DNA from: a virus | Lineage: Duplodnaviria > Caudoviricetes | Direction: 5' to 3' (one strand) | Virus record (IMG/VR): IMGVR_UViG_3300026484_000465 | Span: 1-56,421 of that record | DNA: 56,421 nt | In this document: piece by piece, positions 1 through 56,421 of the stretch | How positions within the stretch are numbered: position 1 is the stretch's first letter | Layout of the letters: each line of letters starts with the position of its first letter | Translations under genes and position numbers: made by a program | Notes under the pieces: generated by a model | Told to the model about the DNA's origin: nothing | What the model saw: only the letters and a program-made list of their open reading frames with translations | The model's database searches: none

Positions 1-247
1 CATTGTTTGTATTTACAGTATTTGGTGTTTCATTGTTTGTATTTGTATTGTATATCTTTTGCTTAAATCTTTTTCTTTCTTCTGCTTTGTTTTTTAATTT
101 TTTGATAGAAATAGGTGTTTCATTGTTTGTATTTACAGTATTTGGTGTTTCATTGTTTGTATTTGTATTGTATATCTTTTGCTTAAATCTTTTTCTTTCT
201 TCTGCTTTGTTTTTTAATTTTTTGATAGAAATAGGTGTTTCATTGTT
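1..247. repeat. Perfect 120-bp tandem repeat (at least 2 copies, truncated by window edge) with internal 30-bp sub-repeat
   Basis: Bases 1-120 are identical to 121-240; on the minus strand it encodes ETPISIKKLKNKAEERKRFKQKIYNTNTNNETPNTVNTNN. Confidence 0.97.
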
Positions 248-565
248 AAGGTTAACTTTTTGTTTTATATCTTCACCCTCAGTTATTCCTTTTTGTGATA
301 GTTTTTTTTGTGATGCCCTATATTGATCTCTTTCTGCTTTAAATTTTGTTTTAGACCCCTGTCCAGAAATATGTTTTAACTCTTTATGTTCTTCTGGGGT
401 AATTAAATCATTTGCTAGCATTTCATCTAGCTTTTTGTGTAATTTGTTTTGTTTCCCGTTAAATTCATTACTATTAACAAAATCCATTATAAACTTATTA
501 TTACCGAATCTATCTTTTATTTTATTATAATAAGCTGTTTTAATTAAGTATTGTGTTGCATTCAA
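1..565 (-). CDS. Partial ORF (runs off left end), putative internal virion protein with LIKTA leader and 40-aa tandem repeats
   Basis: Not in ORF track. TTG start at 565 after AAAAGGA RBS and TTGCAA-N17-TATAAT; translates MNATQYLIKTAYYNKIKDRF... and stays open to position 1. Confidence 0.8.
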   Translation of the reverse strand, partial: MNATQYLIKTAYYNKIKDRFGNNKFIMDFVNSNEFNGKQNKLHKKLDEMLANDLITPEEHKELKHISGQGSKTKFKAERDQYRASQKKLSQKGITEGEDIKQKVNLNNETPISIKKLKNKAEERKRFKQKIYNTNTNNETPNTVNTNNETPISIKKLKNKAEERKRFKQKIYNTNTNNETPNTVNTNN

Positions 566-593
566 TGTTTTTCCTTTTTTTTTATTTATTATA

Positions 594-1052
594 CTAAAGA
601 TTGTTTATTATTGCAATTATTTTATCTGCATCTTCTTCTGTTAATCCATTGTCTCCGTTAATATGATAGAAATTTGATTTGTTTATATAGTTGTGCTTTT
701 CTGAACATATATAAGTATCATCATCATCAATAACTAAAAATTTATCTATATTATATTTTTTAATCGTATTTTTTATTTGCCCACCTTTTATAACATGAGT
801 ATCCAATGTTGTTCCTATTATTTTGTCTTTATTTTTTAAAGATGAATTTAATAAGATTCTTTGTACTTTGTATTTTAAAGATGAGTGGATAATAACATGA
901 ACATTAGTTTTATTTATTATCAGGTCTAATAATTCTAATTTTGAATTTATACTATTTAAATCGTTATTTTTATGCGACAATATAACACCATCAAAGTCCA
1001 AAAACAATATTTTTTTACACAAAACAAAATCCTTTTTTATAGATTTTAACAT
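594..1052 (-). CDS. HAD-superfamily hydrolase (Swiss-army-knife RNA-repair-like HAD domain)
   Basis: Motif I ILFLDFDGVI, VIIHSS, FLVIDDD and C-terminal GLTEED typical of small phage HAD proteins; true start may be TTG near 1022 after AAGGA. Confidence 0.75.
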   Translation of the reverse strand: MLKSIKKDFVLCKKILFLDFDGVILSHKNNDLNSINSKLELLDLIINKTNVHVIIHSSLKYKVQRILLNSSLKNKDKIIGTTLDTHVIKGGQIKNTIKKYNIDKFLVIDDDDTYICSEKHNYINKSNFYHINGDNGLTEEDADKIIAIINNL

Positions 1053-1102
1053 TTTTTTGTTATTTAGTAAATTATTTTTTGTATTTATATTAAAAACAAT
1101 AT

Positions 1103-1146
1103 TTGACTAACAATAAATAGTAAGTTATAATAAACAAAAAAAGGAT
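1103..1146 (+). promoter_or_regulatory. Sigma70-type promoter plus RBS
   Basis: TTGACT (1103-1108), 17-nt spacer, TATAAT (1126-1131), then A-run and AAGGA before ATG 1153. Confidence 0.75.
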
Positions 1147-1152
1147 TTAGTT

Positions 1153-1575
1153 ATGCCAACTATTTCAACAATGTTTGATAAACCTTTAGAAGAAGATATT
1201 GCGTTAGAATCAAATTCTACTTCTGCTTCTAGTGTAGTTGATACTTTAAAGAATGCTGAAAACACATATAAAGCATTTTTATATTTAAGAGCTATGTATT
1301 CATTGTATCCAAATAAAGAAACAATACTTAAAATGGATACAATTAAAAGCGATGATTATGTAGAGATAGATAAACCTGTTAATGCAAACAAGATATTTGT
1401 AGTTAATACGGGAGATGGTAGTTGTCACATTAAATTCAATGATGAAGAGTTTGAGATTGTTGTTGGGAGAGAATACGAATTTCCTGTTATTCCTAAAACA
1501 GATGAAAACGATGGTGATAAGGTTGAAGTTAAAGGAACACTTTCTTATTACATGAAAAACGTACAGGAGTTTTAA
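1153..1575 (+). CDS. Hypothetical virion protein, paralog of next gene
   Basis: Promoter and RBS; N-terminus FDKPLEEDIALE...LKNAENTYKAFLY matches 1577..1984. Confidence 0.6.
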   Translation: MPTISTMFDKPLEEDIALESNSTSASSVVDTLKNAENTYKAFLYLRAMYSLYPNKETILKMDTIKSDDYVEIDKPVNANKIFVVNTGDGSCHIKFNDEEFEIVVGREYEFPVIPKTDENDGDKVEVKGTLSYYMKNVQEF

Positions 1576-1576
1576 T

Positions 1577-1984
1577 ATGGGAAATACTATAAAAACAAGA
1601 TTCGATAATCCTTTAGAAGAAGATGTTGCATTTGAACAAACAAAAAATCAACAAGGAATAAGTGATTTATTAAAAAATACTGAGAACATATATAAAGCAT
1701 TTTTGTATATGAAAGAAATGTTTTCTAGTGCACCCGTGTTTAATAAAATTGTTAATATTACTTATATTGATAATGCTACTGACGAAGATATTTCAATTGA
1801 TGAAAAAGCTAATTTGTTAACATTTAAAAATAATAATAAAGATATATCTGAAATTTATTATAATGATAATGACAAATTAGTGTTGTATGCATATGAACAA
1901 ATTGATATACCTGTTTTTAGTGGAGATACTATTAAAGTTACAGGCACTATGAATGTTATACAAATGAAATACGAGATTAGATAA
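1577..1984 (+). CDS. Hypothetical virion protein, paralog of previous gene
   Basis: FDNPLEEDVAFE...LKNTENIYKAFLY; tightly coupled to upstream gene. Confidence 0.6.
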   Translation: MGNTIKTRFDNPLEEDVAFEQTKNQQGISDLLKNTENIYKAFLYMKEMFSSAPVFNKIVNITYIDNATDEDISIDEKANLLTFKNNNKDISEIYYNDNDKLVLYAYEQIDIPVFSGDTIKVTGTMNVIQMKYEIR

Positions 1985-1998
1985 CAAAGGATAGAAAA

Positions 1999-4062
1999 AT
2001 GGCTAATATTTATTATGTTGACCCAGCTAATGGAGATAATGGGAATGATGGTTTAAGTGTAGATAAACCAATAAAAGATTTATGGAGTGATAATGTAGAT
2101 TATGGAGATAAGGATAATATATCTATATTTTACATTAAAAGAGGTACGGAATTAATAATTCCAGAGGACACTAATAAAGCTCTACCTTTCGGTATTGTAA
2201 TGTCTTGGCCACATTCTAATGATGGTGAATATTGGGATAATAGACCAGATGATGGTAAGGATTGGGATGATGATGATAGTTCAAAAGCAAATTTTGCAGC
2301 AGAGAATAAAGCATATATTAGTATAGATGATAAAAAAATGGTTTATTTTAAAAATATAGATATGCATTATCCAGATAGAGATACAAACCCAAGTTTTGTA
2401 ATAAAAAATTCAATAATAGGTTTTATTGATTGTGATATATCTGCTGGTTCATGGCCTGAAGGTCGTGACTATGCTTTTGTTAGGGTTGGAGGCACAAGTA
2501 ACGACACAAAATTAAATAAAACAATAGAAATAACTAGAACAAATATTAGTTTTGATTCTGGTGGTACAGTTATATCATATAATAATAATGATGATGTTAG
2601 AAGTTTTATTAAAAGGGTAAATGTTGTAGACTCAGATATAAATGCTTATAGATTTTTTTGTGCTGATAGTGACTATGATGCTGAATACGGAACTTCTGTG
2701 TTTAGTATTATTAATTCAACAATCAAAACCAGTGATGACACTTTTAGACATTATGGTGATAGGGGTGGAAGTGATCGAGCAGGAACAATGTATTTGAAAA
2801 TAAAAAATTCTGAATTTAATTCAGATGGTGTCTTTTTTATGTTTGGCGATGGAGGTTATACATTGTATCTTCTTGATGTTGATATTAAAGATAGTTCTAT
2901 TAAAACAGATAAATATATTTTTTATACAAATGCAAATAGCAGTGATATTACTAACTATTTAAGAATAAACACAATAAACACAAAATATGATTCAACTAAA
3001 TCATGGATTTATCATAACAGTTCAACAGATGATATGCATTTCCGTTTAAATGCGATAAGAAATACTTTCAGTAACCAGGATTGTGTAATGGATTTACATA
3101 TGGTATATGTTTCTGAAGGTATTACACTTATAAATAACAAATATAAAAATATAGGAACTATATTAAAGGAAAGATCACATAGTAGTGCAACTTTTGATAA
3201 AGTTAAAATGTTTGAATCAAATCTTGATGTTGAACATATTGTTGATGGTGTAACAAAAAATTCAACTTATTATTTAAATAATTGTATTGCAAGCGGATAT
3301 GCATTTAATAATATATCCAATAGTGATGTTGTGTTAAAAAATTGTAAAGTAGGTCAAATAAATTCTGATTCGTTTACATCAATAAAAGCAATAAACTGTG
3401 AGATAAGTCAAGATGATGGATCACCTATTGCTAATGGAGATGTTTATCTAGAGAATTGTAAAATAAATAATGATGATTATCCATTGTTTGATAATGCTTC
3501 AAAAGTTAATGGGATTATTATTGATTCTAATATATCAGGCGATATTGCACCATCATCGTTAGTAAATGTTTTTAGTAAATTTTATAATACTAAAATATCA
3601 GGAGAGACTATTTCTTATAGATGTGAAAAAGAAAAGGTGCAAATAATAACGGCTTCTCCTTATAGAAGTGGTGGTTCTAAATTTTCATTAATGTTACATA
3701 AAAAAAATTCAGGTATTTATCCTGCGGTAATGGATGAATTATTTACGCAATATGATTCAAAAAAAACAACATTAACATTGTATTTTGCAACAGCAGCTGA
3801 GATTAATATTGATAATTATGATATACAAGTTGGTATTTCTTATAAAGATAAAACAGATGGATACACATTTAAAGACTGTAATATAGAAGAAGACCCATAT
3901 AGTGAATGGGATGGTCTTTCTGATGAAGTTAAATATTATAAGGCTACTGTTGATATTAGTGATGCTGATTTAGATAATGGAGATAAAATTACTTTTGTTT
4001 TTACATCTGTGTTAGATAGTATATCTAAATATTACGCAGATGCAATTATAGGGAAAAACTAA
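1999..4062 (+). CDS. Right-handed beta-helix (pectin-lyase-like) protein, probable tailspike/receptor-binding protein
   Basis: N-terminal YYVDPANGDNGNDGLSVDKPIKDL cap motif followed by many beta-helix rungs (IINSTI, IKNSEF, IKDSSI, LNNCI, LKNCK, LENCK). Confidence 0.7.
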   Translation: MANIYYVDPANGDNGNDGLSVDKPIKDLWSDNVDYGDKDNISIFYIKRGTELIIPEDTNKALPFGIVMSWPHSNDGEYWDNRPDDGKDWDDDDSSKANFAAENKAYISIDDKKMVYFKNIDMHYPDRDTNPSFVIKNSIIGFIDCDISAGSWPEGRDYAFVRVGGTSNDTKLNKTIEITRTNISFDSGGTVISYNNNDDVRSFIKRVNVVDSDINAYRFFCADSDYDAEYGTSVFSIINSTIKTSDDTFRHYGDRGGSDRAGTMYLKIKNSEFNSDGVFFMFGDGGYTLYLLDVDIKDSSIKTDKYIFYTNANSSDITNYLRINTINTKYDSTKSWIYHNSSTDDMHFRLNAIRNTFSNQDCVMDLHMVYVSEGITLINNKYKNIGTILKERSHSSATFDKVKMFESNLDVEHIVDGVTKNSTYYLNNCIASGYAFNNISNSDVVLKNCKVGQINSDSFTSIKAINCEISQDDGSPIANGDVYLENCKINNDDYPLFDNASKVNGIIIDSNISGDIAPSSLVNVFSKFYNTKISGETISYRCEKEKVQIITASPYRSGGSKFSLMLHKKNSGIYPAVMDELFTQYDSKKTTLTLYFATAAEINIDNYDIQVGISYKDKTDGYTFKDCNIEEDPYSEWDGLSDEVKYYKATVDISDADLDNGDKITFVFTSVLDSISKYYADAIIGKN

Positions 4063-4334
4063 TGATTATTTTATCTTGTAAAGATTATTTTAATCCAACT
4101 AATGAGAATAATTATATAGAATTATTCTCGTTGGGTGAGACTAATTCTGATAGTAGATTAAATAGCAGAGGTGACAAGTTTACTATGGAAGAATTTGTAG
4201 AATTTAATTTTTTAAATGATGTTAATATAAAAAATATTGGTTCTAGATTTAAAAGATCATATTTAAAAATAAATAGAATACTTTATCCCAAAACTGTACT
4301 ACAAAACTATGGTAGGTTGCAAAAAAAACTTTAA
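4062..4334 (+). CDS. Hypothetical protein
   Basis: TAATG overlap with upstream gene; no recognised motif. Confidence 0.55.
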   Translation: MIILSCKDYFNPTNENNYIELFSLGETNSDSRLNSRGDKFTMEEFVEFNFLNDVNIKNIGSRFKRSYLKINRILYPKTVLQNYGRLQKKL

Positions 4335-4360
4335 TATGCTAAAATTAACAAAAAAAAGGA
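4317..4360 (+). promoter_or_regulatory. Sigma70-type promoter (extended -10) plus RBS
   Basis: TTGCAA (4317-4322), N17, TGc-TAAAAT (4340-4345), A-run, AAGGA. Confidence 0.7.
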
Positions 4361-4366
4361 TTAACA

Positions 4367-4801
4367 ATGAGAAGTTTTAATTTAATTAAGACAGCGGCTA
4401 AGAAAGATGATGGACTTAACACAGCTGAAAAAGCTGCTATAGCAAGTGCAGGGGTTGGAGCAGCAGCTTTATCTCCTTATGCAGCAAAAAGTGTTATGAA
4501 AACATTAGCAGAAAGAAGTGGTAAAAAAGCAGATAAATTATTAGCAAAAGCTGATACTTATAAAAATGCTAACAAATCAGGATGGTTTGGTGGTCTAAGA
4601 AAAGGTCATAAAAAAGAACATGAAGCATTAATGGAAGCTTATAGAAACCAAGTAGAAGCAGCAAATAGAGCTCAAGGTAGAGCAAATTCTGTTGCAGGGT
4701 TTGTAGACGAACATGGTAAAAAATTAAAATATGCTGCAGGTGCAGGTGCTGCAGGTGCAGGAGTTGGTTTAGTATATGGACAAGGGCAAAGAAGAGGTTA
4801 A
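4367..4801 (+). CDS. Gly/Ala-zipper protein with LIKTA leader, putative internal virion (ejection) protein
   Basis: MRSFNLIKTA leader; AAIASAGVGAAAL and AAGAGAAGAGVGLVYG segments flank a basic core; own promoter and terminator. Confidence 0.65.
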   Translation: MRSFNLIKTAAKKDDGLNTAEKAAIASAGVGAAALSPYAAKSVMKTLAERSGKKADKLLAKADTYKNANKSGWFGGLRKGHKKEHEALMEAYRNQVEAANRAQGRANSVAGFVDEHGKKLKYAAGAGAAGAGVGLVYGQGQRRG

Positions 4802-4830
4802 TTACCCCTCTTTTTCTTCTTTTTTTTCTC
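4790..4830 (+). terminator. Intrinsic terminator overlapping stop codon
   Basis: AAGAGG...CCTCTT stem followed by long T-rich tract. Confidence 0.6.
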
Positions 4831-4913
4831 TACAAAAAATAATCTTATAATTAATATTTCATTTCTATAAAACATTTTTTTATGCTATAATTAACAAAAA
4901 AAAGGATTTATAT

Positions 4914-5756
4914 ATGGAAAGATTTGGATTTAAATTGTTTAAAGACCCTGATTTAAATTATGAATTGGTTGCAGGTGATGTTAAAATTGCACTTAACTCC
5001 GTAAATCAACAAGAGCAAACTGTTACAGTTTATTTTGGGGCTTGGGATCAATATGATCCAGCAAAACAAAAATCAATTAGAACGAAACTTACTTTGTCAC
5101 CAAATGATACCTTATTATGGACATTGGTTAGATTGGTAGATGATGGCGATGGAGGATTAAAAGAAATTCCCGCTGTTGAATTTGTTAAATCTGTAAAAGT
5201 AACTGCTCCTGATGAAGAAGACTTAATTTCTTTAAAACCTAATAACCATGTTGCTAATTTTTATTACAACAGTAGTGATGATGATAAGAAATTATCAGAA
5301 GAAGGTGATGATGTTATTTGGGGATTTTTTAATGTAGGTGAATATAAGTTTGGATGGTCAACTTCTACAAATGTCGAAGCTGGATATTTTAGAGCTGCAA
5401 AAAGAGATGATGATGATTCTTCTAAAGAAATCATTATGACAAGAAGAGATGTTTATGGTGATGATGATGACCACCCTGATAGATTTATGCTATGGTCTCA
5501 TGGAGATAGATTACCACATGGTTGGTATATTAAGGACTTTTGGGCATACACATATCCAAACGACGATGATGATGAGACACAAGCTAATGATATTATTCCT
5601 AGATTAAAAACAATATCAACAGGAGTTGGTAATGCTGTTAGATTTGATGTTACTTTTTATATCCCAGAAAATTATACTGGAGATAGTCAAGACCTATCGT
5701 TTAAATTTAAGATACTTGGTCTACAAAATGTTCTTGTTGAACAAAATGAAATCTAA
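4914..5756 (+). CDS. Acidic virion structural protein (appendage paralog family)
   Basis: Own TGcTATAAT promoter and RBS; N-terminus FGFKLFKDPDLNYEL and C-terminus STGVGNAVRFDVTF shared with next gene. Confidence 0.6.
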   Translation: MERFGFKLFKDPDLNYELVAGDVKIALNSVNQQEQTVTVYFGAWDQYDPAKQKSIRTKLTLSPNDTLLWTLVRLVDDGDGGLKEIPAVEFVKSVKVTAPDEEDLISLKPNNHVANFYYNSSDDDKKLSEEGDDVIWGFFNVGEYKFGWSTSTNVEAGYFRAAKRDDDDSSKEIIMTRRDVYGDDDDHPDRFMLWSHGDRLPHGWYIKDFWAYTYPNDDDDETQANDIIPRLKTISTGVGNAVRFDVTFYIPENYTGDSQDLSFKFKILGLQNVLVEQNEI

Positions 5757-5864
5757 TAGAATAAATAAACATCTGTCGGTAAGACATTAAAAGGTGCAAG
5801 AAACAGTATATTAATCGGCGGCACAGGATACCGCTGTAATAGATAACAATTAAAAGGATAAAAA

Positions 5865-6557
5865 ATGGCAATTAGTGGTAATGTTAATTTATTTGAATTA
5901 GGGTTTAGATTTTATCATGACCCAAATTTAAGATATGAAATAACTCCGGACTCTCAAATAAGAATAGACCCAGCAACGGGTAAGGCTACAATGTTTTTTG
6001 GAATGAGAGACTATTTGGTTGATGGTGTAAGAACAAGAAAACAATTAAAAGTTGTACAAGGTGCTCCAACATTCTTTCTTGAAGCTATAGATGAAACTGG
6101 TCAAAGAAATTGGGAAGGTGTAAAAGGAGTTCATTGGGATGATAAAGGAACAATGACATCTTATAATGATACTCTTACTGCACCAGAAAGAATAAGTGAT
6201 TATTATAATGCCGACACTGCTTGTCCTAATGACAATACACAAGCTAGGGTTGCATTTGTGTTTTGTTATGATAATAACGATACAAGATATAAAATTAAAA
6301 ACTCTGATAGTGGATCAACTAGAGAAGTTTATGCAAGAAATACAACAACTATTACCTTAAATAAAAATGAGTATATTTATGGTATTAATTCTCATGGGAA
6401 TAGACTTTTATCGGAATTAAAATCAGGAATAGATAACGCTTTTAAAATAGAAATTACATTTGATTTGGCTTATGATTTTACAGGGCAACAAAGAGGTCTT
6501 AACTTTTTTACAATGCCTGATACAGTTATTCAAGTTATAGAATATGTATTGGATTAA
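5865..6557 (+). CDS. Virion structural protein (appendage paralog family)
   Basis: LGFRFYHDPNLRYEI ... KSGIDNAFKIEITF. Confidence 0.6.
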   Translation: MAISGNVNLFELGFRFYHDPNLRYEITPDSQIRIDPATGKATMFFGMRDYLVDGVRTRKQLKVVQGAPTFFLEAIDETGQRNWEGVKGVHWDDKGTMTSYNDTLTAPERISDYYNADTACPNDNTQARVAFVFCYDNNDTRYKIKNSDSGSTREVYARNTTTITLNKNEYIYGINSHGNRLLSELKSGIDNAFKIEITFDLAYDFTGQQRGLNFFTMPDTVIQVIEYVLD

Positions 6558-6569
6558 TAAAGGATTCTT

Positions 6570-7925
6570 ATGTTAATAACACTAGATTCAATAGGAATGA
6601 GATTAACTTATGATAGGGAGGGGAGATATCCTATAAATATCTCCGAGCCTATTGATTTGCCCTCTTATCAAAAAGAATTTGATTGTTATATGTCCTTAAA
6701 ACAACCAAAACAGTTAGAGGATGGGAGTTGGGAGTGGTATCAACCAAACCAGAGTTATTACAGTTATAGCGATTGGGATTGGAGAGGTTATCCCGATGTG
6801 ACAGATGCAGGGGCTGGTTTTGGTGTTAAAGTAGGACATAAATTAAAAACATACAAAGAAAATATAAAAATGAAAAATATTTTTATAGAAGAAATAGGAA
6901 TATTTGAAAGTTCTATTACTCTTGATAGATTTAAAAATTGGACATCAAACAAAACTCCTTTAGTTTCTGACGATAATGGAGAATTTAGTCTTGAACAAGC
7001 AAAAGAATCTAAACTTTATAAATATTTTAAACCAGATGGTAGCAATTTTCTTAGATATGAGGATGTTATGGGGGAAGAATATTTTTTTGATGTAACACCA
7101 GGGTATATTAGTGGAGTTAATTTTAAAGCGGTTAATTTGATGGATAATGAATTGTTTTTTTCTATGTTTGGGAATAATAAAAATTTTACTATTTGTTTAA
7201 GAATATCTGTCCCGTCAAAAACATGGAATAATTCTTCTTATGTAAATATATTTGAAGGAGTTAATTTAGATATAGGATTAGATTTACTAGGAAAAAATAT
7301 AGTGTTCACTTTTAAAGGGTTAGTTGGAACAGAAAAAGAGCTACTAATACCAACTTTTAATAATAGTAATGAATTTTTTGATATATATTTGTCTTACAAT
7401 AATGGAGAAGTCTTGTATGGAACAGAAGGTAATATAAAAAAAATATTTGTTAATTCCATTTTAAGACCAAAACATTATTTATATAAAAAAGAGGAATCGT
7501 TAGTCTATATAGAAAATATTGATACAGGGGGGAATTCAGCCGGATACAATGTCAAAAATGAAGTTTTTAAGGATAGTAACACTAATCTTGATTACATAAA
7601 AAAACTATATTTTAACGAGTATTCAAAATTAGAAACAATATTTAAAACTAATAAACACTATAACTATCCATTAAGCGAACAAAGAGGTGGATATACTGAT
7701 AGATGGGCTGACTGGAGTCGAAAATATGTTTACTTTAAAGGTATGTTAAAAGAACCAAGAATAGGATATGGAAGTAAACTAACGGTTAAAAATATAGATG
7801 GGCCATTTTATTTGTGGCCATGGATGAACATTATGTTAAAACAACGTATATATAAAAACATACAAAGAATACATCCAATATCTGGAAAATTAGAAACAGT
7901 TTCTTCGGAGTTAATTATAGTATGA
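6570..7925 (+). CDS. Virion protein with possible LamG/concanavalin-like jelly-roll
   Basis: N-terminus IGMRLTYDREGRYPI like family; NFTICLRI...FFDIYLSYNNGEVLY resembles LamG strands. Confidence 0.5.
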   Translation: MLITLDSIGMRLTYDREGRYPINISEPIDLPSYQKEFDCYMSLKQPKQLEDGSWEWYQPNQSYYSYSDWDWRGYPDVTDAGAGFGVKVGHKLKTYKENIKMKNIFIEEIGIFESSITLDRFKNWTSNKTPLVSDDNGEFSLEQAKESKLYKYFKPDGSNFLRYEDVMGEEYFFDVTPGYISGVNFKAVNLMDNELFFSMFGNNKNFTICLRISVPSKTWNNSSYVNIFEGVNLDIGLDLLGKNIVFTFKGLVGTEKELLIPTFNNSNEFFDIYLSYNNGEVLYGTEGNIKKIFVNSILRPKHYLYKKEESLVYIENIDTGGNSAGYNVKNEVFKDSNTNLDYIKKLYFNEYSKLETIFKTNKHYNYPLSEQRGGYTDRWADWSRKYVYFKGMLKEPRIGYGSKLTVKNIDGPFYLWPWMNIMLKQRIYKNIQRIHPISGKLETVSSELIIV

Positions 7926-10051
7926 GTGCTAATGTAGAAAATACAATGACTCAAGATATCCTTCAATATTTTTCTATTTATGGGGATGAACAATTAACTA
8001 GGGAAATTGGGGCAAATGATATAATTGATTTGTGTGACACTGATAACACAATAACATTATATATAACTCTTAATGATTATTTATCTATTAATGACCAAGG
8101 ACAATTATGTATGGTTATTGATGGGGAATACAGGGTTGTTTTTTTTGATATAGTAAGAGAAATTGAAGGTAAATTTTTTAGAAATTATGATTTAGTAGAA
8201 AGCATAGAGACAGAGTTTTTTTTTGATACAAAGCCATTAATAGAGAACTTAATAAAAAAAATAGATGGAGAGTCTTTTATAAATGTAATGGGAGTTCTTA
8301 ATTTTTTTAGCTTTAAGTCTCTAAGTTTTAAAGAAATAAAGCCTGACTACATAAAAGGTGAGGGGTATTCATATAGTTCGGAGGGTATGTTTGATTATAC
8401 TAATAAAATAGCAGAAAAACCACTTTTATTACCTTCGTTTGACAAAAAAATAAGCGATCTGGCATCAGTTTTTCCAAAAGGAAATGTGGAGATAGATAAA
8501 GTCTATTTTTCTAAAAATGAATTGGATGAATTGTTTTATTTAAATGTGTATTTAAAAAAGAAAGTTTATTCTTTTCCAGTTGTTAGGGACAAAATTGTAA
8601 AGAAATATGTAAAACAAAAGTATTATGAAGAACAAGTTAAAAACAATTTTTTTTTAACAGAGATACCTGCAGGGTCAGATATTAGTCCAGATTACTTAAC
8701 TTTAATAGAAAAAATATATAATACTAATTACATTAAAGATTGTTTACAAATAGAACCTATGAAAGAATATCCGGGTTTATCTATAAGCGATTTATTTACA
8801 CACTCAGCTCTATATTGGAATGGTTGTTTTGGAAAAGCACATATTAACATATTGGGGAACATAAAACCTACTTGCTATATAGTGCAAGACAAGTTTAAAA
8901 ATTATATGGGTGATTCCAGTTCTGATTACAGACTAGGGCGTTCATCTCATGAAGTGTTTCAACGATGGGCTTGGTATATGGAGAAAGAAATGAAAAAAAC
9001 TTCAGATGAGGATAAAACAAATGATGAAATATTTATTTATAACACAAAAATAAAAGGCAATCTTGAACAAAAAACAATGAATGAAACAATAGCAACTGAT
9101 TTATTGGGATTAGGTAGAGTATCGACCATCGAGAGATACAATTCACTATATCCTTATTTAGAGAAAGATGGTGCTATAAAAAATATAACAAAAAAGCTAC
9201 CCAATTACTTTTTATTTAAAACACCTCCTTATGGGAAAGGACAATACAGGGGGAAAAAGATAGGAAGTGTCTGGAGTGACTTTTCAATGCAAAAAATAAT
9301 ATATGCCACAATACATAATAATGGGGATATGTATATGCAAGATAGGGTTAAAAACGTGTTAGATTCGCATGGTGGTGGAACAGAGTATAATTTTTTTGTT
9401 TCTTATGATACTTTTTGCAAAAAGCACAATATTAACCTTAATTACATAACCAAAACAGATAACGAAGGAATAGCCGAAAAATCATATATTTTAATGGAAA
9501 GCATAAGGGCTAATACAGAAATCCCAACTAAAGTATACTGTGAGTTTTATGATAGAAATCACCCCGCTCCATTAGATGATATTTATGCTTATGTTCCAAT
9601 CCCATTAACTCCAGGAAATTATAAATATAAAGATGTTCCTTTAAAAGACGAACATGGTAATATTGTTTACAACAACAAAGGAAAACCTATTATAGATGTA
9701 AATAAAGGTTTATATAGAATAGAAGATAAAATTGCTGTAAAAGAAGATATAGGGTCTAACCTAATGATGCACAAAAGAAAAAGAAGTGAAGATTCCGAAG
9801 GAAATGCTACAATAGAAGATTTAGGAGAAGTTGAATATCCTGGAAACACATGGAAAATACCTTTTAATGAAGGGGAGTATTTATATAAGTGCAAGTGTAA
9901 TGCTGTTCATACTTTTATTTCTAGGGATATGAAATTTAAAATAAAAATAAAATTTAAAAAAACACTAAATAGAGAACAGAATGTATACTTTAGATTGTTT
10001 GCACATGATTATACTTTTGGTAGAATGTTTTATATAAAAAGGAAAAGATAA
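7922..10051 (+). CDS. Large hypothetical tail-region protein (family N-terminus)
   Basis: YFSIYGDEQLTREI N-terminal motif; overlaps both neighbours. Confidence 0.55.
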   Translation: MSANVENTMTQDILQYFSIYGDEQLTREIGANDIIDLCDTDNTITLYITLNDYLSINDQGQLCMVIDGEYRVVFFDIVREIEGKFFRNYDLVESIETEFFFDTKPLIENLIKKIDGESFINVMGVLNFFSFKSLSFKEIKPDYIKGEGYSYSSEGMFDYTNKIAEKPLLLPSFDKKISDLASVFPKGNVEIDKVYFSKNELDELFYLNVYLKKKVYSFPVVRDKIVKKYVKQKYYEEQVKNNFFLTEIPAGSDISPDYLTLIEKIYNTNYIKDCLQIEPMKEYPGLSISDLFTHSALYWNGCFGKAHINILGNIKPTCYIVQDKFKNYMGDSSSDYRLGRSSHEVFQRWAWYMEKEMKKTSDEDKTNDEIFIYNTKIKGNLEQKTMNETIATDLLGLGRVSTIERYNSLYPYLEKDGAIKNITKKLPNYFLFKTPPYGKGQYRGKKIGSVWSDFSMQKIIYATIHNNGDMYMQDRVKNVLDSHGGGTEYNFFVSYDTFCKKHNINLNYITKTDNEGIAEKSYILMESIRANTEIPTKVYCEFYDRNHPAPLDDIYAYVPIPLTPGNYKYKDVPLKDEHGNIVYNNKGKPIIDVNKGLYRIEDKIAVKEDIGSNLMMHKRKRSEDSEGNATIEDLGEVEYPGNTWKIPFNEGEYLYKCKCNAVHTFISRDMKFKIKIKFKKTLNREQNVYFRLFAHDYTFGRMFYIKRKR

Positions 10052-11184
10052 TGAGCTGTTGTTCGTCTAGGGATTTGTATTGCACGAATGATTATAATGG
10101 ATTTATAGTTTTAAAGCCTGATAAATTTACAGTTAAAGGGGTATATTTTTCTGGGTATGAGGCAAATGGAGTAGAAACGGCAAATGGTTTTATTTTTTCA
10201 GCAGGAAAAGATGGTGTATTTGGAGGTGTTGTAAAAAATGATGAATTTAATGCTATTTTTAATGTTTCTATAGGTGATTGGTTTCCTGATGTTGATGTTA
10301 GTGAATGTAATATAGCTATGATAAAGGCTCTTCCTATAGCTATGGATAAGGTTTATATTTGTGTTATCGCATATAGTGGATATGATTTGTATTTTTACAG
10401 TAAAATAGTAAATGTTTTTACAATATTTAATAATTCAACTATAGAACTAAACAAGCAAGAAGAAATTAAGCCAATAGCAGAATATCAAGCAAATAGTGAT
10501 AACGAAGAAGTAATTGATGTAACATCTTCTATTGATAATAATTTTAACGTAGATGAAGCTAGAACTGTTATAATGGAAAAAATAAAGGATGATTTAGAAG
10601 ATATTTTTAACACAAATTTACCTTCTTTTATTGAATTAAAAACTATTTTTTCATTAGGCTCAAATGGAAGTATTGATGGTATACTGTATATGTTAGATGT
10701 TGATTGTCTAACTATAAAAAAAAGAAAAATATTTACAGATTTAGACATTAATGTGGGAGATAATATAGAAACTGTTAAAACATTAGAAAAGCCTATTTTT
10801 GTGCCCAATAAATATGCTTTCACTAATTTTGCCACATATGGATTAAGAAATGGTGCTTGTTCTCAAATATATAGTGTTGTTAAAAATTCAAATAAAAATA
10901 GTTTTCTGTATTTGTTTACGACAGATGAAATAACATTTTTTGGTTATTCGGACGAGAGCACTCTTGTTTATTGTAACACACAAAGCAAAGCAATGTTTTT
11001 TAAATGTGATGCAGATAAGGTAGATGAATTTAATATAGCCAACAATATTATTATAAATCCAAAAGATGGTGTTTATGCTAAAACTTTAAATGCACCCATA
11101 ACTTTACCGAGTGGAACATTGAAACAACAAGATGAAGATATTACTTTTATTAGTTGTTTTGATATTTATTTTAATTATAAATAA
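10051..11184 (+). CDS. Hypothetical tail-region protein
   Basis: 377-aa ORF, TAATG coupling. Confidence 0.55.
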   Translation: MSCCSSRDLYCTNDYNGFIVLKPDKFTVKGVYFSGYEANGVETANGFIFSAGKDGVFGGVVKNDEFNAIFNVSIGDWFPDVDVSECNIAMIKALPIAMDKVYICVIAYSGYDLYFYSKIVNVFTIFNNSTIELNKQEEIKPIAEYQANSDNEEVIDVTSSIDNNFNVDEARTVIMEKIKDDLEDIFNTNLPSFIELKTIFSLGSNGSIDGILYMLDVDCLTIKKRKIFTDLDINVGDNIETVKTLEKPIFVPNKYAFTNFATYGLRNGACSQIYSVVKNSNKNSFLYLFTTDEITFFGYSDESTLVYCNTQSKAMFFKCDADKVDEFNIANNIIINPKDGVYAKTLNAPITLPSGTLKQQDEDITFISCFDIYFNYK

Positions 11185-11195
11185 AAGGAGATTGT

Positions 11196-12845
11196 ATGTT
11201 GTCAGTACCTATGGAAGTTTATTTGGATTTTTCTTTAAGAAAAAAAGTAAATAGTATAAATATAAACGTAAACCAATTAAAGTCTCAAATATCAAACATG
11301 GATATTTTTTATTTATCTAATAGATTTAAACCTACTTCTGATGGAAGAGTGATAAATACTAAAATAGTAACAAACTCTACTTTTTTTATAAAATTTACAG
11401 ATGAAACAAATAATTTAAATTTTACAATGCTACGATACGCTTATTTTGGTAATGTTTTTGAAAGTGACTTTGAAACAATGTCTTTTACTCCACCAGACCC
11501 AGAGAATTATGCTAATTATTATGGGGATAAAGTTGTAGAGTTTGAAGAAGGGGATTGGCTTTATTTCGCTTATGTTCCTTTTGGAAGAAATATTATAGAG
11601 TTGAATGATGAGACTACTATTGAAACTTGTGGAACGCAAGGTAAAGTGTGGATAAAAAAAGGACAGGCATTTAAAAGATATGCTAGTATACCAAAAGTTC
11701 CTGAATTGTTTGCTATGGGACCATATAAAATAATGAAGTTAGTGATAGGATCAATGTGGGAAAAATATGGACCACAAAGTTATTCTGTGTCTATTTTTTC
11801 TCCAGATATGAAAGAAGTAGAAGAAACTGTTTATGAACTTATTCCTATGGATGATGTGCTTTCTTATATTAATAATACAGTTGCAACTACAGAAGGAGGT
11901 TTACATTTAGTGGATTGGAAAAATTCAGAAACTCCAATAAGAGTAAATGCCTCTATACAAACCGGAACACCTATAAGAAACTTAAAAAACAAATTAGTTT
12001 TAAGCAAAAGTGGATATATAAATATGAATCATATTGGACCAAAAATAAAAGAAGAATTTACTGTTCATATGAATTTCTCAGTATATAATACTAACCATAG
12101 AGGAACAATTCTTTTTGAAGCTGCTTATGGAATAGATGACTATGAAAATCAAACACATCATATTACAATATGGGCAAATAAAGATGGTTTTATTTGTTAT
12201 AACTGTAAATTTAATGATGAGTATGTAAATACAGGAGAGAAGTTACCTACAAACATCTACACAACAATGACTTTTGTTTTAGCTAATGTGCAGATTAATC
12301 CAGAAAAAATGGATGATAAAAAATATATGGGATTTATATTTATAAACGGAAGACAGATATGGCCTAAAGAAACATATCTAAACCCAGATGAAATACAAGT
12401 TTTAAGTAGAGGATATAAAGCGTATAGAACATATACTGATGTATGTATGAATTTAGAAGCAAATACAACAACAATGGCATATATAGATGCAAAAAGTTTA
12501 TGTATTAAAAAGTTACTAAAAGAATCAGGGTTTGTTTCTATTGAGACTTTAAATCAAATATATCAATTATATTTAAATGCACCATCTCCAACAAAAGTAG
12601 ATATAGATAAAGAATTTGCGATTGGAGACAATGATAAAACTACAATAAAAAAGTTATATTTTGGGCAAGATTCTTATGAAGATATTTTAGACCAAGAATA
12701 TTATTTTGAAGGTGAAATTTATGAAATTGTAGTATTAAACAGAGCATACACAAGAAGAGAAGTGGAAAATATTAATTTGATCTCATCATTAGGATATAGT
12801 GTGGTTGATATTTATTCGCAAGAAATAGAGAAAAAAGATGAATAA
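11196..12845 (+). CDS. LamG-like (concanavalin A-like lectin/glucanase) domain tail protein
   Basis: EFTVHMNF...FIFINGRQ...LYFGQ...YFEGEIYEIVVLNRAYT is the characteristic LamG-3 pattern. Confidence 0.75.
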   Translation: MLSVPMEVYLDFSLRKKVNSININVNQLKSQISNMDIFYLSNRFKPTSDGRVINTKIVTNSTFFIKFTDETNNLNFTMLRYAYFGNVFESDFETMSFTPPDPENYANYYGDKVVEFEEGDWLYFAYVPFGRNIIELNDETTIETCGTQGKVWIKKGQAFKRYASIPKVPELFAMGPYKIMKLVIGSMWEKYGPQSYSVSIFSPDMKEVEETVYELIPMDDVLSYINNTVATTEGGLHLVDWKNSETPIRVNASIQTGTPIRNLKNKLVLSKSGYINMNHIGPKIKEEFTVHMNFSVYNTNHRGTILFEAAYGIDDYENQTHHITIWANKDGFICYNCKFNDEYVNTGEKLPTNIYTTMTFVLANVQINPEKMDDKKYMGFIFINGRQIWPKETYLNPDEIQVLSRGYKAYRTYTDVCMNLEANTTTMAYIDAKSLCIKKLLKESGFVSIETLNQIYQLYLNAPSPTKVDIDKEFAIGDNDKTTIKKLYFGQDSYEDILDQEYYFEGEIYEIVVLNRAYTRREVENINLISSLGYSVVDIYSQEIEKKDE

Positions 12846-13632
12846 TCAATATATATTGCCTGTAAAAATAATACTTAATCCCCCAGATGTTTTTTATAAA
12901 GCAGTTTATTTTAAGCAATTTGACTACGTTAAAACTACTTACAAAACTTATAAACATTATTCTGGTATTAGTGCTGTTAGATTTCCTGGTTTTTACAACG
13001 AAGAAGATTTCAATGAGTTAAGAATAAAAGACACCTACCTAAAATGGAATAGAAGTAATTATGAAAGTGAAATTATAACATTTACAAATTTAGAAAAGTT
13101 AGCTAGTCAAAAGGTATTTTATGTTGAAAGAGCGATTTTTTTAAAGATAATAAAATATTTTAATTCAGCTTTTAAAGTAATTGATATAAAATATAGAGGT
13201 AAGAATATATTGTTTTTTAAAAGCAGACCTTTTACAAAGATAATAGAACCAAAAGCTACAGATGTGTTTTTAGAGAAAAAACAATGCATTGGATTGGATG
13301 TTAATTATATTGGAATTGATTTTTTAAATATGATTCAGATTAATAAATATAAGAATTACCGAATGTTTTCTATAAACAACAACACGAAGAGTAAAGTCTC
13401 TCCTAGTATAGTAAAAGAAGTAAAGCCTTTTCTGTTTGGAATAAACTTCAAAATAAAGAATATTTATGATAAAATACAAGAGTATCGTTCTAGTTATTTT
13501 ATAAATTTGGTTTACAAAGGAATTGATAATATAAACACAAAAGAAATAATTTTTAATCGTTTTATAAAAATTAAAACCTCTATAAAAATAAAAAAATATA
13601 TGGGGCCAACTCATTATTTAATTTTAAATTAA
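12838..13632 (+). CDS. Hypothetical basic (K/Y/I/F-rich) protein
   Basis: 264-aa ORF overlapping upstream stop. Confidence 0.5.
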   Translation: MNNQYILPVKIILNPPDVFYKAVYFKQFDYVKTTYKTYKHYSGISAVRFPGFYNEEDFNELRIKDTYLKWNRSNYESEIITFTNLEKLASQKVFYVERAIFLKIIKYFNSAFKVIDIKYRGKNILFFKSRPFTKIIEPKATDVFLEKKQCIGLDVNYIGIDFLNMIQINKYKNYRMFSINNNTKSKVSPSIVKEVKPFLFGINFKIKNIYDKIQEYRSSYFINLVYKGIDNINTKEIIFNRFIKIKTSIKIKKYMGPTHYLILN

Positions 13633-13648
13633 AAAAAAGGAATACAAA

Positions 13649-14614
13649 ATGATTACATATGAAGATGTGAAATTTTACAAATCAGAGCATGTTGATTTTG
13701 GTGATGACAAAAAGAATGGTGGTTTAATAGGACCAGATCCTATCCCTTCAGGAGAGGTTAATAATATTTTACCAGAAGTTACAGCATCAGAAAGAGAAGA
13801 TGGGGTAGTTAAAAGAATTAAAGTTTATATTAAAAATGAATCGGATGATAGAGATATGAAAGATTGTTTTATTTCTATTTCTAAAGATTGTGATTTACCA
13901 GATAATATTAAACTTTATGAAGCAACAAAGTTGGACCATTTTCAGTTTGTTTTTGATCAAGATGTAAATGATGGTACTGCAGCAGGAACTCATATAAAAT
14001 ACAGAGATAATGTTCCTAATGAAGCAGAAACTTTTTCTGATATAAAAGGTAGAACAATAAAAACTAATAATCAGTATTTGACTGTAGATGATTTGGATAC
14101 AGATAATAATGAAATATGGTTTAAGGAAGATACTGATGGCAGTATTACCAATGGAGATATGGCTGATACGGCAGATGATGATAATAAATATGAATCTGAT
14201 GAAGATTGGGATAATATGACTTATTATATTAATGCTCCGATAATTGAAACATTAAGTAATGGTGAAGACAAAATAACAGTAAAAAAAGAAGATGCTGACA
14301 ATATGGCCGTAGGAATGAATATTTTAATTGTTAATAATTATAGAAGACCTATGTTTAGAACACAAATAGATTCTATTAATAGTGATGATAATGATGATAG
14401 TATTAAACATATAGTTTTTAAGAAGCCTTATTCTAATGCAACGATACCAGCAATGTATGGTTACGTTTGTTCTTCTCCTAGTGTAGATATAGGTAGTCAC
14501 AAATATGCTCCTATTTGGTTAGAATTAAATGTTGTCGCTTCAAATGCTTTAGAAGCAGAGTTAACAAATTCTTTTCAATTACAACTTACTTTTGATGATG
14601 TGGCTGCTGAGTAA
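13649..14614 (+). CDS. Phage tail protein (conserved tail/fibre-associated N-terminal domain)
   Basis: DVKFYKS...NGGLIG...IPSGEVNNILPEVTASEREDG...KVYIKN pattern recurrent in phage tail proteins. Confidence 0.65.
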   Translation: MITYEDVKFYKSEHVDFGDDKKNGGLIGPDPIPSGEVNNILPEVTASEREDGVVKRIKVYIKNESDDRDMKDCFISISKDCDLPDNIKLYEATKLDHFQFVFDQDVNDGTAAGTHIKYRDNVPNEAETFSDIKGRTIKTNNQYLTVDDLDTDNNEIWFKEDTDGSITNGDMADTADDDNKYESDEDWDNMTYYINAPIIETLSNGEDKITVKKEDADNMAVGMNILIVNNYRRPMFRTQIDSINSDDNDDSIKHIVFKKPYSNATIPAMYGYVCSSPSVDIGSHKYAPIWLELNVVASNALEAELTNSFQLQLTFDDVAAE

Positions 14615-16449
14615 TGAACTTTAGTGAAATAACCTTTGTTTCTTTATTTGGGGGAATAGGTTTTAGAGCTATAAAAATGAATTCTAGTTATAAGATCTGT
14701 TCTTATAACTCAAAACCGGTTATAAGTATAGGATACAGAAACACTATAAGTTCAAGTGTTTTAAAATCATTCTTTAACTATGAAAAATTATATATAAGTA
14801 TGGATGGTATATACAAAAATGGAAATATACTTATATATGATTTTTCTTATGAAAATGTGAAAAATAATAATATTAAGTTCAATTCTATTTATTCTAAAAA
14901 AAAATTAAGTCATTTTACTATTAAATGTGTTTATTCTGAAGTAGCACACAATGAGATAACATTTAAAGCCAAATATATTAAACGCTCTTATAAGAATAAG
15001 ATAAGAAATGTTTTTTGGGACAACAATGGAATTTATCATTATGCAATGAAAGCTATATTTTCTATCGAAAAAAAGAAAGAAGTTGTTATAGGGGAGTTTG
15101 ATAAAAATTATTTAAGTTTTAAATTTAAATATAAATTACCATATAAAAAAATGTATAACCTTCATGGTTTGTATATAGATATCCGTTTTAAGATAAAAAA
15201 TTTAAAGACAAATACTAACGATTATATTTATGATAAAGATATCCCTCTTTTGTTTACAAAAACAATTAACACAAAAAGTATTGGCAACATGTTGAAAATG
15301 TCTATAAATAACTATATACATTTATTTGGTATTTATTCACCTTGTCAAACCTACAAATATGCTGTTTTAATGTCATTAACTGGGTATGAACTAAGTATGG
15401 ACTTTTCTCTAGTAAACATACCTTTAAGAGATTTTTATAGTCATCAAGTTATTTTAAGAGTAAATATACATAGAATGAAGTGGAGAGAACCTGTAGGGGA
15501 TATAATTGACATACCTTTAAGTGTTAAGCAATATAAATTCAAATCAAGTTGTATGGCATCAATATTTCCAAATGTTTGGAGAGATTGTAAAGCAAAATAT
15601 TTAGATGGTTTTATTTTTCCTCCTTTACGAGATTACAAATATGTCACAAACAAAAAGTTACTTTCTTGTTTTAAAATAGAACAAAAAAGATATTACAAAA
15701 AGATTGTTTCTAATGTGAGAAGTGGAACTTTTAATTATTTAAACAGAATAAGTAAATATAAAGGGACTTCCACTTCATTTTTATCTCTATTCTATTTATT
15801 CTATTCAAGAAAATATCATTTATTTAATTTTGGCTACTTATTTGTTTTGTCTCAAACTAACGGTGTAAGCATTGGTTGTCTTTTAAAAAAAGAAGTAGAT
15901 ACACATAGTATGTATTATAAAGTAAATATTTACCCTTATAAAAATATATTTAAGTTAATACATAATATGATTGTTCCATATAGCAATGTTGGTAGCAGTA
16001 AATGTAATTTTATTGTTAAATTTTATTTAGATGAATTAAATAATTTAACGGCAAATGCACCAATAAGTTATCACCGATATTTCTTATCTAGTAAGGATGT
16101 GTATAATACCTATGTTATTAAGCGAACAAGAAACAAGGATTTAAAACAAATAAAAAGCAACCAAATGAAATTAAATATCTCAATGCAACAAAACTTAAAC
16201 AGTATTTATTCCCTTAATCAACCGTTTACTCTTAATAAAAATATTAATTTATTGTCTGTTGTTAAGAGTTTTGTTAAAGTAATACTACCAATAAAACTTA
16301 AAAAATGGTATAGTAATACATATTATATTCCTTACAAGTATAAAATAAATGTTAATGGAAGATATAATCAATGGGATTTATCTATAAATTCATCTAATTT
16401 AGAATGTTATTATGGTCCGATTATGGAGGTTAACCACAAATGGTATTAG
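14614..16449 (+). CDS. Hypothetical basic K/Y/N-rich protein
   Basis: 611-aa ORF, TAATG coupling, no recognised motif. Confidence 0.55.
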   Translation: MNFSEITFVSLFGGIGFRAIKMNSSYKICSYNSKPVISIGYRNTISSSVLKSFFNYEKLYISMDGIYKNGNILIYDFSYENVKNNNIKFNSIYSKKKLSHFTIKCVYSEVAHNEITFKAKYIKRSYKNKIRNVFWDNNGIYHYAMKAIFSIEKKKEVVIGEFDKNYLSFKFKYKLPYKKMYNLHGLYIDIRFKIKNLKTNTNDYIYDKDIPLLFTKTINTKSIGNMLKMSINNYIHLFGIYSPCQTYKYAVLMSLTGYELSMDFSLVNIPLRDFYSHQVILRVNIHRMKWREPVGDIIDIPLSVKQYKFKSSCMASIFPNVWRDCKAKYLDGFIFPPLRDYKYVTNKKLLSCFKIEQKRYYKKIVSNVRSGTFNYLNRISKYKGTSTSFLSLFYLFYSRKYHLFNFGYLFVLSQTNGVSIGCLLKKEVDTHSMYYKVNIYPYKNIFKLIHNMIVPYSNVGSSKCNFIVKFYLDELNNLTANAPISYHRYFLSSKDVYNTYVIKRTRNKDLKQIKSNQMKLNISMQQNLNSIYSLNQPFTLNKNINLLSVVKSFVKVILPIKLKKWYSNTYYIPYKYKINVNGRYNQWDLSINSSNLECYYGPIMEVNHKWY

Positions 16450-19400
16450 GGTATCTTAATTTAAATACTTTAGAGATTCTTTATATAGAGGCTCACTTTA
16501 ATATACAAACACTAAATGCTTTAACTATTGAGTGTATATCTTTTCAAATAAAAAAAGAAAATTTAAAAGGTTTTGTAACTCCGGAATGCTATTTGTCAGC
16601 AAATAATGTAGTTCAGTTTGTTGGAGAGTATCACAATTTTAATGAATATTATATTGATTATATAGATTTTTCTATTTCTAATTTTACTAAAAACAAAAAG
16701 TTAAAAGAAGTTTATAGTTATAATTGTTTTTATTCAACATTAAGGAATCCATTTAACAGGACTCACTTTCATAATGTTGGAACTTTATTTTCAATAAAAT
16801 CTGTAATTATGAGAGCCAACTTCGAATGTAAAATAAATGATTATAAAGTAGATTTTGCTTTACCTTCTTCAATGTTTTATTTAAAAAATTTAAATCTAAA
16901 AGCTTTTGTTCTTACGAATTCATGGGGTGTTATTAAAAATGCTGAATTGTTTTTTATGGGTTGTAATTTCCCTATATTAACAAGATTAAATAAAAAAAAT
17001 AAATATACCAGTATATGGACAAACAGCAAAAATCATCCTTATTGTATTACAAATAAAAATTACTTTTTCAGAATACCATTAATTTTACACATTAGAATAG
17101 GAGATATTACTGTATTAACAGAAGTTGAAGATAATTACACTATAGAAGAACCTACAACTATTTCTTTAAATTATATTATTAAACCATTTGTAAAAATTGT
17201 TAAATTAAATAATGATTTACTTCCTGTAACTTCAGAAGAACAATATTTTAATATATTTTTACTTCATAATTTGAATTCAGTGTATTCATTAAAATTAAAA
17301 TACAAAGATACATACAATTTAAAATCATTGGTTTCGGCTTGTTTACATATAATTCCTGTTGTTGCACCAAAAGGGGAATATTATATTATAGATACAAAGG
17401 ATTTTTATAAACAAATATTTAAAGTTAGTGAAGTTAAAAATGGAAATATTGCAAATTTAAATGGAGTTAGTTTGTATTTATGTGATATGTGGGGTATTTA
17501 CCAATTAAATGAAGTATATGGAAAAACATCTAAATTTATTCTTAAAACAAAAATTGATAAGATAGATATATTAAATGGAATAATTAGTGATTTTACTGAT
17601 TTAAATATTATTATTTATAAAAGAATAATTAATCTAAAATCTGTTGGAATAAACAGCTTAATAAGACTAAGAATATATTCTACATCGGAATTTCAAAAAA
17701 AAGGACTCTACAGAAGTATAAGGTTTAATAAAGTGCAAAAAAAACCAAACAAAGCTGCTCCTTTTTATGAGACTGATTGGGTAAAATTAGTTAACTATTC
17801 AATGACCAATATAATATTTGATAATTTAATTTCTGGGAATGCCTACAAAAATATGAGAGGACCATATAAAAGAATATTTAATATGCCAATATATTATTCT
17901 TTAAAGAATTCTTTTTGTGTTGGTAAACTTTCTTTAATTAAAAAAGGCATTGGTTTTTATGTTGTTAACAAAAACAACAACAATACTTACAATAAATTAT
18001 TTGTGTATTTGTATTCTAATAATGGACAAATATCAGGACATTTACAAAATATATTATATTCTTCTGACGGATTAGAAATAAATAGGAAGTCTATTTCATC
18101 TGTAGAATTAATTTATTTGTTAAATGTATATTTACAACCTTCATATAGGAGAGCTGCTTACATATTTAAGACTAAACAAGATGGCACTTTTGATTGGGAT
18201 AGAAAAACTATGAATTATTATAAAAAAATACTTCTTTCTGATGATGTTATAAGAGCAAATAATGAGTGTAAACGCATGGGTATATCTCCTTATGGAATAA
18301 GGAAAGTAGTTGGTTTTGAGTTATCAAAAAAAGAAATGAGTAATATATATTATTTTGATAATCAAGAAACTCATTTTAATTATAAAGGAGTGGATTATTA
18401 TATAGATACTTATCCTATAGAGAAACAAAATGTATTTTATTCATTTCTTAAAAATTATGAATTTATTAAAAATGTAGAGAGTTCTTATTATTCGTTTACT
18501 ATAAAAAACGAAGTAACAACTATTAATTCTTCAAAAATAAATATTGAAGCCAAGGCATCAGTATTTTATTTACATAAATCAAATTTCTACATTAAAAGTG
18601 GTGATATTAGATATATAAGAGCAATAGATAGTAGTAATGAATATAAGATAACTTTTAATTACTTTAGCCGAGAAATTATGGATTTAAAACCTATTGTAAA
18701 AAATTTTGTTTCTACATCAAAACTTTTAAATTTACGTAATTTTAAATATCCTCTTTATTTACAAATAATAGAAGTAGATATAAAAGATACCTTATTTGAT
18801 TATTATGATGTGTATATAAATATGCCTAGAACTTTAAACCCTTATTATTCTAATGAACAGAAATTTAAATTAAATAAACCAATATCTTTAAATGGGATTG
18901 TGTTTAAAAATATTTTTAGATATAAGTTTATACATGTCCTTAAAAAATATAAAGGAGTGTATTCTAATGTGTTTCATATTAAAATAGCACAAAGAGAAAC
19001 ATTAAAAAAAGTGTATTCAAAATATGACAGTGTTTGGATGCAAATATATTTCTCAAATTATTCTGATATGGCAATAGATGAAACAATTTTGTTTCTATTT
19101 AACAAAAATAATGATGAATTTAGTATAGATATGCCAATAAGACATGGATTTGTTGACAAGATGGGCGGAGAAGAAGAGATAAAAAAAGATAAATATTGGC
19201 CTGATTTTCTTCAAGACGGAGATCCAGAATATGGAAATTTTTTAGTGGAAGATACTCCGAACCACAAAGCAGAACCAACAAAAAATTGTATAAATGTGTA
19301 TAATAAATTATCTTATAGTGGATTTAACTTTGAGATAGAAAGAGATGATAAAATATTGGTAGGAAATCTTGTTTATAAAACAACAAAAAGATTGTATGGA

Positions 19401-19853
19401 TCAAATATAGAAGAAAAACAATCTTTAATGGTAGAAGGACATTCAATCTCAGACAATGGCATATTCCATGAGAATTTGCAAGAACATATTGCCGCTATTG
19501 TTGATAAAGAAAAAGTTAAAGATTTTAGAGAAGAAGATATGAGATTTACTAAGGAAGATTTAAAAGGGTATGCATATCCTAATGAATATATAAAATCTTT
19601 AAATAATCAATTGATTAAAGGTGTTGAAGGAGTTAATACCAGTATATCTGCTGAAGATGTGATTTCCACTCAAAATGAACAGGTATTATCAGAAGAGACG
19701 GTTGAAGAAATAAGAAGATATATTGACGACCTGGGAGATGTTTCAGACTCTATGATTTACGATATGGTTCCAACTAGACCTATTATTGATGGTAAGCTAT
19801 TAAAAAAAATAATAGTTCCACAAGATGTAAGTGTAACGGACAGGGAGGAATAA
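16440..19853 (+). CDS. Large hypothetical protein, basic body with acidic C-terminal domain
   Basis: 1137-aa ORF preceded by GGAGG. Confidence 0.6.
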   Translation: MVLGYLNLNTLEILYIEAHFNIQTLNALTIECISFQIKKENLKGFVTPECYLSANNVVQFVGEYHNFNEYYIDYIDFSISNFTKNKKLKEVYSYNCFYSTLRNPFNRTHFHNVGTLFSIKSVIMRANFECKINDYKVDFALPSSMFYLKNLNLKAFVLTNSWGVIKNAELFFMGCNFPILTRLNKKNKYTSIWTNSKNHPYCITNKNYFFRIPLILHIRIGDITVLTEVEDNYTIEEPTTISLNYIIKPFVKIVKLNNDLLPVTSEEQYFNIFLLHNLNSVYSLKLKYKDTYNLKSLVSACLHIIPVVAPKGEYYIIDTKDFYKQIFKVSEVKNGNIANLNGVSLYLCDMWGIYQLNEVYGKTSKFILKTKIDKIDILNGIISDFTDLNIIIYKRIINLKSVGINSLIRLRIYSTSEFQKKGLYRSIRFNKVQKKPNKAAPFYETDWVKLVNYSMTNIIFDNLISGNAYKNMRGPYKRIFNMPIYYSLKNSFCVGKLSLIKKGIGFYVVNKNNNNTYNKLFVYLYSNNGQISGHLQNILYSSDGLEINRKSISSVELIYLLNVYLQPSYRRAAYIFKTKQDGTFDWDRKTMNYYKKILLSDDVIRANNECKRMGISPYGIRKVVGFELSKKEMSNIYYFDNQETHFNYKGVDYYIDTYPIEKQNVFYSFLKNYEFIKNVESSYYSFTIKNEVTTINSSKINIEAKASVFYLHKSNFYIKSGDIRYIRAIDSSNEYKITFNYFSREIMDLKPIVKNFVSTSKLLNLRNFKYPLYLQIIEVDIKDTLFDYYDVYINMPRTLNPYYSNEQKFKLNKPISLNGIVFKNIFRYKFIHVLKKYKGVYSNVFHIKIAQRETLKKVYSKYDSVWMQIYFSNYSDMAIDETILFLFNKNNDEFSIDMPIRHGFVDKMGGEEEIKKDKYWPDFLQDGDPEYGNFLVEDTPNHKAEPTKNCINVYNKLSYSGFNFEIERDDKILVGNLVYKTTKRLYGSNIEEKQSLMVEGHSISDNGIFHENLQEHIAAIVDKEKVKDFREEDMRFTKEDLKGYAYPNEYIKSLNNQLIKGVEGVNTSISAEDVISTQNEQVLSEETVEEIRRYIDDLGDVSDSMIYDMVPTRPIIDGKLLKKIIVPQDVSVTDREE

Positions 19854-19854
19854 T

Positions 19855-20628
19855 ATGTTTGAAATAAACTTTAATTCGGTTAAGGTTATGGGTCGTATAA
19901 TAGGATTAGAAAATGGAGAAAATAACATTTATTTAAATCCATTGAACGGTAACATTGTGTCTTATCAAAAAGAAGATTATATTAAAATAGCAACCATAAA
20001 TTATAATAAAGAGACAAAAACGATAGAAATAGAAACTAAAACAGAATCTTTTTCTGATAATATTAAAGCGGATTTTGATTTCAAGAATTACCATAATTGT
20101 AGAAATCTGGGAAATAGGAGAATGATAGCAAATGGTCCATATTATGGTGATACTAGTCTTATGGGATCAACAGAATTTCTAGAAGGACTACCTATTTCAT
20201 TTAATTACAATAGTTTTATTATGTCAAGTATATCCATAGCTTCATATAATTGGGCCGGTGGGAGAATGTGTTTTAATACAACCTTAACAAATGCTAATGT
20301 ACATAATCCTCCATTTACAGGGTATAGTCCTGGTTGTGGTATTTCTTCATCATTTTCAATACCTCAAATATCTCTTGCAATACCAATGAATTTACTTTAT
20401 GGTAATGGGTTGGCTGCAATGAAATGGATTAATGGAATGACTAGCATAGTTGACTTCTTTTATACTCACAGACAATATACAAATGTTGAAATAAATAAAA
20501 ATGATTTATTTAGACTTAAAATAAAAGGTAGTGAGATAAAAATTAACCCAATAGCATTAGATAACTCATCTATTTCTACTTCACCTGATTGGGCTGCATC
20601 AATGTCTATGTTGAATATATTAAAATAA
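19855..20628 (+). CDS. Hypothetical tail-region protein
   Basis: 257-aa ORF coupled to upstream gene. Confidence 0.55.
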   Translation: MFEINFNSVKVMGRIIGLENGENNIYLNPLNGNIVSYQKEDYIKIATINYNKETKTIEIETKTESFSDNIKADFDFKNYHNCRNLGNRRMIANGPYYGDTSLMGSTEFLEGLPISFNYNSFIMSSISIASYNWAGGRMCFNTTLTNANVHNPPFTGYSPGCGISSSFSIPQISLAIPMNLLYGNGLAAMKWINGMTSIVDFFYTHRQYTNVEINKNDLFRLKIKGSEIKINPIALDNSSISTSPDWAASMSMLNILK

Positions 20629-20646
20629 CAAAAAAAAGGAAAAAAA

Positions 20647-22023
20647 ATGGCTAGTCTGTTTATATCAACAGTAAAACCAAAAACACTGGAAGTTATACCA
20701 GGCAAAAAACCATGGTTAACAAATATACCTGATGAACAAAAAGATGTTATATTGTATAAATTGGTAGGGCCTTGTCCTCCTCCAAACCAAGGTGGATGTG
20801 GTAAATATAAAAATGAAAAAAAAATAGTAGTTAAAGTTCCCGCAATGAGAGAAATGTTGACTCCATTTTTAATGGATTCAATTGAAAAAGAGATGAAAAA
20901 TAAATATTATCACAATATTAGATATATAGAAGTAGACAATAAAACATTCTACAAAAGATTAAAAAAACATAAAATACATAAATTTAGATATTTTTATAAA
21001 GGTAAGTTCAGAACATTATATTTTAATTTACAATCAAAATCTTTGATATTAAAAGAAAATTTCGCTATTCATTTAACTTTATTTGCTTCTTTTCCTGCAA
21101 GAGGTTTAACGGCTGGATTACCTGTTCCTTGTAAAAGAGCTGGTTCATATAAAGCACCTTGCGCGTGTAATGCATCTGATTGGGCAATAGCTACATGGTT
21201 AAAAGGGCTTGACCCACTTAAAGATGAGTGGTGGCAGATACATGGGGAACCAGAGTTAGATAAGTATTGTAGTCCAACTGGAAAACCTTGTTATGGTGCC
21301 CCGTTGGAATTAGAACATGATATATATTATTATACAAAGCCAGGTGATAATGATTATATTGTTGAATGTTTTACTGAAGAAATTGTGAACAATAATTTAG
21401 AAGGATGGGCTAAAACCAAATATTTTATATTAGATAGAGAAGGCGAATATTTTAAAAAAGGAACAAAAAATAAAGCAAGATACTCCGATTGGGTTTTAGA
21501 TTCATATAATAGTCAAGAGTATCAGAGAATAGAATTATATCATGATAAAAAAGAAGAAGTTAAAGCTAGATTTGTTGTTGATAACTTTAAAAGTATTGAT
21601 GAACTGTTTAAAAAAATAGGATACTCATGGTTTGGCAGACATAACACTTTTTATTTAATGTGGTTAGGATGTGTTAATTATTTTAATGATGAAATTATAG
21701 AAGGATTTTACTGCCCTCCAGACCCAGAACTCAAAATAATTGGAGGGGGTGGTGCTAAATTAATAGTTCCTAATGGTGGTGGAATAGAGGCGAATGGTTT
21801 TAATGACATTAGTGACGATAAAGAATTTCTTATTCAACAAACAATAGAATGGTATAAACAACCAGATTTGTCTATAAAACATTTAGATGATATAAAAATA
21901 TTCCAACAAGAGCAAGTATTGTATTTTAACATAAACACAGATAAATATTTAGACAAGATAAGAATTAATGGGAACACAAATGATGATTTTATAGATTATG
22001 CTGTGGTAAACTATTTTACTTAA
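20647..22023 (+). CDS. Hypothetical Cys/Pro-rich tail-region protein
   Basis: RBS; GPCPPPNQGGCG, VPCKRAG..APCACN, YCSPTGKPCYG clusters. Confidence 0.55.
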   Translation: MASLFISTVKPKTLEVIPGKKPWLTNIPDEQKDVILYKLVGPCPPPNQGGCGKYKNEKKIVVKVPAMREMLTPFLMDSIEKEMKNKYYHNIRYIEVDNKTFYKRLKKHKIHKFRYFYKGKFRTLYFNLQSKSLILKENFAIHLTLFASFPARGLTAGLPVPCKRAGSYKAPCACNASDWAIATWLKGLDPLKDEWWQIHGEPELDKYCSPTGKPCYGAPLELEHDIYYYTKPGDNDYIVECFTEEIVNNNLEGWAKTKYFILDREGEYFKKGTKNKARYSDWVLDSYNSQEYQRIELYHDKKEEVKARFVVDNFKSIDELFKKIGYSWFGRHNTFYLMWLGCVNYFNDEIIEGFYCPPDPELKIIGGGGAKLIVPNGGGIEANGFNDISDDKEFLIQQTIEWYKQPDLSIKHLDDIKIFQQEQVLYFNINTDKYLDKIRINGNTNDDFIDYAVVNYFT

Positions 22024-22063
22024 TAATTTTTTATGTTATAATTAAGAAAAAAAAGGAAAAAAA

Positions 22064-22567
22064 ATGACTTTTACTAACACAAGTAAAGCAGTTTTAGTGT
22101 TAAATGGTAGGTTAATAGATCCTAGTAAGTCTATTTTTGTAAGTGATGATAATTTAAAATCAAATGCTCACAAAATTCTTCAATATTGTGTTACTAATAA
22201 AGGTATTGTAAAAGATATTACAGGAAAACAAATGTCTGTTGAAGCACTTAAAGAATATATTAATTATAGTAGTGTATCAACAAAAAACGAACAAGTAGAA
22301 AAAGAAAAGGATGATTATCTTGATATACTTAAAGAAACTATTAAAGAGGAAGAAGCAAAAGAAAAGCCTGTCGTTGAAGTGGAAAAAGAAACTGTTAAAG
22401 TGGAAAAAGAAAAAGAAGAACCTGTTACTGAAGTAAAAGAGCCTGTTGTTGAAGAAACAAAAGAACCTGTTACTGAAGTAAAAGAGCCTGTTGTTGAAGA
22501 AACAAAAGAACCTGTTGTTGAAACTAAAAAAACTAATTCAAGAAAAACAACATCAAGAAGAAAATAA
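22064..22567 (+). CDS. Hypothetical protein with E/K/P/V-rich repeat tail
   Basis: Own TGtTATAAT promoter and RBS; KEPVTEVKEPVVEET repeats. Confidence 0.65.
   Translation: MTFTNTSKAVLVLNGRLIDPSKSIFVSDDNLKSNAHKILQYCVTNKGIVKDITGKQMSVEALKEYINYSSVSTKNEQVEKEKDDYLDILKETIKEEEAKEKPVVEVEKETVKVEKEKEEPVTEVKEPVVEETKEPVTEVKEPVVEETKEPVVETKKTNSRKTTSRRK
22416..22516 (+). repeat. 45-bp in-frame tandem repeat, about 2.2 copies
   Basis: AAGAACCTGTTACTGAAGTAAAAGAGCCTGTTGTTGAAGAAACAA begins at 22416, 22461 and partly 22506. Confidence 0.9.
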
Positions 22568-22570
22568 CAC

Positions 22571-23041
22571 ATGGCTCTATATGTAGATATTGATGACATT
22601 AAAGAATTTATTCAAGACAAACCAGAATTAAATTTCCTTAATGACAATATGGAACAGTTTAGAGATGATTTGTACGACGTGATATTACCTATGGTAGAAG
22701 ATGAGATATTGACTCAATATCCTTCTTTGTCAGGTCGTAAAATAAGAAAAAGTATAATAATGTTCTTAATTATAGCCAACTTGATGGGATCAGAGGCTTT
22801 TATTCAAGTTAGAAATCAAGTGAGTGTGGCTGATACAAATAATAATGGTACTTCATTATATGGAAAACAAGGTGAATATTTACAATTAGAACAAATGTAT
22901 AGACAAAGGGCTAATTTAATGCTCAATGCTATGGTTAAATCTTCTTTCTATAATGAATGTTGGGGAAGTGTGTATTCTAATGCATCAGATATGGAAAGTA
23001 GTAATGAAATGTATGATGGTTTAATTACTATAGGGTATTAG
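22571..23041 (+). CDS. Putative head-tail adaptor (neck) protein
   Basis: Size, helical character and position three genes upstream of sheath. Confidence 0.5.
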   Translation: MALYVDIDDIKEFIQDKPELNFLNDNMEQFRDDLYDVILPMVEDEILTQYPSLSGRKIRKSIIMFLIIANLMGSEAFIQVRNQVSVADTNNNGTSLYGKQGEYLQLEQMYRQRANLMLNAMVKSSFYNECWGSVYSNASDMESSNEMYDGLITIGY

Positions 23042-23857
23042 ATGATTAGATTAATAAAAGACACAGTTAATTCTATTATTGTTTACATTTGGGATGAAAA
23101 TGTAACAGCTGATACTTTACGAGTATGGACAAAACACTCTTCATCTGAAAAAAAATTAGTTGGCGAGTTACCATACAATAAAGATAAAATAGATTATTTA
23201 TTTTCAGGATTCTCTAATTTTATTGATTATAATGTTGATTTTTTTCCTTTTGAAGTGGAATTTTTAAAAGACAACAAAATTATAAAAAATGTTATTGTTA
23301 GCACAACAAATTACAAATTAAAACCGTTCCAAAGAGGGGTTTATAAAGTAAAAAGACAAGAGTTTTACATAAAAGCAAAAAACGTAAATGGAATGAGATT
23401 GCTTTTATTTAAAAAACAAAATAAAGAACATTGTCCCGATTGTTGGGATGAGGATTATAAATCTTCAAATAATAGCAATTGTAAAACATGTGGTGGAACT
23501 GGCTATGTAGATAAGTATTCATTACCTGTTTTTAGTTATGGATTTTACTTTAATGACCAACCAGTAGATTCCCCAACTATTGAGAGTGGTAAACAACCAT
23601 TAAATCCTGCAGTAGGAAATAATGCATATATTACTTTACTCCCTGATATTGTCTTAACCCAATCAGATCTAATCTACTCTGTAGATATTGGTGATTTAAG
23701 TATTATACATAAAACAACATTAACACTTTTCAATAATAACCCTATAAGTCAAAAAGTATTTACTTCATCGCTACCAACAAATTCCAACGTTTATAAATCC
23801 ATAAAGGAAAATCTACATAATAAGATGAAGGAGGTGATGGGTGGCATTGGACAATAA
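23042..23857 (+). CDS. Putative neck/head-closure protein with zinc finger
   Basis: HCPDCWD...CKTCGGTGYV four-Cys cluster; position in neck module. Confidence 0.5.
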   Translation: MIRLIKDTVNSIIVYIWDENVTADTLRVWTKHSSSEKKLVGELPYNKDKIDYLFSGFSNFIDYNVDFFPFEVEFLKDNKIIKNVIVSTTNYKLKPFQRGVYKVKRQEFYIKAKNVNGMRLLLFKKQNKEHCPDCWDEDYKSSNNSNCKTCGGTGYVDKYSLPVFSYGFYFNDQPVDSPTIESGKQPLNPAVGNNAYITLLPDIVLTQSDLIYSVDIGDLSIIHKTTLTLFNNNPISQKVFTSSLPTNSNVYKSIKENLHNKMKEVMGGIGQ

Positions 23858-24554
23858 TTCTGTAAAAGTAATAGATATTGGAGAGAAACAAAAAAATACA
23901 GAGATTTCTTTTTCTACATCTACAATAAATTCTTTTAATAGAAAAGTAACTAATCCCAAGGAAATGATTGGTTATTATATGGTATTAACAAACTTATTCC
24001 TTTCTGATATAGGTAGAGAAGATATTGAAACTGATGTCTTTTTTAATGAAAATAAAGCTAGAGAAAATCCAATTTATATATTATTCAATAGAGGAACATT
24101 ATCTCCTGCTAATTTAGCTGTGCCTGGTTCGAGTTTTAATCCTGTTGGCACAGAAGATATATCTATACATATAAACTCTGGAGAAAATATAAACCCTAAT
24201 GAAAACTTGTTAGGAGTTCATATGTTAAATGCCCAAATGCAAATCAAGCTATATGCACATAACAGGGTTGAATTAGAAGAATTAGGTTATAAAATTTATA
24301 ATTTAGTTCTTTCTGTTTCGGACAATGTTTTATCTCAAATGTTTTCTGATATAGCCAGAGTTATGGAGCCATCAATGTCTTCTATTGTGCCAACTAAAGA
24401 TTATGATGATATGTATGAATGTGAAATAGATTGGAGTATTTATTATATAGAAAGCAATATTTTACTTTTTAAAGAAAAAATGTTAAAATACAATAACTTC
24501 ATAGTGTTTGACCAACAGGCACAAGATGAAATAAAAATAAATAAAAAAGGATAA
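23841..24554 (+). CDS. Putative tail terminator/completion protein
   Basis: Directly upstream of sheath; QMQIKLYAHNRVELEELGYKI beta-alpha pattern. Confidence 0.5.
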   Translation: MALDNNSVKVIDIGEKQKNTEISFSTSTINSFNRKVTNPKEMIGYYMVLTNLFLSDIGREDIETDVFFNENKARENPIYILFNRGTLSPANLAVPGSSFNPVGTEDISIHINSGENINPNENLLGVHMLNAQMQIKLYAHNRVELEELGYKIYNLVLSVSDNVLSQMFSDIARVMEPSMSSIVPTKDYDDMYECEIDWSIYYIESNILLFKEKMLKYNNFIVFDQQAQDEIKINKKG

Positions 24555-24557
24555 ATA

Positions 24558-26696
24558 ATGATTTCTATTAGACCTTATGTATCCGTACAAGAGGATATAA
24601 TTGCTTCTGCACCAGTTATGTTAGATTCTTTACTTAAAGGGCTAATTGTAGGTCCAATAATGGATGAATTTCATTCTATTTCTGAAAGTTTTAATTTTTC
24701 TGTTTTAAATAGTGTGACTATTGCAAAATTAAATGATCAACTAGATGATAAAGGTAAATATTTTAAAATAGCTGGAGCCAGAGAAGGTAGTACGGTGGAC
24801 GCTAATTCTATTGAATGGGGTGCTTCTATTGCAAAATTCTTGTTTGATTTTGGTGACAATGAGTTGAAAGGGCATGTTAAAGATAAAGACCATAAATATA
24901 TCTTTATTCAAGAAACAGGTGATGATGGTCAAGCATCAGAAAGCGATTTAATTGACCAAGGATTGCAAAAAGGAGATACTCTTAGAGTATACGATCCAGA
25001 TGATGATAGTAAATTTACTGATATAGTTATTAGGGATTTTGATAGAGATGGAGATGACTTAGCTATTCTTTTATGGGATGAAATTCCTTATGATGTTGAT
25101 GAAACTAAATCTTTAAAAACTGATATTGTTAAAGAATTTAAAGATGTTGAATTAACACAAAAAGACTATAGCTATTCGTCTGCACCATATAGTGGAACGG
25201 ATGTTTTAATTAAAGGTGAGGGTAAGTTTTATTTAACTTACTTTGTTTATAAGCCTACAGATAAAGATGCTAGCTTAAATAACATTGTTGTGTCTACAGC
25301 AAATATGGTGATTCCTAATTATAGTGGGGGAGTTTTAACAGCAAAAGTTTTTGACGGATTTTTAAATAACTTTTTTGATGCATATAGAACTGATTTAGAA
25401 AATCAAATTCTTACAGTAAACTATTCTAACTACAAAAAATTATTAGGAAAACCTTCTAAGAAAAATAAATTAGGTACAGCATTGCATTTAATTGCCCAAG
25501 AAGTGCCAGGCTTCGAAATTAAAGTTATGCCAACAATAAAAGATGATTTAGAGAGTTATTCTAAAGTTTTTGATTCACTTGTGAATGTAGAAGATTTTTA
25601 TAGTATAACCCCACTTACATCGGACAAAAAAGTTATTGGATTGTTAAATAGATTAACAGAACAAGTATCGACTGGTGAAGTATCTAACTTTAAAATGGGT
25701 GTAGCTTCGATTAAGATGCCAATTATAACTAAAAAAATAGAAACTTCTTCTTACAATGTAGAAGATAATGATGATGGCACATATACTGTAACATTAGACA
25801 ATGGTGGTTTTAGTAGTAGTGATATTCGCGTGGGTGATTATATTTTTGGAAATAAAGATATTAAACTTGCAGACGAAGAATATTATAATGACATAGGAGA
25901 AACATATTCAGGAAAAGCCATAGCAAAAATCCAAGATGTTGTAACTGACAAAAAAATCATAATAACTCCTATTATAGAAGGGTTAGAAGTAAAAGAAGCT
26001 TTAGATGGTCAAGATTTAGTTGTTGCTAAATTAAATACAAAAAACGAAATTAAAAAAATTATAAAAGAATATCCTAAATCTTTTAATAATATGCATATGG
26101 TGTTAGTTTTCCCTGATAAGTTTGTAAAAGGTAACAATGTATATGCTGGTTATTATGGTGCTGCTGTTATTCAGGCTGTTATGGCTCATTTACCACCTCA
26201 ACAAGGTTTATCAAATATGGCTATTACTGTTTTTGACAGGGTAATTAATTCTTCTTACTATTTTCAAGAATCAGAGTTAGATGAAATAGCTAGTGCTGGA
26301 GTTATGGTAATTTCTCAAAAATCATTTAATTCTTATCCATATATTATAAGACAATTAACTACAGATATGAATTCTATAGAAGAAATGGAAGTTTCTAAAG
26401 TTAGATGTTTAGATTATGTTGCTATTCAAATTAAACAATCAGTTGATGGTTATGTAGGGAAAAGAAATGTGACACACGATAATGAGGATGAAATACTTCA
26501 AAAAATTGAAGTATTATTAAAAAGTATTATTAAGGATACTTCGAATATATTATTAGGACCAATTATTTTATCTTACTCTAATTTAGTTGTTAAAATAGAT
26601 ACTAATGAAGTTGGAGCGATAGAAGGTTCAGTGGAAGTTGTAACACCTACTTCATTAAATGCAATTAAATTAGGTGTAAAATCTAAAAGTAAATAA
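24558..26696 (+). CDS. Contractile tail sheath protein
   Basis: C-terminal domain YYGAAVIQAV..LPPQQGLSN...ELDEIASAGVMVI...IIRQLTTD...EVSKVRCLDYVA...YVGKRN. Confidence 0.85.
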   Translation: MISIRPYVSVQEDIIASAPVMLDSLLKGLIVGPIMDEFHSISESFNFSVLNSVTIAKLNDQLDDKGKYFKIAGAREGSTVDANSIEWGASIAKFLFDFGDNELKGHVKDKDHKYIFIQETGDDGQASESDLIDQGLQKGDTLRVYDPDDDSKFTDIVIRDFDRDGDDLAILLWDEIPYDVDETKSLKTDIVKEFKDVELTQKDYSYSSAPYSGTDVLIKGEGKFYLTYFVYKPTDKDASLNNIVVSTANMVIPNYSGGVLTAKVFDGFLNNFFDAYRTDLENQILTVNYSNYKKLLGKPSKKNKLGTALHLIAQEVPGFEIKVMPTIKDDLESYSKVFDSLVNVEDFYSITPLTSDKKVIGLLNRLTEQVSTGEVSNFKMGVASIKMPIITKKIETSSYNVEDNDDGTYTVTLDNGGFSSSDIRVGDYIFGNKDIKLADEEYYNDIGETYSGKAIAKIQDVVTDKKIIITPIIEGLEVKEALDGQDLVVAKLNTKNEIKKIIKEYPKSFNNMHMVLVFPDKFVKGNNVYAGYYGAAVIQAVMAHLPPQQGLSNMAITVFDRVINSSYYFQESELDEIASAGVMVISQKSFNSYPYIIRQLTTDMNSIEEMEVSKVRCLDYVAIQIKQSVDGYVGKRNVTHDNEDEILQKIEVLLKSIIKDTSNILLGPIILSYSNLVVKIDTNEVGAIEGSVEVVTPTSLNAIKLGVKSKSK

Positions 26697-26709
26697 AAAA
26701 GGATAAAAG

Positions 26710-27045
26710 ATGGCTTTAACAAAAGGAACTATGAGTTCAACTAATGCTGCTGCAACTGGTATTATTATAAACTACAGTTTAACATATGGAGAAGACCCGC
26801 AACCATTATATGAGGCGGGTAGTTCAGAAATACATGCTGTATTAAGAATGGAATCAATGTTACAGTTACAAGTAAGTAAGGCAATGTTTAATAATGGTGA
26901 TGCTATTCAAAGTGTAAATGGAATACAATTAATAGGGGCTCCTAGCAAAACAATTCAAAACCCTGCTATAAAATACACTTATTCTGCATCTTCTGGACAA
27001 GTTTATGTTGTTGAAAACTTTATGGCAATTGGAAAAGAAGCATAA
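26710..27045 (+). CDS. Putative tail tube protein
   Basis: Follows sheath; GIIINYSLTY...QPLYEAGS pattern; short at 111 aa. Confidence 0.55.
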   Translation: MALTKGTMSSTNAAATGIIINYSLTYGEDPQPLYEAGSSEIHAVLRMESMLQLQVSKAMFNNGDAIQSVNGIQLIGAPSKTIQNPAIKYTYSASSGQVYVVENFMAIGKEA

Positions 27046-27048
27046 TTT

Positions 27049-28809
27049 ATGTCAAAAGGACTCGAAAATACAAAAACCCATCTTTTTTTGGGTTTTGTAA
27101 CAAAAGTAGATCCATTATACAATACTATAGAAATAGATTCTGCTTTATATGGAAAAATATACACTCAATATAACCCTGTTTTGGGATTGGAAAAAGATGA
27201 TTTAGTTTTAGTTTCTAAAATAGAGGGGTTTTTTAGTGTAATAGAAAAAACTATAGTAGATTACGATGAAAAACAATTATATGTAATTGATACTGAAAAG
27301 GAAAATATTGATGAAAGAATAAAAGAAATAAACTCAGAAGATTTGCCCGAAGAAGTTAAATATCCAGCTGATTTTTACATAAAAAAAGAAGAAGGTGATA
27401 AATCTGATAATGTCAGCACAAATGGGTATAGAATAACTAAAAAATTTATAGAATTTTTTTCAGGTTTAGCAACTATGAGGGTTGATTTTAACAGTGTCAG
27501 AATTTTAAGTAAAGCGTTTCTATTTTTTGGAATAAAAACAAAGGCTTTATTTAAGGTTACTGAAAATAAAACAGAAGACAACTCTTATGCCTTATTTATT
27601 CCTAAAAATAATAATAAACCATATTTAATAAATATTAAAGGAGATGTAAGGTCTGCACTATTTGAACATAAAATAGAAGTTGAATTACCTATACCAATAG
27701 AAAACATTGTTTTGTTAAATGCTGTAATATCAGACACAAAAGACATTATTTATGACTTAACAGAAACATCTTATGTTTATGATGATAATAAAAATACATT
27801 AACAGTAACAGATAAAGATAAAACACACAAAATATCAAGGGAAGCAATAAACCTTTTTACGGAGAATATAAATAAAAAATTATATAAATACTTTTCTTAT
27901 GAATGTGTGATAGATGGCAATAAATATCAGATAGTGAGTTATGAAGCAATAGATAAAAAAGGAAATAAATATAATTTTAATAACAATGTTTTTAATGTAT
28001 TAAAAAATAAAGAGGAAATTATTGTTGAAAAAGAAAAAATATATTCATCCGACACAATGAGAATATGGGGAAAATCTATGTACATTAAAAACACACCTAT
28101 ATCCGAGAGTCCATGGTATATGGAAATTTTATATAAGAAAGCCATAATTAACTTTTATTGTAATTTACAGGTAAATGTATCTGAAGCTGTTTATCTGAAT
28201 TCAAAAAATACTACATTAAACACATATAAACAATATAAATCGTATTTTAATATAAATACAAATATTGTAAATGCCAAATCTAATGTTATAAATATATCAT
28301 TAGATGATTCACTTGAAGATAAAGCAGCATATTTATTAAATATTAAAGACAGTGTAAATATTGTTTCAAATAAAAACAATATATTTGTTGTGCAATCTTT
28401 AAAAAGTGGAGATGCAATAAGTTTTTCTATTACAAAAAACAATAATGTGTATTTTACAAAAACAAATCAAATATATTCTGATTGTAAAACATTTATTGTT
28501 CCTTCTGGGCAAATTATTGCGAAATCATTATATATAAAGAAATATTTAATTGTAAAAGATGTTTTTACTGCGTTTGAAAAAGGAGTTTATTTAACTGCTC
28601 CAACAACTTACATAAAGGCAGATAATATATTTTATGTTGATACAGAAAAAAGTTATTTAAAAGCAAAAACTAATATTGTTTTATATATTGAAAAAGAAAA
28701 AATAAATGATGAAGATAAGAATACAACAATGTCATATATCTCTATGTCTAAATCAAGCATAATAGGGAATGCAAGTAGTGTTGTTATTCCTAATTTAAAG
28801 AAAGGTTAA
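27049..28809 (+). CDS. Putative baseplate spike (gp5/gpV-like OB-fold N-terminus)
   Basis: GFVTKVDP...IEIDS...GLEKDDLVLV OB-fold-like start; beta-strand-repeat C-terminus. Confidence 0.45.
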   Translation: MSKGLENTKTHLFLGFVTKVDPLYNTIEIDSALYGKIYTQYNPVLGLEKDDLVLVSKIEGFFSVIEKTIVDYDEKQLYVIDTEKENIDERIKEINSEDLPEEVKYPADFYIKKEEGDKSDNVSTNGYRITKKFIEFFSGLATMRVDFNSVRILSKAFLFFGIKTKALFKVTENKTEDNSYALFIPKNNNKPYLINIKGDVRSALFEHKIEVELPIPIENIVLLNAVISDTKDIIYDLTETSYVYDDNKNTLTVTDKDKTHKISREAINLFTENINKKLYKYFSYECVIDGNKYQIVSYEAIDKKGNKYNFNNNVFNVLKNKEEIIVEKEKIYSSDTMRIWGKSMYIKNTPISESPWYMEILYKKAIINFYCNLQVNVSEAVYLNSKNTTLNTYKQYKSYFNINTNIVNAKSNVINISLDDSLEDKAAYLLNIKDSVNIVSNKNNIFVVQSLKSGDAISFSITKNNNVYFTKTNQIYSDCKTFIVPSGQIIAKSLYIKKYLIVKDVFTAFEKGVYLTAPTTYIKADNIFYVDTEKSYLKAKTNIVLYIEKEKINDEDKNTTMSYISMSKSSIIGNASSVVIPNLKKG

Positions 28810-28814
28810 TTGCT

Positions 28815-29249
28815 GTGGTTATAGATGTAAATAATGTTGAAATTAAATCAATTTTAAATCAATTCCAGCCTTTTACTAGAATAGAAACTATTTCTTTTAT
28901 AGAGGCGGAACTAAATAAAAAAACTATAATAGAAGCACTAAATGATGATACAGTAAAAATAAAAGTTTTTTCTGACTGCATTAACGATGTTGAGTTTATT
29001 GGGAAAAAAATTGTATTACCTAATTTCTATACACTAAACAACGAATCACAAAAAAATCTAATATCTGTGTTTGAATTTGTTATCAATAAAATAAAAACCA
29101 CTCTTCCTTATAATAAAGAGAATGGGATATTGGTTGACATAAATAAAGGTAATATAAAAATAATAGATAATGGGTCTGGTTTTGAAAAAGAAACAATATT
29201 ATTGTATAATTTACTAACAATACAATTATGTGAAAAACTAAAAAAATAA
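28815..29249 (+). CDS. Hypothetical protein in tail module
   Basis: GTG start after AAGG; 144 aa. Confidence 0.5.
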   Translation: MVIDVNNVEIKSILNQFQPFTRIETISFIEAELNKKTIIEALNDDTVKIKVFSDCINDVEFIGKKIVLPNFYTLNNESQKNLISVFEFVINKIKTTLPYNKENGILVDINKGNIKIIDNGSGFEKETILLYNLLTIQLCEKLKK

Positions 29250-29262
29250 AAAGGAACAAAAA

Positions 29263-29817
29263 ATGAACGATACAATTAACACAGAGTTATTTAAAAACAA
29301 CAATATAAAACAAAATATGGAAGCAAAGAGTAGTACAGACAACAAAGATAAGTCTAAGAAAGAGGAATATGAGAATTTTTTTGATAAAACAATGGAAGAG
29401 TTAAAGTTAAGTGAAGAAGATATTGTTTATAGAATTGTAGAGTTAGTAGACAAAGGTTATATTGAAGATGAAGTAGCTATTTTAAATAAAATACATGTTA
29501 CTTTAAGAACTGGTTTTATATCAGAAACAGAAATACTTTATGAATATATGGAGCAAGAAGCCGATAATTCTGTAGGGGTTTTTGAATTTAAAGTAGCCTT
29601 AGCTGGTGTTGCTATGTGTTTATTTGAATATAAAGATAAAAAATTCGAACCAGTAAAAACACTTCATGATCTAAATAAAAAAGTTGCTTGGATTGAAGAA
29701 AATATTCCATTGGCAATACATACTCAAATCCAGATAAAATTAAACCGTTTAAAAAAAATAAGCACATTACTTGGTCACGAAAAGATAAATGATATGCTGG
29801 GAAAGTTGGGTGGCTAA
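29263..29817 (+). CDS. Tail assembly chaperone (gpG-like)
   Basis: Upstream of tape measure; in-frame G GGA AAG slippery site four codons before stop. Confidence 0.7.
   Translation: MNDTINTELFKNNNIKQNMEAKSSTDNKDKSKKEEYENFFDKTMEELKLSEEDIVYRIVELVDKGYIEDEVAILNKIHVTLRTGFISETEILYEYMEQEADNSVGVFEFKVALAGVAMCLFEYKDKKFEPVKTLHDLNKKVAWIEENIPLAIHTQIQIKLNRLKKISTLLGHEKINDMLGKLGG
29799..29805 (+). other. Programmed -1 frameshift heptamer GGGAAAG
   Basis: Correct phase (G GGA AAG); -1 frame is open from 29799 through 30098. Confidence 0.75.
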
Positions 29818-30098
29818 TAGACTATATCAAAGCTTATGTTGACAACAAAACAGCTAATGTTACTCTGAAAAAATTATTATTGGCTTGTTTTGTTATTGAA
29901 AACTTAAATAAAAAAAGATATTTAAAAATGAAAGCTTTAAATGATGTTATGATTGCATCTTTGAAAAAAAATGATGATTATAAAACAACTTACTCCTCTA
30001 TTTTAGAAAATATAGATAAATATTTTAATATAAAAAATGAAGAAAAGAAAGTGACAGAAAAAGACATGTTATTAGGTATAGAATTTTTAAAGGAATAA
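29799..30098 (+). CDS. Frameshift extension of tail assembly chaperone (gpGT-like T part)
   Basis: -1 frame reads GKVGWLIDYIKAYVDNK...LLLACFVIENL... and includes the 29880..30098 ORF, which has only a TTG start with no RBS. Confidence 0.7.
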   Translation, partial: GKVGWLIDYIKAYVDNKTANVTLKKLLLACFVIENLNKKRYLKMKALNDVMIASLKKNDDYKTTYSSILENIDKYFNIKNEEKKVTEKDMLLGIEFLKE

Positions 30099-30099
30099 A

Positions 30100-33000
30100 A
30101 TGAATGATAATTTTATGAATGACCCATATATGATGATGATGATGATGCAACATCCTCAAACAAACACATCCCATATGTTTAACAGTATGATGGGTTATAA
30201 TCAATTCTTTATGCCAAATGCTAATACAGGTTATAATATAACAGGAAATATGTCGTTTTTAGACAAACAATATAATAATTATGATTTTGGGTTATCAGAT
30301 TATGTTACTCATAATCTATTAGGGCTACATAGACATATAGGTATGAATGGAATTGATGCTCAACTTGCTGCCTCAGCACAACATGATTTATCTATTGGTC
30401 ATGCTAATACTTATGGTTTAGAGTTAGGGTTAGGTGCTTTGGCTATGGGGTTACCTATGTTACCAGGTTTAGCTGTAGGAACTGGAGTTAGCGCTGTAGC
30501 AGATCAAGTAAGAGAAAATATAAATGATAGATACAAAAACTTTCAAAAAACTGCCCTTATTACATCTAATTTTATAGGAAAAGATGGAAGTGAAGGATTT
30601 GATAGTAATACAATTAAAGGAATAAATAAACAAATTAGAGATGAAGCTGCTGACGACACAATGTTTTCTGTAGATGACATTCAGGAAATGATGAAAAAAT
30701 TTAATTCACATGGATTTCTTAATGATGTTAACTCTAGTAGACAATACAAAGATATTGTTGGAACATTAAAAGACAGGGTTAGGGATTTGGCAGAGTTTTT
30801 AGGTGAAACTAATCCTAGTAAATTATTAGATGGTTTAACTAAATATAAATCAATAGGTTTTACTAGAGCCGAAACATTTGATATTATGAAACAGATAAAA
30901 GGCGTGTCAAATATATCAGGTATCTCTAAAGAAATCATAGAGCAACAAATAGGGATGGAAGTAGCACAAAAAGATAATGTAGGAACAGATGAAAGGATTA
31001 TAACAAAGAGAGTTTTATCTGAAGCGGCTCAAATAAATGCCTTAAGTAGAAGTGGATTTATGCCAGGTGTTTTTTCTGATAAAAAGAAGGCCTTATCTGT
31101 ATATTCTTCCTTAAATCAAGCTGCAAATGAAGTTATGCAAAGTGAGCAAGGAATGGGGCAAAACCAATTAATGTTTCTTGCTATGAATTTACAAAAAGAA
31201 AAAGGAGGCTCGTTAAATAAAAATTACCAAAAAATACTTGATATGAACTATTCTGAAAGAAATAAACTTATAACACATTTTCAACAAACAAACAAAGAAT
31301 TTGGCTCTTTCTTCTATGATAATGACTTACTTAGTACAGCAATTCAAAATAATAAAGAGGTGGGAAGTGTTGAACAATATAAAAACCCGATCATTCAACT
31401 AATAAAACATATAAAAAAAGAAATGCCGCATGCAGATAAAAATGAAATTCTTAAGGCTCTTAAATACAGAGGAATAAAAGGTGAACAATTAAGTATGGCG
31501 GGTGTTTTAGTGCAAGGCTATGAAACTTATGGAAATTTTAATTGGCTTACAAGCCAAAATGATTCAGTTAAATCAAATACTGATATTAGAAATGCATTTA
31601 ACAAATATTCTCTTGCAAGAGAAAAAACTAGCACTGCTGCATATATTGGAAGAAAATGGAGACATACTACAGAATGGTTGGGTGATATATTCGGTGGAGA
31701 TTATGGAGAAGAAATTGCCGCTGAAATTCAAGATATGAATAGGGGAATAACAGCCTATCCTAAAGAAAATAAAAGTTTTGTTTTACGACATAAAATTGCT
31801 GACTTTAAAACAAAACTCGGGGTTAAGAATGTTTATAAATTTTTAGCAAAAAATTATAGTGATATTATGGATACTTCAAAAAAAGATCCATTAAAAGAAA
31901 AAGAAGAGCTTTTAAAAGATATTCAAAATAATGTTTTAGTTAGGTCTGGCTCAATAGATGCAACAGCAGCATTTAAGATGGCTTTCAAGAGAAAATATAA
32001 AAATGATAGCAGTATGTCGGCTATTGATTATTTTAAACAAGCATATGGAGAAAAAGCTAAAACTTACCATATGCTTCCTTTTACAGAGATGTTTCATGCT
32101 TTTGATAGTGATTATTTAAAAGTTATGCTTGCAGACAATATCTCAACAGGGGATTATATATCTGTATTTAAAAAGAATAATGAATTTAAACATGTTAAGA
32201 AATCATGGGGAAACATTATAAAAGATAAAGGTCATACAGGATTAGAAGAGATGTATCTGTTAGAGAGAAATGCACCAAAAACAAAAAAAGAAGCAAAGAA
32301 ACTAATACAAGGGTATGAATATTATAATGAATTCTCAGAAGAAAAGAAAGAAAATAAAAACATTACTTTTAAAGAATTTTTAGCCAAACAAAAGAAAGTA
32401 AAAAATGATAAACTTATCCGTAGTTTTGTGTCTAATGAAAATGAATTTAAAGAAGTGAAAAATTTAGGTAAAAATCAAGTTAATAAATTGTATTTAGCTG
32501 CTTCAAAAGGTAATGTGTCTGATTTTAAAGAATTGATTAAATCTCCTAAAATAGATTTAGTTACAGACCCAAAAGTTTTAGATAGATTAAGGGCTAATAT
32601 AAAAAAAAGCAAGACTATAGATAGTGAAGACAAAATAGAAATGGTTGCCGAAATAGATAAAACTGTAGCAATGAAAAATGTAAAATTCTTTACTCCAAAA
32701 AAAATAAAAGAATTGGAAGAGGGTGGGGCAATCAAGTTTGCTATAGGATTACAAACGTTAAACAAAGAGCAAAGAAATAAGATGCTTAAAGCTGTAAAAA
32801 ACAATGATACAAAAACTATGTTATCTATAGCAACAGATTCCAATGATGGTAACTTATTACAAAATACTAGACAATTTGTTGCTTCTTACGGTGGTGGTGA
32901 TATGGCTAAAGCATTAAAAAGTGGTGTTAGTGCAGCTAGACAAAAAGAGCTAGGAATTGTTGACGATATGAAAGATCTTCTTAACGTTAAAGACGACAAA

Positions 33001-33297
33001 GTAATGCAAAAAGTATTATCCAAAATGGGTGATGGAGATATGTATGGAGCATATTCTATAGTTAAAAAACAGCAAGGTAACCAAAATATGAGTTACGAAG
33101 ACTTTACTAGAATTCAAAGTTTAGCTAATGTAAGTTCAGAATTTGGGTTTGAAAATAAGGAAGATAAAAAAACACTAGCATCAACAGCTCATCTTACAGA
33201 CAGGCAAACAAAACAAGTAACTTTAGCATTAACAAAAAAACAAACAAGTTTATTAACTGAAATTAAAGACATTTTAGATAAAATAGAAAAAAAATAG
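30100..33297 (+). CDS. Tape measure protein
   Basis: 1065 aa, helical, Gly-rich hydrophobic segment LGLGALAMGLPMLPGLAVGTGV, follows frameshifted chaperone. Confidence 0.75.
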   Translation: MNDNFMNDPYMMMMMMQHPQTNTSHMFNSMMGYNQFFMPNANTGYNITGNMSFLDKQYNNYDFGLSDYVTHNLLGLHRHIGMNGIDAQLAASAQHDLSIGHANTYGLELGLGALAMGLPMLPGLAVGTGVSAVADQVRENINDRYKNFQKTALITSNFIGKDGSEGFDSNTIKGINKQIRDEAADDTMFSVDDIQEMMKKFNSHGFLNDVNSSRQYKDIVGTLKDRVRDLAEFLGETNPSKLLDGLTKYKSIGFTRAETFDIMKQIKGVSNISGISKEIIEQQIGMEVAQKDNVGTDERIITKRVLSEAAQINALSRSGFMPGVFSDKKKALSVYSSLNQAANEVMQSEQGMGQNQLMFLAMNLQKEKGGSLNKNYQKILDMNYSERNKLITHFQQTNKEFGSFFYDNDLLSTAIQNNKEVGSVEQYKNPIIQLIKHIKKEMPHADKNEILKALKYRGIKGEQLSMAGVLVQGYETYGNFNWLTSQNDSVKSNTDIRNAFNKYSLAREKTSTAAYIGRKWRHTTEWLGDIFGGDYGEEIAAEIQDMNRGITAYPKENKSFVLRHKIADFKTKLGVKNVYKFLAKNYSDIMDTSKKDPLKEKEELLKDIQNNVLVRSGSIDATAAFKMAFKRKYKNDSSMSAIDYFKQAYGEKAKTYHMLPFTEMFHAFDSDYLKVMLADNISTGDYISVFKKNNEFKHVKKSWGNIIKDKGHTGLEEMYLLERNAPKTKKEAKKLIQGYEYYNEFSEEKKENKNITFKEFLAKQKKVKNDKLIRSFVSNENEFKEVKNLGKNQVNKLYLAASKGNVSDFKELIKSPKIDLVTDPKVLDRLRANIKKSKTIDSEDKIEMVAEIDKTVAMKNVKFFTPKKIKELEEGGAIKFAIGLQTLNKEQRNKMLKAVKNNDTKTMLSIATDSNDGNLLQNTRQFVASYGGGDMAKALKSGVSAARQKELGIVDDMKDLLNVKDDKVMQKVLSKMGDGDMYGAYSIVKKQQGNQNMSYEDFTRIQSLANVSSEFGFENKEDKKTLASTAHLTDRQTKQVTLALTKKQTSLLTEIKDILDKIEKK

Positions 33298-33308
33298 GAT
33301 GGTAGAAG

Positions 33309-33662
33309 ATGGGAGATTTAAGAAGAGGAGTTATTAGTAAGGGAAGAGAAGATAAAGTAGAAGATTTAATTGTAAGTAAAAATGTTGGATTACGATACGA
33401 TTTAGCCGTAGATAGAGCAATTAGTGGAGATGCAGGTATAAGAAAAGATATTAATTCTAAAAAAGGTCTTGTAAGAGGAACCATTTTAACAATAAACAAA
33501 AAAACACCAAATAAAACAATAAATATTAATGGTATGCTGTTTTCAGATAAATTTTCAGGAGAGTATATTGCGAATAATATAACAAAAGAAGTTAGTGGGG
33601 GTGAAATATCTGCCCCATATAAAAATACATCAGTTGGATTTGTAGGTGTTTCTAATGGGTAA
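33309..33662 (+). CDS. Hypothetical tail/baseplate protein
   Basis: Follows tape measure. Confidence 0.45.
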   Translation: MGDLRRGVISKGREDKVEDLIVSKNVGLRYDLAVDRAISGDAGIRKDINSKKGLVRGTILTINKKTPNKTININGMLFSDKFSGEYIANNITKEVSGGEISAPYKNTSVGFVGVSNG

Positions 33663-35373
33663 TATAACACTTCAAGATAAAATGTTAGAAAAAACAAATG
33701 TTATTACAAGAAGTAGCATATCACATGTTGCTACAACACAAGAATTTTCGCCAATAGGTAATAATAAAAAAATATTTTATTATGGGAAAGATATATCTTC
33801 TATTAATCTTACTGTGCAATCTTTAGACAAAAAAGGCTTTTCTCCTGATAAACAATTTAAATTATTTTCAAATGAATTCTCAGGGGAAATAAAATTAGAT
33901 TCTATAAATGTCAATGAATATTCTGAATTACCTTATACTATTACACAAATATCAGGAATAGGGAAAAGTAATGAACAAATAAATGTAGTTAATTCTGACA
34001 ATATAAAGATAATCAAAGGGTTAGAAGATATTTATAGTTTAAATTGGCAGACAACATATACACCACATTTAGGAACAGGATATAGTCTTAGTGTATCAGC
34101 TAAAACAAAAGAATTAGCGAACAAAGAAACATTCAGTTTTAGTGTAGGTGAAAAAACATTTAATATAGGTAAGAAAAGTGCTAAATTATTAAATATAACA
34201 AAACAATTAAATAGGGTATATTCAGGGGTATCTATTTCCAAATCAGATCCTTTGCCACTAGTCTTATCAAAAACAGTAGTAATTTCTACAACTGAAAACC
34301 CTTTATTACTTGATATAGTTGGCGGAGATAAAGTATTATTTTATTCAGCAACAAAAATAAATAACTTATTTCATACTTATATAAAAAAAGGAGATGTTGT
34401 AGGTTTTCTATCAGAACTTATAGGAAATGAGATAAAGATAACGGAAGGAAGAAATATTTCCCCTGTTTTACAAGCCTTAAAAAATACTTCTACAACAGGA
34501 GGGAGTCTTGTAAATAACAGAATTAATGAGGCTGTTACAAAATTTTTACAACCTAAAATTTGTACAGTTGGAGATATAATCTCCCAAATACTAAATTTTA
34601 TAGGAATGGAATTTTATTATTCTTACCAAACTGATAGTTATACAATAGACTCTCCTAGAATTTTATATTTTGAAGGTAACAAATCTGATATTGTTTTATC
34701 AAAAGATGATGTTATTTCAATTAGTTCTAACAATAATCTAGCTTCAACTCCATCTTTGATGATACCTAATATAGATTTTAAAAATATGACGCTTTCCAGT
34801 ATTGCACAAAATTGTTCACAAATGTTAGCAGGATATATTTTAAAAAAGATGAGCAAACTTAAAGACTTACCTGTTTTTAAAATAGAAACATTTAGTGTTC
34901 CTGAGATATTGTTCCCTGTTGAAAAAGAATTAAATAAGAAAAGCTTATTTGAGAAAATGAATGGATATTTTTCTGATGTCTGGTTATACTATGCTGGATT
35001 ATCAATGAGAAGTGTTTTTTCTAATATAAACAATGGAAATATTCAAATAGTGCCTAATTTTGATATAATAGAACCTCACAAATGGTATAAGATAGAAGAT
35101 ACTTGGTATTATGTTACAAGTATATCTATTTCCTTTAGTAGGGGTAGCATAATTATGAACTTACAGTATTCTGGAATCTATGACCAGGATTTATATAAGA
35201 TTCTTGATGAATTGAAGCAAATAATGGGCGATAGTACTCAATGTGAAAAAACATTTAATGATTTTTTCAAAGACAAATATACGCCCTTTAACCAAAAAGT
35301 GAGTAATAAATCAAAACCATCAGAGGTAATTGAAGATATTAAAAATCAGAATATTAAGCAATTAGATTTTTAA
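33646..35373 (+). CDS. Putative baseplate hub protein
   Basis: Position; IISQILNFIGMEFYY and C-terminal WYYVTSISISFS pattern as in hub proteins; start uncertain (ATG 33655 possible). Confidence 0.45.
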   Translation: MFLMGNITLQDKMLEKTNVITRSSISHVATTQEFSPIGNNKKIFYYGKDISSINLTVQSLDKKGFSPDKQFKLFSNEFSGEIKLDSINVNEYSELPYTITQISGIGKSNEQINVVNSDNIKIIKGLEDIYSLNWQTTYTPHLGTGYSLSVSAKTKELANKETFSFSVGEKTFNIGKKSAKLLNITKQLNRVYSGVSISKSDPLPLVLSKTVVISTTENPLLLDIVGGDKVLFYSATKINNLFHTYIKKGDVVGFLSELIGNEIKITEGRNISPVLQALKNTSTTGGSLVNNRINEAVTKFLQPKICTVGDIISQILNFIGMEFYYSYQTDSYTIDSPRILYFEGNKSDIVLSKDDVISISSNNNLASTPSLMIPNIDFKNMTLSSIAQNCSQMLAGYILKKMSKLKDLPVFKIETFSVPEILFPVEKELNKKSLFEKMNGYFSDVWLYYAGLSMRSVFSNINNGNIQIVPNFDIIEPHKWYKIEDTWYYVTSISISFSRGSIIMNLQYSGIYDQDLYKILDELKQIMGDSTQCEKTFNDFFKDKYTPFNQKVSNKSKPSEVIEDIKNQNIKQLDF

Positions 35374-35377
35374 TTCC

Positions 35378-35421
35378 TTGACCATTTTGATTTATTATGA
35401 TAAAATAAACAAAAAAAAGGA
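35378..35421 (+). promoter_or_regulatory. Sigma70-type promoter plus RBS
   Basis: TTGACC (35378-35383), N17, TGa-TAAAAT (35401-35406), A-run, AAGGA. Confidence 0.75.
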
Positions 35422-35427
35422 AAGAAA

Positions 35428-35799
35428 ATGGATTTACTAAAAGTAGCAAACGACCCATATGCGAGTTATTTAACAAAAACAGCCGCGGTAATCAGTGATT
35501 TTGAACAAGGAAGAATTACAGCTGATGAAGCGTTTGGAGCAGCTCAAGAAATGGGGATTGCACCACAAGATTTAGTTGCAGCTCAAGAAGTTTTATTTAA
35601 AGAAGCTTCAGAAAGTGCTAGCCTTGAAAAAGTAGCATCAATTGTAGATGACCCTTATTGCACACCACTTGAAAAAGTAGCAGCGATTGTAGACGGTATT
35701 GCTGCAGGAACTGTTGATTATGATGCAGGAACTCAAGTTGCAGCTCAATTAGGATTTGATGCTCAAGACATGGAATATATCTACGCACAAACTCACTAA
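35428..35799 (+). CDS. Acidic Ala-rich protein with five L-x-K-x-A motifs, putative scaffold/core protein
   Basis: LLKVA, LTKTA, LFKEA, LEKVA, LEKVA in 123 aa; monocistronic. Confidence 0.6.
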   Translation: MDLLKVANDPYASYLTKTAAVISDFEQGRITADEAFGAAQEMGIAPQDLVAAQEVLFKEASESASLEKVASIVDDPYCTPLEKVAAIVDGIAAGTVDYDAGTQVAAQLGFDAQDMEYIYAQTH

Positions 35800-35807
35800 G
35801 CTAACCT

Positions 35808-35840
35808 AAAAAAAAGGAGGGTGCTTATACCCCCCTTTTA
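35808..35840. terminator. Probable bidirectional intrinsic terminator
   Basis: A-run, GGAGGGT-gcttat-ACCCCCC, T-run between convergent genes. Confidence 0.65.
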
Positions 35841-35947
35841 AGAACCATCAAAATAAATAAAACCAACTTAACTACTAATTTAACTGAATCAAGTATAGTT
35901 TTTTTTAATATCATGATGGATGCACTAGGCTTACTTACATCAAACAT
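35825..35947 (-). CDS. Small 40-aa ORF with hydrophobic C-terminal helix
   Basis: Not in ORF track. AAAGGAATAAA-ATG; MFDVSKPSASIMILKKTILDSVKLVVKLVLFILMVLKRGV. Confidence 0.45.
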   Translation of the reverse strand: MFDVSKPSASIMILKKTILDSVKLVVKLVLFILMVLKRGV

Positions 35948-36022
35948 TTTATTCCTTTATCTTAAATTTCTCTTTTAATATAGAGATTCCTTTGATAAGG
36001 GCCTAGTGCACAAATATATAAC

Positions 36023-36745
36023 TTATTTTGTTTTAATATTTTGAGTCGAAGAATTGTTTTTAATTGATACTTTAGTGTTTGTTGTAATGTGTTTTGCAGA
36101 GTTTATTTGTTTTATTTTAGATATTTCTGAAGTCGATAAAGCTGTAGAATCACTAACTGGATTTATTCCTGGAGTGATATTGATAGTCTGTTCAACAATA
36201 TTATTAGGTTTATTATTATAATCAAATAATTCTTTTTTTATTTTTGTTAATTCATTTTGACATTTAGTTAATTGGTTTAACTCTTTGTAGCACAAATTAC
36301 AATCTGTATTTATTCCAAAGCTCTGATTTATTTTAATTATTTCATTGTCTTCAATCTCATTGTAAGAAGCAAAATAAAATCCATATTTTAATTCCGTCAA
36401 TTGACCTTTTATGTTTTTTGTTATTGACTCCCAAGACAATGAAAGACCTTCTTTACTGTTAAAAGCAGAATAAATTATTCTTTTTTTTCCATCCCCATAT
36501 TTTAAAACAACAGCATCAGTTTTTCCGTCGGAGAATACTATTTGGATTAAAATATACCCATTTTTATACGGTGGTTTCACTGTTAAAATAGTATAATTAT
36601 CTCTTCTAAGTGATGGTATAACTTCTGTTTTATATGTATTATTATCGAAAAAATAAATAGTATTGTTTGTTTTATAAAATTTACTATCTACAATTATTGA
36701 TTTTTTTTTATCTATAGGTAAACAAGAAGCAAAAGAAAAACTCAT
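36023..36745 (-). CDS. Hypothetical protein
   Basis: Start moved from 36778 to ATG 36745, which forms an ATGA overlap with the upstream stop. Confidence 0.55.
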   Translation of the reverse strand: MSFSFASCLPIDKKKSIIVDSKFYKTNNTIYFFDNNTYKTEVIPSLRRDNYTILTVKPPYKNGYILIQIVFSDGKTDAVVLKYGDGKKRIIYSAFNSKEGLSLSWESITKNIKGQLTELKYGFYFASYNEIEDNEIIKINQSFGINTDCNLCYKELNQLTKCQNELTKIKKELFDYNNKPNNIVEQTINITPGINPVSDSTALSTSEISKIKQINSAKHITTNTKVSIKNNSSTQNIKTK

Positions 36746-37797
36746 TGTTTTTGTTTCTCTTTTTGGTGTTTCATCCATAATTCAGGTAATTTAACTAATC
36801 CATAACCTAACACACCTCCCCATAAAGCTTTACCAGCTGTATGTCCAAGTAATGATTTATCTAACACAGGACTACCTTTCATTCCTTTATATAAATCAAT
36901 ATCATCACTATTGTAGTTATGTTTTGTTTTTGACATCATATTAGGTAGAAGATATTTTGATAAAGAATGTAATATTTTTTTTGAACCTTTAGCTCTTTCA
37001 CCTGCTCTAGACCATACTTCACCTTTTTTTATATCTTTTAATTCATCTTTATCGAAGTAAGTGTCTGGGGTTGAACCAACAGATTTGTAGGCTCTTCCTA
37101 ACAGTCTTGAAGTTAAAGGTTCCACTCCAGCACCTATTGCCATACCTGCTCCACTTAATGCTGCAGGAGAAAGAACATTTTCTTCTTTATTATCTAATTC
37201 GGCTGTTGCTGCTGAATTAGCTCCTCCCATAACAGCCATTGGAACAAAACCTTTAATAAACCCTTTTCTCCTGAAGGAATTTACAATACCACCCATTACA
37301 CCTCCAACACCTCCACCGAATAAAGCGGCTTTACCTACATTTTCTTGGTTTTCTTTTCTTTTTCTCTTTTGTTCATCAAGTTCATTTGTTGCTAATTCAG
37401 CAGACCTAGATAAACCAGCTGTTTTTACAATCAAATAATTACCAGCAGAACTTTGTTTTACCAAATCTATCTTTTTTTTTAAGTATTGGTCTGAAACTCT
37501 TTTACCTGCTAATAGTTTTCTTGCTTCAATAGCTTTATCTACCTTTTTATTATTGGATATTTTACCATATGCCCCACCTGCTACTGCACCAGTTCCAATG
37601 TGAGCAAGCGTACCTATTAATCCGGTTTTCTTACTTCTTGCTGAATCAAAAATTCTCAACCCAAGTCCACCAACAAGGGCACCTTTATATGCTCCTTCTA
37701 ACACAGGTTCAACATCTTTCCTTGTGTGAGGATAGAGGGCATCGGCTTTAGCTTGTTCTTCGAGAATGTACTCATCAATACTTTTATTTTTATCCAT
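36742..37797 (-). CDS. Multi-glycine-zipper membrane-type protein with internal IVKTA motif
   Basis: GAYKGALVGGLG, GTGAVAGGAYG, GGGVGGVMGG, GAGMAIGAG, ALWGGVLGYGL; NYLIVKTAG. Confidence 0.65.
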   Translation of the reverse strand: MDKNKSIDEYILEEQAKADALYPHTRKDVEPVLEGAYKGALVGGLGLRIFDSARSKKTGLIGTLAHIGTGAVAGGAYGKISNNKKVDKAIEARKLLAGKRVSDQYLKKKIDLVKQSSAGNYLIVKTAGLSRSAELATNELDEQKRKRKENQENVGKAALFGGGVGGVMGGIVNSFRRKGFIKGFVPMAVMGGANSAATAELDNKEENVLSPAALSGAGMAIGAGVEPLTSRLLGRAYKSVGSTPDTYFDKDELKDIKKGEVWSRAGERAKGSKKILHSLSKYLLPNMMSKTKHNYNSDDIDLYKGMKGSPVLDKSLLGHTAGKALWGGVLGYGLVKLPELWMKHQKEKQKQ

Positions 37798-37813
37798 TTT
37801 ATATCCTTAGAAT

Positions 37814-38221
37814 TTATCTAGACAAACTTCCTGCTGTTTGAATGTATTTTAATGCTTCATCTGGTTTAGAACCTCTATTAATATCAGCAATAATTTTAGC
37901 TGTTGCTAAATCAACATTACCGCCATATTGATAAATTTGATATATAGCATCTGCCATCAATTCTTTACTATTACTCATTCTAGGAGATAAAGTATAAACT
38001 GCTCCAGCCCATGCTTTTAATTTACTATCAGATACTTTTCCTAGTTCTGGATGTTTTCTTTTAGCATATTTAACAATACTACCCAATTTAACTTTAAACA
38101 TTAAATCATTTGTTTGTTGAATTACTTTTTCAGCCCCTACTAATGCAGCTGTTGTTCCACCTACTGTCATAGCAATATCTTCTAATTTGCTTTTTTCAGC
38201 TATTTTTTCTAAATAAGACAT
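37814..38221 (-). CDS. Protein with LEKIA leader and hydrophobic segment
   Basis: MSYLEKIA; IAMTVGGTTAALVGA; own TGtTATAAT promoter. Confidence 0.6.
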   Translation of the reverse strand: MSYLEKIAEKSKLEDIAMTVGGTTAALVGAEKVIQQTNDLMFKVKLGSIVKYAKRKHPELGKVSDSKLKAWAGAVYTLSPRMSNSKELMADAIYQIYQYGGNVDLATAKIIADINRGSKPDEALKYIQTAGSLSR

Positions 38222-38285
38222 CTGAATCCTTTTTTTGTATTAATTATAACATATTTTGATATAATATTTAAAAAAGGATTTTGTA

Positions 38286-39551
38286 ATGTTGAACACGAAC
38301 GACATATTAGATTCATTTAAAATGATAAATCCAAAAATAACACAAAAAACAATAGATAAATACATAACTATATATAAAAATAAGTATCCACAAATTGATT
38401 TCTCAAAACAAGAAAATATAGATTTTATTGTAATGCCTGTAGTTGCAGCTGAACTCACAATAGAATTAAACAAAAATAAATTATTATCAACTAATACAAT
38501 AGATGGTGTTATAAACTCAAATATGACAGCAGATGAAAAACTTTCGGCATTAAAAGCATATGCTAAATTAATAGGCTTTAAACCTATTTCTAAATCGTGG
38601 GAAAATTTATATAATGAAATTATTCAGTTTACACAAAACAATTGGTACAATTTAAAAACACCTATTGCCAATTTCATTTTAAACAAATTTAATTATATTG
38701 AAAATATATATATAGCTGACAGTAATTCTTCAGAAATGGTAAGAAATAGGGTTTATTATATTCAAATACCTGGTATGAAGATAAACACATTTGAATTATC
38801 AGACAATAATCAAACTAATTTATTTAATTATGCTTTCTCTATAGATGATTATGAAAAATACAAAGCAGCAAAAGAAGGAGGTTTTTTTAGTTTACCTAGT
38901 TGTATAGATTTATACTTATTTACAGAAATAAAAGAAAGCACTTTAAAAGTAACCCCTGTTGATAATTATTTTTCTTTAAAAGAAGGTTATTATGTTAGTG
39001 TAGAATGTGATGAACATCAAATAATCCATTCAAATTTTAATGATAAAAATGTTGATGGAATTATTCTTTGTAAACCAAGATTTTATGTTGATACAGATGA
39101 AGAAATAGAAATCAGAATAAAAGAATACATTTTACCCGATAAAGATGAAATAAAAATAGACGAGCTAGTTACTACATCTGATATTTTAATAAAAGCACCT
39201 TATCCAATTTTTATCTCGCTACTTTGTTATAGTTCAGAAAAATATTCTTCTTCTGATAAAGAAAATATGAAAAATATTTTAAATGAATACCTTAAGTCAA
39301 AACATAGAAATCCTAAAGAAATATCTTTAAAAGATATATCCAATGTATTATTAAGCAATAATTATAATGTAGACTTACAGCCAAAAGTGAATATAGAACT
39401 GTATCCTTATATAAATTATCAAGTTAAAAAAGAAGCAATTTTCCCATTAACAAAAAAAGACTACAGATCAAATAGTGCTGATTTGTATAACCAAATTTCA
39501 AACAATACATCTGTATTCTATATAAAGGATATAAATGTTATACCAGAATAA
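38286..39551 (+). CDS. Putative baseplate wedge (J-like) protein
   Basis: IYIADSNSSEMVRN...CIDLYL and C-terminal alpha/beta pattern resemble J-like proteins; recalled similarity only. Confidence 0.45.
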   Translation: MLNTNDILDSFKMINPKITQKTIDKYITIYKNKYPQIDFSKQENIDFIVMPVVAAELTIELNKNKLLSTNTIDGVINSNMTADEKLSALKAYAKLIGFKPISKSWENLYNEIIQFTQNNWYNLKTPIANFILNKFNYIENIYIADSNSSEMVRNRVYYIQIPGMKINTFELSDNNQTNLFNYAFSIDDYEKYKAAKEGGFFSLPSCIDLYLFTEIKESTLKVTPVDNYFSLKEGYYVSVECDEHQIIHSNFNDKNVDGIILCKPRFYVDTDEEIEIRIKEYILPDKDEIKIDELVTTSDILIKAPYPIFISLLCYSSEKYSSSDKENMKNILNEYLKSKHRNPKEISLKDISNVLLSNNYNVDLQPKVNIELYPYINYQVKKEAIFPLTKKDYRSNSADLYNQISNNTSVFYIKDINVIPE

Positions 39552-41307
39552 TCAAAATAGTATATTGTTTTATTCCTTGTTGGGAGATTATTATATATAT
39601 ATGTATAAAAAAAATGAAAAAAGTGACTGTATAAATACAGGGACATCTATTTTACTTGAAGAAATATTTGAAGACACTTCACATATAATAAATAGTAGTT
39701 TTTTATATAAAAATACAACATCTTTGTTTTTTATAGGAACAATAGAGTATATTGATAGTAATACAGTTAGATACTTTGATATTAATGGGAAAGAAATAAA
39801 CCCAACATCTGTATATATATTAAATAGAGAGAATGATATTATTTTTAATACTTTAGAACAAAATGAAATAATAAAATACTTACAAAAAAATAAACTTTCA
39901 TCATCTCTTATTTACTATACAAAAGAACAAAAACTTAATGTAGATGAAATAGCTACTATGTTTAATGTAACAGATGTAGATGTAAGTAAGTTTATTGCAT
40001 ATTTAATGTATAAAATGATTCAATATAATGTTTATAATAAAACACTAGTCAATAATTTAATAGCGATATATTTTAATACTCCATTCTGTTTAACAGAAAA
40101 AGAAAAAATATTAAAATATCAAGATGGAAAAGTTATTACAGATGTGAATGAATATGAAATAATTCATGATGTATATATAAAGAAAGAAGGTGATATTAAA
40201 TTTGGAGAACCTTTATATTATATATCTAAGATTAACAATTCAAATTCTAGTGTTATCAATAATATTGTCGATAAAATGTTTTATATTGATAACTATTCAA
40301 ATGCTTTTTATTTGAATAAGTTAAAAACATATGTAACATCTACTTTTCTTAATGCTAGTATATCTGTTGATGTACTTATTCAGAATCCAGAAAAAGGAAC
40401 CGTATTAGCAAATATTTTTAAAAATATTTCCTACATAGATGCTTCTTTAAATACTTACAGAGATGAAGAAGAAGAAATTGGAATTTCACTTAAAAGTGAT
40501 TTAAAGTTAATAGAAAAAGGATTGTTTGAAGCAAAAGAGACCACAATAATAACAATACATTATTATGATAAAAATATTAATGCTATTACATTATTGGATG
40601 AAAAACTTAAAGTTATAGAAAAAGGGAAAGCAGATACATTTGAAACTGAACTCAAGAAAGGTGTGTCTCTAGAAAAAAATGGAATAGATGCAATAGGAGA
40701 AGATAAAAATAAAGAATATGCAAAAGAAAATTTATTAAGTATTGAAAATTCAAAATTAACAGCATTATGGGAAAAATTTAATTTAAAAAATTTAATAGAA
40801 AAAGGTGTTAAAAAAATTATTTATAGTGATACTTTAAAATACCCAAAAAACGATAATTTAAAATACAAGTATATTATTACTCCTACATATAATGTTATCG
40901 AAAAGTATATAGAAAACATTAGTTATTTTGCTTTTGATTTTACCACATTACCTACTGATGATATTTTAACAAAAATATATAACATTAACACCTCACATAC
41001 TTATGAAACATTAAAAAAACAAGGTTTTGTTGAAAAAAGTGAAAGTAACAAAATGAAAGGGAAAGAAGCATTAAAATATTTATCATTATCTCTTTTTAGT
41101 GGAACAGAATTAACTAAAAATAAGACTGTTATTGATAGGTCTCTTTTAAGAACTAGAGATACATTGGGAGGAGATGTTCGTTTAAATAAAGAGGAGACTA
41201 ATAATCTATTATCATCAAATAAATTAAGCAAAAAGATTTCTAATGTATTTATACAAAAAGATGAATTAATAATGGACAGTAATACACTAATAGACGAAAA
41301 AAAATGA
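39535..41307 (+). CDS. Putative baseplate wedge protein
   Basis: LIAIYFNTPF...VITDVNEY...GDIKFGEPL; coupled to J-like gene. Confidence 0.4.
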   Translation: MLYQNNQNSILFYSLLGDYYIYMYKKNEKSDCINTGTSILLEEIFEDTSHIINSSFLYKNTTSLFFIGTIEYIDSNTVRYFDINGKEINPTSVYILNRENDIIFNTLEQNEIIKYLQKNKLSSSLIYYTKEQKLNVDEIATMFNVTDVDVSKFIAYLMYKMIQYNVYNKTLVNNLIAIYFNTPFCLTEKEKILKYQDGKVITDVNEYEIIHDVYIKKEGDIKFGEPLYYISKINNSNSSVINNIVDKMFYIDNYSNAFYLNKLKTYVTSTFLNASISVDVLIQNPEKGTVLANIFKNISYIDASLNTYRDEEEEIGISLKSDLKLIEKGLFEAKETTIITIHYYDKNINAITLLDEKLKVIEKGKADTFETELKKGVSLEKNGIDAIGEDKNKEYAKENLLSIENSKLTALWEKFNLKNLIEKGVKKIIYSDTLKYPKNDNLKYKYIITPTYNVIEKYIENISYFAFDFTTLPTDDILTKIYNINTSHTYETLKKQGFVEKSESNKMKGKEALKYLSLSLFSGTELTKNKTVIDRSLLRTRDTLGGDVRLNKEETNNLLSSNKLSKKISNVFIQKDELIMDSNTLIDEKK

Positions 41308-41313
41308 AACAAA

Positions 41314-41358
41314 TTGCAAAATAAAATATTTTATGATACAATAAACTAAAAAAAAGGA
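41314..41358 (+). promoter_or_regulatory. Sigma70-type promoter plus RBS
   Basis: TTGCAA (41314-41319), N17, TGa-TACAAT (41337-41342), A-run, AAGGA. Confidence 0.7.
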
Positions 41359-41365
41359 TTAACAG

Positions 41366-41770
41366 ATGAGAGCATTTGAACTTATCAAAACTGCAGGTGC
41401 AGAATATGGATACAACGATCAAGACAGTGAGGGATTATCTCCAGCAGCTAAAGCAGCAATTGCAGCAGGACTTCTTACAGCAGGTGGAGCAGGATTAAAA
41501 TATGGTGGTCCTAAATTAGCAGATCACATGATGGGTAAAATTGACAGTTTAGCTGATGATAGTGAAAAAATGAAAAAAATGTTAGCAAAGAAAAAAGGTG
41601 ATAAAGAACTTTATGAAAATGCTAGTAAGGCTAAAGAAGCTTTAAAAGCAAAATGGCAAAAATTAAAAGACATTGGTGAACACAAACATGGTGGAAAAGC
41701 ACTTATTGGTGGAGGTGTTACAACTGCAGCTCTTGCCGGAACAGATTACTACCAAAGAAATAGAGGGTAA
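41366..41770 (+). CDS. Gly/Ala-zipper protein with LIKTA leader, paralog of 4367..4801
   Basis: MRAFELIKTA; GLSPAAKAAIAAG vs GLNTAEKAAIASAG; both end QRxRG/QRRG. Confidence 0.7.
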   Translation: MRAFELIKTAGAEYGYNDQDSEGLSPAAKAAIAAGLLTAGGAGLKYGGPKLADHMMGKIDSLADDSEKMKKMLAKKKGDKELYENASKAKEALKAKWQKLKDIGEHKHGGKALIGGGVTTAALAGTDYYQRNRG

Positions 41771-41800
41771 CCTCTCTTTTCTCTTCTTCTATATTTTCTA
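41762..41800 (+). terminator. Intrinsic terminator overlapping stop codon
   Basis: AGAGG-gtaa-CCTCT hairpin then pyrimidine tract. Confidence 0.6.
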
Positions 41801-41856
41801 CTTACTTCTTTTAATAAAATCAAAATTATGCTACAATAAATAAAAAAAGGATTACA

Positions 41857-42318
41857 ATGAATTCGAAAAGTTACTTTTTACTTAAAACAGCTGATGACAA
41901 TAATAATGGTGTCGGAACAGGGACTATTGCAGGAGGTGCTTTGGCATTAGGTGGGCTTGGGAGTATGGGATACGGACATAATTTAATTAATAAAGCTACA
42001 CCTGATACTCCACTATTTTCAAAAGGAAATCAACTTGGTACATTAGGATATGGTGCTTCAAATATCCAGCAAGCTAAAGCAAGTGGGGAAGCAAACACAA
42101 AAGCCATTAATGATTTTGTTGAGGGTCATGGTGGAAAAGAAAAATTTGATGTTAACAAGCTAAATGAAGTAGAAAAAGGGAAATACAATAAAATGTTAAC
42201 AGATGGTGAAAATATAGCTAATCTAGGAAAAGGTTCTAAATTTATGCATTATGGAAAAATTGGCGGACTACTTGGTGGCGGAATGATGTTAGGGTCAATG
42301 TTAACCAATAATAATTAA
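41857..42318 (+). CDS. Glycine-zipper protein with LLKTA leader
   Basis: MNSKSYFLLKTA; GTIAGGALALGGLG and GGLLGGGMMLG; TGcTACAAT promoter. Confidence 0.7.
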   Translation: MNSKSYFLLKTADDNNNGVGTGTIAGGALALGGLGSMGYGHNLINKATPDTPLFSKGNQLGTLGYGASNIQQAKASGEANTKAINDFVEGHGGKEKFDVNKLNEVEKGKYNKMLTDGENIANLGKGSKFMHYGKIGGLLGGGMMLGSMLTNNN

Positions 42319-42330
42319 AAAGGATATAAA

Positions 42331-42585
42331 ATGAAGATAGAACAAATTTCTGAACTATTAGAAAAAACAGCTGCTCATATAGAGATGATTGAGAATGAAA
42401 ACAACATGTTAAGAAAGAAATTAGAAGAAAGTATTTCTGCAGTTAATTTAAACAAAGAAGCTTCTTTTGATTTTTCAGACACAGCGAATGATGACTATGG
42501 TTCTTTGGGGCAACCTTCTAATTATTCCCCGAGCAATCAAATTTCTTCTAGTCAAAAATTAGAAGAATTCTTAAATAATTTATAA
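42331..42585 (+). CDS. Small coiled-coil protein, putative scaffold-associated
   Basis: LEKTA and LNKEA motifs; two genes upstream of capsid. Confidence 0.55.
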   Translation: MKIEQISELLEKTAAHIEMIENENNMLRKKLEESISAVNLNKEASFDFSDTANDDYGSLGQPSNYSPSNQISSSQKLEEFLNNL

Positions 42586-42672
42586 AAAAACTATCTATAA
42601 ATAAGAGCATTTCTTATTTTTGTTTTTTTTGTATAAAATAATGGTAATAAAACCAAAAAAAAGGATAAGTAG

Positions 42673-43059
42673 ATGAAGAATATTGATATTGTAAGAGGTT
42701 ATAGAACCTTCAGTCATGAAGACTTATATGATGCTGACGCAACTGTAACAATCGTGCCAGGAGATATTATAGGCCTTAATGGAAACAAAATAACATTAGA
42801 AAAAACGCATAAAGAAGCTGGAATAGCTCTTGAATCAAACAAAGATATTGCTGGTAATAAACCAAGTGGGAAAATTCCAGTATGTGTTAGTAATTTTGTT
42901 GTAAGATTTTATAGACCAGTTCCAGATGAAGTTAATTTGGGTGATCCTGTTACAGTTATTGATGGAAAGCCATCTAAAACAGACGATGATCATACAGTAA
43001 TTTGGGGATATGTTACAAAAATAGACGAAACATCTTTTGATGTTAGAGTAAATTATTAA
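42673..43059 (+). CDS. Putative head decoration/cement protein
   Basis: 128-aa beta-rich, IVPGDII...GIALE...GKIPV...LGDPVTVIDGK...WGYVT; immediately upstream of capsid gene. Confidence 0.65.
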   Translation: MKNIDIVRGYRTFSHEDLYDADATVTIVPGDIIGLNGNKITLEKTHKEAGIALESNKDIAGNKPSGKIPVCVSNFVVRFYRPVPDEVNLGDPVTVIDGKPSKTDDDHTVIWGYVTKIDETSFDVRVNY

Positions 43060-43071
43060 AAAGGATAAAAC

Positions 43072-44007
43072 ATGGGTATTAATGTAGAAACTCCAGTAAT
43101 TCAACAAAACACAGGGTTAATTAAAGCAGCTTATGCTGGTGGTGACCTTTTAAAACAAGCTATGGATAACAGTACATACTTTATTAGAGATAAAGTAAGA
43201 GAACTTGGTTTTGCTAGAAAAGTAATTGAACCTATTTTTGTTACAAGTGCAGATTTAGACAGAGTTCCAAACAATGAGCAACCTGCTATCATCTTAGAAA
43301 AAGATATCGAAAGTAGAGGGATGACAGTGCCATTCAGAGGGCAAGGAGAACAAAGATATTGGGAAAGAGAAGACATGGTTGTTAATTTCCAAAAAATTGA
43401 ATCAGAAAGAATTAACAAATCTAAATTCGAAATGATGACTTCTAAAACTCCATATACTGAAGTTCTTAAAAAAAGAATTGTTGAAGAGGTTCAAAAAGTT
43501 GAAGATGAAACTTTAATGAACGGTTTCAATGCTATCATAGAGAAAGCAGAAGAAGAAGCTCCTGGTACACAATATCAAGAATTAGAGGGTGGATTAAGCA
43601 AAACAAACATTAAAATATTAATACAAATGCTTTCAAGATTAAAAATGATCCCGCCAACAGGACCAAAACCAAAAATCTTAATGACACAAAATCTAAAATT
43701 AGAATTAATTGAATTAGGAATGATTGAAATTGGTGATTCTAATGTTGGAAAATATTGGAATGAAGGTGTAGTTGGAGTAGATAGATTATTTAATGTCCCT
43801 GTAGTATCTACAATTAAAAATGATTTAGTAAAAGATAATGAAATGTTTATTGTTGCTCCTCAAGATTACTTTGGAAGATTCTTTATTTTACAAGATCACA
43901 CAATGGTAATCAAAACAGAAGCTGATATGATGAATATGTGGACATATGCAGCTATGGGTATGGGATTCGTTAATACAAAAGGTGTATGTAAAGTTACATT
44001 ATCTTAA
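43072..44007 (+). CDS. Major capsid protein (HK97-fold)
   Basis: 311 aa; FIRDKVRELGFARKVI, long backbone helix EVQKVEDETLM, KILMT, LFNVPVVST, terminal MGMGFVNTKGVCKVTL; strong hairpins downstream. Confidence 0.75.
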   Translation: MGINVETPVIQQNTGLIKAAYAGGDLLKQAMDNSTYFIRDKVRELGFARKVIEPIFVTSADLDRVPNNEQPAIILEKDIESRGMTVPFRGQGEQRYWEREDMVVNFQKIESERINKSKFEMMTSKTPYTEVLKKRIVEEVQKVEDETLMNGFNAIIEKAEEEAPGTQYQELEGGLSKTNIKILIQMLSRLKMIPPTGPKPKILMTQNLKLELIELGMIEIGDSNVGKYWNEGVVGVDRLFNVPVVSTIKNDLVKDNEMFIVAPQDYFGRFFILQDHTMVIKTEADMMNMWTYAAMGMGFVNTKGVCKVTLS

Positions 44008-44008
44008 T

Positions 44009-44062
44009 GTAACTCCTCTTTTGAGGATTACAAAATAATATACGTATTGTTTTGTAATTTTT
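44009..44062 (+). terminator. Two overlapping hairpins after capsid gene
   Basis: GTAACTCCTC-tttt-GAGGATTAC and TTACAAAATAATA-tacg-TATTGTTTTGTAA followed by Ts. Confidence 0.6.
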
Positions 44063-44076
44063 AAAAAGGATAATGG

Positions 44077-45030
44077 ATGTTTTTTAACAATTCTCAAAGA
44101 TATGTTTCTATAGCAAAACAAATTATTAACGAAATAAATCATGGGGGAGATAACCCAGAAGAATTATTAAATAAGTATGCTAAAGAATACAATTTAAATA
44201 ATAATATGAAACAAAGAGTTGTAGAAGAATACAATGTAAATATGTTTTTAAGTAAATTAAAAGATGGTAATCACCAAGAGCATTATGTGTTATTGAATCC
44301 TGTTATTAATGAAACACAAAAATGGAATTCTATTATTGAGAAAAATAATAAAGAAAATGAGCATAAAAAGAATATGACCAAGACAGCCTTTTACAATGAA
44401 GAAGCTAATATTGTATTTAAAAACAATTCAATGGAATATGAGCATGACCCACTTTTAAATGGTTCTTTTTCTAACAAAACATTGGTAAGTTCTTTTGAGT
44501 ACGGGGACACCTCTGATTTACTTAAAAATGCTTCTTACAAAGAAAAACTCAGAGAAGAAGAAGGATTTAAAGAATTAGTAAAAACTGCTCATTATAAAGG
44601 TCATGAAGTTATAAATCAATTAGCAAATGATCTAACTAAAGTAGCAAATATTTCAACAGGAGCTACAAAAACCATAATTTATGATTTAATTAAAGAAGGG
44701 CATGAGGATATTGCTAATACTGTTATGGAAAATTGCAAATATAAACCAAACGAAATACTCGGGGCAAAAATGACAGATGGTATATTTGAACAAGATTTAC
44801 CTCTATTAAAAACATCTCAAGAACTTATAAAAGAAGCAACTATAAGTAAACTAATTATGAGAGTAATATCAGAAAAAGGTATGAACCATATCGGAAGTGC
44901 TTTAAATAAAATAAAAACTATGGCAGGGCCTAAAAATAGAGCAAAAATATATATGGCTTATGTAATGAATAAATTTTTTACAGAAAAAAAACCTGGTGCA
45001 TTACATAATGACTTTATTCAAAATGCTTAA
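44077..45030 (+). CDS. Putative head core/scaffold protein with multiple K-x-A motifs
   Basis: MTKTA, LLKNA, LVKTA, LTKVA, LIKEA (plus LLKTS); follows capsid gene. Confidence 0.55.
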   Translation: MFFNNSQRYVSIAKQIINEINHGGDNPEELLNKYAKEYNLNNNMKQRVVEEYNVNMFLSKLKDGNHQEHYVLLNPVINETQKWNSIIEKNNKENEHKKNMTKTAFYNEEANIVFKNNSMEYEHDPLLNGSFSNKTLVSSFEYGDTSDLLKNASYKEKLREEEGFKELVKTAHYKGHEVINQLANDLTKVANISTGATKTIIYDLIKEGHEDIANTVMENCKYKPNEILGAKMTDGIFEQDLPLLKTSQELIKEATISKLIMRVISEKGMNHIGSALNKIKTMAGPKNRAKIYMAYVMNKFFTEKKPGALHNDFIQNA

Positions 45031-45041
45031 AAGGATATAAT

Positions 45042-45176
45042 ATGGAAAACAATCAAAATTTAATTAAAATAGCTCAGGTAGTTAAAGAGCACGCAAAAAA
45101 ATGGTATTTAAAAAAAATGGCAGCGTTAAAAATAATAGACACTATAGATGCATATAAAGAGGCAATGAAGAACTGA
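45042..45176 (+). CDS. 44-aa protein with LIKIA leader
   Basis: Not in ORF track. AAGGA RBS; MENNQNLIKIAQVVKEHAKKWYLKKMAALKIIDTIDAYKEAMKN. Confidence 0.6.
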   Translation: MENNQNLIKIAQVVKEHAKKWYLKKMAALKIIDTIDAYKEAMKN

Positions 45177-45204
45177 TTTACTAATTCAGCTTTCTCAAGC
45201 CATA

Positions 45205-45230
45205 GGCCCCAATTTTAATTTATGGGGACC
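45205..45230. terminator. Hairpin between convergent genes
   Basis: GGCCCCA...TGGGGACC inverted repeat. Confidence 0.45.
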
Positions 45231-45758
45231 TTACTGCTCTTTTTTGCTGTTATTGACTGCTTTGTGTGCAAAATAAGCTTGAGCTGCCCCTAAAGTGCCT
45301 ATTCCACCCATAGTTTGTCCTTGTAATTTAGCTCTTTGTTTTAACATATTTTTAATTTTATCTTTACTTTGGCCTAATTCCTTAAGAATTTCCTCTTCTG
45401 ATGAATCTCCAAGTTCTTTTGTAGCTTGTTTGTAGTCACGAATACGGTGTAACCCTTTTCCTAAAGCACCTGCCATTACACCTATTCCCGTACTTCTGTT
45501 TATTTCATCATCACTAGACCCTATTTTTTTTGCCAATAATGGAGCAGCTATAGACCCTCCTAATAAACCTAATTCAGTTGGTAAAGAAAAAGTCTTATAT
45601 TCACCTTTACCCTGTAAAACATTAACAAGATAAGGAATGTTTTCTTGCAATAGAACCCCTGACGCAACTCCACCAGCTGCAGAAAGTCCATCACCTATCA
45701 TCTTTTTTTTATCAGAATCTTTTTTGTCCGCTGTCTTAATTAAATTAAAACTTTTCAT
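45231..45758 (-). CDS. Glycine-zipper protein with LIKTA leader
   Basis: MKSFNLIKTA; four Gly-rich hydrophobic segments. Confidence 0.7.
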   Translation of the reverse strand: MKSFNLIKTADKKDSDKKKMIGDGLSAAGGVASGVLLQENIPYLVNVLQGKGEYKTFSLPTELGLLGGSIAAPLLAKKIGSSDDEINRSTGIGVMAGALGKGLHRIRDYKQATKELGDSSEEEILKELGQSKDKIKNMLKQRAKLQGQTMGGIGTLGAAQAYFAHKAVNNSKKEQ

Positions 45759-45806
45759 TGTTAATCCTTTTTTTAGTTATAATTATATCTAAAAAAAAGG
45801 ATATTT

Positions 45807-47252
45807 ATGGCATTAAATAATTTTGTTAATATAATAACAGACATCTATAACCCAGCCTCTGTGGATAGTTTGTTTGAGCAATACGGAGTAGAAGGATTCA
45901 GTGGAACAGATGCTAGTCTAGTTTCTATGAATGCACCAGCTTGGTTATTTGTTGTTGCATACAAAACTCAAGCAGACAACGGAGATGATGACGGAAAAAT
46001 TAAAGATTCTGTTTCAAATATTTTATTAAAGAAAAATAGTGACAACATTGTTCTATACAAGGAACACAACTATAGTAGTCAAAATATATTGGCACAAGCA
46101 CTTTTATATTTTAGAGGTTCTAATTATAAAGTAGATAGTATCATTGATTATTACAACGATGTGACTGGTGATGATAAGACAATTGAAACTATATCACATC
46201 AAGACACAAATAATGCATCAGTTGCAACTATAATATTTTCAGATGTTAAATATATTAAAGGGTTGGATGTTGGGAAAACCATTTCGACATACAAAGCTGC
46301 TTTTATCGATGTTAATTACAAAAATGATTACCCTTTAGCAGGGTTAATATTTAAGGCCTTGTTTAATGATGATATACAAGATAAAGTTAAAGAAATTATT
46401 GATAAATTAAAAGACAATGATACTTCTGGTAGGTTTGGTAAACACGATTCTATTTTTAAGAAATTTTCAACAAATAATACCGAACCAGTAATAGAAGAAC
46501 TATGTCAATTAATATCTGTGTTATCAAATGAAAAAGCAGACGAAGTCTTAAGTAAAGACGCTTATTTATATGATATATTAGCAAGTTTAACAGACAATGT
46601 TAATACATCACCAACCCCTATTATTGAATCTATAGATTTTAGTAAATGTACTGGTTTTTCATATTTAGAAACAGGTTTCTCTCTTTCTACTTATAAAAAT
46701 AAGGTGGCAGATTACTACCCTGTATTTGGCTTAATGAATGTTTACATTTACAACAGAGGGGCAACAATTAACACTGATGTTATTAATGCTTTCATTGATA
46801 ATAATTTAAGTAATCCATACACATTTCCATATGAAGATACAATAGTGTCTGGAGTTAATTTAATATCTCAATTAGCTTACACTTGGTCTTTTGATAATGA
46901 AATAGGAGGGTTGTCTGATTTATTAACAAAACTATTTTCTCAAATAGAAACAAATATTACATTTGACGACGGAGACTCTAATTTTCAAAAAACAGTAAAA
47001 ATTAATGCTGTAGCAGGGTTTGTATCTGAGTTTACAGAAGGTTCGCAAATAAATATGTATGGAGCAATTAATATTTTATTTAATAAAATAAATGCTAAAC
47101 ATAAAAAATGGTGCAAAGATAATAACAAGAATTTTGATGATTATGATTCTGATGAAGGATATGGTAGTGACAGAGATAAAGTTTTTGGTTTATACTATAT
47201 TGATTTTGACAGTTATAAAAAGTGGTGTCAAAACTTTGGAAAAGACTTTTAG
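45807..47252 (+). CDS. Hypothetical acidic protein
   Basis: 481-aa ORF with promoter and RBS. Confidence 0.6.
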   Translation: MALNNFVNIITDIYNPASVDSLFEQYGVEGFSGTDASLVSMNAPAWLFVVAYKTQADNGDDDGKIKDSVSNILLKKNSDNIVLYKEHNYSSQNILAQALLYFRGSNYKVDSIIDYYNDVTGDDKTIETISHQDTNNASVATIIFSDVKYIKGLDVGKTISTYKAAFIDVNYKNDYPLAGLIFKALFNDDIQDKVKEIIDKLKDNDTSGRFGKHDSIFKKFSTNNTEPVIEELCQLISVLSNEKADEVLSKDAYLYDILASLTDNVNTSPTPIIESIDFSKCTGFSYLETGFSLSTYKNKVADYYPVFGLMNVYIYNRGATINTDVINAFIDNNLSNPYTFPYEDTIVSGVNLISQLAYTWSFDNEIGGLSDLLTKLFSQIETNITFDDGDSNFQKTVKINAVAGFVSEFTEGSQINMYGAINILFNKINAKHKKWCKDNNKNFDDYDSDEGYGSDRDKVFGLYYIDFDSYKKWCQNFGKDF

Positions 47253-47557
47253 GTCTCTTCTTCCCCTATTGTTTTTTCTAAATAATCTACAACTCTAATA
47301 CACTCTCCATTTTGTGTCCAACTTTCTTTTTCTCTTATAATATGAAATCTATTTGGGTTATGAAGTATATTTGTCATAAATTCTGCAAATTCCGATGCAG
47401 AAGTATCTTCTGCTATTAAAAATACTTTAGTTTTGTATTCAAACCCTTTAAAAGGGTTAGTTTTCATTTCTGCCCCACTTGGCCTAGGCATTCCACTTAA
47501 ATGTGTTTGTAACCTCTCGGCACTATTATTTAATATTTTATTTATTTCTTGAAACAT
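47249..47557 (-). CDS. Hypothetical protein
   Basis: AAGG RBS; last gene of a coupled minus-strand run. Confidence 0.55.
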   Translation of the reverse strand: MFQEINKILNNSAERLQTHLSGMPRPSGAEMKTNPFKGFEYKTKVFLIAEDTSASEFAEFMTNILHNPNRFHIIREKESWTQNGECIRVVDYLEKTIGEEET

Positions 47558-47805
47558 GTTTTACCTTTTTCTTCTATTAGATGGTTATATAGTATGATTG
47601 AAACTCTTCTGTATTTTTTAAAATCATTCAGAGTGATATTGGAGAAAGGAATTTTGTCACTTAAACCGATAAAGAACATAACAATATTATAAATCTCATT
47701 AGTTGTCTTGAATCTATTATCTGATATAAAAGATAATTCATCAGGTGTTAGTTTTTTTTGTTTATGTAGATTTAATAACTTATTGTTAAATTGCTTTAAG
47801 GTCAT
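47542..47805 (-). CDS. Hypothetical protein
   Basis: ATGA overlap with upstream gene. Confidence 0.5.
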   Translation of the reverse strand: MTLKQFNNKLLNLHKQKKLTPDELSFISDNRFKTTNEIYNIVMFFIGLSDKIPFSNITLNDFKKYRRVSIILYNHLIEEKGKTCFKK

Positions 47806-48062
47806 TTAACCCCTTTAAAAGAGGACACCTCTGATAATGCCTTTCTTGCCCCATCATCGGAATTAAGCATCCCAACTCCTCCCATTAGAAGTGAACCACG
47901 ACCAATTACTTTATTCAGCGTTGATGTGTTACCGAATCCATTATTGTGTATTAGATTCTTACTAAAGTTACCTAACATTTTAACACCACTTATAGCCGGA
48001 CTAAGTAAATTAGGAAATGCTTTTTTTTCCAAATAAATATGTGCTTTCATTTTTTCACGCAT
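47802..48062 (-). CDS. Small protein with LEKKA motif and Gly-rich segment
   Basis: HIYLEKKAF; GSLLMGGVGML. Confidence 0.55.
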   Translation of the reverse strand: MREKMKAHIYLEKKAFPNLLSPAISGVKMLGNFSKNLIHNNGFGNTSTLNKVIGRGSLLMGGVGMLNSDDGARKALSEVSSFKGVK

Positions 48063-48330
48063 CCCATTTTAAAATTTTATCTGATTTATGAAATGCAATA
48101 GTTTTCATTGCGGGAAGTGTTTTTTTACAGTTTGTTAAAGCACATCTTTTTTTACTTATTGTTTTTACATAAAATTTACCAAGTCCCTTTAGATAAATAA
48201 CACCTTCATTTTTTCCTCTCATATTCTTTACTATATTAATAAAATTATCCATAACTTTTCTAACCACAACTTCATCAACATCTGTATTCCTGGATATATC
48301 TTTAACCAGTTCAGTATATATCTTCTTCAT
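48055..48330 (-). CDS. HU/IHF-family DNA-binding protein
   Basis: 91 aa; ELVKDIS...VMDNFINIV...IYLKGLGKFYVK...LPAMKTIAF. Confidence 0.75.
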   Translation of the reverse strand: MKKIYTELVKDISRNTDVDEVVVRKVMDNFINIVKNMRGKNEGVIYLKGLGKFYVKTISKKRCALTNCKKTLPAMKTIAFHKSDKILKWDA

Positions 48331-48427
48331 ATGTAGAACCTTTTTTCATATATTTTAACAAAATAATAAAAACATTACAATAAAAAAAATAAATTTGCTA
48401 TAATAATCACAAAAAAAAGGATAGAAA

Positions 48428-48925
48428 ATGGATAGAAATGAACTATTATCTGAGATAGTTGCTTCAGCTGAACAAGAAGTAATGGGGCTTGATAAAACAG
48501 CTAGTTATACTGAAAATCCTGAAGCTGTAAAAAAAATACCTGTGGACAAACCAACAAGCGTTATTTCTAAATTAAAAGAAAGAAGCTTTCACAATCAGGC
48601 AACTTATACAGAGGATTTACATGAAATAAACAATGTAGGAGGCGGGCCAAATACTTCTCCTGAAATGGTTTACCCTAAGCTATCTACTGACAAAGAGACA
48701 AATATAACAAAACTAGCTCATTCTAGTGATGAAATAGTTTCTTTAATAAGAGAAGCTGAACAAGAATTAAATAAAAAAGCTTCTGTTGATGAGACAAATA
48801 TTTCTTATTTTTTAGAAAAAACAGCAGCAGAAACGATAGCTGAAATTAATGATTTAGAAAAAACTGCTGAAGAATTTGGGACTATGGTCGCTAGAGCATT
48901 TTTAAGTGAAATAGGGAGATATTAA
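48428..48925 (+). CDS. Acidic protein with five K-x-A motifs, putative scaffold
   Basis: LDKTA, ITKLA, LNKKA, LEKTA, LEKTA; TGcTATAAT promoter. Confidence 0.6.
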   Translation: MDRNELLSEIVASAEQEVMGLDKTASYTENPEAVKKIPVDKPTSVISKLKERSFHNQATYTEDLHEINNVGGGPNTSPEMVYPKLSTDKETNITKLAHSSDEIVSLIREAEQELNKKASVDETNISYFLEKTAAETIAEINDLEKTAEEFGTMVARAFLSEIGRY

Positions 48926-49086
48926 TGAAAAAAAATACTTCAAAAGTAGGTAATGAATTAAGAAAGTTAGCAAGCAATATATCTTCAGGGAAAATACAAA
49001 TTGAAGGTAACTTATCTTTTAGAGAACTTTCTAAAACTGCTACAATTAATAGATTACAAATATTAATGGGTGTCATTAAAAACTAA
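48925..49086 (+). CDS. 53-aa protein with two K-x-A motifs
   Basis: Not in ORF track. TAATG overlaps at both ends; LRKLA and LSKTA. Confidence 0.65.
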   Translation: MKKNTSKVGNELRKLASNISSGKIQIEGNLSFRELSKTATINRLQILMGVIKN

Positions 49087-50555
49087 TGGCCATAACGGTA
49101 GATGATGACATCATTTATGTGGATGATGGAGAATATTCTTTTAATGACATATATGAAAAAGTAAAATCAGACTTTAATGATGATGCTCAAAAAGCAGGTA
49201 ACAACTTTTATTATTTTAACTACAATATTGTAGTGGGTAAAAATACTGCGGCTACATTAAAAGATTTGAATGTATCAGTTTGGATTGATAAAGAAAATTT
49301 TCAAATACATCAAGACTCAACTCTCCAATTAGGGGAGTTAATTGATAACAAGCCTGCCAATGGATGCAAGATAAATATGCCTAACGTTAAATTAGGATAT
49401 GGTTTTGGATGTTCCAATAAAGATGGTGATTATACATTGTCTGGTGACTTGTATATCTACGATAGTTATCTTGATATATTTGGCTTTTGGGGGTTTTTTA
49501 ATGACCCAGAAAAACAAAAAGTAGAAATAATAGATACCACAATAAATGGGTTTGGAAGATTTTCTGGTAAAGAATCTGTAATTGAAAATGTTATTTTTGT
49601 TAATGCTCATAAAAAATACGGGACAATATCAACTCTCGGAGCAATAAATAAAATAAGCAATATTCAGATAAATCACACAGATAAAGATAATGATGGTGTG
49701 TGTTTTTATTTTAATGGAGATGTATCTGGAAATTGTTTAATTAATAATATTTCCTTACCTGGAGATTATAAAACTTTACTTTATTGTGAAGAGGCTGATA
49801 ATGATAAGTTTTTCACAATTCTTAACACAAATATTGAGAATGTGGAATGTGATTTTAAGGATGAACACAGTTACTTGTTAATAAAGAATTCTATTACCTT
49901 ATTACCCGATGAGGATGATTATAGTGTACAGATATTCGATTCATCAAACAATAAAATAGATGAGTTTAATACGAACGATAGAACCACAACAGAATTATTA
50001 TATAGAAAGAAAAATAAAGATAATGATATTTTTTACGAAAATTATAAGGTAATTATAAACAATAATATAGAATTCAGAATAACACCTTCTAACGCTCTAA
50101 ATATTCCTATACAATCTATCTATAAAAAAATGAGACCATTGTGGGATACTCCATTTTTCTATGGAGAAGAAGAAACTATTTATTTAGGAGATCTATACTC
50201 ATTTATTGTTAAATCTTATAGCAAACCAGAAATAAAACTATATAAAACAGGTAACGGAGTTATGTGTGAACCAGATAATATAACTGAACAAAGTGTAGAA
50301 AATTTATGGAAAGTAACTTTTTTGATAGGAGAATTGGGGGAAGAGACTGAAGATGGAGAAAAATGGGTTGATGGTGTTTATTATTTAAAAGGGATAGATA
50401 ATAGTAGTGAACAGGTATTTACTAAAGTAATTTATATCAGAAGAGAAGAAGAAAAAGATTCTAATAAAACAGATGTTAATAAAATAATTAATTTAATTAA
50501 AGACACTTCCGGTAATCTTTCTTCAAATAATAATGGCGGTAAAATAATTATGTAA
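49086..50555 (+). CDS. Acidic beta-rich (possible beta-helix) virion protein
   Basis: LYIYDSYL, VEIIDTTI, IENVIF, ISNIQI, INNISL rungs. Confidence 0.5.
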   Translation: MAITVDDDIIYVDDGEYSFNDIYEKVKSDFNDDAQKAGNNFYYFNYNIVVGKNTAATLKDLNVSVWIDKENFQIHQDSTLQLGELIDNKPANGCKINMPNVKLGYGFGCSNKDGDYTLSGDLYIYDSYLDIFGFWGFFNDPEKQKVEIIDTTINGFGRFSGKESVIENVIFVNAHKKYGTISTLGAINKISNIQINHTDKDNDGVCFYFNGDVSGNCLINNISLPGDYKTLLYCEEADNDKFFTILNTNIENVECDFKDEHSYLLIKNSITLLPDEDDYSVQIFDSSNNKIDEFNTNDRTTTELLYRKKNKDNDIFYENYKVIINNNIEFRITPSNALNIPIQSIYKKMRPLWDTPFFYGEEETIYLGDLYSFIVKSYSKPEIKLYKTGNGVMCEPDNITEQSVENLWKVTFLIGELGEETEDGEKWVDGVYYLKGIDNSSEQVFTKVIYIRREEEKDSNKTDVNKIINLIKDTSGNLSSNNNGGKIIM

Positions 50556-50624
50556 AGCATCTTTTTGTAAAAGAAAATAAAATAGGTATAATACAACCCT
50601 TACATCAAAAAAAAAGGATAAAAA

Positions 50625-51272
50625 ATGACAAAATGGTTTATAAACAAATCAAATAGATTTTTGATTACTACTGACAGAGACAGTATGAATGTTAACGATT
50701 GGGAAGTTTTTATAACTGACATAGTTGAGAAAACTTCTAGTGAAGAAACATCAAATGTTGAGATAAGTGAAATTATTGTTGATGTTGAAGATGTCGAAGG
50801 TGCTATAGCTTCAGATTCTGCTGCTGGAACAAGAGTTATCCATTTGGATACAGATAAAGGGGCTAAATTTAAAGTTGGAGACAAAATAAAAATACCTACA
50901 GTTGATGGTGATGATTACAGAGAAATAAAATCAATTAGTGGTGACGATATTGTTATTTACAAAAAATTATCTGCTGATGTTAAAGCTGATACAGATGACA
51001 ATGGAGAAAATGATAATAAAATTACATTAGTTGGTAACACAGGTGACTATGTTGTAAAAGTTACATCTTCTGATTTGTCTACACCATTAGAATCAGGTAA
51101 AGATTACCAAGTAATGGTACAATCTAGAGACTTACAAATGGATATGAAATCTGAAGTATTCCATGTAACACCTTATGATATAGATGAGTTGGGTGATGAC
51201 TTAGATGAAATCAAAGGTAAGATTGATGAATTAAGCAACAATACTACAACATCGGGAAGAATATTTATTTAG
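50625..51272 (+). CDS. Acidic virion protein
   Basis: Own promoter and RBS; FKVGDKIKI...REIKSISGDDIVI domain as in tail proteins; C-terminal short coiled coil. Confidence 0.55.
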   Translation: MTKWFINKSNRFLITTDRDSMNVNDWEVFITDIVEKTSSEETSNVEISEIIVDVEDVEGAIASDSAAGTRVIHLDTDKGAKFKVGDKIKIPTVDGDDYREIKSISGDDIVIYKKLSADVKADTDDNGENDNKITLVGNTGDYVVKVTSSDLSTPLESGKDYQVMVQSRDLQMDMKSEVFHVTPYDIDELGDDLDEIKGKIDELSNNTTTSGRIFI

Positions 51273-51286
51273 TAAAAGGATAGAAA

Positions 51287-51655
51287 ATGGCTGATAAAAA
51301 TTATAGATTCTCGGAATGTTATATTAGAGTAAAGAGTCAAGCATTTTTTATTTCTAAAACAAATTTAGTTGGTGAGAAACTTCCGGAAGGGATTCAAGTT
51401 ACAACTAACACTATTACAGGTATGTTGATAAAAAGAGTAGGGACTAAACAAGTATTGTTTATTGATAGTTCTTTAGAACAAAAAGGGAGATTTGATTACT
51501 CTTTTGTTTTATTTGATGAAGCAGACAAAAACAAAAAAGTTTTAGAACAAAATAAAAAAGTACTATCAAATCTTGTTAATGATCTATTTGTAGATATTCC
51601 ACCATTCTTTCCAGTAGAAGATAGTGAAGATAGTGAAGAGAGTGAAAGTAAATAA
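51287..51655 (+). CDS. Hypothetical protein
   Basis: AAGGA RBS; acidic EDSEDSEES tail; pyrimidine-rich terminator-like tract follows. Confidence 0.6.
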   Translation: MADKNYRFSECYIRVKSQAFFISKTNLVGEKLPEGIQVTTNTITGMLIKRVGTKQVLFIDSSLEQKGRFDYSFVLFDEADKNKKVLEQNKKVLSNLVNDLFVDIPPFFPVEDSEDSEESESK

Positions 51656-51735
51656 TCTCACTTACTTTCTTCTCCTCTTTTTTTGAATTCATTTATGTTA
51701 TAATATGATAAAAATAAATTATTAAAGGATAATAA

Positions 51736-52497
51736 ATGAATTCTACTTCTTTTTTATACAAAAAGGCGGGGCTTTATGAACAGCAATCCAATAGAGAACT
51801 GCCTCCCATAAAAACAACTCCACCAGAAGAAAAACAAAGTATTTTGCAAAACATTAAAAATAAATTTAATAAAGCAACTGACCTTGTTGCAACAAAAGCA
51901 GAAAATGGAATATTAAGACAACAACTTAAAAGTCAAACTGATAATGTTGACGAATGGAAAAGCAGACATGCAAATGTGTTTGAAGAACTAAATAAAACAA
52001 AAACTTCTTTGGATGATTTAGAAGCTTCTAAAATGGAATTAGAGGCTAGGCTAAAAAGACAGATTGGGGCATTAAGAAGATTAAAACATGAAGATAAAAT
52101 TCAAAACAAACAACAAGTTATGGCATTGGAAAATCAAATAAATCATTTATCAGGTCAAATATCTGCTCACTCAAAAACTATTTCAAACTACAAACAACAA
52201 TTAAAGTCAGCAGAGGAGATTATTAATGATAATACTCAAGATATAATACAGAAAGAAAATACAATAAAAACATTAAAAACAACTCTTGATGGACACAAAG
52301 AAGAAATAGTTGGTTTAAATAAAAGATTGGATGAACATAAGAACACTATAGAAGAGCTAACTAAAACTCTTGGAAAAACAGAAACTTCAAATAAGTATCT
52401 TAAATGGGGAGCAGGAATTGCTATCCCAACAGTAGGAATGGGAGGATATTTAATGGGTAAATCAAGTAATTCAACAGGAGGAAATAATGCTAACTAA
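51736..52497 (+). CDS. Coiled-coil protein with LYKKA leader and C-terminal Gly-rich membrane segment
   Basis: MNSTSFLYKKA; long heptad region; WGAGIAIPTVGMGGYLMG. Confidence 0.65.
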   Translation: MNSTSFLYKKAGLYEQQSNRELPPIKTTPPEEKQSILQNIKNKFNKATDLVATKAENGILRQQLKSQTDNVDEWKSRHANVFEELNKTKTSLDDLEASKMELEARLKRQIGALRRLKHEDKIQNKQQVMALENQINHLSGQISAHSKTISNYKQQLKSAEEIINDNTQDIIQKENTIKTLKTTLDGHKEEIVGLNKRLDEHKNTIEELTKTLGKTETSNKYLKWGAGIAIPTVGMGGYLMGKSSNSTGGNNAN

Positions 52498-53152
52498 ATA
52501 CATTGACGGAGATGCTTACTTAGTAACGCCAGCACATGCTAAACATTGTAATGGTAGTTGTGATTGGTTACAAAAAGAAGCTAGTGTAACACCAGAATCA
52601 GTACATTTTTTTGACAATTTAAAACCAAAACCAGACCATGTGTATCTATTAACAATAGCAATGACAGCAGGAGAATTTTTTGGAGCTAACAAAAATGGAG
52701 ACTATTTTAGAGAACAGGATCTAAAAAAATATTACAAAGATTTTAAAGGTGCTGGAGTTTTCTGGAATCACGACAACAAAGATATGAGTAAATCAAGTGG
52801 AAAAGTTATTGAGGCTTTCTACAATGAACATATGCATAGAGTTGAATTAATTATAGAGTTCCATAAAGATAAAGCTAGATATATTCCTAGTTATATAAAA
52901 GATAAAAAACCTATAGCAGTTTCAATGGGATTAAAAACATCATCGGAAGTATGTTGTATATGTGGTAATGTTACAAGAAATAGTTATGCTACCAGATGTA
53001 GTCATCTTAAATATCAAATGAATCAAGTTCTTGATGATGGAAGAAAAGTTTATGCTATAAGTAATACACCTCTTAAGATATTTGATATTTCTGTTGTTTT
53101 CAATCCAGCTGACAGAACTGCTTATACTTTATACACAAAATCAGGAACTTAA
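52487..53152 (+). CDS. Prohead maturation protease (HK97/assemblin-like) with Cys/His zinc-binding insert
   Basis: NKNGDYF, VFWNHD (His), GKV, AVSMG (Ser), CCICG...CSH, FDISVVFNPAD. Confidence 0.75.
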   Translation: MLTKYIDGDAYLVTPAHAKHCNGSCDWLQKEASVTPESVHFFDNLKPKPDHVYLLTIAMTAGEFFGANKNGDYFREQDLKKYYKDFKGAGVFWNHDNKDMSKSSGKVIEAFYNEHMHRVELIIEFHKDKARYIPSYIKDKKPIAVSMGLKTSSEVCCICGNVTRNSYATRCSHLKYQMNQVLDDGRKVYAISNTPLKIFDISVVFNPADRTAYTLYTKSGT

Positions 53153-53174
53153 TCTAAAAAAAGAACAGGAGGGA

Positions 53175-53456
53175 TTAACCCACTAGGGTCATTGTCCCAT
53201 CTTTGTTCAAATTATAAGCGATACAATCGCTTATATCCTGTCCCTTTTTCCCCAACAACACTTTGAACTGGGCTTCTTTTGCCCCGTTCCATGTTAGGGT
53301 CGCTGGGTCTATCGACGCCAGCTGATTCCCTTCAGTGGTGAAGAGAGACCATTTACCCTCTTGCACCCTTACTCTGAAGGGAACTGGATCTCCCCATGGG
53401 AGCTGCAATTCTGCAACCCCCATAGAGGAGAACAACTTTAAGTCAATTTTTGCCAT
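53175..53456 (-). CDS. Hypothetical protein of atypically high GC
   Basis: Start moved to ATG 53456 after AAGGAG; 93 aa. Confidence 0.65.
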   Translation of the reverse strand: MAKIDLKLFSSMGVAELQLPWGDPVPFRVRVQEGKWSLFTTEGNQLASIDPATLTWNGAKEAQFKVLLGKKGQDISDCIAYNLNKDGTMTLVG

Positions 53457-53549
53457 TTTTTCTCCTTTTTTTTTGGATTTTTCGGCTATATATATATAAC
53501 CCATTAAGTAAGTTTTTTTTGATATAATAATACAAAAAAAAGGATTACA

Positions 53550-53981
53550 ATGAATGCGAGTGAATTTATTAAGGTGGCCTCTAACAAAGACGTAGACAAA
53601 AGATATGACATAAATCCATATGATGTAGCAGAGTTAGCAGGAGCCGCGGGTACGGTAGGCGGGGCAGGGTATGCCGGATATAACCATATTAAAAAGCACA
53701 ATGATAGGGAAGCTATTAAAGAAAACATGTTAGAAAAAGCTTTAAAAAACAGTTCTGATAAAGAGAAAAAAAGCATTATGAAAGCTATTGAGCAAGATGC
53801 TGAAGATTACTTTAAAAACAAAACTGAAAATATTTTAAGCTCATACAAAGCCTCTGGGGTTGAAAAAGAATTTAAAGATTTAGCACAAAGAGAACATGGA
53901 ATGCCAAAAAAAATAGCATTAGGAAGTATGCTTGGTGGAGGCGCTGTTATGATTGGTTCTAACTTGATGAATGATGAATAA
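53550..53981 (+). CDS. Glycine-zipper protein with FIKVA leader
   Basis: MNASEFIKVA; LAGAAGTVGGAGYAG and IALGSMLGGGAVMIG; TGaTATAAT promoter. Confidence 0.7.
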   Translation: MNASEFIKVASNKDVDKRYDINPYDVAELAGAAGTVGGAGYAGYNHIKKHNDREAIKENMLEKALKNSSDKEKKSIMKAIEQDAEDYFKNKTENILSSYKASGVEKEFKDLAQREHGMPKKIALGSMLGGGAVMIGSNLMNDE

Positions 53982-54033
53982 TTGCTATATATAGGTTTTT
54001 TTGGTATAATTCAAAAAAAATTAAAATAAAGGA
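53982..54033 (+). promoter_or_regulatory. Sigma70-type promoter plus RBS
   Basis: TTGCTA (53982-53987), N17, TGg-TATAAT (54005-54010). Confidence 0.7.
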
Positions 54034-54039
54034 AATAAA

Positions 54040-54744
54040 ATGGCAGAGAACATCAAAGCAGAAGAAAATAATAAGGACGAAACACCTTTTATTATTGTAC
54101 ACCCCATGTCTATTGTTTTAAACAATATTTTGATTAAGTATACTTCTGAGCAAATAGAAAAATTAAGCAGCGAAGATTTGATAGAAGCTAAAATAAATTT
54201 AGAATTAAACCAAAACACTTTTATCAAAATGGAGTTAAAAAAAGAAACTGAAGATTTCTTTAAAACAGGTTCTATTGTAGCAGCAGGCACTTCTATTCCG
54301 TTAAGAAAAGAAATATTTGTTTTCCCTGACAATATTGGAGTAATGAGTTTTAGAGTGTTTTATAAATTAATGGAGCTACACAGTAAAGAAACAGACAAGA
54401 AAGATGTTAATATTGAAGATTATATTAATAAAAAAGAGTTGCTTCAAGCAGCAAAAGAAAATAAAGTTGTAGAGCTACTAAAATCTAAGCCTATTTTAAT
54501 TCAAGTAACTGAAGATATGTTTGTTGTTATAGGAAAAATGACAAAAGTAACTTGGGATATTTTATCAGCAGAAAATAATGTAGTAACAACAATTAGACTA
54601 TACAATAATCCTCAAGACTTTATTCCAGGATATGCATTATTAACATCACAATCATTAGGAATGATAAAAGATGTAATTGATAATGGTGGTATTGTTGAGC
54701 TAGAAAAAGATTTTGCTGAGTTATTAAAACCTAACAACGGATAA
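54040..54744 (+). CDS. Hypothetical protein
   Basis: Promoter, RBS, 234 aa. Confidence 0.6.
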   Translation: MAENIKAEENNKDETPFIIVHPMSIVLNNILIKYTSEQIEKLSSEDLIEAKINLELNQNTFIKMELKKETEDFFKTGSIVAAGTSIPLRKEIFVFPDNIGVMSFRVFYKLMELHSKETDKKDVNIEDYINKKELLQAAKENKVVELLKSKPILIQVTEDMFVVIGKMTKVTWDILSAENNVVTTIRLYNNPQDFIPGYALLTSQSLGMIKDVIDNGGIVELEKDFAELLKPNNG

Positions 54745-54747
54745 ATA

Positions 54748-55182
54748 ATGAGAGGGATATCTTATGTGTATATCATAAAGATGACACAAGATGAATTAAA
54801 TGACTATGTTGTAAAAGCAAAAGAAGCAGGGTTAATTTACCATCCTGCTCATTTTGTTTACTCTATGAAGAACACAGAAGGGGAAGTTTTTGAATATAAA
54901 TTTAGACCTCTAAGCGAAAACAATGGTTTATCAAGAGATTCGATAATTTCTAGAAGATCAGTAGGTATAGTTATTGTTACTCCATATGTAATGGAAATTC
55001 CACATAAAACATATGAGAGTGTTGCAAGAAAAATAAAAAATATTTTATTAGACATAGGTTTACCAAAACCTGAACTTGTAACAGATTTTAAAGACACAAA
55101 TAAACAAATAAATGTTGGCACTATGTATAATGAAATAAAACAAAGTGGCAATGATTTTATTATATTAAATAAAGGATTTTAA
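54748..55182 (+). CDS. Hypothetical protein
   Basis: Coupled to upstream gene. Confidence 0.6.
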   Translation: MRGISYVYIIKMTQDELNDYVVKAKEAGLIYHPAHFVYSMKNTEGEVFEYKFRPLSENNGLSRDSIISRRSVGIVIVTPYVMEIPHKTYESVARKIKNILLDIGLPKPELVTDFKDTNKQINVGTMYNEIKQSGNDFIILNKGF

Positions 55183-55410
55183 ATGTTAGTTTTATTAAAA
55201 ACAGAAGATGGTAGAGATAAAGCAGTTAATTTAGATAATGCAGAGTTTGAAGTCCAACCTTCAGAAACAGATGCTAGTATGATGCATTTTAAAATATTTA
55301 AAAATAACGAATTAGTGATTGAGAGTATGATAAGGGAAGAAACTTATCACAATATATTAGAAACTCTTCAAGGACAGAACAAAATAATTATAGCTAACCA
55401 TAAGAATTGA
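55183..55410 (+). CDS. Hypothetical protein
   Basis: AAGGA RBS, 75 aa. Confidence 0.6.
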   Translation: MLVLLKTEDGRDKAVNLDNAEFEVQPSETDASMMHFKIFKNNELVIESMIREETYHNILETLQGQNKIIIANHKN

Positions 55411-55461
55411 TTATACATACAAGCCTTTTTTTAGTATAATTACTAAAAAAAAGGACTTTGT

Positions 55462-55668
55462 ATGTTAGATAAAAATACTGCTTTATCAAATGACTTCTAT
55501 ATAGACTATCTAATAAAAAAACAAGAGCAAAAAAATGATGCTATAATAACTACAATGAGTGGAGACTATTATGGAAAAATAGTTGCTGTTAATAATGAAA
55601 TAGTTATTGTTAAACAAGAAGGTAAAAACATAAAAATTGATGCCTCAAGCATTTTGGATGTTCAATAA
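55462..55668 (+). CDS. Small protein with possible Sm/Hfq-like fold
   Basis: N-terminal helix then AIITTMSG-YYGKIVAVN-IVIVK-IKID-SILDV strands; own TATAAT and RBS. Confidence 0.45.
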   Translation: MLDKNTALSNDFYIDYLIKKQEQKNDAIITTMSGDYYGKIVAVNNEIVIVKQEGKNIKIDASSILDVQ

Positions 55669-55679
55669 AAGGGTGATAT

Positions 55680-56421
55680 ATGGGTTTTACGAAATTAGAT
55701 TCTTCTCCTGAAGAAAAAAACAAAGAAACAATAAAAGAAATTATTCCTATTATAGAAAAACATTTTCCTTTAAGCGGGAATTTTTATACATTAGATTTAA
55801 AAAATTTTACAGTAAAAGAAAATAATGCTTCTATGAATGAAATTAAAAATACTATATTAAAAGGTGGAAGTATTTTTAATGAGGTTTACGCTGATGCTAC
55901 ACTTATAAAAAATCAAAATAAAAAAGTTATTGATAGAAAGAAAAAAGTATTAGTGATGAAAATACCAGCTTTTACTAAGAAGCTAAGTTATATTATTGAT
56001 GGAAATTCTTTTACTATTCCTAATCAACAAAGATTAAAGCCTGGTGCTTATTTAGTGGAAAGAAAGAATGGTGAGATTGTAACAATTTTCAACACTAAAG
56101 AAAATAAACAATTTAAGTTAAAATTAAATCCAGAAACAGGTATTTTTTATTTTGACATAGGTAGTAGCAACATACCAGCTGTATCCATTCTAAAAGCAAT
56201 GGGAATGAGTGATACCGAAGGAGAACAAGCATTAGGTAAAGAATTATATAAAACAAATATAGAAAAAAGTTCTCCAGATGATCTTGATAAATTCTTAAAC
56301 AAATCTTACTCTTTACCAAAAGAGATAAGTGATAAAACTCCTCAAGAAAAAATTAAATATTTATTTAGCAAAATGAAAGTCGACCCCGATGTAACACATA
56401 GAAACTTTAATGTAAAAACAG
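55680..56421 (+). CDS. Phage-encoded multi-subunit RNA polymerase beta-like subunit, N-terminal part (runs off right end)
   Basis: Not in ORF track. Open from ATG 55680 to the end; MKIPAFTKKLSYIIDGNSFTIPNQQRLKPGAY parallels RpoB IPLMT..GTFVING.ERV.VSQL.RSPGV; IPAVSILKAMG parallels LPATIILRAL. Confidence 0.75.
   Translation, partial: MGFTKLDSSPEEKNKETIKEIIPIIEKHFPLSGNFYTLDLKNFTVKENNASMNEIKNTILKGGSIFNEVYADATLIKNQNKKVIDRKKKVLVMKIPAFTKKLSYIIDGNSFTIPNQQRLKPGAYLVERKNGEIVTIFNTKENKQFKLKLNPETGIFYFDIGSSNIPAVSILKAMGMSDTEGEQALGKELYKTNIEKSSPDDLDKFLNKSYSLPKEISDKTPQEKIKYLFSKMKVDPDVTHRNFNVKT

Follow-up and report, generated by a model that had tools for sequence, protein, structure and literature searches.

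In bacteriophage T4 the internal proteins IPI, IPII, IPIII and Alt carry leaders of about 10 residues that end in the motif of the head protease. These leader carriers are small, basic and poorly conserved, and the same motif is found on the capsid protein, on core proteins that are cut many times and near the N-terminus of the protease (PMC9026906, in the part available). The T4 protease gp21 cuts after Glu at L/I-x-E. In the large myophages phiKZ (gp175), 201phi2-1 and SPN3US (gp245), a single short motif directs the processing of many head proteins, each propeptide tends to contain several redundant sites, and the protease is among its own substrates. The motifs of these phages are S/A/G-x-E or A-x-E with cleavage after Glu, and their propeptides are mostly long. 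Herpesvirus assemblins (UL26 family) have a related fold. Ala is the last residue of their sites and Ser or Thr comes next, with Leu or Val two positions before the Ala, as in YLQA-T and VQA-S of PrV assemblin (PMC4498786, in the part available).

The window described here is a DNA stretch of 56,421 nucleotides (IMG/VR record IMGVR_UViG_3300026484_000465) and corresponds to about a third of a roughly 160-kb Arash-like myophage genome. For the related phage Arash virion-associated RNA polymerase subunits were reported; a term search of the main text of the Arash paper found no mention of a protease or of cleavage. The head genes of the window share a short motif, hydrophobic-x-K-x-A, and from sequence comparisons we consider it likely that this is the processing motif of the phage's own head protease and that the short leaders ending in it resemble the targeting sequences of T4. 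Leu-x-Lys-x-Ala is, as judged from conservation and position, most likely the cutting signal of this protease. Targeting and cleavage are demonstrated in T4, whereas here both are inferred from sequence. The protease and the capsid protein are encoded as follows.

43072..44007, plus strand: major capsid protein of 311 aa; two copies of the motif in tandem, LIKAA at residues 16-20 and LLKQA at residues 26-30
52487..53152, plus strand: head maturation protease, 221 aa, standalone form

An earlier note on this DNA had recognized a protease at 52487, and this assignment is borne out by a match to phrog_18299 'head maturation protease' (E 1.2e-11). Pfam assigned no family to it at E <= 0.01, and Peptidase_S77 (PF03420) was unmatched in G000 and G001. 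The 52487 protease represents a distant branch beyond the reach of the Pfam model. The top three Foldseek matches of its AF2 model (pLDDT 76.6) are chains of T4 gp21 (5jbl; E 2.6e-3, probability 1.00), and VIA-align gave a Z-score of 10.0 with an rmsd of 2.9 over 130 aligned residues. Herpesvirus proteases were aligned with Z-scores of 8.9-6, including 8.9 for VZV and 8.3 for PRV. According to the model, the 52487 ORF has the fold shared by T4 gp21 and herpesvirus assemblin. H95, S146 and H173 are the candidate catalytic triad of a putative serine protease. H95 and S146 are invariant in 14 protease sequences and are found in 135/135 aligned homologues, H173 in 130/135; alternatively, H173 may be part of the group of invariant Cys residues C156/C159/C171.

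Immediately before the catalytic domain the protease contains the motif L28-Q-K30-E-A32, of which L28, K30 and A32 are invariant in 14 homologues of 37-70% identity. Of 149 homologues, each representing one 50%-identity cluster, 138 have a site within residues 1-60 and 11 lack a strict one where it would be expected. Across 134 of these diverse sequences the site positions form two peaks, with 123 sites at residues 20-39 and 141 at residues 200-229; about 30 fall between residues 50 and 199. The sites bracket the protease domain and are nearly absent within it. The C-terminal boundary site is found in 117 of these 134 homologues. Most relatives have the protease fused to a long, site-rich C-terminal part (409 sites in the C-terminal extensions versus 89.4 ± 8.6 after shuffling), and their site at the end of the protease domain resembles the release site of assemblin. 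The protease of the window differs in being a short standalone form, and standalone proteases terminate 1-3 residues from the Lys of the site that the fused forms have at the same position.

The 43072 ORF is 33.6% identical to the annotated major capsid protein of Arash (E 1e-41). Its model (pLDDT 80.7) has 306 PDB matches at E <= 0.001, among them prohead and head chains of HK97 and encapsulins with a probability of 1.00, and as modelled the protein has the HK97 fold. K28 and A30 are conserved to at least 90% in 24 homologues. Residues 1-50 contain a site in 98 of 120 capsid homologues; 22 have no strict site at the expected position, and several of these carry x-I-K-E-A instead. Past residue 50 a site is found in 9/120 versus 45.2 ± 5.4 in shuffled sequences, where the kinship of the homologues makes the shuffle comparison overstate the independence of the counts. 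Taken with the retained positions in orthologues, the distribution in both proteins agrees with the proposal of the earlier note that the motif behaves as a protease processing site.

Four further proteins of the head module contain two to six copies of the motif each, and three of the four are acidic.

35428..35799, plus strand: acidic 123-aa protein with five sites and a net charge of -15; the first site forms a 7-residue leader, MDLLKVA
42331..42585, plus strand: acidic protein of 84 aa; two sites, at residues 10 and 40
44077..45030, plus strand: 317-aa protein with six sites, directly after the capsid gene
48428..48925, plus strand: acidic 165-aa protein with five sites and a net charge of -13

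The sites of the 44077 protein lie at residues 31, 100, 148, 167, 186 and 250, and five of the six keep their register in the orthologue from G001 (36% identity), in that from G002 or in both. It matched no Pfam or PHROG family and is a candidate core or scaffold protein that would be cut into small pieces. For the 35428 protein, the G001 and G002 orthologues each have 5/5 sites in register. The 48428 protein shares its three C-terminal sites with both and a fourth with G001 only.

The motif also ends the short N-terminal leaders of dispersed genes.

2..565, minus strand: leader protein, MNATQYLIKTA, with a TTG instead of an ATG start and a net charge of +17; truncated by the left end of the window
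4367..4801, plus strand: leader protein, 144 aa, MRSFNLIKTA, Gly/Ala 34%, net charge +14
37814..38221, minus strand: leader protein, 135 aa, MSYLEKIA; N-terminal site kept in the G001 and G002 orthologues
41366..41770, plus strand: leader protein, 134 aa, MRAFELIKTA, Gly/Ala 31%, net charge +6
41857..42318, plus strand: leader protein, 153 aa, MNSKSYFLLKTA, Gly/Ala 26%
45042..45176, plus strand: 44-aa ORF (44 codons), MENNQNLIKIA, with a second site at residue 23
45231..45758, minus strand: leader protein, 175 aa, MKSFNLIKTA, net charge +8
47802..48062, minus strand: leader protein, 86 aa, ...HIYLEKKA, net charge +8; motif at residues 11-15 from the first ATG
51736..52497, plus strand: coiled-coil protein, 253 aa, MNSTSFLYKKA; overlaps and lies directly upstream of the protease gene
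53550..53981, plus strand: leader protein, 143 aa, MNASEFIKVA

All ten N-termini listed in the earlier note were found at their places. Its observation that the similarity ends after the Ala is also correct, as the best pairwise E-value among nine leader proteins was 0.012 once the leader had been removed (BLASTP, nine-sequence database). The leader proteins showed no similarity to any PHROG or Pfam family. They are alike in being basic and rich in Gly and Ala; per 100 aa, leader carriers have a median net charge of +4.5 versus -1.4 in the window and +7.6 versus -1.4 in G001. Being small, fast-evolving and poorly conserved as well, they resemble the T4 internal proteins, the system with which the earlier note had compared the leaders (PMC9026906, in the part available). 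Their Gly/Ala-rich segments are weakly hydrophobic (Kyte-Doolittle about 1.0-1.3), and given these segments the proteins could be membrane-associated with a role outside the head. Leaders are mostly 8, 10 or 11 residues long (37 N-terminal sites from four genomes), and the many leaders of 7-15 residues in the window differ from the mostly long propeptides of phiKZ, 201phi2-1 and SPN3US. The 45231 ORF has a single homologue among 5.8 billion proteins (76% identity), in which the leader is retained as MRSFYLIKTA. Orthologues of the 45042 ORF comprise 57 aa in G001 and 50 aa in G002, with both sites in register. The 51736 protein has a Gly-rich, hydrophobic C-terminus and is scaffold-like; its only matches were sub-threshold coiled-coil or scaffold families (Phage_scaffold E 0.0051, below the cut-off). 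The leader gene at 4367..4801 sits within an otherwise motif-poor block.

Counting the motif in the window gave the enrichment that the earlier note had suggested looking for. [LIFMVY]-x-K-x-A starts within residues 1-12 in 12/66 ORFs versus 1.64 ± 1.26 (maximum 8) in 2000 within-protein shuffles, the null used for these counts in the window. The region 35428-53981 has 35 sites versus 11.1 ± 3.3 in shuffles (maximum 23). The block 1153-35373 (29 ORFs, the 4367 ORF excluded) is not enriched, with 8 sites versus 13.5 ± 3.6 expected, and no site was found in the five ORFs beyond position 54000. The statement that tail genes lack the leader holds for this block insofar as 0/29 ORFs have an N-terminal site, but the label 'tail' comes from one lead, the sheath-like 24558 ORF (Atlas search); Pfam and PHROGs had no match for the 11 large ORFs scanned there. 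In an unbiased scan of all a.b.c patterns L.K.A ranks first in 35428-53981 (28 versus 2.9 expected) and is outside the top 12 in 1153-35373. Leu occupies position -2 of K.A tripeptides in 30/59 cases in the head set versus 2/30 in the other block. In the window L-x-K-[T/V/I/E/K]-A predominates, and S, A or G is a frequent next residue. The conserved positions of the motif are the hydrophobic residue, K and A, whereas Glu, on which the T4 motif depends, is not required and is one of several residues at variable places. The reading of the motif as an N-terminal leader is right for the leaders themselves but missed its internal and multi-copy occurrence and its presence on the capsid protein and the protease. 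Of the earlier interpretation as a whole, protease identity, processing-site behaviour and T4-like carriers are supported; cleavage itself, its position after the Ala or after the Lys, and targeting into the prohead by the leader, as opposed to its mere removal there, are predictions.

Motif sites are in register between orthologues of about 35% identity while the flanks diverge. Salmonella phage Arash and Vibrio phage D69 show the same density, as do Bacillus phage G within one 16-kb region and G003 at 48% GC; it is therefore independent of base composition. The motif is kept in genomes spanning 28% to about 53% GC. Its carriers include phages with Salmonella or Bacillus as the annotated host and Vibrio phages obtained from seawater. 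In mycobacteriophage I3, whose protease is about 29% identical, motif enrichment is absent. Some N-terminal matches in G001 look like chance, e.g. LLKTA in the Walker-A region of the terminase.

A rather unlikely alternative is that the motif serves as a protease site and nothing else, with proteins entering the prohead through other parts, e.g. Gly/Ala-rich segments or charge, and being trimmed inside. The shortest leaders scarcely exceed the motif (MDLLKVA, MSYLEKIA; MLLQKIA in G001), which leaves little space for a separate targeting determinant, and the internal sites of multi-site proteins share the same five residues. However, 7/8 window leaders of 10-12 residues have an aromatic residue 1-2 places before the hydrophobic position, T4 accommodates targeting and processing determinants within one 10-residue leader (PMC9026906, in the part available), and it is hard to see why a removable leader should be maintained on about ten unrelated proteins if it were inert before removal. 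We give nearly even chances to the short leaders doubling as capsid-targeting sequences. Conservation and enrichment alone would fit binding as well as cutting, so that an uncut docking motif could be imagined which keeps core proteins in place by binding a head component: the interior of the capsid protein, the portal or, in the role of a carrier, the protease. The location of the sites makes this very improbable: they flank the protease domain on either side and almost never fall inside it, standalone proteases end next to the Lys of the fused-form site, the motif is avoided in the bodies of capsid proteins, and multi-copy sites in core-like proteins match the scaffold degradation of T4, phiKZ and SPN3US.

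It is hardly credible that the shared start carries no protein signal and is either a remnant of gene duplication or a translation or promoter element at the nucleotide level. The 4367 and 45231 ORFs are indeed nearly identical over their first 30 bases, and all leader genes share a similar promoter-like -10 box and A-rich Shine-Dalgarno region. The same upstream elements, however, precede leaderless genes at 1153, 4914, 22064, 38286, 45807 and 55462, and L, K and A are encoded by differing codons in the leaders, so the motif is conserved at the protein level. It also recurs internally and in unrelated proteins, persists over the above range of GC content and starts proteins that are mutually dissimilar without it. 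This explanation is thus contradicted by the upstream and codon data, the in-register orthologue sites and the motif conservation. Removal of the leaders by a host enzyme is equally hard to credit. The cysteine protease Prp trims ribosomal protein L27 as well as capsid and scaffold proteins of staphylococcal phage 80-alpha, where dispersed phage genes share short N-terminal extensions, and the leaders of the window resemble this case. Yet the phage has its own head protease with the motif at its boundaries, the leaders have no hydrophobic core of the signal-peptide kind, and the motif is common to phages linked to Salmonella, Bacillus and seawater Vibrio. Peptidase_Prp matched in none of G000, G001 and G002, where a host gene is not expected anyway.

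If hydrophobic-x-K-x-A is the processing motif of the 52487 protease, the precursor proteins would co-assemble within the prohead core and the protease would then release itself at the site before its domain, in the fused forms of most relatives with an extra cut at the second site after the domain. The capsid protein would lose its first 20-30 residues to the protease, and the multi-site proteins, mostly acidic, would be chopped into small peptides able to exit the head. Finally, leaders of 7-15 residues would be removed from about ten small, mostly basic, Gly/Ala-rich proteins, which would remain in the head with the DNA like the T4 internal proteins.

The scissile bond is probably located after Ala rather than after Lys, as predicted from the residues around the sites. 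Information content drops one residue past the Ala, which is followed by Ser in 63, Ala in 34 and Gly in 9 of 138 first sites and by Ser in 72/142 boundary sites. Most sites have a beta-branched residue, T or V, between K and A. A predicted cut after Ala would match the PrV assemblin sites, although the invariant Lys of the window, with the hydrophobic residue two positions further back, replaces their Leu or Val. A cut after Lys (L-x-K↓) would parallel L/I-x-E↓ of T4 and is the less likely of the two. All characterised phage members of the gp21-type family cut after Glu (PMC5694885, in the part available), and the Lys/Ala motif consequently departs from precedent, which counts against the processing reading. 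If that reading is right, the predicted specificity, probably A↓S/A, is new in a protease family known to cut after Glu.

The earlier note had described a shared N-terminal leader ending in K-x-A as a candidate capsid-targeting and maturation signal. All ten N-termini listed for it (10/10) are present in the window sequence. The corresponding motif, [LIFMVY]-x-K-x-A (hydrophobic-x-K-x-A), was counted in 66 non-overlapping ORFs called in this analysis, with 2000 within-protein shuffles as background. A site starts within the first 12 residues of 12 of the 66 ORFs, compared with 1.64 ± 1.26 (maximum 8) in the shuffles, which bears out the proposed N-terminal enrichment. The 66 ORFs hold 45 sites in total (27.0 ± 4.9 in the shuffles) and the excess is local: the 29 ORFs of 35428-53981 (the head set) carry 35 sites versus 11.1 ± 3.3 in shuffles, the 29 ORFs of 1153-35373 (4367 ORF, a leader protein, left out) carry 8 versus 13.5 ± 3.6, and the five ORFs beyond 54000 carry none. 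When all a.b.c patterns were scanned without prior choice, L.K.A ranked first in 35428-53981 (28 versus 2.9 expected) and lay outside the top twelve patterns of 1153-35373. Leu occupies the position two places N-terminal of Lys in 30/59 K-x-A tripeptides of the head set versus 2/30 in the other block.

Motif-bearing head-module proteins of the window other than the short leader proteins
43072-44007, +, major capsid protein: motif at residues 16-20 and 26-30
52487-53152, +, head maturation protease: motif at residues 28-32
44077 ORF, 317 aa, directly after the capsid gene: six motif copies
35428 ORF, acidic protein, net charge -15: five motif copies
48428 ORF, acidic protein, net charge -13: five motif copies
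42331 ORF, acidic protein: two motif copies

Hence, the description of the motif as an N-terminal leader holds for the small proteins, which do carry real leaders, but is too narrow, because the capsid protein, the protease and internal positions of multi-site proteins carry it too.

Pfam and PHROGs gave no family above the cut-off for the 11 large ORFs scanned between 1999 and 37797, so that the label 'tail' for 1153-35373 derives solely from the 24558-26696 ORF (712 aa), which lies near tail sheath clusters in the Atlas feature search (scores 0.91-0.92) and is 46% identical to its orthologue in G001, a related genome. The small ORFs 1153-1575 and 1577-1984 are adjacent and paralogous, each matching both members of an adjacent G001 pair, and they adjoin a 687-aa ORF in which conservation is confined to the first 190 residues. 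Judged from these sequences, the pattern is typical of fibre or receptor-binding modules. The 30100-33297 ORF (1065 aa) has a Met-rich start with six Met in a row, mirrored by a His run on the opposite strand, because its 5' end is a simple-sequence stretch.

The protease placed at 52487 was recovered as a match to phrog_18299 'head maturation protease' (E 1.2e-11); no Pfam family matched it. Since neither the protease nor the capsid protein matched any PDB chain by sequence at E <= 1, fold searches were needed. The AlphaFold2 model of the protease (14 homologues, pLDDT 76.6) has T4 gp21 as its first Foldseek match and aligns with Z 10.0 to gp21 and with Z 8.9 to about 6 to herpesvirus proteases. 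Among the aligned homologues His95 and Ser146 are present in 135/135 and His173 in 130/135. Its predicted structure places the 52487 protease among the distant members of the gp21/assemblin fold, beyond the reach of Pfam. The model of the 43072 ORF has the HK97 fold (pLDDT 80.7; 306 PDB matches at E <= 0.001). A complex prediction of protease residues 33-221 with capsid residues 1-60, both supplied as alignments, scored 0.05 against a mark of 0.32 and speaks neither for nor against an interaction.

Two further observations concern the protease gene. Cys156, Cys159 and Cys171 are invariant in 135/135 homologues and adjoin the candidate catalytic His173 (window 52952-53005, residues 156-173); this cluster resembles a metal-binding knuckle placed between the candidate catalytic Ser and His. 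Several homologues, P0049, P0056 and P0146 among them, reach 940-1100 aa and align to the profile over two stretches; the source names of two long ones read 'LAGLIDADG family homing endonuclease' and 'intein/homing endonuclease', and another homologue, P0014, diverges from the alignment directly after the invariant Cys156. From these features, part of the clade seems to carry inteins inside the head protease gene.

The window (56,421 bases) has a GC content of 24-30%, its virus record is estimated by CheckV to be 35% complete, and a megablast search of positions 36000-56000 against the phage collection found no near-identical DNA. Protein similarities link it to a little-known lineage: its protease shows 44-45% identity to the proteases of Salmonella phage Arash and Vibrio phages D69, D181 and D148, and its capsid protein 33.6% identity to the major capsid protein annotated in Arash. 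The related genomes used for comparison were G001, which is complete at 161,461 bp, has direct terminal repeats and encodes a protease of 67% identity, and the partial G002 and G003. P0225, a capsid homologue with 55% identity, takes its name from a single-cell genome of Sulfurimonas, and other homologues take theirs from Thermodesulfobacteriota and Desulfovibrio records; these names hint at Campylobacterota or sulfur-cycle bacteria as hosts of low-GC clade members.

Aligned proteases retain L28, K30 and A32 without exception, even at 37% identity. An exhaustive profile search with the protease gave 4028 clusters at E <= 0.001, and among representatives of the best 149 of these, 138/149 have a site within the first 60 residues, with the consensus [L/F/M]-[E/V/T/I]-K-T-A-[S/A]. 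Most homologues in this best-149 set are fusion proteins 450-650 residues long. The sites of 134 of them cluster sharply at residues 20-39 (123 sites) and at residues 200-229 (141 sites), with about 30 sites between residues 50 and 199, and 117/134 have a site at the C-terminal end of the protease domain. Where the protease stands alone, as in the window and its close kin, it ends within one to three residues of the corresponding boundary Lys. In the C-terminal extensions 409 sites were counted versus 89.4 ± 8.6 expected from shuffles, which ignore relatedness among the homologues. Thus, the motif stands at both edges of the protease domain.

The motif also marks the start of the capsid protein, whose body avoids it. 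A site lies in the first 50 residues of 98/120 capsid homologues, K28 and A30 being conserved to at least 90%, and 9/120 have a site anywhere past residue 50 versus 45.2 ± 5.4 in shuffles, a trend rather than a probability because the sequences are related. In the Arash capsid protein, residues 25-29 form the candidate site. Many copies occur in core-like, mostly acidic proteins. Between the window, G001 and G002 orthologues of about 35-50% identity keep most sites in register while the flanks diverge: the 35428 family retains all five sites, the 48428 family retains three in both relatives and one more in G001, and in the 44077 family five of the six sites of the window recur in one or both relatives. 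A Peptidase_S77 match inside the G002 orthologue of this six-site protein (E 0.0069, 11.3 bits) lies below the cut-off and was treated as chance. A 757-775-aa acidic protein of G001 (40076-42403, -) and G002 (27686-29959, +), absent from the window, has the motif at residues 18-22 and several copies further on; it may represent the portal or a different large protein of the head whose propeptide is short.

Motif density equal to that of the window is seen in the head regions of Arash (about 53% GC), G003 (48.5% GC) and Vibrio phage D69. Bacillus phage G carries the motif in a 16-kb region, on the gp19 protease, the N-termini of gp13 and gp20 and the portal gp14. The more distant Mycobacteriophage I3 (protease about 29% identical) shows no motif enrichment, so the motif does not extend to every member of the protease family.

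The same three features, i.e. sites at the edges of the protease domain, at the start of a capsid protein whose body avoids them, and in many copies in core-like proteins, characterize the head-protease sites of T4, phiKZ and SPN3US in the available portions of the respective reports (PMC9026906, PMC5694885, PMC10052503). Because of this likeness to known processing sites, we read hydrophobic-x-K-x-A as the putative recognition motif of the 52487 protease. Its placement in protease, capsid and core-like proteins also resembles that of the herpesvirus UL26 release site, as far as the accessible part of the source describes it (PMC4498786). The predicted scissile bond could follow either Lys or Ala. 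A cut after Lys (L-x-K↓) is possible and would mirror the L/I-x-E↓ of T4. A cut after Ala is favoured, since conservation ends one residue further on at a small residue (S/A/G in 106/138 first sites), Thr or Val mostly stands between Lys and Ala, and herpesvirus sites end in Ala.

The leader proteins of the window comprise 44-253 residues, are Gly/Ala-rich with weakly hydrophobic stretches, and are basic, with a median net charge per 100 residues of +4.5 versus -1.4 for other ORFs (+7.6 versus -1.4 in G001). Pfam and PHROGs gave no family above the cut-off for 10 leader or multi-site proteins. As the earlier note had stated, similarity mostly ends after the leader: stripped of it, the proteins show no mutual similarity (lowest E 0.012, database of nine sequences), and a single paralogous family is thus unsupported. 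They evolve fast. Six lack a detectable orthologue in G001, which carries its own leader-bearing, strongly basic proteins scattered genome-wide, and the 45231 ORF has a single homologue among 5.8 billion proteins, in which the leader is retained. Leader lengths are mostly 8, 10 or 11 residues (37 N-terminal sites, four genomes). A shared nucleotide element was rejected: the TGnTATAAT promoter-like box and A-rich Shine-Dalgarno region upstream of the leader genes likewise precede leaderless genes, and the codons of L, K and A vary among leaders. Consequently, the shared start is a protein feature.

The upstream elements themselves consist of a TGnTATAAT-like box, then an A-run, and AAGGA placed 6-8 bases ahead of the start. 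They occur at many genes with or without leaders (e.g. 1153, 4914, 22064, 38286, 45807, 54040, 55462) and, by their sequence, probably represent a late or middle phage promoter together with a strong ribosome binding site. In the leader protein at 2-565 (-), the C-terminal half contains two tandem copies of a ~42-residue unit, right at the window's left edge; this could be a real tandem repeat or a contig-end assembly effect.

By analogy we infer that the short leaders on small basic proteins would be capsid targeting sequences of the T4 type, which they match as these are described in the available part of PMC9026906. Judged from sequence, the system would work like T4 gp21 with its capsid-targeting leaders; the defining feature of T4, cleavage after Glu, is not found in the window motif. 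For the prohead proteases of giant phages every cleavage motif reported in the accessible parts of the sources is likewise after Glu (PMC5694885, PMC10052503). In the literature searched, the coverage of which is incomplete, no description of a K-x-A head-protease motif was found. By term search, neither 'protease' nor 'cleav' occurs in the main text of the Arash paper, the phage G preprint uses fully tryptic searches and reports no processing sites, and a jumbo-phage review does not contain 'prohead protease'.

A Lys/Ala motif would be a new specificity among phage gp21/assemblin head proteases, for which Glu has been the rule so far, and possibly shares the herpesvirus P1. Tentatively, and with somewhat less than even confidence, we propose that hydrophobic-x-K-x-A↓(S/A) is the portable capsid-targeting and release tag of big myophages forming a very large clade that is almost entirely uncultured (4028 clusters of the protease at E <= 0.001; Arash, Vibrio phage D69, perhaps phage G), marking a Glu-to-Ala P1 switch in the phage assemblin branch to the same P1 as in herpesviruses. 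The finding is notable for the size of this clade and for a prediction testable in cultured phages, since the relatives Arash, Vibrio phages D69, D148 and D181 and phage G make the idea directly accessible to experiment. From sequence, the motif predicts the start of the mature capsid protein, the self-release point of the protease, and the head-internal, probably host-ejected proteins of unknown phages. T4 IPI, an anti-restriction protein, belongs to the class of fast-evolving small basic proteins. The carriers fall into this class and are therefore candidate early host-takeover or counter-defence factors. If the motif is indeed a targeting and release tag, it would be usable for loading foreign cargo into heads, and sequence alone would reveal which proteins thousands of unknown phages package and eject.

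Follow-up and report, generated by a model that had tools for sequence, protein, structure and literature searches.

What does the gene at the very end of this phage DNA encode, and to what kind of enzyme would its product belong? The window, that is the whole stretch analysed here, is identical to the whole record (56421 bp), and the gene is therefore truncated by the contig end. A preliminary description had taken 247 open codons at this position for an RNA polymerase (RNAP) beta-like gene of a phage. The frame is real: it starts with an ATG preceded by a GGTGA Shine-Dalgarno-like sequence and is free of stop codons up to its last full codon, which ends at 56420 on the plus strand. Public contigs from three of four runs (X1, X2 and X4) extend beyond the last base of the window, and one 929-nt public contig runs 565 nt past it. 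The window thus stops where the assembly of a microdiverse population broke off, before the gene ends; 17% of the gene lies inside the window.

The two RpoB-like motifs pointed out previously both align to conserved bacterial RNAP beta motifs in phmmer searches that used a full-length relative, P0001, as query. P0001 matched the cyanobacterial beta chain 8syi_C with an E-value of 3.9e-61 over query residues 60-972, the alignment beginning at residue 60, and through this relative (97% identity) the region of the fragment corresponds to residues 73-270 of 8syi_C. In two family alignments, the domain-1 motif IPAFTKKLSYIIDGNSFTIPNQQRLKPGAY contains the family-invariant residues P96, G108, Q116, R118, L119 and G122; the domain-2 motif IPAVSILKAMGM stands opposite LSAQVLLKALGL of 8syi_C and contains the invariant L171 and G175. 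The 247 residues encoded in the window itself were modelled by AlphaFold2 (pLDDT 92.4, pTM 0.61), and when the model was compared with the PDB by Foldseek, RNAP beta chains made up all 50 of the 50 matches listed. The best match listed was 4kbj_B, the isolated B1-B2 domains of M. tuberculosis beta (E 2.7e-10, prob 1.00), with a TM score of only about 0.35 because the fragment stops inside this two-domain module. A search with Rpb2-domain HMMs, which had been suggested as a check, was successful with full-length P0001, but the fragment alone stayed below threshold for Rpb2 domain 2 (E 0.0087, 16.2 bits versus a cut-off of 21.7); a PHROGs search with the fragment gave no match. Within beta, the fragment spans most of domain 2 (lobe) and the N-terminal portion of domain 1 (protrusion); the alignments and the predicted fold both identify these as the beta1 and beta2 domains at the N-terminus of a cellular-type enzyme.

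The architecture of the complete gene was deduced from relatives. P0001 (1438 aa, 97% identical to the fragment across 247 of 247 residues) contains the Pfam domains Rpb2_3 (344-408, E 3e-6) and Rpb2_6 (580-901, E 1.3e-38), followed by Rpb1_1 (1077-1218) and Rpb1_2 (1288-1371), and its residues 1067-1412 match residues 183-523 of a PDB beta-prime chain (E 1.3e-38). The catalytic motif D[FY]DGD was present in 8/8 full-length homologues, as AGDFDGD at residue 1345 in P0001. The beta-prime motif NADFDGD that was to be sought in a gene of its own was thus found in kind, but on the same polypeptide as beta. Among 79 viral loci, 56 had a beta+beta-prime-N ORF of 1434-1501 aa; the strict motif was found in 54 of these ORFs, with tails of 86-90 aa after it, and in 46 of the 56 loci the flank also held beta-prime-C as an ORF of its own, usually about 1 kb downstream. 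Eight further loci showed the same architecture plus inserts, six carried beta and the whole of beta-prime within one ORF, eight were truncated by contig or locus ends, and in one the parts were not in a single ORF. Fusion was therefore seen in 70 of 71 complete homologues (64 beta+beta-prime-N, six with whole beta-prime). At the junction, the C-terminal helix of beta is followed within about 10 residues by the first conserved beta-prime element. The 4-Cys segment of about 33 residues that forms the beta-prime zinc finger is missing from 6/6 family rows, and P0001 is free of Cys.

Viral contigs scanned with a single protein, either the fragment or P0001, gave only the twin contig G001, which stops at the same nucleotide as the window and to which P0001 is identical over the fragment. 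Since the window holds 17% of the gene, we infer fusion in its own genome from the 97% identical relative and from conservation throughout the family. On this basis it is close to certain that the window gene represents the first 247 of about 1440 codons and that the product is, in identity and architecture, a fusion subunit. The predicted product would comprise a complete, compact bacterial-type beta (about 985 aa) and, nearly linker-free, the N-terminal part of beta-prime (about 440 aa); the latter would run through the double-psi beta-barrel with its Mg-binding D[F/Y]DGD loop and end 86-90 residues past it. What had been called a beta-like phage gene is accordingly a cellular-type beta in a phage structural-gene context, but as the start of a beta+beta-prime-N fusion instead of a stand-alone beta. 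We found no description of a fused phage enzyme in the literature, including the available portions of PMC7824862, PMC7598289 and PMC12153180.

A second protein, of 585-657 aa, carries the remainder of beta-prime (Rpb1 domains 4/5, the region of bridge helix and trigger loop). In the complete genome G002 it has 585 aa (Rpb1_5, E 4.6e-20) and is encoded 26 kb from the fusion gene on the opposite strand; within the window's subclade (G002, G003 and G004) this distance is 25-36 kb. Beta-prime-C was not found in the window or in G001, records that are only 35% and 46% complete, respectively. Rpb2_6 gave one match per genome in 5/5 genomes, corresponding to a single RNAP set. Alpha (PF01000) was detected in 0/5 family genomes, while the control was positive in 14/14. 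Sigma-70-family proteins are encoded by the phages Arash (gp10 and gp196) and D69; in the window's subclade Sigma70_r2 was found in 0/5 records and Sigma70_r4 gave sub-threshold matches only. A 260-aa protein of G002 was considered as a sigma candidate and dropped, having no Pfam support.

The window is an about 35% complete fragment of a roughly 160-kb phage related to G002: 49 of its 96 ORFs matched G002 by tblastn, and local synteny reaches the RNAP gene (Table 1). The three small genes preceding the RNAP cluster match G002 at 12048-12668, 12685-13104 and 13132-13338, just 5' of the fusion gene at 13501, and in G002 they lie between a portal homologue (10145-11968) and that gene. The fusion gene directly follows portal-type genes in Arash, D69 and G002, and a portal homologue lies at most 10 kb from it in 14/79 loci; none was found in the window. 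The virion-gene context described before was borne out by capsid and head protease genes homologous to Arash gp226 and gp222. The capsid protein, 69% identical to that of G002, ties the window to the Arash/D69/G002 type of phage; it had no Pfam match, and PHROGs searches on 10 neighbouring ORFs gave almost nothing. The small ORF in front of the RNAP gene, likely co-transcribed with it, had a weak tblastn match elsewhere in G002 (158321-158524) and no Pfam family above cut-off. The K-x-A system, probably the small ORFs starting M-x-x-F-x-L-I-K-T-A, had been offered as a possible hallmark of the lineage; it occurs four times in the window and, in a narrow test, was absent from G002 (the nearest complete relative), Arash and D69, which speaks against that role.

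Table 1. Features of the window around the truncated RNAP gene.
Feature	Position	Strand	Basis
Major capsid protein homologue	43072..44007	+	34% full-length identity to Arash gp226 'major capsid protein', E 1e-45
Head maturation protease homologue	52487..53152	+	PHROG 18299, E 1.2e-11; 45% identity to N-terminal part of Arash gp222
Three small genes (234, 144 and 75 aa)	54040..55410	+	tblastn collinearity with G002
Promoter-like and ribosome-site module (TAGTATAAT, 4 nt, A8, GGA)	55426..55458	+	Repeat family; ends 7 nt before ATG 55462
Small ORF, 68 aa, 11 nt upstream of RNAP gene	55462..55668	+	ORF list
5' part of RNAP fusion-subunit gene, codons 1-247 and one base	55680..56421	+	Open frame, P0001 match, phmmer, AF2/Foldseek
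Beta domain-1 motif IPAFTKKLSYIIDGNSFTIPNQQRLKPGAY	55956..56051	+	Window residues 93-124; alignment to 8syi_C
Beta domain-2 motif IPAVSILKAMGM	56172..56205	+	Residues about 165-176; alignment to 8syi_C

The RNAP gene cluster and the structural genes of the window are preceded by the same promoter-like module, whose nearest copy upstream of the RNAP gene is listed in Table 1 and whose motif precedes many plus-strand genes. The gene-start motif is a TAtAAT-like hexamer, often with TG before it, and resembles an extended -10 element. The promoter-like pattern occurs 15 times in the window versus 2.2 expected (0/100 shuffles as high), and the A-run/GGA/ATG module was found at 18 gene starts. The module may act as a promoter. 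The motif does not mark the lineage: G002 has a single near-match.

With the fragment alone as query, 1102 cluster representatives at 50% identity were retrieved, and at least 481 IMG/VR stretches matched, on contigs of up to 235 kb. In a tree of the beta part only (quick search, LG+G4), in which CPR and Bacillota stood for bacteria and which did not include mReC sequences (see below), a branch with support of 100 separated 58 family rows (plus L136) from 26 bacterial beta rows (plus L138). When this tree was rooted on bacteria, the fully fused form was sister to all split forms, suggesting that fusion came first and that beta-prime was split later. For the phiKZ-type enzymes the opposite order has been proposed, in a scenario of 'fragments fused into large subunits'.

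Two readings of the fragment had to be weighed against a phage fusion subunit. The gene might be a stand-alone beta with beta-prime encoded separately, as assumed earlier and as the mReC paper words it. Only the first 247 codons are in the window, too few to show the fusion directly, and such an arrangement does exist: L111, one of the 71 complete loci, and the sister contig L136 carry beta and beta-prime-N on different ORFs. Yet P0001 is fused, as are 7/7 members of the window's own subclade (support 100), and among the best 150 representatives only three are near the length of a stand-alone beta; we consider this reading very improbable. The fragment might instead be a host rpoB located where a chimeric or proviral contig ends: RNAP beta is typically a cellular gene, and family members were found in MAG bins of five phyla, including Planctomycetota, Pseudomonadota, Chloroflexota and Cloacimonadota. 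The MAG contigs, however, are 120-183 kb long and phage-like, and were read as mis-binned, so that no host was called from them. The family lies outside 26/26 sampled bacterial betas, with an identity to them of only about 24-31% and with phage genes on both sides; a position inside a bacterial rpoB clade with host flanking genes, which would have spoken against a phage gene, was not seen. Fused architecture, synteny with complete, terminally repeated phage genomes, and a G+C of 0.26 at the RNAP gene versus 0.23-0.33 across the rest of the window likewise argue against a host gene, which we regard as the least credible of all the readings.

We propose that the fusion and beta-prime-C polypeptides would assemble into a minimal RNAP core, the covalent link between beta and beta-prime perhaps taking over the role of the bacterial alpha dimer in assembly. 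The enzyme would be synthesized alongside virion proteins, enter the capsid and reach the cell together with the DNA, after which phage genes could be transcribed without the host polymerase. Promoters would be recognized by phage sigma-70-like factors in the Arash and D69 branches and by some factor in the window's branch. In virions of Arash analysed by mass spectrometry, the fusion homologue gp206 gave 3516 spectra, the most of all proteins, compared with 1210 for gp216 (beta-prime-C), 467 for the sigma factor gp10 and 1333 for the major capsid protein (available text of PMC10585845). A virion-packaged polymerase is thus likely, by extension from one distant relative with 25% identity over the fragment. 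The competing view is that the enzyme, like the non-virion RNAP of phiKZ-type phages, is made after infection for middle and late genes, host RNAP serving the early ones. With a single RNAP set per genome, the enzyme has to transcribe the later program at the least; a TAtAAT-like hexamer that often follows TG could be read by a host sigma-70 holoenzyme; and no portal homologue adjoins the RNAP gene in the window. The authors of the Arash study also accept that abundant enzymes may carry over into purified particles and contaminate virion preparations (available text of PMC10585845). Against the competing view, gp206 exceeds the capsid protein in spectra and appears together with beta-prime-C and sigma, and in Arash, D69 and G002 the fusion gene comes right behind portal-type genes. 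We find a purely non-virion enzyme unlikely, while packaging with early transcription is slightly favoured. The virion-delivered fusion enzyme as a whole, from identity and architecture through the minimal core and packaging to host-independent transcription, appears probable. A bolder proposal is that this is the most reduced cellular-type RNAP known: one or two polypeptides, with beta fused to beta-prime and beta-prime either unbroken or interrupted behind its catalytic barrel, without alpha and zinc finger, the link replacing the alpha platform, a single virion-packaged enzyme for the entire transcription program, exchangeable phage specificity factors, and fusion before split. We put this forward tentatively, as possible rather than expected.

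Cellular-type RNAPs of phages are rare models of the minimal needs of a two-barrel polymerase. The phiKZ type has no alpha and is shattered into 4-5 pieces; the fused family goes the opposite way and joins the catalytic subunits, in a design common to a very large, almost unstudied group of phages. Since members have been cultured (Arash on Salmonella, the D69 type on Vibrio), three questions come within direct experimental reach: by what route an RNAP core assembles if there is no alpha, how a multisubunit enzyme that is delivered by the virion gets into the particle and out of it again, and what factors make the enzyme promoter-specific. Annotation is affected as well, as genes of the family are now labelled just 'subunit beta' or 'hypothetical protein'. 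If phylogenies of the mReC lineage used such proteins, fusion and split would bear on how their deep-branching trees are read.

That lineage (Weinheimer & Aylward 2020) was the one to which the preliminary description had assigned the genome, or which it was said to resemble. The likeness holds in that both comprise metagenomic tailed-phage contigs, some >200 kb in mReC, with RNAP genes among phage hallmark genes and cellular-type beta/beta-prime branching outside Bacteria (PMC7481178, available text), the present clade being distinct from the sampled bacterial RNAPs. Moreover, Ga0180432, the source metagenome of mReC1 and mReC3, holds a fused family member (L281), with more in sister metagenomes. 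Some of the mReC markers, among them NADxDGD and PF07068, did not carry over. Beta and beta-prime of mReC are each at least 800 aa long, with NADxDGD, and the available text mentions neither fusion nor split (PMC7481178). Under the length criterion a fusion protein would supply both matches on one protein, a case that the paper does not address, and beta-prime-C (585-657 aa) would fail, as would the AGDFDGD of P0001 under the NADxDGD filter. Among the first eight homologues only P0002 has the NAD form; G002 has NADYDGD, and among the best 150 representatives 22 of the 60 that carry the strict motif have NA in front of it. The mReC capsid proteins matched PF07068 (Gp23), only 8/97 contigs having a capsid call (available text of PMC7481178). 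PF07068 was found in 0/9 records here (the window, G001, Arash, D69, G002 and G006 to G009), in a search run without a positive control. PF03237 (TerL), another mReC marker, was above cut-off only in G002 and weak in 2/5, and the window yielded no identified TerL. The three named mReC contigs were absent from the 80 matches listed out of 375 in metagenomes, and Ga0180432 contigs were absent from the 80 viral matches listed out of at least 481. Identity with the mReC lineage is plausible.

The closest cultured counterparts are Arash (gp206 and gp216; OQ632216) and the Vibrio phages D69, D181 and D148, which share family and architecture with the window type: a protein of 1525-1527 aa with Rpb2_3/Rpb2_6 and then Rpb1_1/Rpb1_2, and a separate Rpb1_4/5 protein of 606-609 aa. 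Like the family at large, Arash and D69 have one RNAP set each and no alpha; the window carries homologues of their major capsid protein, their head protease and one structural protein. These counterparts differ from the window in an identity of only 25% over the fragment, in tblastn matches for only 4/96 window ORFs and in gene order, and Arash and D69 also in their sigma-70-family proteins, none being detected in the window's subclade. In the available records gp206 is named 'subunit beta' and gp216 'beta' or 'beta-prime', and fusion is not mentioned there (GenBank, PMC10585845).

The phiKZ/AR9-type enzymes are likewise phage-encoded, cellular-type RNAPs without alpha, with a break in beta-prime after the catalytic double-psi beta-barrel and with a virion-packaged form (available text of PMC7598289 and PMC7824862). 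As far as those sources describe them, their beta is split into 2-3 polypeptides with nothing fused, whereas the present family has an undivided beta joined to beta-prime-N; they have two paralogous sets (virion and non-virion) and no sigma, whereas here there is one set, with sigma in some branches. Similarity to bacterial RNAP is also far stronger here (E 1e-61 to PDB beta) than for the phiKZ/AR9 type.

Natural rpoB-rpoC fusions in Helicobacter and Wolbachia link beta covalently to beta-prime in the same order. Alpha, omega and the zinc finger are all retained in these fusions and in the split enzymes of cyanobacteria and plastids; the phage family lacks alpha and zinc finger. The phage break falls in the same region after the barrel as the gamma and beta-prime split of cyanobacteria and plastids, but cyanobacterial gamma continues for about 65 residues beyond it (alignment to gamma residue 529 of 624, with 28 query residues left), and the site is thus not the same. 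Both barrels also lie in one polypeptide in the giant virion RNAP of crAss-like phages, which is virion-associated, and in the single-subunit RNAPs of the YonO type (cited in PMC7481178). As stated in the available text of that paper, these enzymes have no readily detectable similarity to cellular beta/beta-prime (PMC7481178), in contrast to the present family with its strong Pfam Rpb2/Rpb1 and PDB matches.

The frame at the 3' end of the window starts with ATG and stays open to the end of the sequence, over the 247 codons given in the preliminary description. The public record, a viral contig in IMG/VR (56,421 bp, 35% complete according to CheckV), contains nothing beyond the window, and the gene could therefore not be extended within it. 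Public contigs aligned to the last 2.4 kb continued beyond the final base in three of four runs, a 929-nt contig among them reaching 565 nt past the window end, and many short contigs in this region derived from co-existing variants that were 90-99% alike. Hence the window stops where the assembly of a microdiverse population broke off, and the gene does not end there. G001 (locus L004, IMGVR_UViG_3300026484_000382), an independent 74.7-kb contig 97% identical to the window, has as its last base exactly the same nucleotide inside the RNA polymerase (RNAP) gene, and the 1438-aa protein P0001, encoded by an 84.7-kb contig and identical to G001 over the 247 aa, reads through this break. The common end probably corresponds to the same assembly-graph branch point, caused by strain variants. 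In sequencing run X2, variants at a depth of ~2:1 coexist across the 3' region of the window; of the six runs, from three studies, that contain the stretch, X2 and X6 carry the label 'hydrothermal vent metagenome'. The very start of the contig is an exact tandem duplicate, either genuine or possibly produced by the assembly.

The window fragment is RpoB-like. By itself it gave a sub-threshold Pfam match to Rpb2 domain 2 (E 0.0087) and no match in a PHROGs search, and the expected Rpb2-domain matches were obtained with full-length P0001 (Rpb2_3 and Rpb2_6), which was retrieved from a protein collection with 97% identity across all 247 window residues. Against bacterial beta subunits of solved structure, P0001 reached E 3.9e-61 in an alignment that begins at residue 60. 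The two stretches singled out earlier as RpoB-like paired, in the P0001 alignment, with conserved motifs of cyanobacterial beta, the first in beta domain 1 and the second in beta domain 2 (…LLKALGLSD). An AlphaFold2 model built from the 247 window residues themselves, with 43 short homologues as input, was confident (pLDDT 92.4), and all 50 PDB matches listed by Foldseek for this model were RNAP beta chains. The top match was the isolated beta B1-B2 domains of M. tuberculosis; TM-scores were low (~0.35) because the fragment ends within a two-domain module.

P0001 and its relatives contain more than a beta subunit. In one polypeptide, the beta domains of P0001 are followed by Rpb1_1 and Rpb1_2, of the N-terminal half of beta-prime (beta-prime-N), and residues 1067-1412 match PDB beta-prime chains. 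The beta-prime signature NADFDGD, which had been proposed as a check, was recovered as a Mg-binding loop that reads AGDFDGD in P0001 and sits in the same polypeptide as beta. D[F/Y]DGD was present in all of the first eight homologues, with a preceding 'NA' in only one. In a junction alignment, beta's last conserved helix leads to beta-prime's first conserved element within ~10 residues; the four-cysteine zinc-binding segment of bacterial beta-prime (~33 residues) was missing in 6/6 family rows, and P0001 has zero cysteines. The beta-prime-N part aligns to residues 175-545 of E. coli beta-prime and to residues 191-529 of the 624 of cyanobacterial gamma. It breaks in the same post-barrel region at which, according to the excerpted text of PMC7598289, cyanobacterial and phiKZ-type beta-prime are split, but ~65 residues earlier. 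Reading the gene as beta-like and phage-borne was thus right at its core. More fittingly, it is the beginning of a gene for a fused beta/beta-prime-N subunit, which belongs to a phage RNAP of two polypeptides without alpha.

This RNAP family is very large and barely studied. With the window fragment as the only query, clusters at 50% identity gave 1102 representatives at E ≤ 1e-3, and 828 remained at E ≤ 1e-10. Among the best 150 of the 1102, only three had a length close to that of a stand-alone beta and 95 had at least 1300 aa; these 95 comprised 31 with the strict motif and a short tail (84-103 aa in 28 of them), 29 in which 595 or more residues follow the strict motif, and 35 without it, ~20 of which had DxDGD variants at the expected place. 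An IMG/VR profile scan yielded 79 viral loci, 56 of which encoded a beta + beta-prime-N ORF of 1434-1501 aa. The strict motif was present in 54 of these 56, always 86-90 residues from the C-terminus, and a separate ORF for the remainder of beta-prime (beta-prime-C) lay in the flank of 46, mostly ~1 kb downstream. Eight loci (L068, L070, L094, L095, L096, L100, L101 and L105) had beta + beta-prime-N ORFs with inserts (1785-1911 aa), six had beta and whole beta-prime in one ORF (2036-3006 aa), eight had an ORF cut by contig or locus ends, and one (L111) had the beta and beta-prime-N parts in different ORFs. The inserts (~300-450 aa, 7-13 cysteines, within an otherwise Cys-free fusion protein) are possibly inteins or mobile elements of another kind that entered the RNAP gene; L106 (1759 aa, 5' end cut) was grouped with these insert-bearing ORFs. 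The fully fused clade contained L046, L073, L076, L099 and L103 (2036-2100 aa), L135 (2217 aa) and L058 (3006 aa, with ~900 additional C-terminal residues).

A quick maximum-likelihood tree was built on the beta part (86 rows, 981 columns, LG+G4, SH-aLRT support only), leaving out insert-bearing ORFs of 1511-1999 aa, ORFs below 1400 aa, open-ended ORFs and near-duplicates. The comparison with bacterial beta subunits came out as the preliminary description had anticipated: a branch with a support of 100 divided 58 family rows and locus L136 from 26 bacterial rows (CPR and Bacillota only) and locus L138. The window's subclade had seven members (support 100). With the root placed on bacteria, the fully fused forms were sister to all split forms (99); an order in which fusion came first and beta-prime was split later is only tentative, because the bacterial sample was restricted to those two groups and the root was assumed. 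L136 (134.6 kb, binned as Cloacimonadota) formed a long branch sister to the whole family. Its beta (1079 aa) and beta-prime-N piece are encoded by different ORFs, and it is possibly an unfused relative. L138 (contig RGIG2320, 142 kb) grouped with bacteria, yet its beta-prime-N ORF has 569 aa; an alternative genetic code or an actual split may account for this.

The virion-gene context claimed for the RNAP gene was borne out by a major capsid protein and a head protease of the type found in the cultured Salmonella phage Arash and Vibrio phage D69. Together with a virion protein and the RNAP, these were the only 4 of 96 window ORFs with tblastn matches in these phages. The nearest complete genome, G002 (161,461 bp, 100-bp terminal repeat), had 49 of the 96 ORFs in common with the window, in rearranged blocks that include three small genes directly before the RNAP gene. 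A beta-prime-C gene was found neither in the window nor in G001, as in G002 its counterpart (585 aa, Rpb1_5 at E 4.6e-20) and the fusion gene are 26 kb apart and on opposite strands. Five complete or cultured genomes each had one Rpb2_6 match, and an alpha subunit was detected in none of the five (positive control 14/14). Arash and D69 encode sigma-70-family proteins; within the window's subclade, Sigma70_r2 was found in 0/5 records and sigma region 4 gave sub-threshold matches only. In G002, beta-prime-C is the first gene of a series (585, 234, 775 and 260 aa) resembling Arash gp216-gp219 (beta-prime-C, helicase, virion protein, small protein), with loci L122 and L212 noted alongside. The 260-aa protein, with a sub-threshold Sigma70_r4 match and a weak match to Arash gp219, is from its sequence a candidate accessory or specificity factor.

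Architecture, single copy per genome, absence of both alpha and the zinc finger, and structural-gene context are observed features, from which a function can be proposed. The two polypeptides would form a minimal core with a covalent link in place of the alpha dimer; this core would be packaged in the virion, delivered along with the DNA, and would transcribe phage genes without dependence on the host enzyme. In the virion mass spectrometry of Arash, as given in the accessible portions of PMC10585845, the fusion homologue gp206 had the most spectra of any protein (3516), with 1333 for the major capsid protein, 1210 for beta-prime-C gp216, 1148 for helicase gp217 and 467 for sigma factor gp10. 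Its authors suggested early transcription and also allowed for carry-over of abundant proteins.

Eighteen plus-strand genes of the window, many in the structural module, begin with a module made of a TAtAAT-like hexamer (often with TG before it), 4-5 nt, A6-8, GGA, 4-12 nt and ATG. The pattern matched 15 times in the window versus 2.2 expected, and 0/100 shuffles scored as high. A perfect copy precedes a 68-aa ORF and then the RNAP gene, which fits co-expression with virion proteins. As a candidate promoter the module would have a very short leader, and host sigma-70 holoenzyme could read it just as well; its conservation does not extend to G002, which had only one near-match. A set of small paralogues (134-175 aa) begins with M-x-x-F-x-L-I-K-T-A (four matches in the window versus 0.05 in shuffled N-termini), and most of them lie directly behind this module. 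They are probably the 'K-x-A system' put forward as a lineage hallmark, a role that a narrow test did not support, the N-terminus being found 0 times in G002, Arash and D69. T4 internal proteins have capsid-targeting peptides, and by analogy the common N-terminus could act as a signal for targeting or processing. A 167-aa ORF of the structural block contains tandem 21/24-nt repeats that give a K-E-P-V-type peptide repeat.

Coordinates of the features in the window and, where indicated, in G002
Feature	Position	Strand
Tandem duplicate, two copies	1-120, 121-240	
Gene-start module	4340-4360	+
Gene-start module	4886-4906	+
Gene-start module	22037-22057	+
Gene-start module	35401-35421	+
Gene-start module	55435-55455	+
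M-x-x-F-x-L-I-K-T-A ORF	4367-4801	+
M-x-x-F-x-L-I-K-T-A ORF	41366-41770	+
M-x-x-F-x-L-I-K-T-A ORF	41857-42318	+
M-x-x-F-x-L-I-K-T-A ORF	45231-45758	-
Looser M-x-x-F-x-L-I-K-T-A match	53550-53981	
Looser M-x-x-F-x-L-I-K-T-A match	35428-35799	
167-aa ORF	22064-22567	
Tandem 21/24-nt repeats	22353-22541	
Truncated RNAP gene	55680-56420	+
Beta-prime-C gene run (G002)	39290-44905	-

The closest characterised relative of the window's RNAP is the Arash enzyme, which the accessible portions of its description annotate only as 'beta' and 'beta-prime' subunits, with no mention of a fusion (PMC10585845). We found no description of a fused beta + beta-prime-N phage RNAP in the open-access literature, and the family's architecture appears undescribed so far. 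The lineage suggested in the preliminary description, the multimeric-RNAP-encoding Caudovirales (mReC; Weinheimer & Aylward 2020, PMC7481178), resembles this family, as far as the excerpted paper goes, in its large tailed-phage contigs, an RNAP among the hallmark genes and a branch outside Bacteria; moreover, the fused family member L281 comes from the same metagenome as two of the three named mReC contigs. On the other side, mReC beta and beta-prime have 800 aa or more each in the excerpts, with NADxDGD, a fusion is not mentioned, and Gp23-type capsid proteins (PF07068) are reported, whereas P0001 is without the NAD of this motif. PF07068 was found in 0/9 family records in searches run without a positive control, the window's capsid protein had no Pfam match, and no named mReC contig was among the matches listed. 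On balance, we lean towards mReC being wholly or partly this fused RNAP family. The window adds only a truncated member, and the family architecture is experimentally accessible. The family differs from phiKZ-type RNAPs, described in the consulted portions of PMC7598289 and PMC7824862 as having a shattered beta, two sets of subunits and no sigma, and from crAss- and YonO-type enzymes, which in the excerpts of PMC7481178 have no readily detectable similarity to cellular subunits.
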